From Trichosphaerium sp. ATCC 40318 (Eukaryota; Protista; Tubulinea), in contig JALMLS010000423.1 in assembly GCA_038496445.1 (NCBI GenBank), positions 124,001 to 188,000 of the forward strand: 64,000 bases of DNA. The letters run 5' to 3'. A program made the translations under genes and the position numbers. This document shows positions 1-64,000 of the stretch, piece by piece. The notes beneath the pieces were generated by a model. It did not search any database and was not told where the DNA came from. It was given only the letters and a program-made list of their open reading frames with translations. Every line of letters begins with the position of its first letter. Position 1 is the stretch's first letter.

Positions 1-291
1 TGGATACGAAACAGGGATTTCAACCCTGAAACAAGCAAAATCTATTAAAACACCTCAGCACTTAAGAAAACAAAGATCAAAATAGACGTCAATGTTTCTG
101 ATAGTATTGTTACAGAATTTGCTGGTATTCATACAATTGACCTTACTGGAATTACCAGGATAACAGACAAAAGTACCAAATTACTTTCCGGCATTCATAC
201 TATTAATCTTACATACTATGGCGTCTCAGATATCTATCTTCCAGTATGTAAAGACTTTCTTGTAATTGTTGGGTCGGTGAGCCGTCCGTAA
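1..291 (+). pseudogene. 3' fragment of a frameshifted F-box/LRR paralog, overlapping the neighbouring LRR gene tail-to-tail
   Basis: Reads GYETGISTLKQAKSIKTPQHLR, then after a frameshift TKIKIDVNVSDSIVTEFAGIHTIDLTGITRITDKSTKLLSGIHTINL, ending TAA at 289-291. Same GIHTIxL/ITD repeat as the minus-strand gene; 5' end lies outside the window. Confidence 0.6.
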
Positions 292-1921
292 TATCAATTG
301 AATGTACTCCAGAGAGTGCTTTTAACCCTTCATCTGTTATACTGCAACCTGCAAGATTAATCGAATGTACTCCAGCAAGTGCTTTTAACCCTTCATCTGT
401 GATACTGCGACACCTTCTAAGATTAATTGTATGTACTCCAGCAAGTGCTTTTAACCCTTCATCTGTTATACTGCAACCCGCAAGATTAATTGAATGTACT
501 CCAGCAAGTGCTTTTAACCCTTCATCTGTTATATGGCAATCTGCAAGATTAATTGTATGTACTCCAGAGAGTGCTTTTAACCCTTCATCTGTGATACTGC
601 GACACCTTCTAAGATTAATTGTATGTACTCCAGCAAGTGCTTTTAACCCTTCATCTGTTATATGGCAATCTGCAATATTAATTGTATGTACTCCAGCAAG
701 TGCTTTTAACCCTTCATCTGTTATACTGCAACCTGCAATATTAATTGTATGTACTCCAGCAAGTGCTTTTAACCCTTCATCTGTTATACTGCAATCTGCA
801 AGATTAATTGTATGTACTCCAGCAAGTGCTTTTAACCCTTCATCTGTTATACTGCAACCTGCAATATTAATTGTATGTACTCCAGCAAGTGCCTTGATAC
901 CTTCATCTGTTATTAGCCAACACCATGTAATATCAATTGAATGTACTCCAGAGAGTGCTTTTAACCCTTCATCTGTTATACTGCGACACCTTCTAAGATT
1001 AATTGTATGTACTCCAGCAAGTGCTTTTAACCCTTCATCTGTTATACTGCAACCTGCAATATTAATTGTATGTACTCCAGAGAGTGCTTTTAACCCTTCA
1101 TCTGTTATACTGCAATCTGCAATATTAATTGTATGTACTCCAGAGAGTGCTTTTAACCCTTCATCTGTTATTAGGCAACACCATGTAATATTAATTGAAT
1201 GTACTCCAGAGAGTGCTTTTAACCCTTCATCTGTTATACGGCAATCTGCAATATTAATTGTATGTACTCCAGCAAGTGCCTTGATACCTTCATCTGTTAT
1301 ACTGTGACATTTACTAATAGTAATTGTGTGTATGCCAGTAAATGACTTGAGGCCTTCATTTGTTATATTGGTTTCAATGAGCTCAATTTCAGTCACTCCA
1401 GTAAATGCTCTGGCAACCACATCAGAAATGGAGGTTCCAAAAAGTTTGATTCTTGAGTGTCGGAGAGTACTTGAATATTGTATAGCCACTAGAGCTTGAG
1501 AGGGTCTTGAAATACAAACACTATCATATCCGATAATGTCGTGAATGATAGAAGCAAGGCGATGACATGTCTGGCATGCTGCAATCCTTGCTTTCGTCGT
1601 TTTGAGCAAAATATATGCTAAAATCTCAGTCGGGAGGTCTAAAAGGTCACTTGTTTGGCAAGGCATAATCCTTGGTTTCGTCGTTTTAAGCAAAATATAT
1701 GCTAAAATCTCAGTCGGGAGGTCTAAAAGGTCACTTGTTTGGCAAGGCATAATCCTTGGTTTCATCGTTTTAAGCAAATTATATGCTAAAACCTCAGTCA
1801 GGAGGTCTAGGCCACGTGTTTGCCAAGGCGTAATCCTTGCTATCGTTTTTTGACAAATATGCGCTAAAATATCTATCAGGAGTCCTAAAAAGCTTTTCTT
1901 AACACTACAGTGAGTTAGCAT
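209..1921 (-). CDS. Intronless F-box/leucine-rich-repeat protein with tandemly repeated F-box-like segments
   Basis: ORF 209..1927 (first ATG at 1921). LLDLPTEILAYIL F-box motif repeated; about 17 cysteine-containing LRRs ITDEGLKAL(A/S)GVH(T/S)I(N/D)(I/L)xxCx. Confidence 0.85.
   Translation of the reverse strand: MLTHCSVKKSFLGLLIDILAHICQKTIARITPWQTRGLDLLTEVLAYNLLKTMKPRIMPCQTSDLLDLPTEILAYILLKTTKPRIMPCQTSDLLDLPTEILAYILLKTTKARIAACQTCHRLASIIHDIIGYDSVCISRPSQALVAIQYSSTLRHSRIKLFGTSISDVVARAFTGVTEIELIETNITNEGLKSFTGIHTITISKCHSITDEGIKALAGVHTINIADCRITDEGLKALSGVHSINITWCCLITDEGLKALSGVHTINIADCSITDEGLKALSGVHTINIAGCSITDEGLKALAGVHTINLRRCRSITDEGLKALSGVHSIDITWCWLITDEGIKALAGVHTINIAGCSITDEGLKALAGVHTINLADCSITDEGLKALAGVHTINIAGCSITDEGLKALAGVHTINIADCHITDEGLKALAGVHTINLRRCRSITDEGLKALSGVHTINLADCHITDEGLKALAGVHSINLAGCSITDEGLKALAGVHTINLRRCRSITDEGLKALAGVHSINLAGCSITDEGLKALSGVHSIDITDGSPTQQLQESLYILEDRYLRRHSM
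296..1305. repeat. Tandem 63/66-bp coding repeats (LRR units)
   Basis: Core AACCCTTCATCTGT recurs at 63 or 66 bp spacing with near-identical framework sequence. Confidence 0.95.
1585..1900. repeat. Tandem 81-bp repeats encoding F-box-like 27-aa units
   Basis: KPRIMPCQTSDLLDLPTEILAYILLKTT occurs twice nearly exactly, plus two diverged copies. Confidence 0.85.
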
Positions 1922-2199
1922 GCGCAAATAGACCTATTTTAAACATACGTTTGCTTTTTTGTGGTTAACCAGGATGGCACCTTCCTTTTTAACATCACGT
2001 GAGGCTTTAAGGGTAGTTTTGTTACTAAATAGTTGCGCTAGATAGTCCCGAAGTTTGACTTGACTAGACAAGACTGAGAAAACAAAGCGCGGCGTTGAAA
2101 AAAACTTACCTAACTTTTCGGTCAAATTCGGAATTTGACAGCACAATGCAATTCAAATAACCTAAAAACACTGAATACGAAGTACTGACGTACAGTACC

Positions 2200-3142
2200 A
2201 TGTCCTGGGTTGTTCCTCTTGAAACCAAAGGAGGAAACACATGGTGGGAAACAACAAGCTCTGATGCGTTATTTATAAAGCAAAAATGGCGTCACGCGTA
2301 CAGAGGATACTATGAGAGTGCGTTTGTATTAACTTTTGTACTACAGTACTCAACTATCGCTAATATATTCTAGCATCCGTTACACTCGCGTGGGGGGTAT
2401 TTTTTAGGCCATCTAAGAGCCATCGCATTATTATTAACAGAAAACCGTATTATCAAGTGGCAATTGCCCAATCTTTGCCTGATATTAACCGTATGTGGGC
2501 TTGGATATCATTGAACATAACGCAGAGGTAATCAATTAGATTTGTGATCTGCAAATCGCTTTTGCCCTGTTTTCGCTTGGATAACGTTGATATTTCTACT
2601 AGGCTATCAAAAGATCTAGACTCAGTTGACAGTAATTTCTTACATTTTATCTTCTTAAAATTAGCAAGAACAAGGCACGCGTTGCAAAGTGACTCGAGTG
2701 TCAAAACATGCCATTTACACTCAATACAAAAATACAATGTTAGTTGATCTAATAGCAACGCCTGTTGGAAGTTCTTTATAACATCTGAGCTTGAATAGTT
2801 TACTGTGTCGCATAACTAAATATTTTTGTTTTACCTGCCCACGTGCTCTGTAGAAAAAATCTGGTGCTAACTTTTAGAAATAGGACGCCCAATGATATCT
2901 CACCTCTTCCAGATCGTTTTTTCCCATCTATTATTACGACTGTTGAAAACAGAAAGCAACAACACAAACTTCATGTAGAACGTAAAATACCAGTATGTGT
3001 TATATGCTATACCGACGAGAGTCATTGTGCGTTGAAACCTTGTAATCACGTTGCAGTGTGTAAAGATTGTTCATCATTTGTCAAAACTTGTCCTATATGT
3101 AGAACAAAAGTTCAAGCTGTAGAGCGTGTGTTTGTAGCATAG
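2200..3142 (+). CDS. Multi-exon protein with C-terminal C3HC4 RING finger (putative E3 ligase)
   Basis: Last exon CVICYTDESHCALKPCNHVAVCKDCSSFVKTCPICR; ATG at 2200 (MSWVVPLETKGG) followed by GT-AG introns. Middle exons not fully resolved. Confidence 0.75.
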
Positions 3143-3955
3143 AAACATGATTGTAAATAAATAAATAGTAGAAGACACACTGGATGAAAATCTAGTTCTG
3201 GTTTTTTGTCAGATTAGATTCTAAGTTACCTTCCCACTTTTCTTACATTTTTTCTACGAGTTTGTCTGATCTATCAACAAACGCTTAACCTTCAGTGCCA
3301 TGCTCATTCGTGCTATCACTTCTGTAAGAGCCTCCTATGGGAAAGCCAAATAACAAAAAGCCGAAGAAAAGAGGTAAAGCTTGTATAGTTTCCGAATACA
3401 TAGTCACTGTCAAATCTACATGCCATTCATAAAAGCGTGTACGTTCCATTTTTTTCTAGTTTCTAACAAAAAATAGTGTTCGTAGTTGTTTAAAACATAC
3501 TTAATTAGGATGTATGAGTAGCTGGTAAACTCATTATTGTATTAAAACGACAGCTTTATAATTATTAAGATACAGAAATTTGAACTTTTTTAATTACTTT
3601 TAAGTTTGTTCGCTACCGCAAACGCACCCATTTAATAACCCATAAGCTACGCTTAGTATATATTCTTTGTTCAATTGATTCATGCACTACAATAGAAAAC
3701 CGTGCCTGATCGCTTTGGCGTGGCATCTTTTTTTTTCTACCACTTGCTGTGTTGTGTTAGCTTGTGTACTCCATAAACAGTGATTTTGCGGCTATTGTTG
3801 ACACACAACAAACGGAGCACAACACAGAACGCAGGTCCGATCTAAAAAATACGAATTCTTTGGTGAAATCTCGGGCCAAGTTATGCAATCTCGGATTGAA
3901 TGAAAATGTGCATTACAGGTTAAGATTGTATCATCACATCAAAACTCCAATAACA

Positions 3956-5205
3956 ATGTATCTACGCCCACTTCTCCTTTGTTTCTTGCTTTCATCTCTT
4001 GTATTATTATCAAGAGCTCAAACTACAGCTGTTGTAGCCTATTACCTAAATAGCGGTACCAATACTGTTCAACAATTTGATCTGGAGTCTGGAGCACTTG
4101 TTGGCTCTCGTAAGTTGCCACTTCTTCTGCTTATGTATTAACAACGTAATATAGCGTGTGTTTCCACGGATGACTTCCTTACTTCTGTGAGTGCGTAATA
4201 GCCAAGTGTTTTCTATTTACAAACATCTTTTTTTTTTTTATCTCTCACGTGATCAACCAGGGGATTGTTTTAAATAGTTTGTAGTTTTCAGTCTTTTTTT
4301 AGCTGTACATTCCTTTTGTTACCCCTCCAACCACACGAGGTTTTTCTACAATATATTAACTCATTAGCATATCTGCAAAATGGCAATATTGCTGTAGCTT
4401 ATCAGATTTTACCTGATGATTTTGGTGCTGTACAAACTTTGAAACCAGGAAGCTGCACCCCCGTACGTTAAAGACAAAGAATCTACTATTATTAGTAACG
4501 CAATATTGAAGATAGACGAATGCCGTGAAATGGGCATGAATGGCCCAAACACAAACATGAATATCGATCCTATAACGGGTACCATGTATGGTACCATAGA
4601 CGACAGTGTTTCCGTCAATTCTTTCACATCAATGTGTGAAGGTACTCCTATATGTTCACGTGTTGTAACAGGACCCCCAACTGTGGCTCCAAGTGCGGTT
4701 ATTAAAAAAACGTGTTTATTTTTGTTTACCTGTTATCTTCTAGCTGTTGTAATTGGTCCACTATCATACATGGGATATGGCGGTATGATTGTGCGTTCTA
4801 GGTTAGCAGAAAATCCACCCGACGAGTGTCCAACTTTTGGATCAGGAATCGCAACCTCATGTACCAACATTAAAGGTACAGAACCCTTTTTTTGAGATAA
4901 CTCTATAACATTGTTTTACTAGGAATGGCTGTATATGATAGCACACACATCCTTGTTGTTTGTGGATCAGAAGAAATGGGAGCGTCATATATGTACAATA
5001 CAAATTCTGGAGCTTTGACAGCAAGTGGATTTGCTCAGATACCAACTCCAGATGATATGGTTGGCTTGTCTATCACACCATGCAAACCGTACCTTTTTAA
5101 TACTTGTGTTTTCTTTTCATCGCATTCTTACTTTTTTCTAGAAGTCAAGTTGATAGTGCAATGCGTATAGCTTTACTTTCAGGTTCAAGTGGTTATGGCA
5201 AATAA
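3956..5205 (+). CDS. Multi-exon secreted protein of unknown function
   Basis: Signal peptide MYLRPLLLCFLLSSLVLLSRA; several exons bounded by GT-AG; spliced last exon ends SGSSGYGK*. Confidence 0.65.
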
Positions 5206-5409
5206 CATAGTACCTACAGTCCAGGATTAAATAAAAACTTGAGTGGTTCTTTTTTTCAAAACGTACCTCATTATTTGGCGCAATCCCTTTGGATCGCCTT
5301 TGTCTATACATACAATTGGGGAGATGTCTTTCCAGTATAAAATTTATTAGTGGCGGGGACTTTAGCACAGCTGTAAAGCTGCACACCCTAGTGTGATAGT
5401 TTGATGCAA

Positions 5410-5585
5410 ATGTGCACTATGTGCCAAACAAATTTCAGGTCAAAAATCCATCTCCGGCTACTTCTCCTTGTTGCTTTCTTATATTGTATTATCAAGAAGC
5501 TCAAACTGGAAGCCTTACATCTGTAGGCTACAACGATAGAACGTTTCATCGTTTTGCGTTAGAGTCTGGTACAGTTCTATTCGTT
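5410..5585 (+). pseudogene. Degraded partial duplicate of exon 1 of the 3956 secreted-protein gene
   Basis: CTTCTCCTT...TTGTATTATCAAG(A)AGCTCAAACT...GAGTCTGG parallels 3960-4110 with indels and no intact reading frame. Confidence 0.5.
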
Positions 5586-5889
5586 CAAATCCCACTTTTT
5601 TTTTTCCCCCAACCCCACAGAATGAGCTTACGTTGCATTTCGCTTATAAAATGAGCAGTTTCAACACGTGGGAAACAGTAGAGAATTTGAACGAATAGAA
5701 CTGTATCTAAATTGGCGGGTGTACGTTCGTTCTTTTATAATTTCTTATCTTGTCATAGAATAATTAAACATGTTAAATTATACTTTCCCTTTGTGAGTAA
5801 CTTTGAAAATGGTTTTGTAAAGTTATGTTTATTTAAATAAAGTTGTTTAGAAATATCTCTTTTTTTTTATTTTGCAGGTTTAAGCGTCC

Positions 5890-8800
5890 TTAACTAAAAT
5901 TGCCACTACCAGCTTGATAACGTAAGCTTTGAAGTTTTTCATTGAAACTTTGTTCCATCCTTTCCATACGTAGTAGAATTTGAGCGTTCTGTCTTTCAAG
6001 TATTGTAGTCTTGAGTTGAAGAGCATCAACCTTTTCTTGAAGTCTATAAAAAAAATCAAAATCAAAATTTAGCTGCTTGTGGAACAACATCTGAGCCAAA
6101 ACTCTCAGTAATAGGAATAGTAAAAATATTAAACAGACTGAATACGAAATATCAATAAATAAACCAAAAGTAATCGACGTCTATAGAACAAACTGACACG
6201 TGGTGGATTTTTTTGGATTGTTGAGTTTTTGTTTCTTCAAAAAAAAATGGTAGTGACGTACTTTATTATCTCCTCCTCATGTACTCTGGAAGATTTTACT
6301 GTTTTTGCAATCAACGTGTCTGCAGATGGCAGATTTTCACGTGGCACTTTACCTTTCTTTATGCTGAATGTAGCCTAAAACAAAACAAAAAAATAAGTCC
6401 GTTTACATCACAACGTCAATACTTCAGTCTGTACTTTGCTTCAAAAAAAATGGTTGAAGGTTGAAGCTTACAAGCTCAGAGTGATATTATAATGAGTTCT
6501 CCAAGTTCTTTTTTTAAGAGCGAATGGAGGAACACAAAAAAAGGAGTATAGCACGTACTTTGCCTTTGATGCTTTTGGTTGATGACCCAATTATTGCCAC
6601 ACCACGTGCAAGACCACCACGTGGTGATTTCTTATTATTGATATCACTTTGATTATCATTCTCAGTCTTCTGTGGTATGTAAATAGTACCAGCATCAACA
6701 TCATCAATGGAAGTGCAGAAATGTTTCAATTTTGATGTCAAGTTAGTTAATTTATCTAACTTCGAGATAGAAGCAGGTGGTGTTGAAGGACCTTTGATGT
6801 ACTTGCCTAAAAGGTCGAATAGGTTAGACTAACCCAAAACTATATTATGTTTAAACAACTTACGTAATTGACGGACTTCTATAACTGTTTTGGAGCATGC
6901 TTGTTCACCTTCTTTGTCGATAGCAAATCCGCAAAAAATAAACGCTTGTTGTTCAGTGCTATTAAAAAAATGAGCTTAAGCGTCACTTCTTCATTTTGCC
7001 GTTTCGTACCATATTACAGCAGCGCTATTTCTCGCTGGCAAAGGAATAGGAACATCAACAAGAGTCCATGCAGAAAGTTCTAAGAAGTAGAAAAAATAAG
7101 AAAAAAGAAGGAAAAGTACACGAATTATCTTTGGTTATTGTTGAGTACCTGTATTAAACAATATGATATCATTGTAACTGTAAATAAGAAATGGGTGTTA
7201 ATAATCTAAGATACACAACAAGAAGTTCACATACGTTCTTCCTTCGCCATGACCTCCATAAAGAAGAATATGTTTACCAAAACGAGAAATTGCCATTGAA
7301 TGACGCATTCGAGGTACATGACCACTAGGTACGACATTATACCAATACTCCTCCTCTGAAACAAATATGTTAATACTACGTAGAAATCAATGATAGCGTA
7401 GGTACGCACTGAGGTCATAATAATGGCCATCATTAGAACAAGTGTTTCTCTCTGAAGCTCCGCCAAATAGAAACAGCTTCTTTCCGTTGTCAGTAGCCAT
7501 TAATAGCGCTGAGTATCTAGGTAGTGGGAAGCTACCATTACTTGATAGTTCCTTCCAAATATGTGTTTCTGTACAAGAGACCAGCGTCAGAAATCAAGAA
7601 GTTGGGAGGATGTAAAACACTTACCTGTATCAAAGCAATAAAGATTTCCATAATTTTCTTGTTTTTGCGGATTCTTCCTAGAGTAACCGCCAAAGATATA
7701 CATACATTTACCAGATTTACAAGCTGAATGAAAAGCGCGACCATGAGGCATATCTCCTGTACCAGTGACACGTGTAACAACAAAGGAATCTAAAAGACAA
7801 TCAACAAAAATCTTGTGTTAAAAAAGAAAACAAAAGTCAATGCAAGGTCAATTATTTTGCACGTGCTTGTGTTTAGCATGTATAAAACATCTGAGAATGA
7901 CTCATCTTTTCTTTTACCACCAAATATATAGAGAGTATCACCTATATGAACAGAAGAATGTCCAGAAAGTGCAGGCATTGCAACATCTCCTCTAATTTTT
8001 TTACGACGCCATTTGTTTGTATCTAGTCGAAAAAGTAAGTGATTGTTGACACTTTCTCTTATGTCACATACCAAGATAAAACAGGTATAAATCAGAGAAG
8101 TAAGAGTCTCCATCGAACCCTCCAAATAGAATTACTTTACGACCTACAAGATTACACGTGTGATGTGCTCTGGACACAGAAGTTAAAATACGATTCATGT
8201 GTAAGCTGAAACTGGTACTCACCTCGGCCTAGGACCTTTTGAAGTTACATGCTCGATCCAATATTTACGTAACATCTTACTCTTAAGATCAAGTATAAGC
8301 GTAAGGAAATGATCCCGTTGTCCTCTACAAAGACTTTAATTTTGAAGTAAAAAAAAAATCGTATAGGGATAACAAAAAACTCGCTTACTCTTCTGCGAAA
8401 CCAAAGACAAAAGATTCTCCAGTCATATAACTAAGTTTAGCAAAAGCTTTAGACTTGGATTCACCTATTTAATAAAAGAATAAGTACAAGAGAAAGCCGA
8501 AAATGAGTTGAAAAATCCTTCATACTTCCGGAACATTTCTCGACTTTACTGTGCTTTATAAGGAACAATGCTTGAAATCCTAGGGATTGTTTTCTTCTCA
8601 TAGTCTTATTTGCAGTAAAAAGAAGTAAATCAGACCAGATAAACACGTGAAAAGAAGACCCTGATTGACCTTTAATACATCTTATCTCCATCTCATCCAA
8701 TAACTGTCTACCATTCTTTACTAACTCAACCTTGTTCACAAGTCAGAATATATAGATGTTTGAAGTAAAGACATGATAAAGACAAAAGGCTGCTATCATG

Positions 8801-11572
8801 AGAAAGTGTACGTACAGTGCCAGGGTATCCAGTTAGTGTCTTAGCAACTTTAAGACCAAGTTTTGCTGTATCTGAAAGTTGCTTGGAGCTGTCAAGTTGT
8901 GTTGATACTTCTTCCATTTTAGAACACGCATTTTGCAAGTTTTCATAATCAGGATGGTCTGGTGATGTACGTTTAAGTAAATCTTTGATAAGAAGAACAA
9001 GTCGAAGAGGTCTTTGGATAGGCATGATAAGAAAAGAAGCATAATCTAAGCCTTTTGGGTCACTTTTGGTCGCCATCAACTACAACGCCAAGTTAGGTTT
9101 TTACAACGCGCTATTAACAAAAAACAAAACAAGCTATGTAAAGCTGCCACAAAAGATCCATAAAATGACTAAAGGGTGCCGTCACAGCCTTAAATTTCGA
9201 GTTGAATTCAGAAGTGTACTTTTTCTATTGCTGCGAATTCTTTGTTTTTCCTCTGTAGCCTCTTGTAAAGTAGGTTTGCTTTATCAAAGTTATTCACATA
9301 AGTCTTATACAACTTGAAAAATTGGAACTAAGTGAGAAGTCAGTAAACAAACCCAATCACAGTGATAATGCTGAGAAGCAAAGAAAAAAGCACGTGCATA
9401 TTTTAAGAAAACTTGACCAATTTTCGCCTCTGGTGTCCAGTTTGATACAATAGTCTCAATCTAGAATTATATCTGTTTAATGCAGTAACAAAGTATTGTA
9501 AATCCGTACTTCTGGCATAAAATGATGTTGATGGAATTGAAGAATTGTTTCAATGTTAGCAACTAACAAAGGTTGGCAAAAGTTATTAAATTTTTTAACT
9601 ACGTACACAACAACGCCTGATCCTTTTCGTCAATTATGCCCTTTAACGGTTTAATACCTTCCTAAATCACAGTTATAATCATTGAACGCTAACATATGAT
9701 CTTACTTCAACAAGGTATGTAAGGAACTTGATGTATTGCTAAAGCAAATGTTACTATCTGATTAATAAAAAACCCGTTATTACCTGCTCTGTGCTCAGTA
9801 GTTCTTGTGCTACACGAGCCACCTTTTCTTCTTTTGCGCTATTACTATTCTTACTACCTTCTTCGTCTTGACAAGTATCATATTAAGTCAGTAAAAGAAG
9901 ATGAACAGATCAAAAAAACTAACCATCAGCATCATCCTTTTTCACTTCAAGTGTATCCGCTTTACCCTCTTTCTCCCACCTAATATGCCTTTTTTGATTT
10001 TTCGCACGTGTTGTAGGAGACTTTGAAGACACAGAAGATTTTTTAGGTGCATCAGGCTATCATTGTGGTGAATGTCATGGTAAAACGCCAAAAGAAACTG
10101 TACCGATCCTTTTTTGTCTCTTATTCTCTCACGCGATTTAGATCTTTTAGGACCTTCTTTGTTCGCTCTTGGTTTTCTCGATTTCGGTGATAACGCAGAG
10201 CCTGCTCTTTTTCTTCTTCCATTATTAGTTGATCTTGCAGGTTCTAAGGTAGGAGGTTTATCAACTTCAACACGTGGAGACTCTTTATAGTCATCACTGT
10301 CATCATCATTGCTTTGTGCTAACTCCTTGGCTTCAATATTAGTTTCTCCACCCTCTTCACCTTGATTAAAAGCATTGCCTCCCTTATGTAAACGTTAGTA
10401 CGTCCTGTAAAGTGAAACATGACAACAAGACATTATTACATGACTAGTGTTACGTTGTTTAGGCTGTACCCTGCCGCCTATCTCCCATTTAAATTCTTTT
10501 TTTTTAGGTTCAACGGCTGCAGTTGCTTGTATTTTCTCGTGGAATGCTGTGAATATTTTTAACTTATCACGAACTTTTAGCTTAGACAAATCTACAAAGC
10601 AACATAAGAACCGACAAAAAGTAGAAAATAAAAGAACGAAAAAAATTTATCACGTGATAATTAAAAATGTTTCAAAACAAAAAAACAAAGCTAAGGATAC
10701 CATCGTATATGTGGACAGAAGGCTCGTCTGAGCGTGTTTTTGCAACTGGTTTACGTGTTATTTCCGGTGTGTCCATATCCGCATAATTCAATAAATCTTG
10801 TTCTACGCAGGTACGTGAATAATGCATTCCGATATAAAATGATAGTTGACATAAATTTCTAAACTAAGCATGTAATTGCGCACCCAAGCTACGTCTTCTG
10901 GCTTTACGTATTTCTTTTAGACTTGCTTTGTCCTTCTCCGCTAATTTATACAATAAGCAAACAACCGAAAAACTCGAAAAACATGCAAAAAAGAACGAAC
11001 AAAAAAAACAAATACAAAAAAAACATTTTCGTAATTTTTTTTGCGTTTTTTCGGTAGGTATATCACGTGTTTTAATAAAAACCGAAATAATTGTTAAAAA
11101 TGCCGAAATACTTCTCAAGAAAATTTCTTATCGCAATAAACAATATTTCTTGGAGCCACAGAGGAAGAAATCTGCTCGTTTGGATTTTGAGATAAAAAAA
11201 AAATACCGAAAACTCTTTTTTCTGTGTAGCCTTTAAAAATAGGATGTTAACATTCCATACCTACTACTGGCATCGATTTTGCTTTTGATTTATTATAATG
11301 ATCGTATTCTTCATCGTTAAATTCTTTCTTCTCTTTAGATTGCTCTCCTACGCTTGTAGGTTCATTTAATTCATTATAACTATCCGAATCGCTACTGAAG
11401 GTTTGGTCATGAGATCCATTGCGTTCTGCGGCTAAATCTTCCTCTCTACTCCCCTCAGATGACTCTTCGAAGTCCTCGCCGTATTGAATTGTTAGTTCAT
11501 CGTCAGCAGCACGTGCAGCCTCTGTAAATGCTTAGAAAACGTTACAAGTATGCACGTACCCATGTCTGCCAT
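5890..11572 (-). CDS. RhoGEF (DH-PH) protein with Kelch repeats and C-terminal coiled coil
   Basis: DH motifs (LDYASFLIMPIQRPLRLVLLIKDLLKRTSPDHPDY; GQVFLKYFQFFKLYKTYVNNF), PH exon (FHVFIWSDLLLF), Kelch exons (GHSSVHIGDTLYIFGG; PHGRAFHSAC). ATG at 11572; about 25 introns including two GC-AG. Confidence 0.85.
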
Positions 11573-11896
11573 GTTAAACCGCGTATAGTACTAAAAGTAC
11601 CGCGGAAGGAATGTGAACGCATCCATTTGTTCCCTTTGCGGACTAAGCACTGTGGAGTCGCTCACACTTGCAACAGCGCATTGTTTACGAGTATCAATGA
11701 GCTATAGCAGTGTTGCATAAACATAAGCAATTAATAGGGCACGTATAGCGATTCTGTGACTTGCAAACGCAGAACAACAGTGTATAGAATAGCTATAGAC
11801 TGTTTGTACACAAATACTACAAAATATATACGAGCTACGTCTCCGTCGGTCCACGTGGTTGAATAACAGAAAATCCCACAACCGCCTTTTGTTAGC

Positions 11897-12723
11897 ATGA
11901 GCTTCTTCAGTGATCATCAGAGTGCGTATTTGTTGCAAATTAAGCATAATACTGATTTTTAAAAAGAGATTGGCGTTTTTCTCACGCTAGTGGGTACCCT
12001 TTTTACCTTCTTGGGTGTTGTAATGTTTTTGGATAGAGGTTTTTTAGCAATTGGCAACGTACGCAATAATTGGTATTTAGACGCGCTACGACGTTGTTTT
12101 TTAAGTTTAATAGCGCGTTTTACAGACTTTTGAGAGTTCCGACCTTTTTTTCTCGTGTTAATACGCTTCCTTAGCTCTCTTTTCTGTCTGGAGTTACACT
12201 ACTACTTGGTGTGAACAAGACACTACGATTTTTTATGCAGAGAAGAAAGATAAAAGGAACCTTGTGTTTCCTTGGCGGAATATTACTCGTTCTATACGGT
12301 TGGGCACTTGTTGGGTTAGCAGTAGAAATATTTGGATTTATTAACCTCTTCGGGTACGTAAAAACACAACTGAGCAGAAAAGCACGCTCACACAAAGCCT
12401 TTGAAACAAGTTTTACAATGACACTTATTTTTTTTTCCTCAATGCATCTGTATTCACTCTCTACACGCCAAAACAGCGTTTAGAGTAATTGTGGTACTTA
12501 TTTAAATCCTCCAGTTGCTCTTTGAAGTGAGTTATTCGCTTATTTCTTTCTTTTAGTGATTTTTTCCCTCAAATCCTACCTTTTGTACGTCGTATACCAT
12601 ATGTTGGCCTCATATTCGACCTACCAATAATCAAGCAGGTACGTATTGATTGTATAATAGTCTTTAAGGTTTTTATAGATTGCAGACCGCATTGTACATA
12701 ATGGAAGTGGTTTACCCGTGTAA
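11897..12723 (+). CDS. GOT1: Vesicle transport protein Got1
   Basis: Spliced product MSFFSDHQKIGVFLT...MFLDRGFLAIGN LSFLSGVTLLLGVNKTLRFF...KIKGT...EIFGFINLFGDFFP...LPV* matches the Got1 family signature. Confidence 0.92.
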
Positions 12724-13010
12724 ATAAATAATAAACAACAAAATACCTCTTGCATTCCATGACTACACTAATCGAAACGGGCATTCCACGTTGCAAGCGT
12801 TCTTCATTTCACATTCCTGGTCCTATCAGCAATTCATAAGGTTTACCTGTTCTCGTAGTGTTGTTTTCGTTCGATGTGCAAGTCAGATGTGTCAATCTTG
12901 GCAATACAGGTCAATTGCTTTATTTCTCTCTATCACTATCCATAACAGCAGTAGGTAACAAAACAGTAGCGCTCTAATTGATTAGAATACCGGTTTACCT
13001 GAAAGTACAG

Positions 13011-14070
13011 CCTATTTTACAATGACCGCTCAGTACTCTCTTTCCGATATACTACGCATGAGCATGTCTGGGGAGCTTTCTGAGGCACAAATAGCTGTTT
13101 GGCTTTCAAAACGCGCAAAGAAGGCCAATGTACCACTACGCTACCTTTCGCATGAAGCTGTAACAGAGTACGTTGCTTCGTAGCAATAAAGACGTTAAAA
13201 TGACATTTGAAGGTTTGAAAAGGAGGTAAAAGAAAGCGAAGAACTAAACAAAGCAATAGAGCCTGCAATAGAGATACTAGATAGCGAGAAAGGTAATACA
13301 AACGTTGAGCTGTAAAAAAGCTAACAATTGTTCTTCAGACCCGCCTGCGCCAAAATCACCTTTAATGAAGCGAAATATGGCGTCTAAACAGAGTACGGTT
13401 GATTTTCAACTTGTAGTTCTTTGAATGCTCACAAAGCGTTGCAGAACCGGTGAGAAAGCAAACACCTAGAAAAACGCCCAAGAAAACGCCAAAAAAGACA
13501 TCACCAAAGAAAGCATCTTATTCAATCTTGATGGCTTTCGAGAAAGCTCGCACAAAGCCTAAAACACCTGTAAAGAAACCAAAGAAACCAGTGAAGCAAA
13601 TAGAACCAGTTATAGATATAATAGACTCTTCTCAAGAGATCAGTATACCAGAAATTACACAACAAAGCCTTGGAGGTAGTTCTGACTCTAATTCGATTTT
13701 TGGTGATTCTGATGATTACGATGACTTGAGCGACTTTAAGAGTATTCCAGTAACAATGACGTCAACGCCATCAAGTGTTTTTAGTGACTTTGCATCTTTT
13801 GATACTACACCAAGGACAATTATAACTCAAAAGAAAACAATCAAAAAGCAAAAGAAGAAAAAACAATCTCCAATCAAAAAAAAAACTTTAAAGGCAAAAA
13901 GCAAGTCTCCTAAAAAAGTTTCTCGAGATAAACGTACTTCTAAAACTGGAAAAAAAAGAAAATCACGTGATGAAATCAAAAAGAAGAAATCTAATGATTT
14001 TCTTGTTGACTCAGATGATGAGTCAGACTTTCAAATTTTCGCAGCTAGGAAAAAAACAAGAAAGAAATAA
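13011..14070 (+). CDS. Lys/Ser-rich low-complexity, probably nuclear protein (5' end unresolved)
   Basis: Large terminal exon 13445-14070 with TPKK/SPKK motifs and basic tracts; upstream exons at about 13011-13168 and 13339-13391 with GTACGT/GTACGG donors. Confidence 0.55.
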
Positions 14071-14355
14071 AGCTAAGGCTGCAATGCCTGTTGTACATAA
14101 CAACTTATTACTTTAACAATCACCAAAAAGTAACCACTTCATCGAGCTCTACTGGCCACTACGGGAATAAATCCAAGAGGAGCTGAAACTGCGATCAAGC
14201 AGTACTGTTAATAAATCCAGTTACTTTAATTAGTGACCATTCGTTGGGAAATACTAGACCAGACCACATTAGGTACAAGCAGACACCATTTGCCAGAGTA
14301 ACCATTTTGTGTCAGTGATGCTATGTAGTGCGTGTTAAGCCACTAACTCCAGATA

Positions 14356-15183
14356 ATGGGAAACAGCAACAGAAAGCCCGCTCCTAAAGATCTAAGCGCT
14401 CTAGAAAACCTTCCTAATGAGCTCAGTACGCATTATATTGAGTACTTAGAGGATAAAGACAGACACAGTGCTGCAGCTAGCTGTAAGCACCTTAAACAGC
14501 TAATATACGAATACGTTGGGTATAAACGAGTAAATCTGAAGTACATTTCTTCAAATGACGTCGCAAAGTATAAAGGCTTCCTTCTTCGATCAGAGATAGA
14601 TGCTACAAGCGCAACAGATGAAGATTTGAAGATTTTAGTAGGCGCTAGACATGTAAATCTAAAAGGGAACAAGAAGGTCACTGACGAGGGCATAAGTCAC
14701 TTGAAGGGTGTTTATTCGATCAACCTTTGTAATACAAAGGTAACAAACAAAGGTGTCATTGCTCTAGCTGGTGCTCATACAGTAAACCTTAACGGATGTT
14801 ACCGTGTATCAGGTTTCGCTATAAAATCTCTTGCTGGAGCTCATATACTTCGCTTGAACAATACAGATATATCAGACGCTACAATAAAACAACTGGTTGG
14901 TGTGCACGTGATAGATCTTTGTCTTACGAGTGTTACAGACGAAGGTGTTGCTGCTCTTGCAAGCAGCGAGAATCTCAAATGTATTAATCTTCAGAAAACA
15001 AAAGTTACTGATGAAGGCATGAAGCACCTTTCAAACGTTCATACTGTTGACATTAGCTACACTGGTATAACAGATAAAGGCTTGGCATACCTCAAAGATG
15101 TTCACATTTTAGACTTGAGCGGATGTGAAGGAATTACTGAAGAAGGTAAAAAATTGTTAAACGCACAAAGCATATCAGGATAG
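14356..15183 (+). CDS. Intronless F-box/LRR protein with possible N-myristoylation
   Basis: MGNSNRK start; LENLPNEL F-box-like motif; LRRs VTDEG(I/V)xxLxGVHxIxL. Confidence 0.85.
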   Translation: MGNSNRKPAPKDLSALENLPNELSTHYIEYLEDKDRHSAAASCKHLKQLIYEYVGYKRVNLKYISSNDVAKYKGFLLRSEIDATSATDEDLKILVGARHVNLKGNKKVTDEGISHLKGVYSINLCNTKVTNKGVIALAGAHTVNLNGCYRVSGFAIKSLAGAHILRLNNTDISDATIKQLVGVHVIDLCLTSVTDEGVAALASSENLKCINLQKTKVTDEGMKHLSNVHTVDISYTGITDKGLAYLKDVHILDLSGCEGITEEGKKLLNAQSISG

Positions 15184-15498
15184 ATGTGCACATCGCTATC
15201 TCACATTGTAGAATAAACAGATTCTTTCACGACCCAAATAGAATTAACATATTACACATTTCAGGCGATAAATACCAAATTAACACTTTTATAAACAAGT
15301 CAAATAAACCCCTTAACAATTCTTGTTTTTTTGATAATTATCCAGAATCTCGGAGTACACTAAATGTACAAAGGTGCTGCACATACATGGCGAGCAAAGT
15401 AAACATGACATTATGTGAAACTCTGAAAATGGTAAAAAAATTTGTACAGTCAAGACCGGCCTCTAATTTTCATTGTACAATTCCGTACTACGCTCGAC

Positions 15499-18400
15499 AT
15501 GCCACACAGTACAATATGGGTTGCTATTATAGCTATAGCAGCTGTATTAGTTCTGTCTAGTAGTGTTAAACTGTCTCCGAAGGAGAAAAAGCTACGTGAC
15601 AAATTAGAAATACCGTTGGACGTCCAAAAAGTACGTAATAATACATAAAACCAATGTTTTAATCCGTTTTAGGTTTGTTTATTTGGCATGGCTGCCCACA
15701 TGGACTGGGATTGGTTAAACTGGTTTCCAACGCTTTTAACTGGTAAAAATCCGCCTGACGAAGCTGGACAATTCAGTTATGGTACAACAGACAGGATTTT
15801 ATGAATATTTAGCGTAAATCGCCTGTATTCACTTTTTTTACGCTATAATAGACCCAAACCAGAGTCCTCAGTTCGTACAACGCATTTTATCACTTGCTTC
15901 TTCTCTACTAGAAAAAGAGAGCTCGTACATCTACTCTGTTTGTGAGATGGGTTTTTTGAAAGGTTTTGCTGAAATAGAGCCAGAATTGTTCGACGCAATG
16001 AAAAAATCAGGTAGAATGCGTATTGTTGGTGGAGGCACGTGATCATCATTTTTAAATGTAGCTAAATTTTTTTTTTCTTTTCTTGTCGTTTTCGAATGAA
16101 ACTCGTTTTATTCACTTTTTCTTCAAGGTATAACGTCGCCTGGTATGTACAATGAACTTGGGGTAATTGATTAGGTAATGCTAACAACACCTTGATTTTT
16201 AGATAACTTGTTACCTCACGGTGAAGCTTTTATTCGCAATTTTTTGTTGGGTTTGGAGTTTCTTGATGAGAATAAAATAGAATGGACTCAAAAGGTATCC
16301 TGCATTAGTCGTTATATTTCTGATAATAATCTAGGTATGGCTTCCTGATAACTTCGGTCACGATTCTCAACTCCCAATTGTACTACAAGCCATGGTGAGC
16401 CAAGAACAATCATCGACCTGTGTATGTTTTAACTTTTTTTTTAAGGATGCTGAAGGTGTTGGTTTTGCGCGAGTTAGTGGTTCATGCCTTCAAGGTATAT
16501 TGATATTCCATTCGAAACAATGATGCAATTATGTGTATAGGGCCTGGAGCTGTAAAACCAGGGACAAGGACAGCGTTCGACCTCCTTCTTGATGAGAAAA
16601 CTGGAGGCGTTGATTTTTGGTGGGAAGCAACAGATGGTAACATGCCTCACTGTCATTTAACAAAATAACACAGATACCAGGCTCTAAAGTTTTCTCTCAC
16701 TTTCTAGAAGCCCATTACTCCCAAGGATGGAATATTGATGCTATTTCAAGAGCGTAAGATGACACGAAACACAAATATTTTCCGTTTAATTTTTTTTCAA
16801 AATAGATACAACAATGTCACAGAATTACGCTACTGTGATAATACATACCTAGCCACATCTCCAACTGAACAAATATCATCTTATTTAAGGGTTAATCAAC
16901 CAACAGCTGCTTCAAGTACCAGTTACGTTCATGTATCAAACGATTTCGCTCTTCCAAAGAAAGACTTATTAAAAGCACGTGTTTGGGAAACAAATTAACA
17001 TCAAGAGCCGTTCTCATCAATTTTTTAGTATTTGAGCGATTGGAATACCGCAAACAACGACTCAGATACTCATATTACTATGGCGAGCTTTTCAGAATAC
17101 GCTGATATGGTGGTCGCTGCAGATGAAAAACAACCTGGTAAGTCCAACTTATGTGTTTCCCTACAAATGCCTTTAATGACTTATGTTAGGTTTATTGAAA
17201 ACGAGAAGCCACCATGGTACCTCACCAACAACTTCATTCGTAGCAGCTCCATACTGGTACAACCAAAATCCTCAAAGAATCTACAACCTACAAAAGCAGC
17301 TAAACAATTTTTTTAGGATGGGTTTTTATGCATCTAGAATGCTCCTTAAATACTATCATTACGAAACATCACGTGCACTAATGACAGCTGAAATTTTTGA
17401 GCGTATCACGTGTAAAGTACAATCTGTATGCTACAGTGATGCGTTAGCTGAAGGGTGGAGCCAATTAATGCCTAGTACACATCACGATTGTACGTCCATT
17501 ACCTTCGCTCCTTAAACATCATAACATTGCCTTAACATTACCTTATTACAGATATAACTGGCACAGCTACTGATTGGGTATATAAAAGCAGTTACAAAGG
17601 AAAGGATGGAGAGCAGTTAGCACTTAGTAAAACAGCATACAACACGGCAAAATTAACACTAAAAAATGTGTTAAACTCTTTGAGTAACTCAATAAGAGCA
17701 ACAAAGGGTGATTTATTAGTATGTCCTTTTTTTTATTTCTTGTCTGTCTACAAACTAAGATTTACTCTTATTACAGGTATTCAATCCAAACGGAAATTTT
17801 AGTACTGGTATTGTTTCAATGTCAGGAGACTATCCTGGTGCTCCTAAACCGGATCAAATCGCTGCAAATGGCGATCGTTTAAACCTCGTTTCGAATGTTC
17901 CATCAATGGGGTGGAAGACACTTACCAGTACTCAGCCTACGTTTAGTGGTACACCAGTAAAAGCATATACCAAAGATGGCGCACAAGTCCTGGAGAATGA
18001 ACTTATGGTTGTTGTACTAAATCACACGTGCGCTTTTTAATTAACCGGGTTTTTTTTCGATGTTGGAGATATTTTACTCATTTGTGCTCATCTAGAACTA
18101 ACGGATATGGTATTATCTCTATCACTGATAAACATGATGGTAAAGAAGTATTGGGTGGACCATCTAACTTGATATCAACGTTTTCAGATGGTTTGTTTTT
18201 GATTTCTTTTCTTGTTCTTATTATTCAATTAGCTGGAAATATTTACGTGTACGGTTATGAAGGACAATGCAACCCAGAGTTCGCAAATCAGAAGTTAAAA
18301 AGCACTTTCTCGCATGCCTCTATTACTGAACAGGGGCCTATTCGCGCAACAGTATCTGCTAAGGTACACGCTTCCTTTTTCTGACATAAACTTCTAACAA

Positions 18401-19839
18401 TGTACCTAGCAATACCTCTTTTTCGCTTCAGGCACAGAAAGCAAACATGATCTAGAATTCAGTCTTGTTGCAGGCACGTGTTAATAACGTTATTACAACG
18501 TGTTTTTCTTATTTCTTTATAGGCGAACCTATCCTAAGAATATCTGTTTCTGGATCTGCTAATGCAGCTACAAGTGTGTTCGCAACTTTTAAGTTTGCCA
18601 ACACTACTTCGTTTATGGTTCGTATTACCTTGTTTTTTGAATGATGTTTAATCGCTTTATTCCTATAGGGACATGGTACACCACTTCATTGGGATATGAA
18701 AGAAGCTTGGCCATATGGCCAGGGAACATCATTCAACGCAGTGATGCATGCAACACATAACTATGTTGTTGCTTATGATAAAGAAAAAAAACCGCTCGGC
18801 GCAATTTATCACGGAGGAATACCTGCATGGGGAGTAAACGTAGTAGATGGTAACTTATATGGGTAAGTAGCTTTAAACCAAACCATAACAAGAGGACTAC
18901 TCTATTTATTCCTCAAGCAATGTCAAAGAGATTACAACGTAGTCCTACTAACTTTGTTTCTTGATAGAAACTTGATGAGAAATAATCCAAATAGTTACTG
19001 TGATGGAAAGGTAAGAGAAATGCCATTCTTGTATTTCTTAATCTAACAAACGAGTAAGGGTGCTAATGGTGGTGATTTTGATAACCACACGCTTACTTAT
19101 GCACTAAGAATTCCTTCTTCTTTGCCTTCAATGGGTACTTTGTAATAGAGGTAAACAACCTTGTAATTAACGAATATTTCTTCTTAGAGAGTGGACAGCT
19201 TCTTGTTGAATCTAAGTCTTACCACACTCCTTTGATTGGTCTTCATTCTAATGGATCTACTACATCAACTAAACTTCCAGAAGTGTTTTCTCTAGTGACT
19301 GTACGAATCTTAAGAGCGCCTTACACATCTTGCTCAACACTTTCGTTGGTTTTTATTTAACCAAACACAAGTATTTATGATATTAGAAAGGTGTCCATAA
19401 GACACACAAATTGTGGATTTCTTTGGTTTTTTTTTCAGGATTTCACGTGAATTAATATCCAATATTTAGGTTGAAAAACCTGCGATGGTTACAGCTGTTA
19501 AGGAAGGTTCGGATAAGTCCAAATCTATTCTTAGACTATACCAACCAACAAACAAACCTGTAAAGGTTCATGTTGATCTTAATCCATACTTATGGCCTTC
19601 AAAAACAACACAGGTACACCACAACTCTACTCCAATAATTCACGTGATTTTTTTCTGAAAAACAAAACTTTGATCAATTTCAACAGTTCTTTGCGCAGGC
19701 CCACTGCTTCCTATTTCTTATATTTTTGCAGGTTTACCTCGTATCAGCTGTTGAACGACCATTTAAAAACACAGGAGTACAAATTATAAATACTAATGTA
19801 ACCATGCAATACTCTCTTGCTACTTTGATGCTTGAGTAA
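15499..19839 (+). CDS. Secreted/lysosomal glycoside hydrolase family 38 alpha-mannosidase
   Basis: Signal peptide; AHMDWDWL, GRMRIVGGGITSPDNLLPHGE, WLPDNFGH, YWMGFYASR and HHD motifs after splicing; over 20 introns, three GC-AG. Confidence 0.9.
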
Positions 19840-20417
19840 AATCGAGTTTTAAATGACTTTAAAAATAAAAGGTCAACTACACTGGATAGAGTCTTCACTG
19901 CACAATAGAAAACAAATTAAAATGCTGTATCTGCATCATAGTTGTGTGTAATTATTCCGAAATATCAAAAATTAACGTCAGCAAGACGCTCTTAGAACAA
20001 GCTCATATAGAGCATATAAATTATATTGCCAGAATTTTGCCATGTATCTTGCGTTTGCTGTGCTTTCAACATGTGGTAATTTTTTTTTGATGTTTGCTGA
20101 CACTATTCAAGGAAACAATAATCCTTCTCACAACTATTCCTACAAAACGAGCAAACAAAGTGGAATGAGCTAATAATAACTCGATTGTTAACTAACACCT
20201 CACAAACGTCGTACTAAGTTTTTTTTTTTTGAGATTTATCACGTTTTTTGGGAGTTCACAAACTATCTCCGTTAATAAGATCTTTTTCATCAGCGGTTTG
20301 ATTTTTTTAAAACCTATTGTACTTACTACATAACGATACTATGGTAAAACACCGGTAGTTGTTTGGCTTGTGTAAACAAATTTATTTTCAAATGGTTTTG
20401 CGTTGATGCTCGAAGCG

Positions 20418-20784
20418 TTATACGTTTGCGAACATACGTTTACGCGCGGTAGCACTGGCTGCCCTATTAACAGGGACACAACAGTCAGTAATATCGCAAA
20501 CTGTGGTACCAGCTTCGCAAGCGTCACACCTATGAACGCATTGTTAGTTTACGTTAGGAGAAAGTACGTGTAGTGAATCTCTTGCTCAGATAACTCTGAT
20601 CATACGCACATGTTTGCATACACCACACCATCGCAACCACATACTTGTGCATCCGATGAAGGGCATGTGGGACATGTAGGCATGACACCACCGGAAACGT
20701 ATACTATAAACAAGGCCTTATGGTGTAAGTAAATACGTAAGGAGAAAAGATACGTACAAAGCAAAGTAATAGAAGTGTGTTCAT
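20418..20784 (-). CDS. Small secreted Kazal-like cysteine-rich peptide (about 81 aa)
   Basis: Three exons give MNTLLLLCFALFIVYVSGGVMPTCPTCPSSDAQVCGCDGVVYANMCDACEAGTTVCDITDCCVPVNRAASATARKRMFANV*; VCGxDGxxYxNxC is the Kazal motif. Confidence 0.75.
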
Positions 20785-20948
20785 GTTTATTATTTTGAGA
20801 TGTATTTGATTGGTCAATTGAAATCACGTGACAAAACGGGCTGAAACGTGATTTAACGGTACGGGGTTTTTTTCGTTTAAAACTCCTAACAAATGATTCT
20901 CTGTGTAACATGTGGTGATGCTCAATGATTTAAAACTATCGACTAAGT

Positions 20949-20972
20949 GGTTCGTGAGAGGCCGAGATATAG
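20949..20972 (-). promoter_or_regulatory. 24-bp element identical upstream of both Kazal-like genes
   Basis: CTATATCTCGGCCTCTCACGAACC is identical at 45001-45024, in the same orientation relative to the gene. Confidence 0.55.
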
Positions 20973-21073
20973 TGACCACTTGTAAGTTAATTAATCAGAC
21001 ATTACTGTCGGATAACGTTCAGCGAGTGATTTATTACGCTTATGGCGTAGTGGTTTAGATTCGTTTATTTGAC

Positions 21074-23267
21074 TTACAACACTTTAACATAGAAGTGTGG
21101 TTCTGTTTTGAACTTATTTACGCTTGCATATTCAACCTCCATTGAGTTTGGTACCTCCGTCTCTGTCCAAGAAAATTTCTGAACAAAACAAGAAAGTGCT
21201 TTATGCAAAATAATTTTTGCAATACGTTGTCCAGGACAACGTCTTACTCCCTGACTATAAATCTCATTCAATAAACGAAATATGCCAAGTAATTACATAC
21301 CCAAAAGGATTTATGTGTATCGGAGGATCATCCCATCTTGATGGATCAAACACTTTCGGATTCTTCCAAATCGTATCACTTAGGCATTCATATTGATGTA
21401 AAAGTTGGATTATTGCCTTTTCACAACAGTTAAGGTCAAAACTATATTGGTATACAACGCCGTACGCCTTTTGGTATTGTATACCCTCCAAGTTCAACTC
21501 TTTCTCTGGCTTTATGAGAGACCAACAGAGGTAGAATTGGTTGGAACCTGAATACCTCCAAAATGAACTTTCTGAGATACGGTACGTTTTGCAGCTCCTT
21601 TATGACCATTAGCTTTGAAATAATAATAAGTTATAATGTTACATACTTTTAATGGAGTTTCTTCAATGTCAATATCTTTGACGGCTTCTCTAAGCTTTGC
21701 TTGTACATCCGGATATTTAGCTAAAATAGTCACAGCACTATCAAAAAAAGCAAATTAAAAAAGTATCACAAGCAAAACAACGTCAATAAACCATGTGTTG
21801 CAGCCAAGAAAAAAAATAAAAATAAGAGTGTGAATAGGTTGCCCATACAACACGATCTAGTGTCAGCTGACAAGCCAGTAGTATGTAAAAGAAGAAAAAA
21901 ACAAGAAAAGTAAAGTCCTTGTACCTCTGAAGTGTATGTGCGGTAGTATCAAAACCTGCTCCTATTATTTCAGTCAACAGAGGAACAATTACTTCATTAG
22001 TCTTCTCCGGCAACTCTGAGAAAATAATATCCAACCAATGACGATTAACGCCCTGTTTGTAGGTTTTGCGCTGACCTTCTATAATGCTCATAAAAAGGTC
22101 ATCTCTTTTCTTTAAAATATCCATACAATACTTCACCTACACGTATTTAACAAATTGTTACTATACCCTGTACTAAGTCACTTACTCTTTGTCTCTCGAA
22201 CACAGCGAGAGGAGCATATAAATCCTCCAGAAAAGGCATAAATACGTCGTCAATTACTTTTGCCACAAGATGGAATACATTTGCAATGTCTTCGTTTGGA
22301 TGATTCCATCCTCTCTTATTTAGAACAAGTTTTGAAATAACATTGAATGTTAATGCGAATGATAAGTCCTTTCCTGTTACTTGTTCTTTGTTAGCTGCCT
22401 TTTTTGCTAACCTTTCCAACACGTCTTTAATTTCAAAGGCGATAATCGGTTTGATGTGCTAACATAGTTATTTCGAGGCCTTTTTGGGTTCTTTTGCGTA
22501 CTTTCATGCCTGACCCTGATACAAAGTGATTGCTGAACAGTTTTCTGTATGTTTTATGATACTCATTGTGATCAGAAAGCGCCACAGCTAAAGAGAGCTC
22601 AAAAAAATATCCACAATAAGTGAAAGGTACCTCCTTTGGGATCAAGTACATAGTTCATACGCAACGCCTTGAGTTCTTCCCTCGGTCTAAGCGGTCAATC
22701 AAGAAACGAACCCTTATTTGAACAAGTCCCGTACCTATCGGACATAACTGCACGGTGTTTAACACAGGCCTCCCTTATCAACTTTGGATCAGCGATAAAA
22801 ACCATCTACAACAGGTGTCAACTTGTTGGCACGTGATATGTAATGTTTATCATCTTACCGTATTTTTACCAAATTGCATACTGAATATACCTCCAAGGGT
22901 ATTTGTAAAAGCCATAGCAGTCCTTCAATACAAAAGAAGTGAGTACTGCGAACAAAAACAACAAAAGAAATCACATTGGCGCGTGCTACTAAAAAATTCT
23001 ACTTTATAGAAGCGTTTCTCATATCTACTCTTTTGCTTGCAAAGAAATTATCAACAAAAGTAATAGTTTTTGCTCAAGTGGCGGTTTTTTGACAACATAA
23101 ATCACGTACTTGACCATGTCCTTAGGGTTAGTCCATAAATGAGCGTGTCCAATTATTGGTAAGCTTATAGGACTTGGAGGAAGGTTCATAGCTTTGTTAC
23201 GTATATTCTTATATACAGTACATACAACGAACAAAACAATAGCTACAAGAGTGATGAGAAGCCACAT
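21074..23267 (-). CDS. Cytochrome P450
   Basis: N-terminal TM anchor, PPSPISLPIIGH, I-helix AGFDTT, EVFR (ExxR), FDPSRW, and heme motif PFG..GVRRCPG across exons. Confidence 0.93.
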
Positions 23268-23815
23268 GACAATGTATCTTTCTTGGACAAGCTACATTCT
23301 CGGTTATACTTTGTAATTCTGATATGTCAAACACGTACTGTTGTATGCTTTTACAGAGTCTTTCTACTGTATAGGTTACGTGGCCACTAACTTTCAGTGT
23401 GGAGACGAATGATAGATGCACCCAATTCTCAATCAATTGACATGTGAACCAATACGTTCACTCATATTTCTCTTCATAACAAGGTATGTCGATTAGCTAG
23501 CTCACGGATTATGAACATTCAAAATAGGCAGGGCAGATATATATGAGAAAATGGGAACGAGGAAACCCATCATTACCCGTGTCATTTTCTGTAACTTTTA
23601 ACTTTAGTATGTTCTTATTAAGTACTTTGTAAATAACAAAACGGTATGCATTTGATTTTATCGCACATGAAAGCTGACAAGACTGTCCATACCTGTGCTC
23701 GGACTTTCCATCCTAAACAACATGTTAGCACAAAAATATGGCGATAATATGAGCATAATACAAGATTAAGTAGCATGGGAATGTGTAAGCTAAAGGTGAC
23801 CTTTATGTGGGCTTT

Positions 23816-25198
23816 TTAGTTATACAAGGCAAAATACAAGTAATAAATATTCTGCAGAGGGTTATACATCATTTTATCACGTGATTTACGCATAAGAGAT
23901 ACGCTCTAAGGTTGGTTAGGACTCAAAAAAAAAAAAGAGGAGAACTAACCTCAAATATTCCGTAAACAAGAGTCCTCAACAGGCAAGCTGTAGTAATACC
24001 AGTACGTCCTCTTCCACCGTTACAATGAATCATTAGATATTCTCCATCCTTAATTCTACGGGCCAAGTCATCTGTTAAAGCAATCAGCTATCAATACAAC
24101 AGAACAACAAAAAAAAACAAAAAAACGAACTATTCTTCGTGCAAACAAATCCAGTTCTGTTATAACTGGTATTAATAGTTAGAATACGTACATATAAATA
24201 CTCTATAAGTATCAGCATGTACAGGTATCCACCTATCACGTATTGGGTAACGTATAAGTGTCAACCCAAGCTCTTTTGCGATAGCATCATATTCTTTCAT
24301 TTCCATCCATTCTTGCTCCCATTCTTCTAAAAGACATACTACTGTAGTAATCTGATACTTCTCCTTTGCGTGTCTATGTAATGATTAACATTTTTGTAAC
24401 TCTTAACAACAACATACAACAAATCCTGAGCGAGATCACGATACTGGTGGAGCTTTTTTCTACCAGGTGAATGACACATCCCTATTTTCCCTGAATACGC
24501 TAATGGGTCCAACCCCTCTACGAATTCAATTTCTAGAGGCTTATTCTGAGACGTTTCGTTATCCTATACCAGCGTATCAGCGTACTCAACATCACAGGAA
24601 ACAAATCGAAAAGTTTTCCAAAAAACAAGAAGCAAGAAATTTAATCGACCGTGTACCTCTTTGTTAGGATCACAAGGCTTTTTTGATAACATCACGGTAC
24701 CCATGAACCATGTAATAGTTAATCCGCCAGCAAGAACGAACGTCAAAGCAAAAATAAGGAAACTTCCCAAAATGATAAAGAACGACCCTTAACGACAATG
24801 TCAGGTATTATTAACGTAGTTCTACGCGAAAATAGACCATTTGATAATACCGTGGCTCGATAAAGAAGTTCTGATGGCAGTTTAAATTATAAGATTGTGT
24901 ACCTCCATATGCGAGTAGCTTATACAACGCAACGCCGTTTAGAGCAGGATTGGTCCATAATACTAATATTAGTTTTGGGTTTGGCCCAACCTTGTCTGTT
25001 AGAGCTAGTGGCAGGAATGTAGAAAGAAAAGACAGGATCATGGCGAGTAAGGCATGTTTCGTATGGATTGAAGCTTCACACTATTGAAAAATCGTTACAA
25101 ATCGTTTCTATTACTACCAACGTTACCTGGAACCAGTTGTACATGAAATAAGAGAATATTCCGATGACAGCACATACTGGAAGAGTACTTTTATGCAT
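23816..25198 (-). CDS. Membrane-anchored CX5R protein-tyrosine/dual-specificity phosphatase
   Basis: IHCNGGRGRTG active site at about 24010-24035; several hydrophobic N-terminal exons; last exon SVSLMRKSRDKMMYNPLQ. Confidence 0.75.
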
Positions 25199-25651
25199 AA
25201 CTCTGTATTACGGTTTAACGTAACGAGTACTGGCTAGAAAAGTGGTTTTTTGTCGTTTAAAATAGAATGTACTTGACTGGGTACATTTTTGATAAAACAA
25301 AAACTGAAACGGAGTGTCTCAGGCCTCTTGAGGTTAGTGCGATGTCTCTGCGCTGTATCTGATCTGAAATAACGAAAGAAAGTGCAAAATCATACACAAA
25401 AGGTCCAGTTTACAATTTAAAGGTATACAACCCTTACAATAAGAGCAATTCGCTTACATATATACGAAAAACGCCGTTTACACAAAAAATAAGAAAAATG
25501 ACCACCAAAAGCGTTAAAAACAAGTTTTAACACAAATTCGGGGTCTAAGGCGACGTCTTTTTACCTCCAATTTTAAAATCAGGGCCTTTTCTTTCAATTG
25601 GGAGCCGGGAATGAGACAATCCCGTCCCAAACAAAAAATGAGGAAGCGAGT

Positions 25652-28600
25652 TTATGTCTTTGACGCTTCACCCGATTTTTCGTTTCCAGTCCCATTAATA
25701 TTCATATTCTCCATTTGATCAGGTAAGTCCTGTGCTGGATCTAAACTAGCATAAGGAGAAAGAAGAGAAGGTTTTTTGTGGAATTCACAACAAGTAATAA
25801 AACTTACCATATTCTGGAGTTGATGATTTAGCTTCACTAGCATTTTCGGTCTAAAATAAGCATTAGTTTAAACTCGTATTGTCAAGGTGGTTATAGTATT
25901 ATATACCTCTCCATCATCAGGGTGTTGTTGAGCAGTCATTTGTCCTTGAGGCATCTGACCATTAGCCTAAAAATTTAGTCAGACGTTTATCTTCTTATCT
26001 AAAACTACAAGCATTTTTGTGTACCATGTAATATGCGTTTGCTCTGTAAGCAGCAGCTGTGTATGGATTTTGAAATTGTTGTTGTTGACCATAGTAATCA
26101 TAAGCTGTTGGGTAACTTTGATACTGTTGAGACATGGCTACGAAAAAAAGTCAGAAAAAAAAGCTGCGTGGCTTATGTAAGAAATAAACAAGAATCAAAT
26201 GCTGCAGCAAACATTGCCACAAAAAAAAACAAGCCGAACCTTTTTGTTGTTGTGCTGTGTATGGATTGTAAGGTGTGCCTTTGTAGCTATTCTCCGGTGA
26301 ACCAGGATTATTAGTAGGAGTGGCATTAGGACCAGCAGGACCAGCAGGACCAGCAGGACCAGCATAACCATTTGGAGAGTAACCATTAGGATAAGCGCCA
26401 TTGTTATTCGTGTAATAAACACCAGGATAAAAGTAAGGATTTTGCATCATCATTGAGTAGTAGTATGGTCCAGAGTATTGTGCTATATAGTTCATGTATT
26501 TGTTGAACCTCTTACGGTACTTCATTTCTGGTGTCTCACAGTATTGAACGCGTATTCGGCGATCTTGCCACCGTGTACCATTCTGAATAACAGTAAGAAA
26601 GGGTGTTTGGAGTATATTAGTTGAAACAAAGCGGTTTAACGCTTGTTCAAAGTACGTACTTCATTTTCAATTGCTGTAGCTGAGAAACTCTCGTCTTCAT
26701 ATCTAATGAATGCAAAAGCGCTTCGCTCCTAAATACTTCATATAAGTAAAGATAGCGGCAGATGGGAGGAAAAAAAATCCAAAAAAAATGGTTGTTTGTT
26801 TGTTTATTGGTTGCCGTCTTGACTGGGTTTTTAGAAATTGTTTTTTCGTGCCTGTGTAGTTTCTGCGCCTTTGGAATCTGAATTATTAGGATTGATTAAT
26901 GTACAACTTTCAATTTCACCGTGCTTCTTAAATCGCGCCTATAGCTATCATTAGTTGTCTTATCTCTGTAAATAATGCTTCCGTGGCAACACAGCGGTTA
27001 TATTACAAATAAAAAAATACTGACGCAGACACAGCAAATAAATAAAATAAACTTTTTTTCTGAGAGGTCACGTTGCTTGAAGAAAGAAAAAAAAACAAAC
27101 CCACGTGCCATTAATGTTTCTTTAGATACAGAAGGATTTAGACCACCAACAAAGACATGATGCTTATCTATGCCTAGAGTGTCTACAATACAAATATTAG
27201 GATAAAGAACTCGGACACTGAGCCTCAAAAAATCAAAAACAAACAGCGCTAGTTCAATCAAAAAAAAAACTAAAAACCAAAGAGGTTGTTGTACCTGGGT
27301 CATTTGCGCTTGTAGCCCATTCTACAACCCATCTTCTGTTTTTTTGTTTTAACCCCTACAGTAATAAATCAATCACACATTTGAATCTTGTCTTAAAACC
27401 CAACAGTACTCAGATTTCTGGCAGAAGTACAAACTAGCATTGACAACAAAAGAAAAAAAAAATGTGGCGTTCTGTTCATGTGTATTTTATTTTTCACCAT
27501 CCACGTGCGTACCACAAGTGCTTCGCTTGCATCCTCTCTAAACCTGTATTTTACAAACCCACAACCCTTACTCTTGTTCGTCTGGTGATTTTTTATTATA
27601 GCTACGTTTTCTACAACACCAAACGTCTCAGCAACACGCCTTAGCTCCTAATTCAGTTGTTAATACATGTAAAGTATTTATAATATCTTTAAAACCAGAT
27701 AGCCATCGCGACATTCACTCACAGCGCACAAAGAACGAAAGAAAAAAAAAGAAAAAACAAAAAAAAAACAAAAAAAAAAGTACACTAGGTTTAGTGGAGT
27801 TTCGTTAGTTTTTACGGTGCTGGTATTTGGAATGTGGTATAATATCGGTATAAATATACACTCTGATAGCGGTTTTTTTGTTGTTAAAGAAAGAGAAATG
27901 ATGAGTTTACAAATTATTTAAAATAGAAGCAAAATGGATAAAACTAGTACGCACGCTATTACTCATATCCTTGCTTAGCTTTGCCACGAATAGAGTACGA
28001 TTCACTTTTGCTTTCTCTACGCGTAACTGTCTCCCATCAATAATATGTCGCGGAACTTCTGCAATGGCTCGCTCTGATGCATCTTTATCCTATAACGGAG
28101 CGTTAAGCAAAAGTGTCGATGCTGGTGGTTTTCATGTTTTTTGTTTTTCTTTTGTACAAAAACGCGTATTACGGTTTTACGGGATCGTATTAGGTGGTAA
28201 ATAAAGCGCAGTTTTGAGTGTCGTTATAAAAAGGGTTTTGGGAGCCGCGCTCAAGGGTTTTTTTGTTTTTTGCTGTTTTTTGCAAATTTTTTTTTTGTGA
28301 GACAGGACGCCAAATGTCAAAGTAAAAACGCCAATCAAATATGATTAAATAACGCTATATCGAATTTGTACCGAAAATTGTACTGAGTGTAATACTTACC
28401 TTAAATTGTACAAAGGCGTATGGCCTGCCTGTCTTCTTGTCGCTCAATAGTTTTACTTTGAGTATAGTGCCAAATTGACGGAAGTGTCCTGCTAATTTGT
28501 CCTCATCTGTTTGAGAGGACAGAGAAGCAACGAAAATACAAGCATCAGCAGGACCTTTAATGTCGTTATCTTTTGAGTGAGCTTCAGACCGGTATTGTGT

Positions 28601-28790
28601 AGGCTCTGAAGAAAAAACGTAAGTTCTTTTCACGCGCATGACTTTTGACAAGTGTACTGCCCGTGGATGCGTAGAAATTAATAAAACAGCAATACTGAGC
28701 CTTGCTGGGCGAAATAAAAAGATCTCGCGCCTAGAGGTAACAGATCTGTTCTAAACTCATCAAAAGCTCTACAAAATAAGTACCTGACAT
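25652..28790 (-). CDS. Three-RRM RNA-binding protein, Rim4-like, with Y/N/G/Q-rich low-complexity C-terminus
   Basis: ACIFVASLS...RPYAFVQF...LRVEKAKVNRTLFV; GFVKYRFREDA...WVVEWA; IDKHHVFVGGL...RFKKHGEI. Start uses a putative 7-nt first exon. Confidence 0.8.
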
Positions 28791-29237
28791 GAGCATACAA
28801 AATAAATAGCAATTGCGGCTTGTCGTTGCTCGTGAACACAAAAAACCAGAAGAAAACTCGGAAAAAAAGTTCACAAGGTTTTATACGTTCTATACAACGT
28901 TTTACGCAGTATTATTTCGTACGCCCGATTAATAACTCGTTTAAAGTTACAGTCCGTTTACTTTTCTCACACATGAGAATACTTTGTAGAACGCTATATT
29001 CACGCAAGGGCTATACACGTACGCTTTCCTACCCTCGCTGTATTTTCTAAAATTATACAAGTCTCAAAATGTGTAATTTATTTTAAACTTTCGTACAAGT
29101 ATGTACAGGTTTAGCTGGTACAAATAAGCTTCAACAAAAGCGCACGTGTACAGAATTTAATCCAAAAAAAAAACCTAAGATCATTTGAAACCAAAACGTC
29201 TTTCGTCATCCACTAGTTAGTCTACGAGTTTATATGT

Positions 29238-29822
29238 CTACTCATCAGGTTCATTAGATGCACCATGGAGAGTGGTTGGCTCATCCTCACCCATCCATAC
29301 CCACACGTGACCTGAAGCATTTAGTTGCAGAAGGAGTGTCACAATGAAGATATACCATGTTGCTCTCTGCATTCAAAGCGAGGTACTGCTCCTTCTATGC
29401 GCACAGAAGCGTCTACATCGGCTGTAGGAATATGTACACATGCGCCTTGTTGTGTCAGAGTACTGAAGAAGCACAAGGTGAAGGAAGAACCGTTGAAGGC
29501 TTCAAGGATTCTGCATGATTTGAATACTACTAGCCCGGCGTACCTAATTCGTCAAACTCCCAACCGTGAAACCCACAACGTAGCGTACAGTTACCCTCTT
29601 GCACCAGTTAGTGGTTTTCTAAACTAGTAAGTGACATTTACCTTCATGACTCAGTTCACCCATTCTTGATAATTGTATACCCATATGGGCACATTTATCC
29701 AGTAATACGCATGCTTTACCCTTGGTGTTACGAAATAATACCAATTGCTTCTTCGCAATGGTTCTCCCAAGGGGCTCTGTTCTGTTCAAGCGCGAAGACG
29801 TGCATGCTACGCGCCAACTCAT
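29238..29822 (-). CDS. Stand-alone Rieske [2Fe-2S] domain protein
   Basis: Spliced CAHMG...LRCGFHGWEFDELGACVHIP...HVWVWMG; stop follows shortly after the Rieske domain. Confidence 0.85.
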
Positions 29823-30730
29823 TTAAACGCCAATAAATCGCTTGTAAGTCTATCTGAGTCTTAACAACGCGCCCGGACACCCAAACAATGTATATTTGCC
29901 CGTTTAACTGGGTTGTGCTTGCTGGAAGGGATCATACAGTAAATGAGCACTGATGTTTCGTGCGGGCACCTCAGTATTCTCGTAGCGCGTTTGAGCTGTG
30001 CGCTTAACATTTTAAACGGTTTTATGCAGTGAACAACTTTTTGGGCACGCAGTAGCGTAGGCACGCTTCAAATTCAATCTGAGAACTGGCTAGAGCGTCT
30101 AAATCGTTCAAAAACGTTGCCTGTCAAGTGCACTTGGCTATTTTTAGATACTCCGCGCTTGGTGTTGCCAAAACACTCCTACAATGACTCAGTAAGCGAA
30201 TAAATACTATTGGCGTTGACGGTCTTTTTTTGTGAAAGAAAAGTGTTGTACATTTTTTTTAAAACCTCTGTGTACTTCCTTACGCGACTCTTATTATACA
30301 CGCTTCTGCTTGCAACCTTTAAAGTTAAAAAAAAGTTGACTTTTTGCCGCAGTTTATAAAAACCGCAGCGGGCCGTGCCTATAGTGGTAAATTAGCGCTA
30401 AGTAGTTTTTTGGTAGGTAATGAGCGCCGTCCGTCGCGTTTAAAAAAAGCCAAAAAGATCGAAAATTCAGCATTTTTACAATGGCGTCGAAAGGACACTA
30501 GTTCACTACGGGAGTTGTGTATGGTAAATATTATGACTATGTAGTTTTAAAGCTTTAAAAAAACGCTAGATCCGTTATCCTAACGCTTTAGATACGTACA
30601 ATGGTGCCTTGTGCCTAATAACAGCGTGTGCTTGTCCATGTTTTGTGCAAAGCCGATCACATTGTGCCACAGGCGCTCACAATTACAACAAGAAACCAAC
30701 AGTCACAACAACAGCTCTTCTACAAAAAAA

Positions 30731-31353
30731 ATGTCTTGGGATTCATACGTAACCAACCTTACCACCGCTGGATGCTGCAAAGCCGGTCTCTACGGCCTCA
30801 ACGGTAGTAAATGGGCTGCCTCCTCTGGCCTAGACGTACGTAGCGAGTTCAAAATCGTCGCCGCCTCACAGGCGTTTTCATCTTTGTTTTTTTGTACCCT
30901 TAAAAATTACTTCCTGCCGTTCTCTCTCCCTAACCCCTTATCTCTGTAGTTCCCAGTCAAAGCACTTGCTGGTGGATTTGCAAGCCCAGACGGTCTCAGG
31001 GCCACCGGTCTTAAAATAAACGGCGATAAATACTTCGTCCTTATGGCTGATGGTGAAGTTATCATGGGCAAAAAGGTAAGATTCCTTCACTACATTTTTT
31101 CCTTTACTGCCCCGAGGCGAAGAAACCGACTTCTACGGTCGCCTTACGCCTCATTTTTTTATTTTGTTTATAGTCACCGCCGCCTCGCTATCTCGTTGTA
31201 CTAATCAGATTCTTTTAGGGCCAAGGTGGTTTCGTCGCCGCTAAGACTAACACTGGCGTAGTATTCGGCCTCTACGACCAAAACTGTACCCCAGGTCAAA
31301 TTTCTAAGAGTGTAACAGGTATCGCTGACTACCTCAAGCAAAGCAACCTTTAA
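30731..31353 (+). CDS. Profilin
   Basis: Three exons: MSWDSYVTNL...GLYGLNGSKWAAS...GLKINGDKYFVL...GKKGQGGFVAAKT...IADYLKQSNL*. Confidence 0.95.
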
Positions 31354-32298
31354 ATACCTATGTAACTACACCCTTTGAGCGTGCTTCGCTTCACCAATAA
31401 ATATAGTGTCTAAAAAGCTCTCAGGCTCAACCTTTTTTGTTTTGTTTTTTTCTCTCTTTTGTGTTCCCCTTTTTTTGCCTTTAGTGAGCGGCAAGAGAGA
31501 GGCAACTTGTAACAACAGTTCTGACAGAATATTTGTCATTTTGTTTACTCACAAGAGGCAAAACAACATTGTAGTTTTTGCGGCAACTGGAAGTACGGCT
31601 TTTTAAAATCTTGGCAAAATACCTTTTCGATCACGTGTACAGCGAGAACGCTATTCAATTTTTTTTTCAGTATTTTTTGTTTGTTTTTGCTATCGGATCC
31701 ACACGAGCGATAAGACGTGGCACTCTGTACGTAGCACCTTACGAATAGAGTTATCAAGGAACAGATACAAATACACAACCTCTTAAAGAAGAATTCTAGC
31801 AGTGAAAGCTCTATGAGGAGATTATTCTACGCGTGTATACACTATACAATACGATTAACAGAGTATTGCGTCATGTGTGGTATCATCGCGATGGCACTCT
31901 ACTTATGACGCCACCTACTATGATAAGGAGCACAACACTGCTCAATACACGTTTTTTAACGTACAAACTAACTCCCAATAGTAGTTGAGTGCGGTCGACC
32001 TTCCAATACACAAAGTTGCTGTGCATAAATTACTTACAGTAATTGCACCAGCGCCAATGTCGGGAACAAAATGTTCAAAATGTAGGAGCATTCATTGTAA
32101 AAAATCAAAACAAGCAGGGATTCTATCTCTGCCACATTATTTGTGTCTGTACCTTTTTGACTCACCCAAAGTATATTCCGTTCATTTTGTTCTCAGTGAG
32201 GAGTAAAGTTATGAAACAGGCAATAGAATGTATCTCTGCTCTGTATTTCACAAAGTACTATGTTGTTGGTTTGTTGACTTTAATTTATTTACAAGTGT

Positions 32299-35200
32299 TT
32301 ATATCTCGGACTCCTTTGGAGTTTTAGGGTAATTGAATAGAACTTCATCTTCTTCTCTTGCTAAGCATGAGCGATATGCTTCTAAAAGATTACTTATAGG
32401 AAGAGAATGAGGAAGCCTTGTATGGAAGGCAACAGGCTCGTGCTCCAATGCCTTTAGCTGATCAATGACGATATCCAAAAGATCATCCTTGTTCACTTTG
32501 AAAACGCCACGTCTAATGATACCTATGGGTATTGAATAAGCAAAAAGGGAGCTGACCAAAAGAAAAAAAAATGAATGGAAAAAATCTTGTAACAGTTCAA
32601 ATTCTTCACTTTTTTTCTACCACAAGGTACCTTTGAAAATATGTGTGGTTTTCAGGTAAAGCAAAATAAAACGCAAGGCGTTTCTGCAGAATGGGAAAAC
32701 AAAAGTAGGATTTGAACGAATAGAAGTGTAGAACTGTAACAAGTTACTTTTTGCTTTTTGCAAGTTGATTTTTTTTTTGTTCGTAAAAGTTTTCTTCAAA
32801 AAGGTTTTTTAAGGCTTGCTTGTTTGCCTGTTTTTAGATGGCTTTTGGCTTTTGGGAATGAGGTCTTACCTGGTTTATATATTTTCCTGAATGCTCTTGA
32901 TATTGCTTTTCTTGTCTTTATACCCGTGTATTCCCCAAAAGAGTAATCCTTGATTTCTAATTTTACATGCTCAAAACCAGTAAACAAATGATTGAGTGTT
33001 AATGCCACTGCCCACTCGAATTTAAAGTAATTTTTTGGTGAATCATCTCTAGCTTGTTGTGCCTAATGAGGGGTGGTAAATAAGCATGTCAAGAAATAAA
33101 AAACCCCACAAACAGACAGCGAAGATCGATCAAAAAGAGAAGACTACTTTTGACGAAAATAGCAAAGCTAAACGTTTTGTCGGGCTGACTGAATAAGTGT
33201 ACCTTTCTATGGATAATTGTTATCTCTGGTGGAGCATTGGTATTCTAAAAGAGAGTTAGCATATGTGATAATTAATCCACTAAAGTAATGTTCGATCAAA
33301 AACAATCCAAGAAAAAGAGTTGCGATGAGGTACCTTTTTCTTTGGTCGTTTGATTATGACTTGAATTTCCCAGCTTCCTTGAAAATCTTTGAAAGGGCAT
33401 ACTTCAAAAAGAATATTACGAAGTTCTAGAATTGCAGGGTAGATAATATGAGTACAAAGGCATTTCAAAACACCACTTAAACGAGACTTTTCTGGGATAG
33501 CCTAAACAAAAAAAAAAGGTTAACACTTGAAGTTCACTTCAAAAAAAAAAGTGTTCTGCTGCTCGTATGTGGCATACAGTAGTAGTACATTATGAGACAA
33601 AATCAAGTGCTTCAAAGAAAAAAAACCAGGCACATAAAACGTCAATCAAGTAAACAAGAAATGAGACTTACATCTGCAATGAGAGCTGTTAGCTTTTCTC
33701 CAACATCACCACTACCGTTTGATAAATGTTTTTGTATTGCTGATTCTATTGTATCAACAAGTCTTGGTTGTATCTCACGTGTCAATACCAATAGAATCTT
33801 CGCAACAGCGAAAGCAGTCGGTGAGTTGCCTCGGGTTTCGGCGAGCTGGGGAAAAAGAATAAATAAGTAGTCTCGAGAAAAAAAGTTTTCTCTTTTTGTT
33901 TGACGTACAACTTCACCTTTGTTATCGTAAATAACAACATTAGTACAAAGACGTGGTAGATCACGACCAACAGGTAGCTCATTCAAATGTTTTCGCCAGA
34001 TCTGTAAGGAGATTAATGAGTTTTGTTTTCTACTAGTTCTAATTTTGACGTACCTTGAAGTAAGGCACTGTTGGATGAACAAAAGGAGATATAAGATGCT
34101 CGAATTTATGTACAATTACTTCTGGCATGTCTTCATGCGTGACAAAATCTCTTATCCACATGGATGCTACAGTATGTCAGTGTTTCTTAAAAAACCAGCA
34201 AAGTTCAAACAAATTGCTCAGAATTCTGATTGAAGCATATGATTGTAAGTTCTTGCCTTTGCATACATCAGCCAGCCTAAAGCGTGTCAATTACAATAGC
34301 TTGAATGGATTCTTATGTTCATGAAGTACGTACTCAGTGCGAAGAATCCAAAAGAATCTAAAGTACTTTTCTGGATCAGGTGAATGAGCTTGCTCCCATT
34401 TACGATGTGTTACTATTGTAGAATTCGCATGTATCTCAATGGTAATACGCCATGATCCCTGTAAAATAATAAGGAGACTTACTTAAATAAAAGAAGAGGA
34501 AGACAAAAAAAAAGAAATGTAGTTATGACTACCTTTATATCTTTGTAAGGAAACTCCTCATAAATTCTTGTTCGGACTGCTGATACAGCTGGAAAAATCA
34601 TCTCTTGTTGAATACCTACAAAGTAGTGAGATACAACATAAACAAAGAGATTTACATTTAACAGCGCGAACCCAGTTGAGGCTATTATCAAAACCGTACT
34701 CTTCAAAACAAGTCCTAATAATTTTTAGTTTTTTTTTTTTGACATTGTAAATGTTTTTTTTTGTTGAGCTTACCTCAATTGTACTGATAGATCACCTGAA
34801 GGTTTTACATATCGTGAAAAACCTTCTTCTATATCTGCAACAGCCTCTGGTGTATCAAGACGACGTGCCAATGTCAAAAAAATTGTCTTTACAACTTCGG
34901 GATGTGTTAAACTACCATCCTCCGCGTACAACTAAATAAGTAAGCACGGTCACGTGATCCTTTTCTTTTAGGGTTTGTAAAAAAGATTGAGTTGAAACAG
35001 TAATTGTTTTAGTAGTACCAGAGTGCCTGTTGTTATATCTACTATCTTAATTTGTTTCGCTAAACGAGCGATATCTTTATGTACAGGTAACTCAAGTAAT
35101 TTTTTACTGAGTCTTTGACGTATTGTTTCAGAAAAACCATTCTGATCAAAGCTACGCACTAGAGAGGAGAGATTACTATCAAAATACTCTTTCATTCGGA

Positions 35201-35811
35201 GTACGTAAAACAAATCAACAGGTTTTTACCGTTTATCACTAAAAAACCGTTCTACAGCGCTCTGGGAGAGTTGTTTTTCGAAATCGTAGTTTTTTTTTTT
35301 GATTTTTTTTTTGAAGTTCCAATAACGTACCACGTGGTGGCGATAATGACTTTGCTCTAGGTTCTATCTCTTTTGTACCGCGCTTAACTGATACTCTCTC
35401 GCGTTTTGGTGTCTTTGGTCTACTTGATGTTTTAGGGCCGCGGCGTGGCGAGCTAACTTCTCCGTGTCGTGAGCTTTTGTCAGCTTTGGACGCTGGTTCA
35501 CTCTGTATCGTATGTTAGCACTTTAAACGGTTTCCGACGCATGTACTGTATTTGTAGCGGACGCATGAGTGACTCTGGATGCTTTAAACAGAGGTGACTC
35601 CTTTCCGCCGTTGAACTGCATAAACATGTAAATAGATGTAGTATACGCAATATGTCATACCCGTGATGGTACAGCAGCATAAGAAGAGTGATCTTCCGAC
35701 CAACCACCCGCTTGCTCAGTTAGTTTGTTTGAATTCCACCTAGATACACCGTTAGTGAACGTACAGCCTAAAACATGACTACCCAGACGAGTTTGCGAAA
35801 GGGTCCGACAT
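32299..35811 (-). CDS. Uncharacterised multi-exon protein with an internally duplicated domain
   Basis: ATG 35811 (MSDPFANSSG); two homologous blocks FPYKDIK.SWRITIEI...THRKWEQ...YFRFFW and CPFKDFQGSWEIQVII...IIHRK...YFKFEW. Recalls the amoebozoan GlfB C-terminal-like domain (from memory, unverified). Confidence 0.65.
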
Positions 35812-35959
35812 TTTAGCGTCACTAGCGTGTACAATACTGGAAGTGCTGCAAAATAGTGACAGGTAAATGTGCGTGAACGCTTTGAAGTTAAGCCATCTTG
35901 TTTTGGTGACACTTCTCGTAATATCGAGTTGCCTGTTCGAGAAGTTCAGAACGAAGCTT

Positions 35960-37763
35960 ATGTCAACTCCTGGGGTAGTGTTCGACATTGATGGAGTGCT
36001 GTGGAAATCAGGGGAACCTATTCCACAAGCGAAAGAAGCGTTAAAGAGATTGAAGGCTAAAAATGTCCCTTGCATGTTTGTACGGCAGTTTTACGCGTAG
36101 TGGTAGCGATAAAGTAAATTTCTGTGCTTGTGGTTTTAAAGTACAGTCTGAAAGTCTCTTTTAACCACTTCTATAGGTCACAAACAGTGGTGGCATGCCT
36201 GAAGAGAATAAAGCCAAAAAGCTAAGCAAAATGCTTGAAACTACTGTAAGTAACGCATAAGCTATCGAATTACGCTTCGTTTACTCTATTTATGCATTTA
36301 ATCTCACGAATGCACATGCTGAGTCATTCTTGTTTTACATTCCTCATTTTAAGCGTTAGGTATCTCCTAATGATGTACTATTGTCTTCATCGCCCATGAA
36401 AGCGCTTTTACCAAAATACAAAGTACGTAGGAAGCATTAGACTTTTTTTTTGAAATTACAAAAAACACTAAGTCATCACAATCATTTGATTGCATTGTGA
36501 TGTATGAATTGAGCATTGGTTAATAGTGCTAAGGAAAAGCGTGTGTTAGTTTTGGGAAGAAGTAGGGAGTGGGTTGAACCTGCTATAAGAAACTACGGCT
36601 TTACAAACTTTGTGTACTATACAGACTTGCTTGACGCATATCCGCACATTGTACCATGGAGAACGACAGCCAAGCCACCAAAAGTACGTATTTTATATTG
36701 TACATATTATGCTTCGTGAATTAGTACATTGATCGTATGCACATAACTTCTTCACATATTTTTCTGATGAGCTTTTTTTACAGCCTGGTGTCATCGCTAA
36801 AGTCTCTGAAACCTTTTCGGCTATATTTGTAATGCACGAGCCTATTATTTGGGGTGAATCATTACAACTAATCATTGATCTATTAAGAGCAAAGGATGGT
36901 ACTTAAACCGAATTATTTTTTTTTTGAGCAACAAAAGCCTTTTGATGGTCACTAATTGTTTTATAGGTACTATCTATCCGGACAGGATCGATGTAACCAA
37001 TGAGCAACATATTGATATATATTTTGCAAACCCTGATTTTGAATATGCAGCAAAAGTACGTCAAGGACGCTTTGTTGGATGAAAACGAAATTGATTATTC
37101 GAAACTAGTTTTCTGAACCTCGCTTCACTTGTGGTGCATTTGTAAAGTGCCTCGATGCGCTTTTTGTTGAGAAGACAGGTAAACACATGCGATATGTACA
37201 ATATGGAAAGCCAACAAGAGAAACATTCGCATACGCTGAAACAGAAATCAAACGTATAAGCAAAACTCTTGGACATAATTCCGGGGTTGAACAATTTTAT
37301 ATGATTGGTGATAATCCCTTATCAGGTATTATGTCAAACTCTTTATATAACTCCACATGCTAAATACGTTTTCTAAGATATACGTGGAGCGAACAATGCT
37401 GGTGATCATTGGTTCAGTATATTAGTAAAAACAGGTGAGAATAATTCAAGTTTTCTTTGAGTCTTGAAATTGCAACATCGAAAGACTTTTTTTGTCTCAA
37501 GAAATTATGTCATTGTCACGTACTTTCAAAGTGCCGACAAGTATTTTCATTTTTATGACACTACATATTTATAATTGTACTGAACTGGTATTATGTATGT
37601 GTTTAGATCTGTTCTTTTTCTACGATTTTGATGTGCTTACATTTGTTTGTTTTTTTAAGGTGTATTTAAAGGTAAAGTAAACGATGAAACAAATCCAGCA
37701 GATAAAGTATGTGATCACGTTGGTGATGCAATAGATTTTATTATAAAAAAACACTCTTTGTAA
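35960..37763 (+). CDS. HAD-superfamily subfamily IIA hydrolase (CECR5/HDHD5-like)
   Basis: FDIDGVL motif I, VTNSGG motif II, YGKP, and MIGDNPLSDIRGAN...SILVKTG; an alternative in-frame ATG lies at 35867. Confidence 0.9.
37451..37568 (+). ncRNA. Candidate intronic H/ACA-type snoRNA
   Basis: In a long HAD-gene intron: hairpin, AAATTA (ANANNA), second hairpin TGTCAT..ATGACA with internal loop, then ACA at 37563-37565. The first hairpin lacks a clean pocket. Confidence 0.3.
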
Positions 37764-37871
37764 AGAATATACAGTATAAAATTATCACGTGATAAACCAA
37801 TATTAACTACACTTACAAAAAATATGAAAAAATTCTGGCTTGCTAATCGGACGAGTTTGTCTTTACAGGAG

Positions 37872-38672
37872 TCAAGTGAATTTCCCGACCCAGTATAAAC
37901 CATAGATGTCTTGGCTAACAATGTTAGCAAGCAATATACGTGATTCTCCTTCTTTTGGTTTCAAAGCAGCATCCTCGCTATCATCATCGCTTTCTTCTTC
38001 ACTATCTTCTTCTTTCTTTTCATGTTCAAACTCGAATTCAAGCCCACATCCCTTATTATTCCATATCAGTTCTGAGAAATTTTTTATCTTTCTTAGAACA
38101 CTCATTTGCAGAACTTTTTTATCTTCACTACACTCTGTGCATATTGTTTCAAGACTTTCGTGGTCAATTAGTGGGAAACATGTTCCTTCTTCCTCGCTTT
38201 CTTCTTCACCTTCTTTTTCATTATTTTCTTTTTCATTATCTTCATTATCTTCTTCTTTACAAATAGGACATTTTGTCATATCATCGGATGTGATGGTCAT
38301 GTCAAAGAAAGGTTCAGTACAATAGTTGTAGAAAATGTCAAATAAATCATCATCTCCATTTTCATCCTGTAGTTCTGTGCCTGAACCGTCGAATCTACCG
38401 CTATAGTTTAATGTGGAGGTTTCTATACATTGTATTATGTCCTCTGGAGCGCCTAAGAGCCGTAGAGCTAGCGCATTACGTTTAGATAGAATAAGTCTTG
38501 ATGGTATAGCGTCAGTTATTGTTTTGAAGGCTTTACAACATTGAGAGAGGTTTAAAATTGATGGTAGCGCTAAATCGCGTATGAATTCGTTTGTGAGGTA
38601 CTTATCGTGTTCAAAAAACGATTGAAGGCATTCACTATGGTTAGTAGCATTTGTACGCTTCGCCCGCTTCAT
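37872..38672 (-). CDS. Intronless acidic protein with possible degenerate F-box
   Basis: Open frame 37872..38804; likely ATG 38672 (MKRAKR); LPSILNLSQCCKAF resembles an F-box C-terminal half; CxxC pairs and Glu/Asp tracts. Confidence 0.6.
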   Translation of the reverse strand: MKRAKRTNATNHSECLQSFFEHDKYLTNEFIRDLALPSILNLSQCCKAFKTITDAIPSRLILSKRNALALRLLGAPEDIIQCIETSTLNYSGRFDGSGTELQDENGDDDLFDIFYNYCTEPFFDMTITSDDMTKCPICKEEDNEDNEKENNEKEGEEESEEEGTCFPLIDHESLETICTECSEDKKVLQMSVLRKIKNFSELIWNNKGCGLEFEFEHEKKEEDSEEESDDDSEDAALKPKEGESRILLANIVSQDIYGLYWVGKFT

Positions 38673-39296
38673 TTTGCTGTGTTCATGTGAAGTGCCTTGC
38701 TTAAGTGTAGCCTTTAAGGCCGCATGGGGCCACTCACCGAAAAACTTATATGCGTGGCCAAGGTTGTTGATTAATGTTAATAGATCAGCGGTTGCCCGTA
38801 ACATGAGTACTTGTGGATGTAAGTTGGCTACTTATTTAGTGACAGACTTCCAATAGCAACGTAAAAATAGCGAATGCATGGCACTTTTCGCGAGAATGAG
38901 ATTAAGCGTTATTTGTAGCGAGCGTGTTAGGCTCTTGCTAGGTACTACAGCTATATGGTCGAAACGTTTGGCCATATGAAGCGCTCAGCCAGCTACTTTA
39001 ACCAAAGTTCGCAATTAATACTTAGGATTTAGGATTCGAAGTCCTGGTTTCCTTTAAGAATAGCTGAGATTTGATGGGCCGGTAAACCTAGAGTTGTACA
39101 AGGAGCACAAAGGCAGGCTTGATAGCAAACCATTCAATGGCTACATTCAAGACCTTAACAGATGGATTAACTGAACAAGATGCAGCTACAAACGTTAAGC
39201 CACGTACACCATAAGTTAATTATCAAGAAGTAGTGTTTGGGCCGCAAACCTGAGGTAAATACTTTAAATACTACAACATTATCGACGCACATACAA

Positions 39297-40421
39297 ATGG
39301 AAGAGGTACACCGAAATAACAAACTCAATAAGCTCGATATAACTCCAGCAAACGCAAATAATACCGTATTCGATCTCTTGGCACTCCCAGTTGAAATTAT
39401 TACTCATATTTTGAGGTTTGGGTCAAATTCAGCTCTGAGGTCAGCGCAAACATGTCGTTTTATGAGAAATATTGTAAACAACCATATTGGATATCACCTC
39501 ATAAACGTTAAGAACGAAAGTGAGTTTTCATTACTTTCTGGAAGTCCTTTGCTTCAAAATACAACTATTTCCTTGTATGATTGCGGAGACATTGTTAAAG
39601 ATTACCATCTACGTCTACTATCAGGCGTAAAAACTATTGACTTGACGGGATGCGATGGAGTGACTGATGAAGGTATAAAAGCATTGGCTGGTGTGCATAC
39701 TATTGACCTTTCTGGGCCGAATGTAACAGATGCAAGTATAAAAGCACTGGCTGGTGTACATAGTATCAATTTAGGATATTGTCAGGGCATAACAGATGAT
39801 GGCATCAAAGCGTTATCTGGTGTGCACACTATTTCTCTAGCAAAGACAAAAGTGACTGATGAGGGTGTGAAGTTATTGGTAGGTGTGCACAATATCGATT
39901 TAGCGTATTGTTATGACATAACAGATGAAGGTGTCAGGGCATTAGCTGGTGTACATACAATAGATTTATGTGATACAAAGGTGACAGATAAGAGTATCAA
40001 GGTATTGACAGGTGTGTATGAAATCAACTTGTTTAGTTGTAAAGGAATAACAGATGAAGGTGTCAAGGCATTAGCTGGTGTGCATACTATTAATTTATCT
40101 TATACAAACGTGACAGATATGAGTCTCAAGGCATTGGCAGGTGTTTATAGAATCGACTTGTATGAATGTGAACAAATAACAGATGATGGTATAAAGGCAC
40201 TAGCAGGTGTACATACTATTGACATATCTGCAACAAACGTAACAGATGAAGGTATCAAAGCATTGGCTGGTGTATATGACATCAATTTAGCGTATTGTTA
40301 TGACATAACAGATGACGGCATCAAAGCATTAGCAGGTGTTCACACAATTTATCTACAACAGACGAAAGCTACTGAAGAAGGTGTTAAGGTACTGGTAGGT
40401 GTGCAAAATATACATTGGTGA
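39297..40421 (+). CDS. Intronless F-box/LRR protein
   Basis: LLALPVEIITHIL F-box; about 12 LRRs (I/V)TD(D/E)G(I/V)KALAGVHTIxL; first ATG at 39297. Confidence 0.88.
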   Translation: MEEVHRNNKLNKLDITPANANNTVFDLLALPVEIITHILRFGSNSALRSAQTCRFMRNIVNNHIGYHLINVKNESEFSLLSGSPLLQNTTISLYDCGDIVKDYHLRLLSGVKTIDLTGCDGVTDEGIKALAGVHTIDLSGPNVTDASIKALAGVHSINLGYCQGITDDGIKALSGVHTISLAKTKVTDEGVKLLVGVHNIDLAYCYDITDEGVRALAGVHTIDLCDTKVTDKSIKVLTGVYEINLFSCKGITDEGVKALAGVHTINLSYTNVTDMSLKALAGVYRIDLYECEQITDDGIKALAGVHTIDISATNVTDEGIKALAGVYDINLAYCYDITDDGIKALAGVHTIYLQQTKATEEGVKVLVGVQNIHW

Positions 40422-41673
40422 TAGGCGGTATAGAACATGCTAGTGTTTCTGTAGACAACTGTATATTTTGCCGTGAATCATATGAGGGTTTTCATTATGT
40501 ACATGAAGCCAATAGAGCTTTGAACAATAACTAGTAACAGTTCTTATATTTTGGATCAACAATACAAAAGATAAACAAGTCAACAGCTGATTGATATCAA
40601 GAAGAAGAGTAACTATTAATAAACGATTAATCCTTTTTACAGCGTTTACAGATTTTTCATATCCTGTTTTTTTGTTGTTTTATACAGTTGTTCATCGCAT
40701 CTAAAGTTCATTCGTTTGCTAACAATTTTTACCAACAGTGATAATTTTTCCACTTGCTGTGTTGTATGTTTATGACCCAAGATTGTTATTGTGCACTAAA
40801 GGAAATGACAAAGGCTTGACGGGTCAATGACATTATTATGTGAACCAAAATAAGTCATGCTAGGATTAAGTCGTCATGAAAGCAGATATTCAAAGTTGTC
40901 CACACTGAAACAAAAAGTACTCCAAGTGTCGCATTATAGCAGCGCAAGCTTACTATTAATATTAAAAAGCAATTTTACTAACTATGGTACGTACAAAAAC
41001 AACATAAAACGTCTGAAGCTTCTTTGTAGCAAACTGAATTTACAAAAACGCGAGTTATTTTTGTTGAAAAAGAACTTTGGATTTAACCTGAAAAAATGCT
41101 ATTTTATTGTAACGTTAAGCCTACTTTCTAAACCGGCTGCTCCCGATTAGTAGCACGCACGTGGGTTTGCAGTACTTTTCACAAAATCGATTAGAGCCAC
41201 AATTGACTGAAAAATGTGCTGTTTTATGTAAAAATGTTGTACAAAAGGCCTCCAAAAGAACGGATTTCGAAGAAATAGAACATGCCGCCTAATTTCGCGA
41301 AAGTAGTGTAAATCCGTGATTTAAAATTACTTTGCTTTTGGCGTTGGTTTACATTACATTTCGCGAAATTACGGGGCAGCATCGCTTTTGAGACAAATTT
41401 CTAAAATTACGAAATTTTTACAAATTGTTTTTATTTATGGATTTCGAGAATCTTTGAGACGTTTTTACTCACCTCAGCCATCTTACACTTCAATTGCTAT
41501 TTATAACATGTACCCATGGTTCTATACTTGTAGGCGCAAAGTTTATTTACACTTCGTTTATGCTGTACCAAATAAAAGTAACCGGGACAGTCAAAGCAAT
41601 ATTTTTCATTATGCTTTTCAAAAATTTCAAACTGTCTCAAAAAGATCTGTGTGTTTACACTGTTTTTTAATAC

Positions 41674-42846
41674 TTGTGTTTTTGGCTTTTTACTCAGGTT
41701 GTCGCTAACACAAATTTCTTTTTAAAGTCTCTTTCCAAACGTAAACAAAAGTTGGACAGCAAACCAGATTCTTTGAGATTATTGGATATTCCAAGTGAGC
41801 TTCAAACTTACATTTGTACCTTCAATGCACAAGTATTCACAAAATTCCACACTCTATCAAAGAGAGCAGCACTTAATACACACTTTGATGAAATGTTGCA
41901 ACCAAAAGGAATATGGATGCAATGGTATAAAAATGGAAACCTGAAGCAACAGTGCAGCAAAGTTAATGGTAAAAATCATGGCGAAAACAAAGGATGGCAT
42001 GAGAACAGACAACTAAAGTATCAGTATATGAGTGTTGATGGCAACAAACATGGCGTAGAAAAGGGATGGCATGAGAATGGACAACTTTCAGAGCAGTACA
42101 TGTGGGCCGATGGAAAACAACACGGTGAATGCAAAAATTGGTATGAGAATGGACAACTTGAGGAACAAACCATGTGGTTTGAGGATAAACAACATGGTGA
42201 AACTAAAGATTGGTACAATGATGGTCAACTAAAACAGCAGGGCGTGTGGATTGATGGTAAGCGACATGGTCAAAGTGAAGGATGGTATGAAAATGGACAA
42301 TTAAAGTTTCATAATATGTGGGTTGATGGTAAACGTCATGGTAAACAAAAAGAATGGCATGAGAATGGACAACTAAAGTACCAGAGCATGTGGGTAAATG
42401 GCAAACAACACGGTGAATGTAATGCATGGCGTAAGAATGGACAACTTGCGGATCAGTTCATGTGGGTTGATGGTAAACAACAAGGTGAATGCAAATCTTG
42501 GTATGAGAATGGACAACTTGAGGAACAATCCATGTGGTTTGAGGATAAACAACATGGTGAAGGTAAAGGTTGGTATGAGAATGGCCAACTAAAGTGTCAG
42601 GGCATGTGGTTTGAGGGTAAACAGCATGGTGAAATCAAAGGTTGGTACAATAATGGCCAACTAAAGTGTCAGGGCACGTGGTTTGAGGGTAAAAAGCATG
42701 GTGAACTCAAAGGTTGGTACAATAATGGGCATCTACAATTTAAGAGCTTGTGGGTAAATGATAAACAACATGGTGTAAGTAAAGGATGGCATGAGAATGG
42801 CCAACTAAAGCATCATTATATGTGGGTTGATGGTAAAAAGCAGTGA
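41674..42846 (+). CDS. Intronless F-box-like plus MORN-variant repeat protein (start unresolved)
   Basis: LLDIPSELQTYI; about 13 24-aa repeats W(Y/H)ENGQLxxQxMWxDGKxHGExKG; no in-frame ATG before the F-box-like motif; decayed repeats continue past the stop. Confidence 0.75.
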   Translation: MCFWLFTQVVANTNFFLKSLSKRKQKLDSKPDSLRLLDIPSELQTYICTFNAQVFTKFHTLSKRAALNTHFDEMLQPKGIWMQWYKNGNLKQQCSKVNGKNHGENKGWHENRQLKYQYMSVDGNKHGVEKGWHENGQLSEQYMWADGKQHGECKNWYENGQLEEQTMWFEDKQHGETKDWYNDGQLKQQGVWIDGKRHGQSEGWYENGQLKFHNMWVDGKRHGKQKEWHENGQLKYQSMWVNGKQHGECNAWRKNGQLADQFMWVDGKQQGECKSWYENGQLEEQSMWFEDKQHGEGKGWYENGQLKCQGMWFEGKQHGEIKGWYNNGQLKCQGTWFEGKKHGELKGWYNNGHLQFKSLWVNDKQHGVSKGWHENGQLKHHYMWVDGKKQ

Positions 42847-43722
42847 AAGCAAAGGATGATAGCCAACTATAGATAGTGGGTTTTAGAAAACAGCACAATG
42901 AAAGAAAAAGACATATGAAAATGTAATATTAGTTACTGTATGGCAATAAAACGTTCTTTGATCTTACAACGTTGTAGCAAGCAGATATCAGAATGTGATA
43001 GTACCAAAACTATAACATCCTATAGCCATTAAGTGGCCATTTTTTAATGCAACTGAAACAAGCTACTAATGCCGTATTATAAAGTACTAAGCGAAACACA
43101 CTTTCTATTTTCAACCAAGTTGCCATGGCGGTCTTGATTAAATGTACATGGAAACTCCTACAACAATGTTGCTCACTCTGAGGGTATGTTTGTTATCAAG
43201 GATCTTGTACACCATGAAGTCCTTGCCACATGGAAACAGATTAAACACATTTTAGATAAGACGTTTAAATATACAGACAACATCTCCCACTAGACTGAAC
43301 ACGTTCAATTGGGAGCTGGTTTCTCTTCAGCGGGAGGCTGTTCCTCTACGTTTTTTGCTGCTCTACTGGAGATAAAAATAACTATGTAGCATGAACTTTG
43401 TAATCTTTGGCTCAGTGAGTCGTCCTTGTAGTAAACTTTTTTATTCAAAAGACTTTAAGAAATAATAAAAATGCACAAGATACATTATCCTTGGTTAAAG
43501 AAACAACTTCTGATTCAGTGTTTAACTGATTCTTCAATCCATAGCTTTATTAAGCGCCTACACTCTGATCATCATACTGCACTCGTTTTTTCATTTTTGT
43601 GAAGTGTGCTAGTCGCGTGCGAACTAATAAACCAAACAAGGGGAATTGTTTGCTTATGGTTTTTATTACATTGGAATTAAATACAACGTTGATTTGTAAG
43701 TAAGGAAGATAATAATCGGGAA

Positions 43723-44572
43723 TTAATTGCGCTGCCAGGCATTTATATTCTTATCGTACTCCTCCACACTTTTTTTTCTGCCAGTGTATTGATCATACTG
43801 ACGAAACTGAACATTACAACGAGCATATCCAAGATTTTCGACTGAATTCCACCATGCAGGCACCTCATCTGGATATACTTTTGGGACACTGTGCTCAATT
43901 TTACCAAAGTTACCAAAGACAATATCTCCAGAGTATAGTTTGAAAGATTGACCATCAAACATAAAGTCACAAGGTGCACCAAGTGTAAGGGTACCAGCCC
44001 ATTTAAAGTCTTTAAGAGTAAGCTTTAAATATGGTAACATTTTTACTATTACGTACCGGGATCTTTATGTTTAAACAACATGCCCTTTTTAGGGTACATC
44101 TGAGCAATAAAATTGTCAATCGTCTTGAGATTTTCGATTTTGTACATGTCATCGAGATTTGCGTTGTCTTCTTGATCTGAAACGTAGGTTTTTATATCGT
44201 TGAGCACGTGGTTGATCCATTGTAGGGTCTTTGTAGGTTCTACAACAAGTGTTAATCAAAATGAACTACAAGTTATACAGACGTACTTTCTTCCATTGTA
44301 CATTCATCAGTAAGCACATTCCTGTAGTAAGTCATTGGGAAAGGAAATTGTTTGTCCTTGAAGTTGTCACTTGCTGCCATCGATTTTAAGTCAGCAATAT
44401 ATCTCTGTTGGAGAAAGCAAGGTTAATACAACGTGTCAAAGAATATGTGTACTGGTGCAGCCATTGTAAACATATCGTTAAAAAGTTGTTCTTGTTCGCT
44501 TGCAGAAAGAACATTGCGTGCTATAATACCACCTTTTGGGAGAAGCTCAAAGTTTCTTGTAGTTGTTGACAT
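43723..44572 (-). CDS. AlkB-family 2OG-Fe(II) dioxygenase
   Basis: Spliced YPKKGMLFKHKD...TLTLGAPCDFMF...LYSGDIVF...HSVPKV...RCNVQFRQ gives the HxD...H...RxNxxFR signature. Confidence 0.88.
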
Positions 44573-45000
44573 GTGCTATCTTTACTTGTAAAATAATTAT
44601 AGTTAAGGGCGCAAGCTAGCTTGCAATTCTAACCAATCAAAAGCGAGGTGAATTCAACTTTTTGTATTCCTGAATACAACAATAGAATACGTTTATAAGC
44701 CTTCCAAACATTCTTGTTTTACTGACTTGCTTATGCGTCAACCTACGTAATATCCGCAACTTATACGCAAGACAATTTGAAACTTTTTCAGCAAGAACAT
44801 TTCATATGTACTTGTTGAATTACTTGTCGTTTCCATGCCTTGTTTTTTTTTTCTTCTGCGATATTCAGTAAATCTTACAGCGCCATGTGCAATTTTCGCA
44901 CTTTTTACCTCGTTCTTGCGTTATCTATTTCACGTTTTGAGCTTAACCAATGTAACAAGGTGACGATGATATTACGGCACTAGATAGGTCCTATATAGCG

Positions 45001-45024
45001 CTATATCTCGGCCTCTCACGAACC
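45001..45024 (+). promoter_or_regulatory. Second copy of the 24-bp Kazal upstream element
   Basis: Exact reverse complement of 20949-20972. Confidence 0.55.
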
Positions 45025-45048
45025 TGCTTACTCTCAAGTGTTAATGAC

Positions 45049-45362
45049 ATGTATTACTTACACCATAAGGCCTTGTTTATTATCTTTGTTTCTGGTGGAT
45101 TGTTATGTCCTGAGTGCCCTCCATTCGCTCCACCAATATGTGGTTGTGACGGCACGATGTATCCAAACCTGTGCGTATGCTCAAACTACAACGAAAATAT
45201 TTTGTTTTCTCCTCACATAAACTCACAATGTTTAATAGGTGTGAGGCGTGCCTGGCTGGTATTTTAGAATGCGATATTAGTGTCTGCCTGGGAGCTTGTA
45301 TACCTGTTATGAGGGGAGGATACAGAGCCGCCACGCGTAAACGAATGTTCGAAAACATGTAG
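45049..45362 (+). CDS. Second Kazal-like cysteine-rich peptide
   Basis: Two exons give MYYLHHKALFIIFVSGGLLCPECPPFAPPICGCDGTMYPNLCEACLAGILECDISVCLGACIPVMRGGYRAATRKRMFENM*; same intron position as the 20.6 kb paralog. Confidence 0.65.
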
Positions 45363-45572
45363 CAACCCCGAAACTCATCAAGAAATCATTAAAAATAAAG
45401 TTACCAACACTAATAACCATAGTGTTCTACAATAGTATTGTTAGTGACTACAATTGGCAAACAAACGTTTTCATAAACTCGCGGGTTGAGCAAGATCGTT
45501 ACGGAGATACCTTTGTGCGTTTCTATTAAAAAACTTGTGATTGAACAATCTCAAAAAAAGTACAATCGCACA

Positions 45573-48500
45573 ACTAACTTCTCAAACTATTTTTATTCTT
45601 TACAAAACAACTTCACACTTGCAATTCATCTTTGGGTAACGCTTTTCATAGTCATTCTTGCATTTGAAAACATTTCAGGCTTCCGATTTAGCCTTTTATT
45701 GATGTTATTGCTTGTTTCTCTATGTCATTGTCCTCATCATTTTCATCCTTTTGGTTCTTTAATTTGCTTTCTAAGTATTTTACCTTTTCTTTCAAGTCCT
45801 TAACTTGTTGTTTTAAATCACCGTTTGTATCATCTATTGTTGATCCCTTGTTAATGCTTGAAATATCCACACTTGTTGTTCTTCTCTTAGAATTACTAGT
45901 TTCGGTGTCAAGCATCATGTAGTGTATGCGTGGTATTACCAAAGATAGTACTGACACAAAAGGTCCAAGCACAATACTTCCAGATCGTAACACGAACTTC
46001 AGTGTCCGATTCTCACCTCCAATCACCTACAAAGCGTTAATTTAGTATCCATAAATCCCATACAATAACATACTTGTACAATGCCTAATATGGCAATGAA
46101 GAAAGCGAGAGTGTAGACTGAGAATCCAATAAATCTATTGGAGAAAAACTATGTTAAAAAGATAAATGATAGCGCTTTTTTTACGTACTTGGACTCGTTG
46201 TATAGTACTGACTTTAGTTTCCATATTCTCACTGCCCAATATAGACCGTATATGATGATACCAATATTGAACACAGCCAATATACCAAAGAATATCTTGT
46301 CATTGTCTCCGAAAGTACAAACAAAGTAATCATCCGATAAAATATACGGTTTGGCTGGTTCTAGTACAGCACGTGAACGGCTTACTATTGTCCAAATAGA
46401 TAGGAGCACAACCTCTACTGCAACGATACCAGCAACAATAGGAATTATCATCATGTTTGTGACTTTAATTATTTCCAAAGTATCAACACGGAAAATCTGC
46501 CCAATACGATAGATCCGAGCAAACAATGATCCATAAGTCAACTACTCCTCTGTAAGCGATCGAAATCAAACTAAAAATAGAAAACGTACACTAAAACCTA
46601 TACAAAGCAACCATCGCAACATATTGCAATGAAAGTCGTCTGTATGTAGAGTCCAGAAAAAAACGGTTGAGTACATTGTGATTGAACCAATCTGTTTCAA
46701 TAATTAATCAAAGAGAAGTGGACTTAAAAGATACGTACCAAGGTGAGAACAACAAACAAAGGTTGTGAAGCACGTATTATTCGATTATTTTGGAATATGA
46801 TTACCCATATTACAAGCCCCATTGTCATTAAAATAATAAATGAAACCAGAGCAAGCACAACTCGTTCAGCTGTTGTTTCTGCAGAAAATTACTTAGCGTT
46901 AGTGACTAAACGTTCACACGTACTATACCACCCGTATGTGGTTTCACGTTCATCCCATTTAGGAGCTGGATATATGAAAGGTGTCGTGACAGCAAACAAA
47001 GGTGCTACAACTTGATAATTCAAGTCTTGATCCAATTGATAAGTAAGAGAGAATCTTCCTAAATTCTGTCCATACAAATCAAATTGAAACTCCCCACCAA
47101 AACTTTTCATGTTCATATTATTAATGGCATCTTGTATCTTATCTGTATCGAGAGAACTATTGATTGAACAAATAAATAAATCACGTGCGTTCTGATAAAA
47201 ACCCGTTTTGGTGTCGTACTTTGCTTTTTCAACAGAATACTGAACCATGTAGCCTGCAACATATCCTGTCATACCATGCTGGCCTGGAGATACACCAAAT
47301 CTTTCTCGGTACTTTTGCGCAAACAATTGAGGTGATGACAATGTGCCGTTACTAAGGAAGTGATAGTGTCTGATATTTGGATCGTCTTCATCGTAGATAT
47401 TGTCATGAAGATATTCATTCCACTAAGGAAAACCACTGTAAGTTCGCATTTATGGAACAAATTCTCACCATGTTTCCTGCATCCATTACGTATTTGATAT
47501 CCGAGCCTAAATTCTTAAAGTTCACAGGAAGAAGACAAGGGACTGAGAATAAGTATGCCTAAAAATGTGAGAATTAAGATATTTTTTTCTCCTTGCCTTT
47601 GCATTGAAATTCAATTCTCTTGCTATTCTCATAAGCGTTGCACATGATGTGACAGTACCACCAATCACCGCATCTATAGAAAAGAATCATTAAAGAAGAA
47701 ATGAAGAATGGAGATCGGTCTTACCTGGTTTCAAATCCTTAAGCTCCTCTACCATTTCTCGTACATCTGATTCTTGACCTTCAGGATCAACCCTGTCTCT
47801 GATTTCTTTTTGGTAAACTAAATCAAACCCCAAGAACGATATACCTCTAAGAGCGCCAACACCTATGCCTTTGCGAGATGCTGGGAGTTGTCAGTACCCA
47901 ATTGACACAATCGAACTTACTCTCCCAAAACAAGGCAACAGACTTCACATTCTGGATTGCCAATAGATTCAACGACTGATACATAGATACTTCTGCTGGA
48001 ATAAATATCTCAACAGTGTATGGCAATCGACGCCCAAATGGAACCTTGCAAGGAGGCCTCAGAGCTTCATCGCAAATATGATTCGTTGATTGTCCGGCTG
48101 CACCTGTGTTGGTGTTAACCACTGAAAAAGTTAAGTATCACTTACTCCATATAGAGTTGATTTTATATTCATTTGCAACGAGAGCAGCTGGTAATCCAAG
48201 TTCAGTTGAAAGTGGCTTAACAAAATGTTAAGTTTACTCTAAAATAAGTCTGACGTACAAGAAAAATCATGTTTACATTGCGCTCTGTAATAAGTACTCT
48301 TGTTGCATTAGCAGTAGCTTCGCCTGTAGGTTCTATAAAAAGTACTTTTAGAAAAGCAGTTTTTCAACACAAAACTGCACGTGTCTTCAACGTGAAGTGA
48401 GGGAGCGACCGTTTTAAATACTTTAAATAGTTTTGGTGTTGTTGTGGGTTCAAATGAATGTATAGCGCACCAACAATAGAGAATATAATTTCAACTGTAT

Positions 48501-48957
48501 AAAGAGATCCATTAATTAGTAGCCCTCCTCTTTCGTTTACCTTTGTATGTTAGAGTACTTTAAAATTGTTGTAATTTGTATACCGTGTCTCGCCACATCT
48601 CGTGACTGTTGCGTTGTAATATACAATTGTCGTGGAAACGAGGATACACGCTACCTATTCTGAACACCTTTTGGGTAGCTACAGCTACAATAATGAGGAG
48701 CATACATAAGAGCACAGCGTGCAGCATTTGTTTCTAGTTGATGTTATGTTGTATCCCAAACTGCAATATTGTGGACTATTGTTTCTACTCCGGCTCCGCA
48801 AACCAAAACCATCAGATATTACGTGTTTATTATCGTGGCAAGTTATTTAGCTTTGTTGCTGTACTACGATCTTTTGTTAAGTGAATCAAATAGGCATTAC
48901 AATCACATAATTAACCCGGGTGCCGGCCAATTAGAACCTCCATAAATTTATCACATC
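45573..48957. repeat. Left arm of an approximately 3.4-kb inverted duplication
   Basis: Reverse-complement match to 52991-56390, including introns and both flanks. Confidence 0.93.
45688..48727 (-). CDS. Family C GPCR (Venus-flytrap domain plus 7TM_3), copy 1
   Basis: Signal peptide; periplasmic-binding-like exons (VNERGGLLING; FGGEFQFDLYGQN); 7TM_3 hallmarks IIRASQPLF, YGSLFARIYRIGQIF, YNESK; C-terminal coiled coil. Confidence 0.88.
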
Positions 48958-49961
48958 ATGTTCTATTATACAACTTACATCGAATGTATTTATACAAAAG
49001 GTTCAGTCGTATCAGAAGGCAATACACCAACCTCGCATTCCACACTGTCACGCTATAAGAGAGTTCAAAATAACGAAATGTACAAAACAACATTTCTGCA
49101 CTTACGTTTCCATCAAGCATTTTTTCATTGTACTCACGTACGTTTCAGTATCAATCAACCCTATATTGCTAGGTAGTATCGGTATGCCGGTACACTATAC
49201 TTTTTGCCCTAAATATCACTCAAGTCACTGCATTTGAGGTGAGTATGGCGGTATCACAATCAGGCCATGTCTTCTCACGGGAAAACAACAGATACCACGG
49301 ATTGGGTCATTCATGCGACAAGGAGAAAGGTTCACCAGTTGAACATGTTCAAAGTAAGTACAGTATGATTGCAATCAAATAGGTGAAACTAACAAATGCG
49401 ATAGGCTGACGATGTGACTACCACCTAATGAAACCAATAAAGAATAACCACGTGATGTGATTAAACCGCCGTATCTCAGCAATCATGGATTGGTGGTAAA
49501 AAGTTGCAAGGTACATCTCAAAACATAAACTGTTTTGCGAAAAGAAACATTTTTACGGTTAAAGTTCTGTTTATTAAGTTTATCTCACTTAAAGATACAA
49601 GCTGCATGTTCACTCGGACCGCCAGGTTCATCCGGAGCAGGGTCTTGATGACGTGCTCATCATCAAGGGCAGTAACGTTCACTGAAGTGACTTCCTTACA
49701 AGAATGAAATCAAATTAAAAACCAACACTGGAAGTTAAGCACCTTATCATGGTAAAGCCTAAATACATAGGTAACTGTTTATTCTCTTTGAACACGGAAG
49801 TATTTTTCAATTAATACGCGGATTACCCAACGCGAAAAATAGGCTGCTAACATAAAAAGAACGAATAAACAACTTTGGAGGCACAGTTTTATTGCTTTGA
49901 TATGTTAAAGTTACATAATGCTACTGTTGATCAATAGGATGCGAAATGTTATTCTAGTCTT

Positions 49962-52069
49962 TTACTGCCAATTCAATTCACTTCTGTCAAACCTCAAACC
50001 GGGCCATCCGGTATCATTGTGAACGCTATGATGTGGCATAACATAGCCATACTTTGCATAGCTAAGTAGAAATGGTAACTTTGCAAAGTTACTTCTAAAT
50101 GTGCCAACCCATCCATCACAATCGCTCATCATTATCATATTCGCAATAACTTGAATAGTGGGTAAATGACCTGAACAAAAAAGTAAGAATTACATAAACT
50201 TGTAACAGAGAAAAACTAAGAAACAAAACGATTTAGCAAAAAGAGACCAAAAAAAAAAAAGAATGTCACGTAATGTGTAGATTGCTATGTTAAGACAGTA
50301 CTATCCAAGTATGCGCAGGGTGCAAACCTACGTATCCTTAAGCGTAAACATACAACAAAGTTCAACTAAAGCACGTGGAACACTTAAAAATTGAGCAGAA
50401 ATATATAAAAAGCACTAGATTCCTACTTGCTTACGCAAGACAGATAGTAAATTTAAGTAGGTTACCTAGATGTTTATATTTCTCTACAAGAGCAGACCCT
50501 TTGATATTTTCTCTCGGTTCTTCGTTGTATATAACTTCATAGCTTGTTGAATTTTTCATTATGTCTATAACCTCTGGATCATCTGTTGCTAAAAAAATCC
50601 TATTGACATTCTGCCCTTTAGTTTCGTTGAAATGTTTTTGTAGCTTTGTTATACTATCAATAAACCCTTCTATAGGATAAAGCTTATTCTCAGTATATCC
50701 ATCACCATGACGTATATGTAAACAAATTAAAGGATGCTGCCATTTGATTTTTTTTCGAATGTCCATTACTACCTCCATAACCTCAGGAAGTGGCTGCCAT
50801 ATAAAATGAAGAACCTGTGCATAGTACCAAAGAAGACCTCTAGATTTTAAAATAACATCAGTTTCAAGCGAGTACATCACAACAAGTAAAAAAACCCACG
50901 TGATTTCACTGAAGGACGTGTATTTTTTTTTGTTTGCTTTTTAGCGTACCTCTTAGTTTTGCCAAACTTAGTTGTAGGTTTAGTGATAACAGGCGAATCA
51001 GGATAGAATATATCATTGTCATTACTAATATTCAATCTGGAATCAAATGTGGGACAAGGAGTGAATTGATTAAAGAAGCATTCAAAGGTTTGCTTTGGGC
51101 ATAATGACATGTGGGCATATTTAGATAAGCTACCACGCTGAAGTGAAATAGTTCTATTACTCTCAAAAGAGGAGACCATAGCAGTAACCTAAGCGCAATT
51201 AAACAACGAATCAAGTACGGAGTTAACATCAAATCACTGACTGGAGCTATACGAGTTTACTATTTAAAATACACTAAATTAATCACTTACCACGCGCCAC
51301 ATGTCTGCACCAAGTCCTCCAAATCTTGGAGCAATTTGTAATAACCGATTGCATTTTGATTCCATTTGATTATTCCAAAGCCATTGTTGCATTCTCCACT
51401 TTAACTTACTATCAATATAGTCTTTTTCAGTTTGTATCCACGTGGTGTAGTGATCTTATATCGAAGTTAAAAAAATTCACTACAAGAATATGTGTGGTTG
51501 ACGCGGAATAGCGCCAATATTATTCAAAGCAACATGAAGCTTTTCACTTCATTGTCAGGTCGCTCTTTTTTTTCGCCAATGAGGTGTATTTGAGCCTGGA
51601 TGATACCAATGGTGCAAAGTAATAACAAGGATATACTTTAGAGCTAGGAAAAATAGTGCTATTCCGAGTCAACCACGAAATCCTTTCAGCGAGTTTGTCT
51701 ACTTTTTTTTTCAACCAACAATGAGAAACTCTTCAAATAAGCCTGTCAAACGTTTTAATAGGTAAACGTACTTATAAAATCGGCGTTTCCTACATCATGT
51801 CACTATTCAGAGATATTAATCGAAAAATACTTACCAGACGCTTTTAGTATCGGATTATCGCGTTCCCACGTGATTTTATGTTCGTCGAAGCTTTCTTCTG
51901 TTGTGTCACGTAAATTAACATCACGTGGTTCTTCGCCGCTGGTATCATCTACAGGCTCTACTATGAGGAGTATTGGGTTGTTATCAGTAAGAAGAGTTGC
52001 GTAATTAAGTAGAAACACTGTGATAAGGCCTACAGAAGCAAGGGTGATGATAGTCTTAGTACGCGCCAT
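49962..52069 (-). CDS. Alpha-1,6-fucosyltransferase-like (FUT8/NodZ, GT23) type II membrane protein
   Basis: N-terminal TM; motif I LHIRHGD, motif II RIFLATDD, motif III MSDCDGWVGTFRSN. Confidence 0.8.
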
Positions 52070-52990
52070 TGCCAATGCCCACGTGGCGACTGAAGATACA
52101 GGCGAACTTAATTATGGTACCCATTTAAGCCGTGAGCTTTGAGACAAGCATCACTAGTGGTCTTTCATCCAATAGAATTGCGTAGTATCAAATTATCGTT
52201 TCGCCACAGTGGTGAACTGTGAATACAATAACGACTCTGTGTTTTTCATACTATGCATCTTTACTACGTTGACCCAGTGATAGCACAATCTTGTTATAGC
52301 ATTACAGAATCTCTCTGACTAAATATGTACATTTTGCAGCCGTTCATTTCTATTATATCCATTGTTTCTGTTGAAAGGTCACTTTATAATTAACCGTCAC
52401 AATCTATTTCTACTATTTGTGTGCACGCACCATCTGTTGAAAGCCCTGTTTTCCCTGAAACGGTTTCAAGCCATGTGATAATATTAGTAACTGATAACGA
52501 TAATATGGTGCTGCCAATGCACAGCAGACAGGAGAGTAGTATACTCCCAATGTAACCTTGGAAAATTTGGCGCTGTAATGAACGTTCTATCCAAGCAAAA
52601 AACTAGCCTGAGACTATTGAAGTAGAAAAATTAGGTGCATGGTGTTAACGGAGGATATCTCACAAGTGCTCATTCACTTGGATACTGCACGTACTTATTG
52701 CTAAAGTAGCTAGCCACTACGTTACGGATGTGCATAACAGCATATAATCACAGAAGTTTACAAGAATGTTACCTGCCTTGTAGTCTCATTTACGTGGATG
52801 TTCCGAAAATTTTGTTTCCCCGCAATTCGCGAATTCTTGATTTAAATGCAGGCTTTTTTAGCGTATTCGCGAATTTTGGATTATCTCCCTTCTAAAAAGG
52901 GAAAGGAAGTTGTGTAGTCAGTTCGGGCGATTTTTGGTAACATCGCTTCAAAACAGAAGTAAAAAGGCTGGAAACATTTACAAAAATGAA

Positions 52991-55900
52991 GATGAGGTAA
53001 ATTTATAGAGGTTCTCATTGGCCCGGCACCCGGGTTAAATATGCTTGTTTGATTCACTTAAAAAAGATCGTAGTACAGCAGCAAAGCTATTAAATTTGCC
53101 ATGATAATAATGGTATGATATCTGATGTTTTTGTTTCCGAGCCGGAGTAGAAACAATAGTAGTACACATTTCTTAACAGTTTTCGCATACCACAAAATAT
53201 CTATTTTAAACAAATGCTGCACACTGTGCTCACATGTATGCTCCTCGTTATGGTAGCTCTAGCTACAGAAAAGGTGTTCAGAATAGGTAGCGTGTATCCT
53301 AGTGAAGGACGTTTCCGCGGCAATTCCATATTACAACGCAACAGTCACGAGATGTGGCGAGACACGGTATACAAATTACTACAATTTTAAGTATTTCTAA
53401 CATACAAAAAGGTAAACGAAAGAGGAGGGCTACTAATTAATGGATCTCTTTATACAGTCGAAATTATATTCACTCCAGTTGGTACGCTATACATTCATTT
53501 GAACCCACAACACCACCAAAACTTTCAAGTATTTAAAACGCTCGCTCCCTCACTTCACGTTGAAGACACGTGCAGTTTTGTGTTGAAAAACTGCTGTTCT
53601 AACAGTATTTTTTATAGAACCTACAGGCGAAGCTACTGCTAATGCAACAAGAGTACTTATTACAGAGCGCAATGTAAACATGATTTTTCTTGTACGTGAG
53701 CCTTATTTTAGAGTAAACTTAACATTTTGTTAAGCCACTTTCAACTGAACTTGGATTACCAGCTGCTCTCGTTGCAAATGAATATAAAATCAACTCTATA
53801 TGGGGTTAGTGATACTTAACTTTTTCAGTGGTTAACGTCAACACAGCTGCATCCGGACAATCAACAAATCTTATTTGTGATAAAGCTCTGAGGCCTCCTT
53901 GCAAGGTTCCATTTGGGCGTCGATTGCCATACACTATTGAGTTCCTTATTCCGAAAGAAATAGTTATGACCGAGCCATTGAATCTATTGGCAATCCAGAA
54001 TGTGAAGTCTGTTGCCTTGTTTTGGGAGAGTAAGTTCGATTGTGTTAATTGGGTACTGACAACTTCTAGCATCTCTCAGAGGCATAGGTGTTGGCGCTCT
54101 TAGAGGTATATCGTTCTTGGGGTTTGATTTAGTTTACCAAAAAGAAATCAGAGACAGGTTTGATCCCGAAGGTCAAGAATCAGATGTACGAGAAATGGTA
54201 GAGAAGCTTAAGGATTTGAAACCAGGTAAGACCGATCTCCATTCTTCATTTCTTCTTTACTGATTCTTTTTCTATAGATGTGGTGATTGGTGGCACTGTG
54301 ACGTCATGTGGAACGCTTATGAGAATAGCAAGAGAATTGAATTTCAATGCAAAGGCAAGAAGAAAAAAAATTCTTATTTCTCACATCTTTAGGCATACTT
54401 ATTGACAGTCCCTTGTCTTCTTCCTGCAAATCTTAAGAATATAGGCCCGGATATCAAATACGTAATGGATGCGGGAAACATGGTGAGAATTTGTTCTATA
54501 AATGCGAACTTACAGTGGTTTTCCTTAGTGGGATGAAAATCTTCAAAGCAATATCTACGATGAAGATGATCCAAATATCAGACACTATCACTTCCTTAGT
54601 AACGGCACATTGTCATCACCTCAATTGTTTGCGCAAAAGTACCGAGAAAGATTTGGTGTATCTCCAGGCCAGCATGGTATGACAGGATATGTCATAGGCT
54701 ACATGGTTCAGCATTCTGTTGAAAAAGCAAAGTACGACACCAGGTTTTTATCAGAACGCACGTGATTTATTTATTTGTTCAATCAATAGTTCTCTCGATA
54801 CAGATAAGATACAAGATGCCATTAATAATATGAACATGAAAAGTTTTGGTGGGGAGTTTCAATTTGATTTGTATGGACAGAATTTAGGAAGATTCTCTCT
54901 TACTTATCAATTGGATCAAGACTTGAATTATCAAGTTGTAGCACCTTTGTTTGCTGTCACGACACCTTTCATATATCCAGCTCCTAAGTGGGATGAACGT
55001 GAAACCACATACGGGTGGTATAGTACGTGTGAACGTTTAGTCACCAATTCTAAGCCATTTTCTGCAGAAACAACAGCTGAACGAGTTGTGCTTGCTCTGG
55101 TTTCATTTATTATTTTAATAACAATGGGGCTTGTAATATGGGTAATCATATTCCAAAATAATCGAATAATACGTGCTTCACAACCTTTGTTTGTTGTTCT
55201 CACCTTGGTACGTATCTTTTAAGTCCTTTAAGTACACTTCGCATGACTAACTATTGAAACAGATTGGTTCAATCATTATGTACTCAACTGTTTTTTTCTG
55301 GACTCTACATACAGACGACTTTCATTGCAATATGTTGCGATGGTTGCTTTGTATAGGTTTTAGTGTACGTTTACTATTTTTAGTTTGATTTCGATCGCTT
55401 ACAGAGGAGTAGTTGACTTATGGATCGTTGTTTGCTCGGATCTATCGTATTGGGCAGATTTTCCGTGTTGATACTTTGGAAATAATTAAAGTCACAAACA
55501 TGATGATAATTCCTATTGTTGCTGGTATTGTTGCAGTAGAGGTTGTGCTCCTATCTATTTGGACAATAGTAAGCCGTTCACGTGCAGTACTAGAACCAGC
55601 CAAACCGTATATTTTATCGGATGATTACTTTGTTTGTACTTTCGGAGACAATGACAAGATATTCTTTGGTATATTGGCTGTGTTCAATATTGGTATCATC
55701 ATATACGGTCTATATTGGGCAGTAAGAATATGGAAACTAAAGTCAGTACTATACAACGAGTCCAAGTACGTAAAAAAAGCGCTATCATTTATCTTTTTTA
55801 ACATAGTTTTTCTCCAATAGATTTATTGGATTCTCAGTCTACACTCTCGCTTTCTTCATTGCCATATTAGGCATTGTACAAGTATGTTATTGTATGGGAT

Positions 55901-56390
55901 TTACTGGATACTAAATTAACGCTTTGTAGGTGATTGGAGGTGATAATCGGACACTGAAGTTCGTGTTACGATCTGGAAGTATTGTGCTTGGACCTTTCGT
56001 GTCAGTACTATCTTTGGTAATACCACGCATGCACTACATGATGCTTGACACCGAAACAAGTATTTTTAAAAGAAAAACAGGAACAAGTATGGATCTTTCA
56101 AGTGCTACCAAGGGATCAACAGTAGATGATACAAACGGTGATTTAAAACAACAAGTTAAGGACTTGAAAGAAGAGGTAAAGTACCTAAAGAGCAAATTAG
56201 AGAACCTAAAGGATGAAAACGATGAGGACAATGATGTAGAGCAACCAGCGATAACATCACATACAAGAGAATAAAGTGGAAGCACTTAATGTTGTCTAAT
56301 GCAAGAATGACTACGAAAAGCGTTAGTTGCCCAAAGAGAATTGTAGTGAAGTTGTTTTGTAAGGAATAAAAATAGTTTGAGATGTTAGTT
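52991..56390. repeat. Right arm of the inverted duplication
   Basis: Reverse-complement match to 45573-48957. Confidence 0.93.
53214..56274 (+). CDS. Family C GPCR, copy 2
   Basis: Same exon structure and motifs as copy 1. Confidence 0.88.
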
Positions 56391-57151
56391 TTTCGTCAGT
56401 TTCCATTAATATGTATTTCTTCTTCGTATCAACAACATACTAGGGTTTCACCAATGCTAGGATCACTACTTCAAAGTATAGTTTACTATGGTATACATCA
56501 GCTTCATTGCAATGAGAATTTGTGTTAGTTATTGCTTATTAGAATACACATATGTAAACAGTTACCAACGGTTCACATTCGAACGACACGTGGTTAATTA
56601 ATTACCGTGGAACAAAAGAATACGTCGCGGTTAATTTAAAACCAACCACGGTCTTTCAAATGTCAGATATCAATAGCGAGCTTTCAACTCACTAGTATTC
56701 AAGAAGATTGAGTTCTCTGCGCCTGGAGAAAGTATGTAATCCTTCACTTAAAACAGTGAGAGAAATCACTCAACGAATGTCGAGCAATCAAGTCAGCTGA
56801 CGATAATAATTAAGACAACAAACTTCCTACCACATCCATCAACAAAGATGCACGAATGATTTTTATCCAAAAACCGGTTTCGCTAAACGCTGTGACTTTT
56901 CAATGGTTAAGTGATTCACTTGTTCAATCGTACAACTGAGAGTGAACTGTTAGAAAAAAAATTTGCAGCAGCAAGCTTTTACTAGATGTAATGAAACCTC
57001 GCCTGTACCGTAATGAAATTATCTCTTACTTAGTTGGTAAGATAAGAAAAAGTGTTACACAGCGACTACATACAACCTGACATCCACTTTGTCAAAAGAT
57101 GAAGCATGTACAAACAGTATTTTGAGCTTAGTTTTTTTTGTTTTATTTATT

Positions 57152-60100
57152 TTACTGAGGACCTTCATAACGTCCTAGTTCTTTGAGCCTATTTACTCTT
57201 CTCAAGAACATTTCTTCAGGTATTATCTTTATACCCCATGAAGCTGCTTTGGTAAGCTTTGAGCTTCTACCACCAGTATCACCAACTATCAAATGGCTTA
57301 CATCTCGGGTTATTGAGTCCTTAACTTCTCCACCCAAATCCTTTACAATCTGATGTGCTAGCCCTAAACCAAGATATTAATTATACAACAAAAGAGAGAA
57401 TAGAAATACGATAATTTACTTTTTTAGAAAAGCGGTGTGGCCGTATGTGATTGTCAAAAAAGAAAAATTACGAGAAAAAGGAGAAATAGCTCAGGGAGGA
57501 GTTGAACCTCCGTCTACTCTTCATGAGAGAGTCGTGCTAGACCGTTACACCACAGAGCTTTGAGATGTTAACAATGCGCTATAGCGTCACGAGCGACCAA
57601 AAAGAAGACAATAGCGTGACAATGAGCGCAGTTCAAACCAAAAAAAAAAAAGGTTTCAATGAAAAGAATGTCAAGAATGTTTTTCCAAGTGCTTGTTTAA
57701 TTACCTCTAGTAAAACCGGCTAGTTTTCCAGTGAATACAATTAAATATCCTCGAAGTAAAGGTGGTGCTACTATATCACTTTGTACAGGCGCAGCCTAAA
57801 GTTAAAAATAAGTCAAAAAAAAATAGACGGTTTCTCAATGTTTTATCAAAACTGGGGACGTACACGTTCTAGTTGCATGCCAATAACTTTAAGACTATCA
57901 AAAAGTGCTATGTTCTTTTTATTTCTAAAGTAATCGTATATAGACAAAGCAACTTTTTCTCCAACACCTACCACAAAGACATTAACGTTCTGCAAAAAAG
58001 TGTTCTGGTTTTTTTCTGAAAAACAGTTTTTGCATCTCAACGACAAATTGTATCTAGTACGAGAAGAAGATATGTACCTTCGATTGATTTAAGAGATTTT
58101 AAAGAAGCGCTTCTGATCATCTCAATTGAAGAGAATCTATCACAAAGAAGACTTGCTATAAACAAAAGGTTAAAAAAACGTGAACATAAACAAAAATAGA
58201 CCAAAATCGTAATCGCTTTTTTTTTCCTTTCTCAATTATCAGAAGCATATTCTAGGTCGTACCTGTGCCTTTTCCTACGTGTCTTATACCTACACCAAAT
58301 AGAATTTGTTCATATGATGCATTCTTGATTCTATCATCAATAGAAGATAAAATAGCCTGAACTCTTCTTGCACCCCAACCTTCTCTCATTTCAAGGAACT
58401 CTTTGTGCTTCTTTAAGTTCAAAATATCAGGAAAATCTAAACAAGAGAAACATTAGTACTCACTAGGGAGCAATGTAATTGAACAAGGATTGCATCTTAA
58501 GAAGCAACAATACTAAAAAAAATATGCAGGCAAAAAATTTACCTTCAATCAGCCCGAAGCTAATAAGATCTGCAATCGTAGAATTACCCATACCAGCAAT
58601 GTCAAGACACTGCTTTGAGCAAAAGAAAGCAAGCTTTGGCTCAAGTTGTAATGGACAATCACGTAATGTACCTGGAGAATGTATAAATAAAGCACAAAGA
58701 ATCTTTAACATTGAAAAAAAGACCCAAAAAGCACTAAATTCGACACCGTACAATAGTGGTCAGCTTGATCTGGTGATGATTCAAGCCTGGATCCGACTTC
58801 ACAAGGGCAGTTTTTCCAGTCAAGTTTTGGCGGAGATATATTGGAAGGTTCCTCTAAACGAAGTAAGCACAAAAAACAACGTTTCAATCAAAATCAGAAA
58901 TGTGCTTCACACGAGTCTGAGTATTTTTAACTCGCGCTCTTGTTATAGAAGAAAATAAATTAGCTTACCCCTGCATTTTACAACATTTGGAATAACGTCT
59001 GCACTCTTTTCAATTGTTATCCAATCACCAACTCTGATTTTCTTGGATTTAATAAAATCACTGTTGAAAAGAGTTGCGCGAGCAATCTTGCTGCCTAATG
59101 TAATTTCATAAATAAAATCTAACTTCCAAAATACAATGTATAATACCTGCAAGATCCACAGGATCAAAATCAGCAACAGGTGTAATCTTACCAGTGCGTC
59201 CTACCTCAAGAAATATTCAACACAGGCGCGGCAAAAATGGTAAAAACGGTGCATACTGTAAGCTCGATATTACGTAGTATAGTTTCCTTCTGAGCTGCTT
59301 TGAATTTGTACGCTATTGCCCAACGTGGTGAGTGCGCTCTGGCACCTAACAAGACAACGTGAGCGTTGCAATCACAGCAAAATAATCAAAAAGGAAGCTC
59401 CCCCTCCGGGAATCGAACCCGGGTCTGTCGCGTGACAGGCGACGATGATAGCCACTACACCAAGGGGGATGCGTTGTTGCTGAAAAGAGCTCACTGCAGC
59501 AACCGATTCAGAAAAATTGATAGGTGTGCACACCTAAGCAAGCAGTGCAAACGTGATGTTTACGACAGAACCAAAAATGCATACCAAGTCGATTTTGTTG
59601 TTTGATATCATTAACTTTGAAAACAATGCCGTCTATTTCAAAATCAAAGCTGTTGCGCCTCTCTTCAAATTTGGTAGCAATAGAAGTTACTTGCTTCAGA
59701 TTAGCACATTCTACAGCCTCTTTATCAGCCGTTAATCCCAGTTTGCGTATTAAATCGAGACCTTCCACTTGTGTTGCTACAGAAAAATTGTTACATACAA
59801 CGATAATTCGCATGTCAGCTTATCATGATAAATTATACAATGGCAAACGTACTAATTGGTTGTCCTGACCAATTGTGAAGCGAATAGCCCATGAACAAAA
59901 GTGATTTGGCTGGTTGGGTATCTGAGGAACTATAATCATCTAGCGTACTTATAAGAAACTACGAAAACATTCGAATCCACAAGTGCTCAAAACTTTTAAA
60001 TAGAAACGCACGTGCCAAGGTGTATGCGTTTCATCATGCCGCTGGCCAAGTTGCGAGGGTTAGCGTATTGCTTATTTTCTGGTAACTCAGCGTTTATGCG

Positions 60101-61121
60101 CTCAAACTCCTTTTTAGGTAAAACAATTTCTCCTCTAATCTCCACTGAAACTGGTTTGCCGTCTACATAGTGTTAATCAGAAGTAACGTGCAACAACAAA
60201 AACAATGCAAAAGATATGGTCTCCCCCTCCGGGAATCGAACCCGGGTCTGTCGCGTGACAGGCGACGATGATAGCCACTACACCAAGGGGGATACATTGT
60301 GGGGGTTAATCCCAAATGTCAGGAACCGATTTGAAAAATTTTAATCAAAAGAACATAAGCTTATGTAATGTTGTTCATACCATACTCCAGCGTCTCTGGT
60401 AAATTACTAACATAACCTTGACAAGTTTTTGTTATATCTTCGCCTTCAGTGCCATCTCCTCGAGACGCAGCTTGATAAAACTGACCGTCTTTATACACAA
60501 TACTGCACGCGATACCATCAAACTTTAACTCTGCTACGTATTTGTACTTGTTCTTATAATCAAGTCAGTCATTGTTGAAACATTAGTGAGTACCCGTCCA
60601 AGCGCCTTTGCAATGCGTTCATCGAACTCTTTGAGTTCTTTTGCGTTGTAGGTGTTCGATAGTGACAACATCTTCTCACTGTGCTTTATTTTCTTTGCGC
60701 TCTCTCCAACAGCCAATCCGACGCTTGCTGTCGGCGATTCAGGTAATTTAAATTGGTATCTTTGATGGCGTTAAAATTTTTTGATAGAAGCTGAAAAACT
60801 ACGTGCTTGGTCTCCAGTTCTACTAGTTTCGCGTTTAACGTATCATACTCATAATCTGAAATCTCAGGGCGCGATTCGTTAAAATACAGATTTCTATGCC
60901 TATATTTCATTAGCGTACGTACGTACTTGGTGGTTTTGCAAAAACAAACGGTACCTGTTGAGTTCGTGCGTGAGGTCTGTTATTTCTTTGGCTACCTTGC
61001 TTGGTAGTGCGCGTTTTGCATAAAATCGCCGAGTTTTGCCAGGCTTGGTACATTGTTTGGTACTGCGTTGCGTCGTGCGCCAGTACGATCGTGCCACGTT
61101 AGCTCTAGAAAGCGCCAACAT
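57152..61121 (-). CDS. ligA: NAD+-dependent DNA ligase (bacterial LigA type), intron-rich, with Arg-rich N-terminal extension
   Basis: Domain Ia [73 protein letters not shown], Cys Zn finger, HhH and BRCT (VFTG...LGG...SSKLTKA). Confidence 0.95.
57487..57559 (-). tRNA. Atypical tRNA with CAT anticodon (Met), in the last ligA intron
   Basis: AGCTCTG-TG-GTGT-AACGGTCTA-GCAC-G-ACTCT-CTCATGA-AGAGT-AGAC-GGAGG-TTCAACT-CCTCC-CTGAGCT-A folds as a cloverleaf; T5 terminator downstream. Confidence 0.8.
59398..59469 (-). tRNA. tRNA-Asp(GTC), intronic
   Basis: TCCCCCT...GTCGC-CTGTCAC-GCGAC...CCGGGTTCGATTCCCGG-AGGGGGA-G; T5 terminator downstream. Confidence 0.95.
60221..60292 (-). tRNA. tRNA-Asp(GTC), intronic, identical second copy
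   Basis: 72-nt sequence identical to 59398-59469. Confidence 0.95.
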
Positions 61122-61206
61122 ACCACACCGCTTGGCAACAAACGACAATGCGTTTTAGTTTCCTTAAGTTAGAATTTCTATATCTTCGCCCTGTAAGGAG
61201 CATAGA

Positions 61207-64000
61207 ATGATACCTGCTGCATTGCGAGCAGTATCATTGGTTAGCTCGTTGTGGCAAGAAGAGGAGCATGTGTTAAAACATCAAGATGTTCTACAGGCTG
61301 CGTCTGTGGAAGAGATTGAGTATGCTACGTTACTAGGGCAAACAAAAGTACACCGTGTCTATTTTCAAGCATCGTTAACAGGCGTAGAGAGCTATGAATA
61401 AGGTCGAAAGCGTTTGCCGTATAGCTCAGAGCGACAAAGAAGTATTATTTGCTTGGATTGGTACGCTTTGTCTTTTAAGCAAACATGCTAATTTGACTAT
61501 TTACGCCCAGATACCTTGGAAGCATTTCACAGATCATTTTCTGCTTCTTTAGCAACGGTTTGTAAAAAAAACCGTATAGAAGACCAAATACATGACCTTT
61601 CAACTTTATTTACGTCTCATGTACGTTGTACACAGTAATTCTAATTATCCGCTCCCATAACAACCAATATATAAAAACCCTTAAACATGCGGTCTGCAGC
61701 GCGTTTTATTGACTTTAACGCAAGGAGTCGGATTTTAAAGTGTACGTAAAGTATGTAAGTAGCTACGACAAGAAAGTGGCCATGTGCGATCAATTAGAAG
61801 CGAATAATGATTTATTCGAGCAGTTTTTAATGGCACGTGAGAACAACCTATTTCCTTTTTTATTTTTTAGGCAGTTTTTCGGTTTTTTGGATCTTTTTTT
61901 ATGTTAGGTTGTACACATTTACTAACAGTTTTACGAAGGAGTTCTCTGAGCAATCAGGTGGTTTTAGTCTTCGAGATGCATTATTGAGGCCACTACAAAG
62001 ATTTGCAGAGTACATTGTGTTGTTGAAGGTAGACAACGAAAAAAACCGTGTTTGGATGTTTTTATTCTAATGTTGTTGTTTGTTTAGGACTTAACGAGTT
62101 GTGAAGATGTTTCAAAAGAACTTGCATCCAGTTTACAAGAGGTATGTGGTTAAATAAGTCAGTTAAAAAACATTAACGTTATTTTTTTTCAATTTTAAAA
62201 GGCATGCTCAATCTTCACTACTATATCCTATCACACGAATAATGAAATGGCTATAGTATCTGAATCTACTCTCACTATTGAGAGAAAAAGAATTTCAGCA
62301 CGACATGGTGTTGTCAAGGTATTTATTAACAGAAATGTCCAACCGTTTTTTGTAACTGTTTTTTTCTATGGCAGATATTTGATTCAAAAAAGAAAGTTAT
62401 GGTACCAGTCGATTTTTCAAATGTAATAGTAGCAGAAAAGATGGTGGGTTTATCTACAAAAATTGCAGGTAAGCTTGATGCTATAAAGGATCTTGAGGTT
62501 TTCACGGTCACATAAAAAATTGTTCACAAGTCGTTAATTTTTTTTAGATTTTTATGCTTGTCATGTCAGTGGTATCAAGTTTTTGATGAAACAATTTGAT
62601 TTGAAACCTGAATCTCTCGAATTTTGGAGAAAAGAAGTTGCTATTTTAAATAATCTACCACACCACGCTAATATAATTCGGTACAACAATCAAAATCTTT
62701 TTTATTTTTTTACCAGTGAAAACCGAAAGTTGTTTTTTGTTAGAAAACATTGTCACGTGAACTGTTCACACCAAACTTTTAAAAAACGTCCGTGAACACT
62801 TATAACAAAGGTGATAGAGCCTGTTTTTTTGTTTTATTTGAACGTACAGTGACACTTTGCTTGTATTTTTTAACCAAGCATTTGTAGTAATAGAGTAATT
62901 ACTCAGTTTTGTTGTAGATATGTCTATAGCTCCGAGAAAGGTCAGCAAGTTCGTATCTTCTTGGGTTACTATTCAACAACACTACGCGCCATTTTTGATG
63001 ATAGAAGGGTATGTTTGTAATGATCCTGGGGTGAAACGACATTATATGAACGAAATTCTATTTTTTTCGAATTAACTTTGTTTGTGCTAAATATTACCCT
63101 TGTAGCGGCGAAATGTTCCTTTTACACTTGATGAGATTATTATTTTACTCAAAAATATTCTACGTGGTCTACAATTTTTACATACCTATGATATAGTCTA
63201 CAGGAACCTAAGTATTGACAACGTACGTAGTATTTTTTGTTTTGTGGGTTTTTTTAATGTTTTTTGTATCTACTCGAAAAGTTGTGTATTTTGGTTTAAA
63301 TGTCCGCTGTCAACTGATTACACGCTTTTAGTTATTTGTTGAGAATAATTCTTTGGGTGCTATTGCGACTTGCGTGTTGGGTAATTTAGACTACGCTAAA
63401 CCAATTACAGCCAATATCAAGGCCAAAACCAATATTGGCAAGCCGTGTACGTAATATCGATCGTTGACGTTCAGAAAAAATTGTTCTGATCAAATTCTTA
63501 GCCTACTCTGCTCCAGAAGTACTTGGATCAAAAAACAGAGATAATTACTCATTTTATGCTGACAGTAAGTCCATCAACTTTTTTGCTTGTTAATAAACCA
63601 ACCGGACTGTGTTATTAACACAAGTACACCGAAGACTCGTCTCCTCTAACTTTTGTTAAGTTTGGTCTTTGGGAATGGTTATATACGCTCTAATTAGCTT
63701 AAAAATACCTTATGAATCAAGATCATACAATATACTACCAGAACTTGAAGCTGGACGAACACCACAGCTACCAAAAGGTAATTAACCATCAAGATGAGAC
63801 TTTTATACATAAGAGAACTAAAACATTGTTAGATTTGCCTAAAGAGAAAAAATTCTTGGCGGAACTCTATCGACAATGTACAAATTTTGTTCCTCAGGTA
63901 TGTCACCCTTGATGTTGGTTGCAATACCACATATGTCTGTTCATAACACATACTGATTTATTGAAGGAACGGCCGTCTATAGAAACGCTACAAAAGGCAT
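61207..64000 (+). CDS. RhoGEF (DH) plus kinase-like domain protein, truncated by the window end
   Basis: DH motif LRDALLRPLQRFAEYIVLLK; kinase-fold exons MKQF...EVAILNNLPHHANII, ILRGLQFLH..IVYRNLSIDN, YSAPEV, WSLGMVIY. Confidence 0.8.

Follow-up and report, generated by a model that had tools for sequence, protein, structure and literature searches.

Why is one short palindrome, CACGTG, so frequent in this stretch of eukaryotic nuclear DNA, and what kind of force may make it or keep it so? The over-representation of a single palindrome or motif, extending even to synonymous sites, is well described in bacteria, for example for HIP1, for the Dcm/Vsr system and for uptake sequences. A full-text search of the literature returned no account of such a genome-wide palindrome excess in a eukaryotic nucleus; a paper on Amphimedon describes many E-box motifs in open chromatin, and a genome-wide CACGTG excess is not among its reports. 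Here, we consider one 64-kb window, i.e., the whole stretch of DNA whose first lines stand above; the analysis includes one RNA-verified gene, and Rfam recognises only 3 tRNAs in the window.

Frequency and distribution of the palindrome

The hexamer occurs exactly 63 times in the window, over a span of 1813..62759 (no strand assigned) and with a mean spacing of 983 nt, i.e., at about 1 site per kb, which is 6- to 10-fold over expectation. An earlier note on this DNA had counted at least 63 copies, and all of the 17 positions that it gave as examples indeed carry the hexamer. Its GC content of about 34% has to be corrected to the measured 37.2%, and the large excess that it had seen stands, although its expectation of about 6 copies becomes 7.6 by base composition and 10.0 on average by dinucleotide shuffles (n = 100, sd 3.5, largest 20). 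Markov models of orders 1, 2, 3 and 4 predict 9.8, 11.6, 17.9 and 29.8 copies per strand, respectively, and the observed count exceeds the prediction 6.5-fold at order 1 and still 2.1-fold at order 4 (z about 6). Since the order-4 model conditions on CACGT, ACGTG and ACGT, the excess remains under the conditioning on ACGT and CACGT frequencies that had been proposed as a test.

Among the 4096 hexamers, CACGTG ranks first at all Markov orders from 0 to 4, and the background predicted from its half-sites is 6.0 sites. G follows CACGT in 63 of 94 cases and the other NACGT in 35 of 215 (odds ratio 10.5, P = 5e-18). Palindromes of the same composition are not inflated in the window: GACGTC is found 7 times, as the earlier note had estimated, GTGCAC 11 times, CAGCTG 17 times and GTCGAC once. 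The one-letter deviants of CACGTG have order-1 observed/expected ratios from 0.52 (GACGTG/CACGTC, 8 counts) to 1.42, small counts among which no class is clearly depleted. The excess of CACGTG in the window is thus confirmed as real, and lower-order composition is ruled out as its origin by the persistence of the excess at orders 1-4 and in dinucleotide shuffles and by the normal counts of the same-composition palindromes.

The sites are irregularly spaced (CV 0.83) and over-dispersed, with 1 to 9 sites in each 4-kb bin (variance/mean 1.9, P = 0.02) and 18 sites within 4-12 kb, a distribution that rules out a regularly spaced architectural element. The flanks of the copies resemble each other over one or two bases at most, with the exception of pairs that belong to an inverted duplication, and a repeat family or a transposon-borne motif is ruled out because the copies have no common flanking sequence. 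The inverted duplication occupies 45637..56325 (no strand assigned), with arms at 45637-48875 and 53062-56325 that are 80-100%, mostly 94-98%, complementary, and contains three paired CACGTG sites (46370/55579, 47182/54759 and 48378/53567). No site was found in one arm alone when the arms were compared, nor did any site toggle among the variants present in the population at an environmental locus, because the divergence in both comparisons is too low. A strain diverged by about 1% is seen in run X8.

Sites in coding and non-coding DNA

The density of CACGTG is 1.01/kb in coding-like and 0.90/kb in non-coding-like DNA, as separated by a crude coding mask (sensitivity 58%, specificity 85%), and the GC content of the two compartments differs by 2 points. 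The presence of sites inside coding exons, as the earlier note had proposed, is borne out by RNA contigs from 4 runs, which give the splice joints of a RhoGEF-Kelch gene on the minus strand. The known part of its coding sequence (5893..9079), defined by these joints and by the open frame, comprises 684 codons in 15 exons; it carries CACGTG in coding exons at 6338, 6603, 6618, 7769, 8155 and 8644 and in introns at 6197 and 7860. Synonymous shuffles predict 0.9 copies for the coding exons in place of the 6 observed (P < 0.0005), and the six are distributed over the three phases, four as NCA-CGT-GNN, one as CAC-GTG and one as NNC-ACG-TGN. Over the verified coding sequence, 9 sites are found vs 1.18 expected from synonymous-codon shuffles.

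Synonymous choice is tilted toward CACGTG in all three reading phases. In particular, Arg is encoded by CGT in 18 of 24 NCA_R_G contexts and in 48 of 186 cases elsewhere (P = 4e-6), 3 of the 9 His-Val pairs read CAC-GTG where 0.31 would be expected, and Thr is encoded by ACG in 3 of 5 NNC_T_TGN contexts vs 7% overall. A preference for certain codons or amino acids is ruled out by the synonymous shuffles together with these context-dependent codon counts.

Outside coding DNA, one site (5665..5670, no strand assigned) is placed by the RNA contigs between two genes whose 3′ ends converge. On one side lies gene A, on the plus strand, in which the RNA contigs show GT..AG introns (4463-4511 and 4693-4743); on the other, the RhoGEF-Kelch gene, on the minus strand, terminates near 5842, and no coverage by the RNA contigs was found from about 5200 to 5800. 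This site therefore lies outside a promoter. Splice signals are ruled out as the cause of the excess, since they include the hexamer in one of the 15 verified introns, a GC-AG intron on the minus strand (7790-7866) whose 5′ splice site, GCACGTG, contains CACGTG (7860..7866, RNA contigs). The 5′ splice consensus GTACGT, found in 5 of the 15 verified introns and 3.6-fold enriched, accounts for the excess of TACGTA and ACGTAC.

The exonic, intronic and 3′-3′ intergenic sites rule out a motif confined to promoters. The view of the earlier note that promoter E-boxes or G-boxes cannot explain all the copies is therefore upheld, by the exonic sites, the 3′-3′ site, the 9 coding copies where 1.2 were expected and the equal density in the two compartments. 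Taken together, the coding, codon and compartment data show that neither E-boxes in promoters nor splice signals, and neither the usage of codons nor base composition, suffice for the excess. In particular, the equal density suggests a force that acts at the DNA level and on the whole genome, and not ordinary promoter sites.

Candidate forces behind the excess

The earlier note had put forward two candidates, a methyltransferase/repair system specific for CACGTG and a DNA-binding protein of high abundance. Our preferred reading, a tentative one, is that the excess derives from a methylation-linked mutation or repair bias similar to those of HIP1 or Dcm/Vsr. The force would recognise the complete palindrome on duplex DNA, in the manner of a dimeric protein, and would make or keep CACGTG in any reading frame, on either strand and in every compartment of the genome. 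The central CpG of the hexamer would carry methylation, T:G mismatches in CAYGTG would be repaired to C:G, and one-off neighbours would turn into CACGTG faster than CACGTG decays, in exons, introns and spacers alike. We infer a mutation or repair bias instead of selection, and likewise the role of methylation and the identity of the enzymes. In favour of this reading are the hexamer-specific excess with its coupled flanks, the equal density in coding-like and non-coding-like DNA, the surplus of copies in verified coding sequence, the tilt of synonymous codons in every phase and the site between two 3′ ends.

Two changes in total could be polarised. The first is in a 72-nt MORN repeat array (MORN_2), where the repeat register aligns the site at 42675..42680, on the plus strand, with CATGTG in 7 of 13 units; the adjacent unit, at 42603, reads CATGTG and its flanks are identical to those of the site across the 30 nt shown. 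Judging from these units, the site is probably a T>C gain, CATGTG to CACGTG, which replaced a conserved Met with Thr, and T>C is the direction predicted by a T:G-to-C:G repair bias. The second (1813..1818, minus strand) ends the third 84-nt tandem repeat of an F-box/LRR open reading frame. The other two repeat junctions of this frame read CACTTG, and the site would be a T>G gain, with a polarity given by a 2:1 majority only and with a 3-nt indel adjacent; such a change, CACTTG to CACGTG, is a transversion and not of the Vsr type.

The depletion of CATGTG/CACATG that a Vsr-type process predicts is absent from the window, where the 37 copies observed compare with 34 predicted by the order-1 model and 25.7 by the order-3 model. 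These hexamers would be the expected substrate as well as the deamination product, and their non-depletion counts against the repair model. The CpG observed/expected ratio in non-coding-like DNA is 0.98, a value that gives no hint of a strong loss of CpG through methylation.

A more specific form of the repair bias is a eukaryotic counterpart of HIP1, in which a C5 DNA methyltransferase of bacterial or viral type and a Vsr-like mismatch nuclease would methylate CACGTG and, by T:G-to-C:G repair, turn neighbours such as CATGTG into CACGTG throughout the nuclear genome, a proposal that we regard as rather doubtful. This enzyme pair might have been acquired horizontally by a genome full of giant-virus-like genes; codon usage and even amino acids would be bent by it, and site density would become a clock of the residence of foreign DNA. 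Two further observations favour the repair bias in general. The intronless giant-virus-like genes contain 3 CACGTG in 5.8 kb vs 6 in 2.05 kb of the intron-rich host gene (P = 0.012), and remain above their own null of 0.27. A level between that of the host and the null is what a gradual build-up of sites during residence would produce. No excess was found in giant-virus contigs with homologous F-box/LRR genes, which carry 2 sites in 18 kb. The repeat proteins of the window match solely giant-virus-like and MMETSP sequences, at no more than 47% identity (best alignment, partial coverage), and an exact look-up of one ORF of the window returned no protein.

Among the alternatives to a repair bias, the one that survives best, possible if on the unlikely side, is a protein that binds CACGTG and is abundant, e.g., a bHLH-Zip factor of the Cbf1/USF/TFE kind or another dimeric architectural factor. 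Sites would persist through chromatin organisation, gene-body regulation or a lower mutation of bound DNA, and the excess would be a selected or protected cistrome, not a product of repair. CACGTG is the canonical class-B E-box/G-box, and an AT half-flank accompanies 18 of 72 non-coding-like half-sites vs 8% of the background (P = 1e-5). The flank-extended forms are TCACGTGA (n = 11) and, at non-coding sites, the extended palindrome ATCACGTGAT (n = 4; 10649..10658, 13962-13971, 23876-23885 and 37784-37793, no strand assigned). This preference for T or AT flanks, liked by and typical of bHLH-Zip factors, is unexplained by the repair model, and the uneven density between genes, with the 18 sites of 4-12 kb, resembles homotypic clusters. 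However, the equal density in coding DNA, the bending of codon choice in all three phases, the displacement of a conserved Met in the MORN array, the site between two 3′ ends and the irregular spacing all speak against a bound cistrome, and about 1 site per kb implies very many sites genome-wide and a heavy load of site-by-site selection. Protection from mutation, in turn, needs a 6- to 10-fold lower loss at all six positions, and CpG shows no strong depletion here.

A molecular drive of a different kind, i.e., biased gene conversion or another recombination-linked transmission that would favour the alleles with CACGTG, or the repair of breaks made by a site-specific nuclease, appears improbable. 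Such a drive shares with the observed sites the signature blind to compartment and frame and a density near 1/kb, as for the uptake sequences USS and DUS, but the window contains no hint of a nuclease or of recombination, and hotspot motifs are usually eroded, not enriched. To our knowledge, no uptake or conversion drive of this style exists in eukaryotes.

A sum of ordinary causes, namely regulatory E-boxes, the 5′ splice signal GTACGT, which is rich in ACGT, preferences for codons or dipeptides and compositional heterogeneity, is very improbable and is largely refuted by the data. In its favour are the GTACGT enrichment, the intron that begins with GCACGTG and a mild average excess in AT-rich environmental eukaryote contigs (about 22 vs 7.9 expected at order 1, summed rows). 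Against it, the excess withstands order-4 conditioning and shuffles in which both the protein sequence and the usage of codons are preserved, a single verified intron has the hexamer in its splice signal, the same-composition palindromes are normal and the compartments differ little in GC. Finally, an assembly or sequencing artefact is hardly credible, since the exonic sites recur without difference in contigs from four public runs that are independent and carry three organism labels, and the flanks are unique, and no point in its favour was found.

If the repair or methylation drive is true, a single pair of sequence-specific enzymes is enough to remodel the genome of a eukaryote, together with its codon usage and part of its proteins, and acquired DNA, giant-virus insertions among it, could be dated by site density. 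Should a DNA-binding protein be responsible, its binding system would be unusually dense and genome-wide. With either cause, motif-enrichment analyses in this genome will find E-boxes all over unless they correct for the background.

Comparison with known systems

The uptake sequences of Haemophilus (USS) and Neisseria (DUS) are, like CACGTG here, short motifs that recur about once per kb, within coding DNA as well as outside it, and that are spread by a drive and not by local function. They differ in being non-palindromic, 9-12 nt long and dependent on natural transformation, and we know of nothing comparable to them in eukaryotes.

Regulatory class-B E-boxes or G-boxes, bound by bHLH-Zip and bZIP factors (Myc/Max, USF, TFE/MITF, Cbf1, Pho4 and GBF), have an identical core, CACGTG, and the flanks typical of such factors are found at the non-coding copies of the window. 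Unlike regulatory E-boxes, which cluster in promoters and enhancers, the copies described here are not concentrated in this way: they are equally dense in coding DNA, shift the choice of codons and occupy introns and one 3′-3′ spacer.

In the Dcm/Vsr system of E. coli, a methylated palindrome, CCWGG, gains copies through T:G-to-C:G repair, and the probable CATGTG-to-CACGTG gain of the MORN array would be of this kind. The T-containing neighbour CATGTG, however, is not depleted here, and CACGTG is in far greater excess here than CCWGG is in E. coli.

HIP1, the highly iterated palindrome of cyanobacteria, is GCGATCGC (Elhai, 2015; PMC4390886). It is an 8-mer whereas CACGTG is a 6-mer, and the genome considered here is a eukaryotic nuclear one with spliceosomal introns; furthermore, the story of HIP1 is defined by its link to orphan methyltransferases, a link that is putative for CACGTG, and the one-letter deviants of CACGTG have no clear bias. 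The analogy with HIP1, already drawn in the earlier note, does not so far extend to mechanism, but it covers how often the palindrome occurs, its symmetry and its indifference to compartment: like HIP1, CACGTG is a short perfect palindrome at about 1 per kb, far over Markov expectation, present in genic (coding included) and intergenic DNA, not borne by a mobile repeat and with weak palindromic extensions of its core.

Size and specificity of the CACGTG excess

In the 64,000 nt of the window (GC 37.2%), this one 64-kb window being what all of the statistics cover, the palindrome CACGTG occurs exactly 63 times, at the positions given in the earlier note, which had put the number at no fewer than 63. 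Dinucleotide-preserving shuffles give 10.0 ± 3.5 copies (maximum 20 in 100 shuffles), Markov models of order 0, 1, 2, 3 and 4 predict 7.6, 9.8, 11.6, 17.9 and 29.8, respectively (both strands pooled), and at each of these orders CACGTG has the top score among all 4096 hexamers. Conditioning on CACGT, ACGTG and ACGT (order 4), set beforehand as the test able to refute the enrichment, leaves the excess in place (observed/expected 2.1, z ~6), and order 4 underestimates it because the half-site counts mostly come from the full site. In fact, G follows CACGT in 63 of 94 cases and other NACGT in 35 of 215 (odds ratio 10.5, P = 5e-18); if the flanks are taken as independent outside the full site, the background is 6.0 copies and the excess is therefore about tenfold. 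Palindromes of equal composition show no excess (GTGCAC 11, CAGCTG 17, GTCGAC 1), and GACGTC, estimated previously at about 7, was counted 7 times, a normal level. Among the one-letter neighbours there is no clear sink, CACTTG/CAAGTG being observed 56 times vs 41 expected and GACGTG/CACGTC 8 times vs 15.5 in the window.

TACGTA and GTACGT are no longer in excess at Markov order 2 and above, their enrichment being explained by the 5′ splice consensus GTACGT. GTACGT/ACGTAC is enriched 3.6-fold in the window, and the 15 verified introns at 5842–9220, mostly 49–85 nt long, have an unusual 5′ consensus, with GTACGT in 5 of 15 beside GTAAGT and GTATGT; one is a GC-AG intron starting with GCACGTG.

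The spacing of the sites is near random (CV 0.83), so a regularly spaced architectural element is not the case, and the number per 4-kb bin is over-dispersed (from 1 to 9, variance/mean 1.9, P = 0.02), with 18 sites between positions 4 and 12 kb. The 63 flanks share one or two bases at most, and a motif carried by a repeat or transposon is thus ruled out. At non-coding-like sites an AT half-flank is found in 18 of 72 half-flanks vs a background of 8% (P = 1e-5), the 10-mer ATCACGTGAT has four copies, and no flank preference was found at coding sites. Three site pairs come from one inverted duplication (45637–48875 and 53062–56325), whose arms are mostly 94–98% complementary. Class C GPCR exons, with 7tm_3 and periplasmic-binding-like domains, lie in the duplication, and the 4-kb centre between its arms holds a FUT8/NodZ-like fucosyltransferase gene (50431–51179, minus strand). 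Further along, a cluster of minus-strand tRNA genes comprises Met(CAT) and two near-identical Asp(GTC) about 820 nt apart (57487–57559, 59397–59469, 60221–60292).

Distribution of the sites over genes and codons

RNA support comes from a single 6-kb stretch, 4200–10199, to which RNA contigs were aligned. They define a gene on the minus strand whose introns, 15 or more, are short (49–218 nt) and of the GT-AG type; the spliced exons form an open frame of 684 codons that has a RhoGEF end and Kelch-like repeats. Six CACGTG lie in coding exons of this RhoGEF-Kelch gene, in agreement with the exonic sites claimed earlier from the sequence, and its introns hold two, one of which is the 5′ splice site GCACGTG of the GC-AG intron. 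In the same alignments, the sites at 4246 and 4657 fall in exons of the plus-strand neighbour, and the one at 5665 in an untranscribed spacer between two convergent 3′ ends. The exonic sites are identical in contigs of four public runs (three organism labels) and are therefore not assembly errors, so that an assembly or sequencing artefact has a negligible chance of explaining the excess.

Synonymous-codon shuffles, in which amino-acid sequence and codon usage are held fixed, predict 0.9 sites for the RhoGEF-Kelch coding sequence (6 observed) and 1.18 for six verified coding sequences pooled (9 observed, P < 0.0005). A codon-likelihood mask, crude in that its sensitivity is 58% and its specificity 85% on the verified gene, gives 1.01 sites per kb in 22.8 kb of coding-like DNA (23 sites, order-1 expectation 2.6) and 0.90 per kb in 41.2 kb of non-coding-like DNA (order-1 expectation 7.0). 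Some 6000 codons of coding-like DNA show a synonymous usage shifted toward CACGTG in all three phases: 18 of 24 Arg codons in NCA_R_G contexts are CGT vs 48 of 186 in other contexts (P = 4e-6), 3 of 9 His-Val pairs read CAC-GTG, with 0.31 expected (P = 0.003), and Thr is ACG in 3 of 5 NNC_T_TGN contexts vs 7% overall (P = 0.004). Codon bias in all phases, together with enrichment in both compartments, argues that the force acts on DNA, blind to frame and compartment.

CpG observed/expected is 0.64 in coding-like vs 0.98 in non-coding-like DNA, which could result from gene-body methylation or merely from codon usage. The segment 28001–32000, with little coding-like DNA, has a GC content of 41.4% and 189 CpG vs about 80–150 in the other 4-kb bins.

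Other loci and direction of change

A search of metagenome contigs with a RhoGEF exon gave 40 environmental eukaryote loci, from most of which the excess is absent; those with GC of at least 0.43 sum to 24 CACGTG vs 34 expected. One marine locus (contigs L023, L034, L035, L036 and L038; merged length ~7 kb, GC ~41%) has 9 distinct sites, with 7 in L038 vs 1.96 expected and at least 7 in only 2 of 200 shuffles, and the trait is therefore not unique to the Trichosphaerium genome. These contigs are population variants (97.7–99.6% identical) with long open reading frames, and all 9 sites are conserved.

In a region otherwise dense in introns, the window has intronless F-box + LRR_6 genes and a MORN_2 repeat gene (209–1927, minus; 14356–15183, 39237–40421 and 41674–42846, plus), the closest relatives of which are giant-virus and MMETSP proteins. 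They hold 3 CACGTG in 5.8 kb vs 6 in 2.05 kb of the intron-rich gene (P = 0.012), and exceed their own null of 0.27; the lower density fits an accumulation of sites over time. Two sites were counted in 18 kb of a giant-virus-like contig that bears a homologous gene. A metagenome contig with a homologue resembles a giant virus in its densely packed open reading frames, RNA_pol_N, thymidylate synthase and GC content of 29%.

Polarisation is rough, being based on two internal repeat arrays with two events, too few to decide. In the register of site 42675, 7 of the 13 units of the 72-nt MORN array have CATGTG, among them the adjacent unit, which has identical flanks over the 30 nt compared; hence the site probably arose by T>C, giving Thr where most units retain Met. 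The third junction of the 84-nt repeat in the F-box/LRR gene has CACGTG (site 1813), where the other two have CACTTG. The repeat comprises three tandem units at 1565–1816, 76–89% identical to the first copy, in the 5′ part of the open reading frame. No site toggles were found between the arms of the inverted duplication or among the variants of the environmental locus.

Possible origin of the excess and known systems

The excess is specific to the hexamer, palindrome-coupled and blind to frame and compartment, which points to duplex recognition by a dimeric protein and to a force able to shift codon choice. By analogy, our tentative first choice is a mutation or repair bias of the kind of HIP1, the highly iterated palindrome of cyanobacteria, or of Dcm/Vsr, the very-short-patch repair system of E. 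coli. For HIP1, a methylation-dependent mismatch-repair ratchet has been proposed (PMC4390886); here, methylation would fall on the central CpG of CACGTG, and T:G mismatches within CAYGTG would be repaired to C:G. Such a bias is consistent with an excess that ignores compartment and frame, with the gain of a site by T>C at a conserved Met and with the lower site density in probably younger DNA; however, CATGTG/CACATG, the deamination product and expected Vsr substrate, is not depleted in the window (37 observed vs 34 expected), one of the two gains is a transversion and the AT flank preference is left unexplained. The main rival, possible but rather doubtful, is an abundant bHLH-Zip-type protein that binds CACGTG and whose sites are selected or protected: the hexamer is identical to the class-B E-box, the flanks prefer T/AT and density varies from gene to gene, but coding DNA is equally dense, codons are shifted in all three phases, Met is replaced at site 42675 and site 5665 lies in a 3′-3′ spacer. 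Another drive, such as conversion bias, is improbable, and the summed effect of ordinary regulatory and splice signals, largely refuted here, is very unlikely.

We know of no published case of a genome-wide CACGTG excess in a eukaryote, and none was found in the full-text literature searched, the coverage of which is incomplete. Compared with known systems, the window sites share core and flanks with the E-box but not the location that defines it, and Dcm/Vsr differs in one tested signature, the depletion of CATGTG/CACATG. The resemblance to HIP1 extends to frequency, palindromy, presence within genes and a weak palindromic extension, a likeness of sequence pattern to an element which is itself defined by its link to a methyltransferase.

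Follow-up and report, generated by a model that had tools for sequence, protein, structure and literature searches.

GC-AG introns account for 0.37–0.86% of the introns in five model species (PMC1557818) and for about 1% at most in the genomes of animals, fungi and plants (PMC7072748). The GC donors of the model species offset the mismatch at position +2 by a better match in the rest of the site (PMC1557818). U12-type GC-AG introns carry the donor GCATCCT and a TCCTTAAC-like branch site near their 3′ end (PMC1557818). Another non-canonical donor is found in the GA-AG introns of Eurytemora affinis and Oikopleura dioica, which have AG upstream and A downstream and were interpreted as the sign of a relaxed spliceosome (PMC7072748). 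Whereas GC-AG introns are normally rare and scattered, those in the window analysed here (the whole stretch of DNA, 64,000 nucleotides in length) form a frequent class with a single donor sequence, GCACGTG, that is tied to the genome-wide palindrome CACGTG.

The bias of very-short-patch repair in Escherichia coli favours CCWGG and depletes its CTAG-containing neighbours, depletion of the T-containing one-step neighbour being the signature of this repair. The highly iterated palindrome HIP1 (GCGATCGC) of cyanobacteria is much more frequent than expected in both coding and non-coding DNA, and its cause is debated between methyltransferase-linked repair and selection (PMC4390886, PMC5861425). Every paper that we found on highly iterated palindromes concerns cyanobacteria. 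No paper was found that ties CACGTG to GC-AG introns or reports a GCACGTG donor, the sequence-string queries having returned mostly unrelated papers.

An earlier note on this DNA had claimed eight GC-AG introns that all begin with GCACGTG. This start and a terminal AG were seen for all eight, and GC-AG introns with GCACGTG donors are confirmed at all eight positions: the spliced GC start and AG end of U2-type GC-AG introns were found by RNA joints in three cases and by frame and homology in five. The RNA evidence consists of cDNA contigs of three public runs (X1, X2 and X3), which cover three of the eight junctions, the remaining five being without read coverage. Run X2 includes a diverged strain or species with 95–99% identity. 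All three covered junctions belong to a GH38 alpha-mannosidase-like gene on the forward strand (15688..19839). When the RNA joints of this gene were joined, they gave one open frame of 886 codons with 23 introns (20 GT-AG and three GC-AG), which served as the RNA-verified reference set.

The first GC-AG intron of the GH38 gene is 93 nt long (16035..16127, donor GCACGTGAT) and is spliced in the frame IVGG|GITSP. The X3 contig comprises 15851–16035, then 13 letters of a micro-exon and then 16202 onwards, which fits a GC..AG intron at 16035–16127 followed by a 15-nt exon; a canonical acceptor is obtained with GC..AG ends only. This micro-exon (16128..16142, forward strand) separates the GC-AG intron from the GT-AG intron that follows, keeps the frame and is represented in the contig by TATAACGTCGCCT between 16035 and 16202. 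The second intron (16975..17028, 54 nt, donor GCACGTGTT) is defined by the joint 16974>17029 in all three runs, which is unambiguous, has no slack and yields the ends GC..AG. The third (18474..18522, 49 nt, donor again GCACGTGTT) corresponds to a joint that skips 49 nt in X1, X2 and X3. In all three, this joint (18471>18521) has 4 nt of slack, and the cut at 18474–18522 is the only one with canonical ends.

In the other five introns only the GC donor keeps a long, open and conserved frame, which is broken if splicing starts at the GT 4 nt downstream. Two of them lie on the reverse strand in a RhoGEF-Kelch gene. In the Kelch part of this gene (7790..7866, 77 nt, donor GCACGTGCA), positions 30–86 of the Pfam profile PF24681 are matched upstream and 92–136 downstream, continuously across the junction, and a donor-blind gene model also chose the GC donor that alone keeps the frame. 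In the RhoGEF (DH) domain (9328..9397, 70 nt, donor GCACGTGCT), the spliced peptide KIGQVFLKY|FQFFKLYKTYVNNFDKA was aligned over the junction with 79 RhoGEF homologues and was ungapped in 51 of these. An RRM protein gene on the reverse strand contains an intron of 170 nt (26939..27108, donor GCACGTGGG). Its frame HVFVGGLNPSVSKETLM|ARFKKHGEIESCTLI restores a complete RRM, as assessed by eye only, and is broken by the GT at +5; gene models took the same donor with other acceptors. The intron of an NAD-dependent DNA ligase (LigA-type) gene, also on the reverse strand (59940..60015, 76 nt, donor GCACGTGCG), keeps the frame and was likewise chosen by the gene model; its upstream exon corresponds to Pfam positions 99–143 of the LigA adenylation domain, and PDB LigA chains match up to the junction. 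The last intron belongs to a second RhoGEF-domain gene on the forward strand (61833..61938, 106 nt, donor GCACGTGAG, frame DLFEQFLM|EFSEQSGGFSLRDALLRPLQRF). It has a TACTAAC branch site 15 nt upstream of the AG, its downstream exon matches RhoGEF positions 123–149, and 29 homologue alignments span the junction.

The eight introns share with the U2-type GC-AG introns of animals, plants and fungi the GC..AG ends, a normal length, a pyrimidine tract and CTAAC-like branch sites. From the U2-like branch sites and acceptors we infer that they are probably removed by the major spliceosome (U1, U2, U4, U5 and U6). A U12-type identity was rejected: all eight donors read GCACGTG, and none of the introns contains an ATCC motif or a U12-type branch site. 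An origin from 'introners' or transposons was also rejected, no mutual similarity except the heptamer being visible by eye.

The share of GC-AG introns is 3/23 in the RNA-verified GH38 gene (about 1 in 8; p ~0.002 compared to about 1% expected) and 8/~150 in the gene model of the window (about 1 in 20; p ~2e-4 compared to the same expectation). This range of 5–13% distinguishes the window from the U2-type GC-AG introns of other species (PMC1557818, PMC7072748). A non-canonical donor class at several percent with a conserved flank is also a feature of the GA-AG lineages (PMC7072748), from which the present case differs in having GC donors that are tied to a palindrome enriched throughout the genome. 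The excess over ~1% asserted in the earlier note was borne out with eight introns, but not its total of ten, which had counted two doubtful cases in class-C GPCR genes. These two genes form an inverted duplication with 92.6% identity and the two cases are one event, for which a GT-AG intron containing the motif reads at least as well. The sense-strand GCACGTG at 54758..54764 (forward strand; its paralogous twin starts at 47188 on the reverse strand) is probably no donor. Here the model prefers the GT-AG intron 54732–54789, reading VEKA|NSLDTDKIQDAINN, and the GC alternative likewise keeps the frame. All three motifs are kept in both paralogues, which at 93% identity is uninformative as an evolutionary comparison.

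The source organism is an intron-rich microbial eukaryote. Its own proteins or transcripts were looked for in public collections, where neither an exact record nor a near-identical representative turned up, and two metagenome scans were likewise negative. The closest leads to its identity are MMETSP-derived transcripts and a protein of Clydonella (Amoebozoa) with 35–40% identity; a protein search with a MORN-repeat ORF gave only uninformative repeat hits. Donor statistics were obtained from a self-trained gene model of the single 64-kb window, which comprises 143 modelled GT donors. These are loosely conserved around the local consensus AAG|GTACGT (+3 A 85%, +4 C 54%, +5 G 61%, +6 T 49%), C being preferred to A and A to T at +4, where G almost never occurs. 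The GT donors of the GH38 gene are degenerate (GTACAA, GTAAGT, GTATGT, GTGCGC, GTTTGT and others). As the earlier note had stated, GTACGT is the common local donor (the commonest hexamer, 25/143). Donors in general show no preference for G at +7, which is present in 13% of the GT donors and in five of the 25 GTACGT donors.

Compared to the GT donors, the rest of the site is stricter in GC donors: ACGT at +3 to +6 was found in 8/8 of the latter and in 25/143 of the former. The match of GCACGT to the local GTACGT consensus follows the usual rule of compensation at GC donors, by which a perfect remainder of the site makes up for the mismatch at +2 (PMC1557818). The difference from other U2-type GC-AG introns is that the first seven bases are all fixed, including a G at +7 that is not preferred at GT donors and completes the palindrome. 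Among the donors with ACGT at +3 to +6, those with G at +7 comprise eight GC and 4–5 GT donors, those with A, C or T no GC and 20 GT donors (Fisher p ~5e-5 to 9e-5). The association of GC donors with the palindrome that the earlier note had proposed is real and specific. T>C conversion at +2, which had been proposed with it, is one possible origin of the GCACGTG donors, and the palindrome itself may be made by a mutational process or by selection. Compared to a background of 65% G after CACGT (65–74% in the window), G at +7 in 8/8 GC donors reaches a p of only ~0.03, so the GC donors could have come first and +7 could have been filled later.

In the donor-blind gene model, GCACGTG accounts for six of the 12 GC donors chosen (binomial p ~6e-11); the heptamer holds 32 of the 5018 GC dinucleotides of the window (0.6%). 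The numbers of donor-blind introns were rejected as a test of GC excess, with 12 for GC and 7–15 spurious introns for each control dinucleotide, and because of these controls the GC calls outside the palindrome do not rise above noise. What discriminates in this model is the sequence composition of the GC calls, not their number.

CACGTG was found at 63 sites in the window, with 7.5–10 expected (6–8 times over). Even with a 4th-order model it ranks first among the hexamers, and it reaches 5.9 times expectation given ACGT. With densities per kb of 0.79 in exons, 1.47 in introns and 0.86 in spacers, it resembles HIP1 in being a short palindrome that exceeds its expected frequency many-fold, within genes as well as between them. 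HIP1 differs in being bacterial, 8 bp in length and reported at 15- to 300-fold over expectation, whereas CACGTG is a 6-mer, resides in a eukaryotic nucleus and hits splice donors. Six mRNA contigs of a related organism contain seven CACGTG in 7.45 kb, compared to 0.9 expected (p ~4e-5). One CACGTG of the GH38 gene lies across an exon-intron border (18025..18030, forward strand; exon ..CAC followed by the GTGCGC of the GT-AG intron 18028–18095), the joint 18027>18096 having no slack in X1, X2 and X3. Regular spacing of CACGTG in the window was not significant (CV 0.83, p = 0.08), and none of the genes in the window was recognised as encoding a methyltransferase. CpG decay or TET protection as the cause of the palindrome excess was rejected, CpG not being depleted (observed/expected 0.86).

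Very-short-patch repair of E. coli provides a model for sequence-specific T:G repair that enriches one word genome-wide. Its depletion of the T-containing neighbour was looked for in the window as a footprint of T>C conversion and was not found: TACGTG/CACGTA is present 33 times with 24–36 expected (observed/expected 0.9–1.4) and CATGTG 37 times with 34 expected (1.1), GACGTG alone being low (8 compared to 15), all of these being small numbers. GTACGTG persists at 14 sites in the window, and five GTACGTG donors are modelled. No direct trace of T>C conversion was thus seen.

We lean towards the view that these are ordinary U2-type GC-AG introns and that a genome-wide force enriching CACGTG shapes both how many there are and what sequence they have. 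The excess of GC donors and the fixed G at +7 are best explained as by-products of this force, part of the pattern, the need for a perfect rest of the site, being ordinary. By the known rule, which also applies here, C at +2 is tolerated only where the remaining site matches perfectly, for which reason GC donors read GCACGT. A GTACGTG donor is one transition away from CACGTG, and given the association between the two, the enriching force would favour C at +2. It may consist of biased repair, gene conversion or weak selection for the motif, and it may also, or alternatively, hold G at +7 after a GC donor has arisen. This would account for the finding that GC is present in about two-thirds of the donors with ACGTG at +3 to +7 but in no donor where +7 is another base. 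By our own estimate, a sevenfold excess would correspond to a weak advantage with a scaled coefficient of ~2, which would outweigh a small splicing cost and would be too weak to visibly deplete one-step neighbours. More tentatively, and with less than even confidence, we suggest an active, sequence-specific DNA process in this eukaryotic nucleus, linked to methylation or mismatch repair, that writes or protects CACGTG and may override selection at the second-most conserved position of the splice site, turning GTACGTG into GCACGTG. A similar process was proposed for HIP1 of cyanobacteria, of which the CACGTG process would then be an analogue.

The same donors could have arisen by ordinary compensation only, with GC near-neutral on a perfect-consensus donor, no drive at +2, and G later supplied by the palindrome excess at an otherwise unconstrained +7. 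GC is found in 8/33 (24%) of the perfect-consensus donors, which is under the ~37% allowed by base composition alone; G follows most CACGT of the window anyway, and a stronger consensus at GC donors is also seen in other species (PMC1557818). However, GCACGT[A/C/T] donors number 0/8 with 2–3 expected (p ~0.03), and compensation would leave the GC share of 5–13% compared to under 1% elsewhere unexplained (PMC1557818, PMC7072748) and would still require a palindrome force; we consider it unlikely. We regard as improbable a dedicated recognition, in which the spliceosome would read GCACGUG through a U1/U6 variant pairing to +7 and preferring C at +4, or through an RNA-motif-binding protein, so that G at +7 would be functionally required. 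The absence of a +7 G preference at GT donors indicates that U1 pairing to +7 is not in general use, and CACGTG is equally over-represented in spacers and exons, where splicing has no role. Such recognition would agree with the +4 preference, which fits the canonical U1 5′ end poorly, and with seven bases fixed in all GC donors while GT donors are loose. No snRNA genes were found in the window, only three tRNAs.

It is very unlikely that the true donors are GTACGTG and were altered where a modified motif caused systematic errors in assembly or base calling, or that the junctions were misplaced. The intronic C at +2 is by nature absent from the RNA contigs, which are spliced, but cDNA contigs of three runs cover the CACGTG in exons at 17370 and 17407, where no differing letter is listed. 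The TACGTG and GTACGTG still in the assembly speak against a blanket T>C error, the mRNAs of the independently sequenced relative carry the same palindrome excess, and the junction positions were derived from RNA.

If the favoured link between CACGTG enrichment and GC donors is causal, it would offer a clear example from nature of how a bias acting on DNA, be it repair, conversion or selection for the motif, can remodel a central signal of RNA processing, and the trade-off between DNA bias and splicing fitness would become measurable. Under a process that writes CACGTG, the fraction of G[T/C]ACGTG donors that carry GC would measure, in a natural setting, the strength of the drive relative to the splicing cost. 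Gene finders with GT-only donors or a generic GC matrix would mis-annotate ~5% of the introns and thereby affect a large share of the multi-intron genes, in the source organism and probably in its relatives. A gene-model run restricted to GT donors replaced all three GC introns of the GH38 gene by wrong introns.

The window has a G + C content of 37% and is gene-dense, its genes being split by very short introns with a median length of about 70 nt. Eight introns described in the earlier note, 7790–7866 (−, Kelch part of a RhoGEF-Kelch gene), 9328–9397 (−, RhoGEF domain of the same gene, the first RhoGEF below), 16035–16127, 16975–17028 and 18474–18522 (all +, GH38-type gene), 26939–27108 (−, RRM gene), 59940–60015 (−, LigA-type ligase gene) and 61833–61938 (+, second RhoGEF gene), all indeed start with GCACGTG and end with AG.

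The region 14200–20100, which holds three of the eight, was compared with contigs from four public runs (X1–X4). Contigs of all four runs skip introns and are therefore cDNA; those of X3 and X4 end in template-switch cDNA adaptor tails. The joint 16974>17029 was observed in three runs and skips 54 nt with GC..AG borders and zero positional slack. The joint 18471>18521 skips 49 nt and slides by up to four places, but reads GC..AG solely as 18474–18522, the other registers being AG..AT, GG..TA, CA..GG and AC..GC. The X3 contig passes from 16035 through 13 additional letters to 16202, a path which consists of GC-AG intron 16035–16127, a 15-nt micro-exon (16128–16142, +) and a GT-AG intron. The claimed use of GC donors is thus confirmed at all three GH38 junctions. 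Rebuilt from cDNA joints and record coordinates, the GH38-type gene is a single open frame of 886 codons with 23 introns, 20 GT-AG and three GC-AG (13%). Conservation is loose among the 20 verified GT donors (GTACAA, GTAAGT, GTATGT, GTGCGC, GTTTGT, GTACAC and others), and the three GC donors share identical seven bases.

Run X2, labelled as another organism and 95–99% identical, shares the GC-AG junctions 16975–17028 and 18474–18522, hence a diverged strain or species exists. A second mode of contact between palindrome and splice site was observed at 18025–18030 (+), where CACGTG lies across the border of an RNA-verified GT-AG junction (exon ..CAC / GTGCGC intron); this donor is otherwise weak, with G at +3 (counted from the donor).

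For the remaining five introns, long open frames typical of their families are joined by the GC donor alone. As had been claimed, moving to the GT 4 nt further downstream causes a frameshift, which leads into stops in all five cases. The exons flanking the Kelch junction match one Pfam profile consecutively (positions 30–86, then 92–136), the gap being exactly filled by the split codon and four residues. At the first RhoGEF junction, the spliced peptide aligned with 79 homologues spanning it, ungapped in 51 of them; the second is spanned by 29 homologues, with the downstream exon corresponding to profile positions 123–149. The upstream LigA exon matches solved LigA adenylation domains as far as the junction, and the RRM junction is based on frame and a motif read by eye.

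A small generalised-HMM gene finder was trained first with the verified gene and afterwards with its own predictions. In a donor-blind run, GT was scored by matrix and GC received a flat score ignoring +3 to +8. This run called 12 GC introns, six of which start with GCACGTG, a heptamer holding 32 of the 5018 GC dinucleotides (binomial p ~6 × 10−11). Control dinucleotides (GA, GG, AT, CT, TG, CA, AC and CC) yielded 7–15 calls each, so the six GC calls outside the palindrome do not rise above noise. A model allowing the GCACGT donor gave 26 genes and 150 introns, seven with GC donors; the eighth, 9328–9397, is located where the model splits a gene. The GC share of about 5% in the window, and of 13% in the verified gene, exceeds both the 0.37–0.86% in five model species (PMC1557818) and the level of about 1% or less in animal, fungal and plant genomes (PMC7072748), with chance p values of 2 × 10−4 (window) and 2 × 10−3 (verified gene). 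Ten GC introns among roughly 150–200 had been proposed; the excess stands at about 8 of 150, with two introns of the GPCR genes left uncounted.

The 143 modelled GT donors have the consensus AAG/GTACGT (+3 A 85%, +4 C 54%, +5 G 61%, +6 T 49%, +7 G 13%). GTACGT is the top donor hexamer (25 of 143), in agreement with its description as the common local donor one T>C from the GC form, and GCACGT differs from the local consensus only by its C at +2. The GC donors are a variant of a known intron class and follow its rule that the mismatch is offset by a better rest of the site (PMC1557818). The unusual position is +7. When ACGT at +3 to +6 is followed by G, eight GC donors face four to five GT donors; when followed by A, C or T, none faces 20 (Fisher p ~5 × 10−5 to 9 × 10−5).

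CACGTG occurs 63 times in the window, where base or dinucleotide composition would predict 7.5–10 copies. It is the top over-represented hexamer even by a 4th-order model (5.9 times expectation given ACGT), and no other hexamer palindrome in the window comes near its excess. CpG is without depletion (0.86). Copies are spaced near randomly, with densities per kb of 0.79 (exons), 1.47 (introns) and 0.86 (spacers), and about two fifths of the intronic ones (8 of 21 modelled) lie at donor +2. In exons, 13 of 20 are in frame xCA-CGT-Gxx, the frame of greatest synonymous freedom, suggesting that CACGTG settles where this freedom is greatest; across all predicted coding sequence of the window, 13 of 83 CGT arginine codons lie within the palindrome. 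TACGTA reaches 2.8 times expectation (40 sites), which probably reflects the rank of GTACGTA as the most frequent donor heptamer, and GACGTG/CACGTC is at about half of expectation.

MMETSP transcripts and one sequence of Clydonella (Amoebozoa) provide the proteins nearest to those of the window. Six mRNA contigs of a relative (L001, L002, L003, L006, L007 and L008; JGI sample 3300016894, MMETSP transcript names, 35–40% G + C), whose F-box-LRR genes are 70–75% identical to those of the window at the DNA level, contain seven CACGTG in 7.45 kb versus 0.9 expected (p ~4 × 10−5). The excess is thus a trait of the lineage. This makes an assembly artefact unlikely, as do two further points: exonic CACGTG copies lie under independent cDNA contigs with no difference listed, and TACGTG and GTACGTG are still common. 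Recognition of GCACGUG by a dedicated snRNA or protein is less probable than the reading given below, since GT donors are indifferent to +7 and the motif is equally frequent in unspliced DNA. No snRNA genes were found in the 64-kb window.

On the best reading, the GC donors work by an ordinary mechanism, and it is their number and uniformity that are extraordinary. CACGTG would have a weak advantage throughout the genome, arising from biased repair or conversion or from motif selection, and this advantage would act on donors one step short of it. By our own estimate, a sevenfold equilibrium excess would correspond to a scaled coefficient near 2, with gains about doubled and losses cut to about one third. 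Such a coefficient would leave the neighbour pool without visible depletion, which agrees with 204 one-step neighbours observed versus 197 expected. The GC:GT ratio of 2:1 among xACGTG donors is below the sevenfold excess elsewhere, fitting a modest splicing cost of GC. T>C at +2 of GTACGTG, without an intermediate, would predict the observed absence of GCACGT donors followed by A, C or T. If GC arose first and G at +7 was filled in later, two to three such donors among eight would be predicted (p ~0.03), since 65% of CACGT is followed by G. We thus mildly prefer the +2 T>C route. The proposal that a palindrome-generating process converts GTACGTG to GCACGTG is thus partly supported: GC donors and palindrome are strongly associated, and the direction and agent proposed for the conversion are putative.

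In the literature searched, beyond which a genome paper may exist, no link between CACGTG and GC-AG introns and no report of a GCACGTG donor was found. Reports of a 'highly iterated palindrome' were limited to cyanobacteria.

The two class-C GPCR genes (7tm_3 and periplasmic-binding-domain; 45572–48957, − and 52991–56390, +) form an inverted duplication with 92.6% identity over 3.4 kb, so any shared intron is one event. Their sole sense-strand GCACGTG, at 54758 (+) and 47188 (−), fits at least equally well inside a GT-AG intron (VEKA/NSLDTDKIQDAINN), and the two further GC introns suggested there were not counted. All three CACGTG sites are kept in both copies.

Three tRNA genes (57487–57559, 59398–59469 and 60221–60292, all −; Rfam, 56–61 bits) lie on the sense strand inside the stretch covered by the LigA-type ligase gene, which is rich in introns. 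Stop-free ORFs at 209–1927 (−), 14356–15183, 39297–40421 and 41674–42846 (all +), encoding F-box and LRR_6 repeat proteins and one MORN_2-repeat protein, neighbour genes with up to 23 introns; for 209–1927 and 41674–42846 the gene model puts one to two introns outside the ORF. Homologues of F-box-LRR proteins are also found on L004 (1–16552; JGI sample 3300046333), a dense contig of 29% G + C with RNA polymerase subunit N and thymidylate synthase, which looks like a giant-virus genome fragment with relatives of host-type LRR proteins.

What the first reader, a model, noticed from the sequence alone, without database searches (positions are those of the whole stretch)
57152..61121. Bacterial-type NAD+-dependent DNA ligase domesticated in a eukaryotic nucleus, possibly mitochondrial
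Seen: complete LigA architecture (Ia, adenylation, OB, Zn finger, HhH, BRCT) split by about 17 spliceosomal introns, so it is not bacterial contamination. The N-terminus [37 protein letters not shown] is Arg/Ser/Thr-rich and lacks acidic residues. Established: eukaryotes normally use ATP-dependent ligases; NAD+ ligases are typical of bacteria and some large DNA viruses. Inference: a mitochondrion-targeted ligase of endosymbiotic, bacterial or viral origin.
Basis: partly seen in the sequence, partly recalled or inferred. Interest (0 to 1): 0.7.

Follow-up and report, generated by a model that had tools for sequence, protein, structure and literature searches.

The report
Amoeba nuclear gene for bacterial-type DNA ligase
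This amoeba-type eukaryote has a real, spliced and transcribed nuclear gene for an intact bacterial-style (NAD-using) DNA ligase that probably works in mitochondria, but similar genes already sit in public data for other amoebae, so it is a new member of a known, little-studied group.

Summary
On the minus strand, 61121-57152, 17 exons and 16 introns (14 GT-AG, 2 GC-AG) encode a 728-residue LigA that is collinear with bacterial LigA. It has the Ia, adenylation, OB, zinc-finger, HhH and BRCT parts, and every checked catalytic residue is kept.

Spliced cDNA contigs from two public runs confirm 9 introns and the 5' end. The other 7 introns rest on homology and canonical splice sites.

The protein is at most 39% identical to any bacterial, viral or metagenomic LigA retrieved. 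In trees it joins Planoprotostelium, Physarum and two unnamed eukaryote-like transcripts (bootstrap 100, SH-aLRT 98), with which it shares two insertions. This eukaryotic clade sits beside the "CPC zinc-finger" LigAs of Kapabacteria, Ignavibacteria and Chlorobi. An alphaproteobacterial origin is rejected (AU p = 2e-6). No viral affinity was seen, but no identified giant-virus LigA was in the trees.

All full-length eukaryotic members carry an acid-free, basic leader of 43-67 residues that the bacterial relatives lack. Three share an R-x-F/Y cleavage-like motif. Mitochondrial import is therefore plausible but untested.

Nuclear LigA genes were already published for Dictyostelium, Ostreococcus and Paulinella, the last with a predicted mitochondrial signal. 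I found no earlier LigA note in this scan for this genome. Verdict: a new member of a known kind, of moderate interest.

The parts
60955..61121 (-). Exon 1: start codon at 61119-61121, the roughly 40-residue N-terminal leader and the start of domain Ia
   Evidence: The cDNA contig of run X2 reaches 61149, and its joint confirms the 3' boundary of the exon. The 5' UTR that the contig covers holds no upstream ATG.
61020..61121 (-). Putative mitochondrial presequence, residues 1-34, ending in RRFY|AK (an R-3-type cleavage-like motif)
   Evidence: There is no D or E before residue 46, and the net charge of the first 40 residues is +11. A similar motif occurs in Planoprotostelium and in P0202. Import is inferred, not tested.
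60807..60899 (-). Exon 2: domain Ia (NMN-binding; YF...ISDYEYD)
   Evidence: Pfam Nlig-Ia hit; both introns confirmed by cDNA, the 3' one being GC-AG.
60594..60759 (-). Exon 3: start of the adenylation domain ([11 protein letters not shown])
   Evidence: Pfam DNA_ligase_aden hit; boundaries confirmed by cDNA joints.
60381..60552 (-). Exon 4: motif I KxDG (catalytic Lys152, codon 60523-60525) and [12 protein letters not shown]
   Evidence: boundaries confirmed by cDNA joints.
60016..60162 (-). Exon 5: motif III (EIRGE) and NPRNLASG
   Evidence: cDNA joints confirm the boundaries; the downstream intron is GC-AG.
59853..59939 (-). Exon 6: the insertion specific to the eukaryotic clade, after PRNLxxGMM
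   Evidence: Boundaries confirmed by cDNA joints; insertion shared with the amoebozoan LigAs.
59585..59776 (-). Exon 7: adenylation domain, motif IV (DGIVFKV)
   Evidence: The 5' boundary is confirmed by cDNA. The 3' boundary rests on homology and a GT donor.
59257..59345 (-). Exon 8: motif V (PRWAIAYKF)
   Evidence: Homology and canonical splice sites only.
59147..59204 (-). Exon 9: start of the OB fold ([11 protein letters not shown])
   Evidence: Homology and canonical splice sites only.
58969..59094 (-). Exon 10: OB fold
   Evidence: Pfam DNA_ligase_OB hit; boundaries rest on homology.
58752..58853 (-). Exon 11: first half of the zinc finger (CPC...HY, plus the first base of the third Cys codon)
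   Evidence: The boundary was corrected after comparison with P0043, giving a GTACGG donor. No transcript covers this exon.
58543..58671 (-). Exon 12: C-x4-C of the zinc finger and the first HhH
   Evidence: Acceptor preceded by a polypyrimidine tract; the exon is collinear with relatives.
58263..58436 (-). Exon 13: HhH region ([11 protein letters not shown])
   Evidence: Homology and splice sites.
58078..58155 (-). Exon 14: HhH region
   Evidence: The 3' boundary is confirmed by the cDNA contig of run X1. The 5' boundary rests on homology.
57864..57967 (-). Exon 15: last HhH
   Evidence: Pfam HHH_2 hit; boundaries confirmed by cDNA joints in X1 and X2.
57705..57795 (-). Exon 16: linker and start of the BRCT domain
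   Evidence: Boundaries confirmed by cDNA joints.
57152..57363 (-). Exon 17: BRCT domain and the stop codon (57152-57154)
   Evidence: Pfam BRCT hit at 6.7e-8; upstream boundary confirmed by a cDNA joint.
60221..60292 (-). tRNA-Asp(GTC) gene nested in intron 4 (218 nt), in the same orientation as the ligase gene
   Evidence: Rfam 56.5 bits and ARAGORN. The intron is confirmed by cDNA.
59397..59469 (-). tRNA-Asp(GTC) gene nested in intron 7 (239 nt)
   Evidence: Its mature part is identical to the other tRNA-Asp, with different flanks.
57487..57559 (-). tRNA-Met(CAT) gene nested in intron 16 (341 nt)
   Evidence: Rfam 60.8 bits and ARAGORN. The intron is confirmed by cDNA.

Best explanation
This is an expressed nuclear gene of an amoeba-type eukaryote that encodes a full-length, catalytically competent NAD+-dependent DNA ligase (LigA). 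It belongs to a small eukaryotic LigA clade that also holds Planoprotostelium, Physarum and two unnamed eukaryote-like transcripts. That clade descends from a LigA of the Bacteroidota/Ignavibacteria/Chlorobi (FCB) group of bacteria, taken up by an ancestor of these amoebae and later filled with spliceosomal introns. The inferred mechanism is as follows. The precursor is made in the cytosol. Its acid-free, Arg/Lys/Ser/Thr-rich leader of about 34-40 residues directs it into mitochondria and is cut off near RRFY|AK. The mature enzyme then uses matrix NAD+ to adenylate Lys152 and seals nicks in mitochondrial DNA during replication and repair. Gene structure, transcription, conserved catalytic residues and phylogenetic position are shown here. 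Import into mitochondria, cleavage of the leader and enzyme activity are inferred.
For: Gene and transcript:
- 17 exons form one open 728-codon frame with canonical splice sites.
- Nine introns and the 5' end appear in spliced cDNA contigs from two runs in two studies.

Activity:
- The protein is collinear with bacterial LigA over its whole length.
- The residues I recalled as essential in E. coli LigA are kept or conservatively replaced: Y22, D32, Y35, D36, K115, D117, G118, R136, E173, R200, D285, K290, K314, R333, T334, three of the four zinc cysteines in register with the fourth shifted by one position, and the HhH glycines.

Clade:
- The careful maximum-likelihood tree gives this protein plus four eukaryotic LigAs bootstrap 100 and SH-aLRT 98.
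- The same tree gives that clade plus the FCB 'CPC' LigAs and P0258 95/89. The result holds with alphaproteobacteria added and with very long viral branches added.
- With the other eukaryotes removed, this protein still attaches next to the FCB group.
- Two insertions are shared only with the eukaryotic members. 'CPC' and 'GWG' are shared with the FCB group.

Origin:
- Eukaryotes plus alphaproteobacteria as one clade is rejected (lnL difference 172, AU p = 1.8e-6).

Targeting:
- The first acidic residue is at position 46 here, and at 44, 53 and 68 in the three full-length eukaryotic relatives. In both FCB bacterial LigAs checked it is at position 3.
- The net charge of the first 40 residues is +11.
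- RRFY-AK here aligns with RRFS-SAK in Planoprotostelium and RSF-AS in P0202.
- In Paulinella, one nuclear LigA copy has a published predicted mitochondrial signal (PMC9450145).
Against: - No targeting predictor, localisation data or enzyme assay was available. A basic N-terminus could also be a nuclear localisation signal.
- The related transcript P0043/L138 and Physarum carry long K/E-rich low-complexity stretches that look nuclear rather than mitochondrial.
- Earlier scan notes report other candidate mitochondrial ligases in this genome, namely LigE fusions. These notes are unchecked.
- Yutin and Koonin report a Lig III orthologue in Dictyostelium. LigA therefore need not be the only, or even the, mitochondrial ligase.
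- This protein is a long branch (2.35 changes per site). Its tree position could be affected by long-branch attraction, although the shared insertions argue independently for the clade.
- Seven introns, including those around the zinc finger, lack transcript support.
- No Rickettsiales or identified giant-virus LigA was in the trees.
Confidence: 0.6

Rival explanations
1. The same real, active LigA works in the nucleus or cytosol as an extra repair ligase. This would resemble the horizontally acquired LigE of bdelloid rotifers. On this reading the basic N-terminus is a nuclear localisation signal, not a mitochondrial presequence.
For: [12 protein letters not shown] is a basic cluster that could serve as a nuclear localisation signal. 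The relatives P0043/L138 and Physarum have K/E-rich low-complexity regions typical of nuclear proteins. A horizontally acquired ligase serving nuclear repair has a precedent (PMC10665377). Other candidate mitochondrial ligases are noted in this genome (unchecked).
Against: The leader has no acidic residue for 45 positions, is rich in Ser/Thr/Arg, and ends in an R-3-type motif that is conserved in two relatives. This pattern is typical of mitochondrial presequences. Physarum and P0202 begin with hydrophobic, basic N-termini ahead of any charged linker. Paulinella has a published predicted mitochondrial LigA.
Confidence: 0.2
2. The ligase is sent to another DNA-containing compartment, such as a plastid-like organelle or an endosymbiont, or is dually targeted. 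Paulinella's chromatophore-targeted LigA copy is the model.
For: Paulinella has separate nuclear LigA copies with chromatophore and mitochondrial signals (PMC9450145).
Against: Nothing seen here or in the earlier notes points to a plastid or chromatophore in this organism. The leader has no signal-peptide-like hydrophobic core. I found only one LigA gene noted in this genome.
Confidence: 0.05
3. The gene descends from the alphaproteobacterial ancestor of mitochondria or from a giant virus, as the first reader suggested as alternatives.
For: Giant viruses of amoebae carry LigA, and amoebae are known sites of gene exchange (PMC2806865). In that paper's figure legend Ostreococcus LigA is listed next to Rickettsia.
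Against: Four alphaproteobacterial LigAs group with E. coli, far from the eukaryotic clade, and forcing them together is rejected (AU p = 1.8e-6). None of 80 IMG/VR LigA loci is closer than about 33% over the full length. LigAs from viral contigs of 200-500 kb do not join the eukaryotic clade. The 'CPC' and 'GWG' signatures point to FCB bacteria.
Confidence: 0.07
4. The locus is bacterial contamination or a decaying pseudogene.
For: None beyond the bacterial-type domain architecture.
Against: There are sixteen spliceosomal introns, nine seen spliced out in cDNA. CDS GC (41%) lies within the range of the window's 2-kb bins (33-42%). The reading frame is intact and all checked catalytic residues are kept. 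Eukaryotic tRNA genes lie in the introns.
Confidence: 0.01

Closest known systems
Bacterial LigA (for example E. coli LigA, PDB 2OWO; S. aureus 3JSL)
   Same: The domain order is the same: Ia, adenylation, OB, zinc finger, HhH, BRCT. All checked catalytic residues are kept, and the alignment is collinear over about 680 residues.
   Different: This gene is nuclear, has 16 introns and adds a leader of about 40 residues. Identity is only 33-39%. The zinc finger starts C-P-C instead of C-x-x-C. There are two small insertions.
LigAs of FCB-group bacteria with the 'CPC' zinc-finger variant (Kapabacteria, Ignavibacteria, Chlorobi; P0203, P0212, P0263)
   Same: They share the CPC zinc-finger start, the GWG/RWG motif in the HhH region, and PRNL instead of PRNA. 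In the trees they are the sister group of the eukaryotic clade. Their precomputed Pfam domain lists also lack the ZBD family.
   Different: They are bacterial, have no introns and no N-terminal leader. They lack the two insertions specific to the eukaryotes.
Nuclear LigA genes of Amoebozoa: Planoprotostelium fungivorum 'DNA ligase, NAD-dependent' (P0220), the Physarum polycephalum EukProt transcript (P0278), and Dictyostelium discoideum LigA in the tree of Yutin and Koonin 2009
   Same: Same clade (100/98), same two insertions, and an acid-free N-terminal leader.
   Different: Only about 33% identical to this protein, which is the longest branch of the clade. Physarum and P0043 carry long low-complexity inserts that are absent here. 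Dictyostelium LigA could not be fetched, so its membership of this clade is untested.
Paulinella micropora nuclear LigA (K01972) copies with predicted mitochondrial or chromatophore signals (PMC9450145)
   Same: Nuclear-encoded LigA in an amoeba, with one copy carrying a predicted mitochondrial signal. The authors judged them to be of eukaryotic origin.
   Different: Paulinella is a rhizarian with three copies, one of them sent to the chromatophore.
LigA of giant viruses (mimivirus, entomopoxviruses, iridoviruses; PMC2806865)
   Same: NAD+-dependent ligases that work inside eukaryotic cells, some of them in amoebae.
   Different: That paper places them with gammaproteobacterial and phage LigAs. 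No viral LigA retrieved here groups with this gene. From memory, not checked here: the mimivirus and entomopoxvirus enzymes lack the zinc finger.
ATP-dependent mitochondrial ligases (LIG3 in animals; LIG1 isoforms in yeast, plants and red algae)
   Same: They have the same proposed job, sealing mitochondrial DNA nicks, and they reach the organelle through an N-terminal presequence (PMC4166229).
   Different: They belong to a different branch of the nucleotidyltransferase superfamily and use ATP instead of NAD+.
Bdelloid rotifer LigE acquired by horizontal transfer (PMC10665377)
   Same: A bacterial-type DNA ligase that a eukaryotic nucleus has taken up, that has gained introns and that is expressed.
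   Different: It is an ATP-dependent LigE that acts in nuclear repair, and it is a different family.

Membership tests
NAD+-dependent DNA ligase (LigA) | N-terminal Ia domain with NMN-binding residues (E. coli Y22, D32, Y35, D36) | tested here: met
   Pfam Nlig-Ia hit, below its cut-off because only one exon was scanned. Y61, D71, Y74 and D75 align with the E. coli residues. H23 is F, as in one bacterial LigA in the alignment. The list of residues comes from my memory of the E. coli mutational literature.
NAD+-dependent DNA ligase (LigA) | Adenylation domain with motif I KxDG and motifs III, IV and V | tested here: met
   PF01653 hits on four exons, with E-values down to 3e-14. K152, D154, G155, E211, D326, K331 and K355 are conserved.
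NAD+-dependent DNA ligase (LigA) | LigA-type OB-fold domain | tested here: met
   PF03120 at E = 1.5e-12, above its cut-off. R374 and T375 are conserved.
NAD+-dependent DNA ligase (LigA) | Four-cysteine zinc finger | tested here: inconclusive
   Four cysteines are present as C448-P-C450...C467-x4-C472 after the splice correction. The first pair is C-x-C rather than C-x-x-C. PF03119 is absent from the precomputed Pfam domains of the eukaryotic relatives and of the most similar FCB LigAs. These exons have no transcript cover, and zinc binding is untested.
NAD+-dependent DNA ligase (LigA) | Helix-hairpin-helix DNA-binding domain | tested here: met
   PF12826 gave a weak hit on a single exon. The HhH glycines G455, G489, G521 and G553 (E. 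coli numbering) are conserved. The region is collinear with relatives.
NAD+-dependent DNA ligase (LigA) | C-terminal BRCT domain | tested here: met
   PF00533 at E = 6.7e-8, 33 bits against a cut-off of 21.3.
NAD+-dependent DNA ligase (LigA) | NAD+-dependent self-adenylation and nick sealing | not testable with these tools
   This needs the recombinant enzyme.
Eukaryotic (amoebozoan-type) nuclear LigA clade | Groups with Planoprotostelium and Physarum LigA and shares their insertions | tested here: met
   Bootstrap 100 and SH-aLRT 98, and 95-98 in the quick trees. There is a one-residue insertion before the conserved LP motif and an insertion after PRNLxxGMM.
Mitochondrial matrix precursor protein | N-terminal extension relative to bacterial homologues that is acid-free and rich in Arg, Lys, Ser and Thr | tested here: met
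   The extension is about 40 residues. The first D or E is at position 46, and the net charge of the first 40 residues is +11. The three full-length eukaryotic relatives show the same pattern, and the bacterial relatives do not.
Mitochondrial matrix precursor protein | Amphipathic helix and a processing-peptidase cleavage motif | tested here: inconclusive
   The Eisenberg hydrophobic moment is 0.63-0.75 for residues 9-26. RRFY|AK fits the R-3 rule as I remember it and aligns with RRFS|S and RSF|AS in relatives. No dedicated predictor was available.
Mitochondrial matrix precursor protein | Localisation in mitochondria | not testable with these tools
   This needs a GFP fusion, immunolocalisation or organelle proteomics.
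Gene of mitochondrial-endosymbiont (alphaproteobacterial) descent | Branches with alphaproteobacterial LigA | tested here: not met
   Tistrella, Sphingomonas, Pseudorhodobacter and Sinorhizobium LigAs group with E. coli. Forcing them to join the eukaryotes costs 172 lnL units (AU p = 1.8e-6). Rickettsiales were not sampled.
Giant-virus (NCLDV) LigA clade | Branches with viral LigA | tested here: inconclusive
   No IMG/VR LigA groups with this gene, including those from contigs of 200-500 kb. None of those contigs was shown to be a giant virus, and no reference mimivirus, poxvirus or iridovirus LigA could be fetched.

The most novel reading that the evidence does not exclude
Amoebozoan-type amoebae replaced or supplemented the usual ATP-dependent mitochondrial DNA ligase with an NAD+-dependent LigA captured from an FCB-group bacterium. 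As far as I could find, this would be the first NAD+-dependent DNA ligase shown to maintain the genome of a eukaryotic organelle. It would tie mitochondrial DNA sealing to the matrix NAD+ pool and offer a lineage-specific drug target in amoebae.
Probability: 0.45. Interest if true: 0.55.

Novelty: new member of a known kind. Interest (0 to 1): 0.4.

Why it matters
Textbooks say eukaryotic cells use only ATP-dependent DNA ligases. A conserved, intron-bearing, presequence-carrying LigA clade in amoebae is a clear exception. It has been listed in trees and annotation tables, but in the papers I could search it has never been characterised. If it is the mitochondrial ligase, three things follow:
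- It adds another bacterial, non-alphaproteobacterial piece to the mosaic mitochondrial replication machinery.
- It links mitochondrial DNA repair to NAD+ supply.
- Because LigA inhibitors already exist as antibacterial leads, it could be a selective target in pathogenic amoebae, if they carry the gene. That was not checked here.

For genome annotation, the locus also gives a well-supported 17-exon model, a share of GC-AG introns, and tRNA genes nested in introns.

Tried and rejected
1. My first splice model for exons 11/12 used a 44-nt intron and gave a 740-residue protein. It put 12 hydrophobic residues inside the zinc finger. Comparison with P0043 showed that a GTACGG donor 5 nt upstream, paired with the polypyrimidine/CAG acceptor, restores C-x4-C. 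The old model was dropped.

2. The full-library search with one 63-residue exon found only 58 hits, none above 49% identity. The ones I looked up lie on bacterial or fragmentary contigs. By itself this gave no eukaryotic relative apart from P0043, which I recognised only later.

3. An alignment of one backbone protein plus all exon fragments was misaligned and was not used. A profile of eight bacterial LigAs plus the exons returned only consensus-like bacterial LigAs.

4. The first tree, built without eukaryotic LigAs, put this protein with two other long branches and no support. I treat that as long-branch attraction.

The single-exon scan gave 27 loci, the best being a high-GC MAG at 39% full-length identity. 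The metagenome scan gave nothing closer.

6. The ESM Atlas look-up of one exon returned only generic bacterial LigA clusters.

7. Exact look-ups of two long ORFs from the window, meant to identify the assembly, found nothing.

8. Literature searches for a characterised mitochondrial or eukaryotic LigA found no dedicated study.

9. The spliced protein has no reference id. It therefore could not be sent to the structure, Pfam, PDB or large homology tools as a whole. Those steps were done exon by exon, or inside scripts only.


Full report
**What is in the sequence**

The window is AT-rich; 2-kb bins range from 33 to 42% GC. Between 61121 and 57152 on the minus strand, short open stretches in changing frames match every LigA domain. 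Single exons hit Pfam Nlig-Ia, DNA_ligase_aden (four exons, E down to 3e-14), DNA_ligase_OB (1.5e-12), HHH_2 and BRCT (6.7e-8). One exon matches solved LigA adenylation domains at 6e-10.

**Transcript evidence**

Two public runs from two studies hold spliced contigs of this gene. Run X2 carries the SMART cDNA adapter as loose ends, which I recognise from my own knowledge, so it is cDNA.

The contigs confirm nine introns. In plus-strand coordinates they are:
- 57364-57704
- 57796-57863
- 57968-58077
- 59777-59852
- 59940-60015
- 60163-60380
- 60553-60593
- 60760-60806
- 60900-60954

Two of them are GC-AG. The transcript reaches at least 61149. That stretch of 5' UTR holds no ATG upstream of the start at 61121. 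This rules out bacterial contamination. No contig covers 58144-59599.

**Gene model**

I modelled the uncovered middle part from tblastn against a phage LigA, the raw sequence and canonical splice sites.

My first model placed a 12-residue hydrophobic insertion inside the zinc finger. Alignment with a related eukaryote-like protein, P0043, showed the better solution. A GTACGG donor five bases upstream, joined to the acceptor behind a clear polypyrimidine tract, gives C-x4-C.

The final model has 17 exons and 16 introns of 41-341 nt (14 GT-AG, 2 GC-AG). It codes for 728 residues without a stop, and it aligns with bacterial and eukaryotic LigAs without gaps at any exon junction. Seven introns rest on homology alone.

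**Is the enzyme intact?**

In an alignment with E. coli LigA and nine other LigAs, the residues I recall as essential in E. coli are kept or conservatively replaced:
- Ia domain: Y22, D32, Y35, D36
- Motif I: K115, D117, G118
- Other adenylation-domain residues: R136, E173, R200, D285, K290, K314
- OB fold: R333, T334
- The HhH glycines

H23 is F, as in one bacterial sequence in the alignment.

The zinc finger has four cysteines, but it starts C-P-C instead of C-x-x-C. This variant is shared with Physarum, P0202, P0043 and FCB-group bacteria. The precomputed Pfam domains of the eukaryotic relatives and of the most similar FCB LigAs lack the ZBD family.

I therefore treat the protein as a bona fide, probably active LigA. 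Activity itself is not testable here.

**Relatives**

A full-library search with the 63-residue exon 7 found only 58 hits, none above 49% identity. Those I looked up are on bacterial or fragmentary contigs.

Scans of IMG/VR, of one genome per bacterial species and of JGI metagenomes gave nothing above 39% identity over the full length.

One hit, P0043, shares the CPC and GWG motifs. It lies on a 3.2-kb JGI contig with low-complexity inserts typical of eukaryotes. Searching with it found:
- 'DNA ligase, NAD-dependent [Planoprotostelium fungivorum]' (P0220)
- a Physarum polycephalum EukProt transcript (P0278)
- a Logan transcript (P0202)

The next-best hits were LigAs of Kapabacteria, Ignavibacteria, Chlorobi and Bacteroidota. 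A profile of the eukaryotic sequences found no further eukaryotes in that collection.

**Phylogeny**

Without eukaryotic LigAs, the protein is an unplaced long branch. With them, the careful maximum-likelihood tree (LG+C20 PMSF) gives two results:
- This protein plus the four eukaryotic LigAs: ultrafast bootstrap 100, SH-aLRT 98.
- That clade plus the FCB 'CPC' LigAs and P0258: 95/89.

The result survives three changes to the data set:
- Removing the other eukaryotes: the protein still attaches next to the FCB group, though without support.
- Adding four alphaproteobacterial LigAs: they group with E. coli.
- Adding very long-branched LigAs from viral contigs of 200-500 kb.

Forcing eukaryotes and alphaproteobacteria into one clade costs 172 lnL units (AU p = 1.8e-6).

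Two insertions are independent of the tree and are shared only by this protein and the eukaryotic LigAs. One is a single residue before the conserved LP motif of the adenylation domain. The other follows PRNLxxGMM.

The best reading is a single capture of an FCB-type bacterial LigA by an ancestor of these amoebae, followed by intron gain and fast divergence.

Some caveats remain. This protein has the longest branch in the clade (2.35). Rickettsiales and reference giant-virus LigAs were not available. Dictyostelium, Ostreococcus and Paulinella sequences could not be fetched.

**Targeting**

Relative to bacterial LigA, the protein has about 40 extra N-terminal residues. They contain 13 Lys/Arg and 9 Ser/Thr, and no acidic residue before position 46. 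The net charge of the first 40 residues is +11, and the segment has a moderate hydrophobic moment.

The three full-length eukaryotic relatives also start with acid-free leaders, with the first D or E at 44, 53 and 68. Both FCB LigAs checked have an acidic residue at position 3.

The end of the leader, RRFY-AK, aligns with RRFS-SAK in Planoprotostelium and RSF-AS in P0202. This fits the R-3 processing rule as I remember it.

The next Met lies at about residue 116, past the Ia domain. A shorter isoform that still used NAD+ is therefore unlikely.

This is good circumstantial support for mitochondrial import, but it is not a test. A nuclear role remains possible. Earlier notes of this scan describe LigE-fusion genes in the same genome as candidate mitochondrial ligases (not checked by me).

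**What was already known**

- Yutin and Koonin (2009, PMC2806865) included Dictyostelium discoideum and Ostreococcus LigA as eukaryotic sequences in their LigA tree, and they report Lig III in Dictyostelium.
- A 2022 paper on Paulinella (PMC9450145) lists three nuclear LigA genes, one with a predicted mitochondrial signal and one with a chromatophore signal. The authors judged them to be of eukaryotic origin.
- Planoprotostelium's protein is annotated as an NAD-dependent DNA ligase in NCBI.
- I found no paper that characterises any eukaryotic cellular LigA.
- The scan index held no earlier LigA note for this genome.

**Verdict**

The gene is a new member of a known but unstudied kind. Three things are added here:
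- a transcript-backed gene model
- the link to an amoebozoan-type clade with conserved leaders
- an FCB-group origin, rather than an endosymbiotic or viral one

Noticed in passing
window 57487-57559, 59397-59469, 60221-60292 (all minus strand): The only three tRNA genes in the 64-kb window lie inside the three longest introns of the ligase gene, in the same orientation as it. They are tRNA-Met(CAT) and two copies of tRNA-Asp(GTC). The two Asp copies are identical in the mature part but have different flanks. Each gene is followed by a T-rich stretch.
   Followed up: partly
window 57487-57559: The tRNA-Met has an A1:U72 end pair, which I recall as an initiator feature, but an ordinary T-loop. 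I did not work out whether it is an initiator or an elongator.
   Followed up: no
window 61149-61207: The 5' end of the ligase transcript (at least 61149) and a contig of run X3 that begins at 61198, next to a plus-strand ORF with its ATG at 61207, are about 50 bases apart. This suggests a very compact two-way promoter.
   Followed up: no
window 59940-60015 and 60760-60806: Two of the 16 introns are GC-AG, and both have the same donor, GCACGT. Both are confirmed by cDNA. Most other donors read GTAYG. This may be a feature of this genome's splice sites.
   Followed up: no
window 59444-59489: One X2 cDNA contig starts inside the intronic tRNA-Asp with the SMART adapter and runs on into unrelated sequence. 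It could be a chimera or a captured tRNA or intron RNA.
   Followed up: no
L138 1-3247 (JGI contig Ga0506604_004141): This is a eukaryote-like LigA with K/E/Q-rich and N-rich inserts. Its reading frame breaks at about 624-640. About 28 residues are missing there, including the conserved H-x-x-P-M-L-S-L motif. It may be an exon-skipped or defective transcript.
   Followed up: partly
P0005 (KAF5295782.1, Lamprigera yunnana): A firefly assembly holds a 501-residue 'hypothetical protein' that is a truncated LigA. It could be bacterial contamination, symbiont DNA or a gene transfer.
   Followed up: no
L006 (ENA contig ctg18086l): A 761-residue LigA (P0035) lies two genes away from an Hc1 (chlamydial histone-like) gene. 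In the trees it groups with Bacteroidota LigAs.
   Followed up: no
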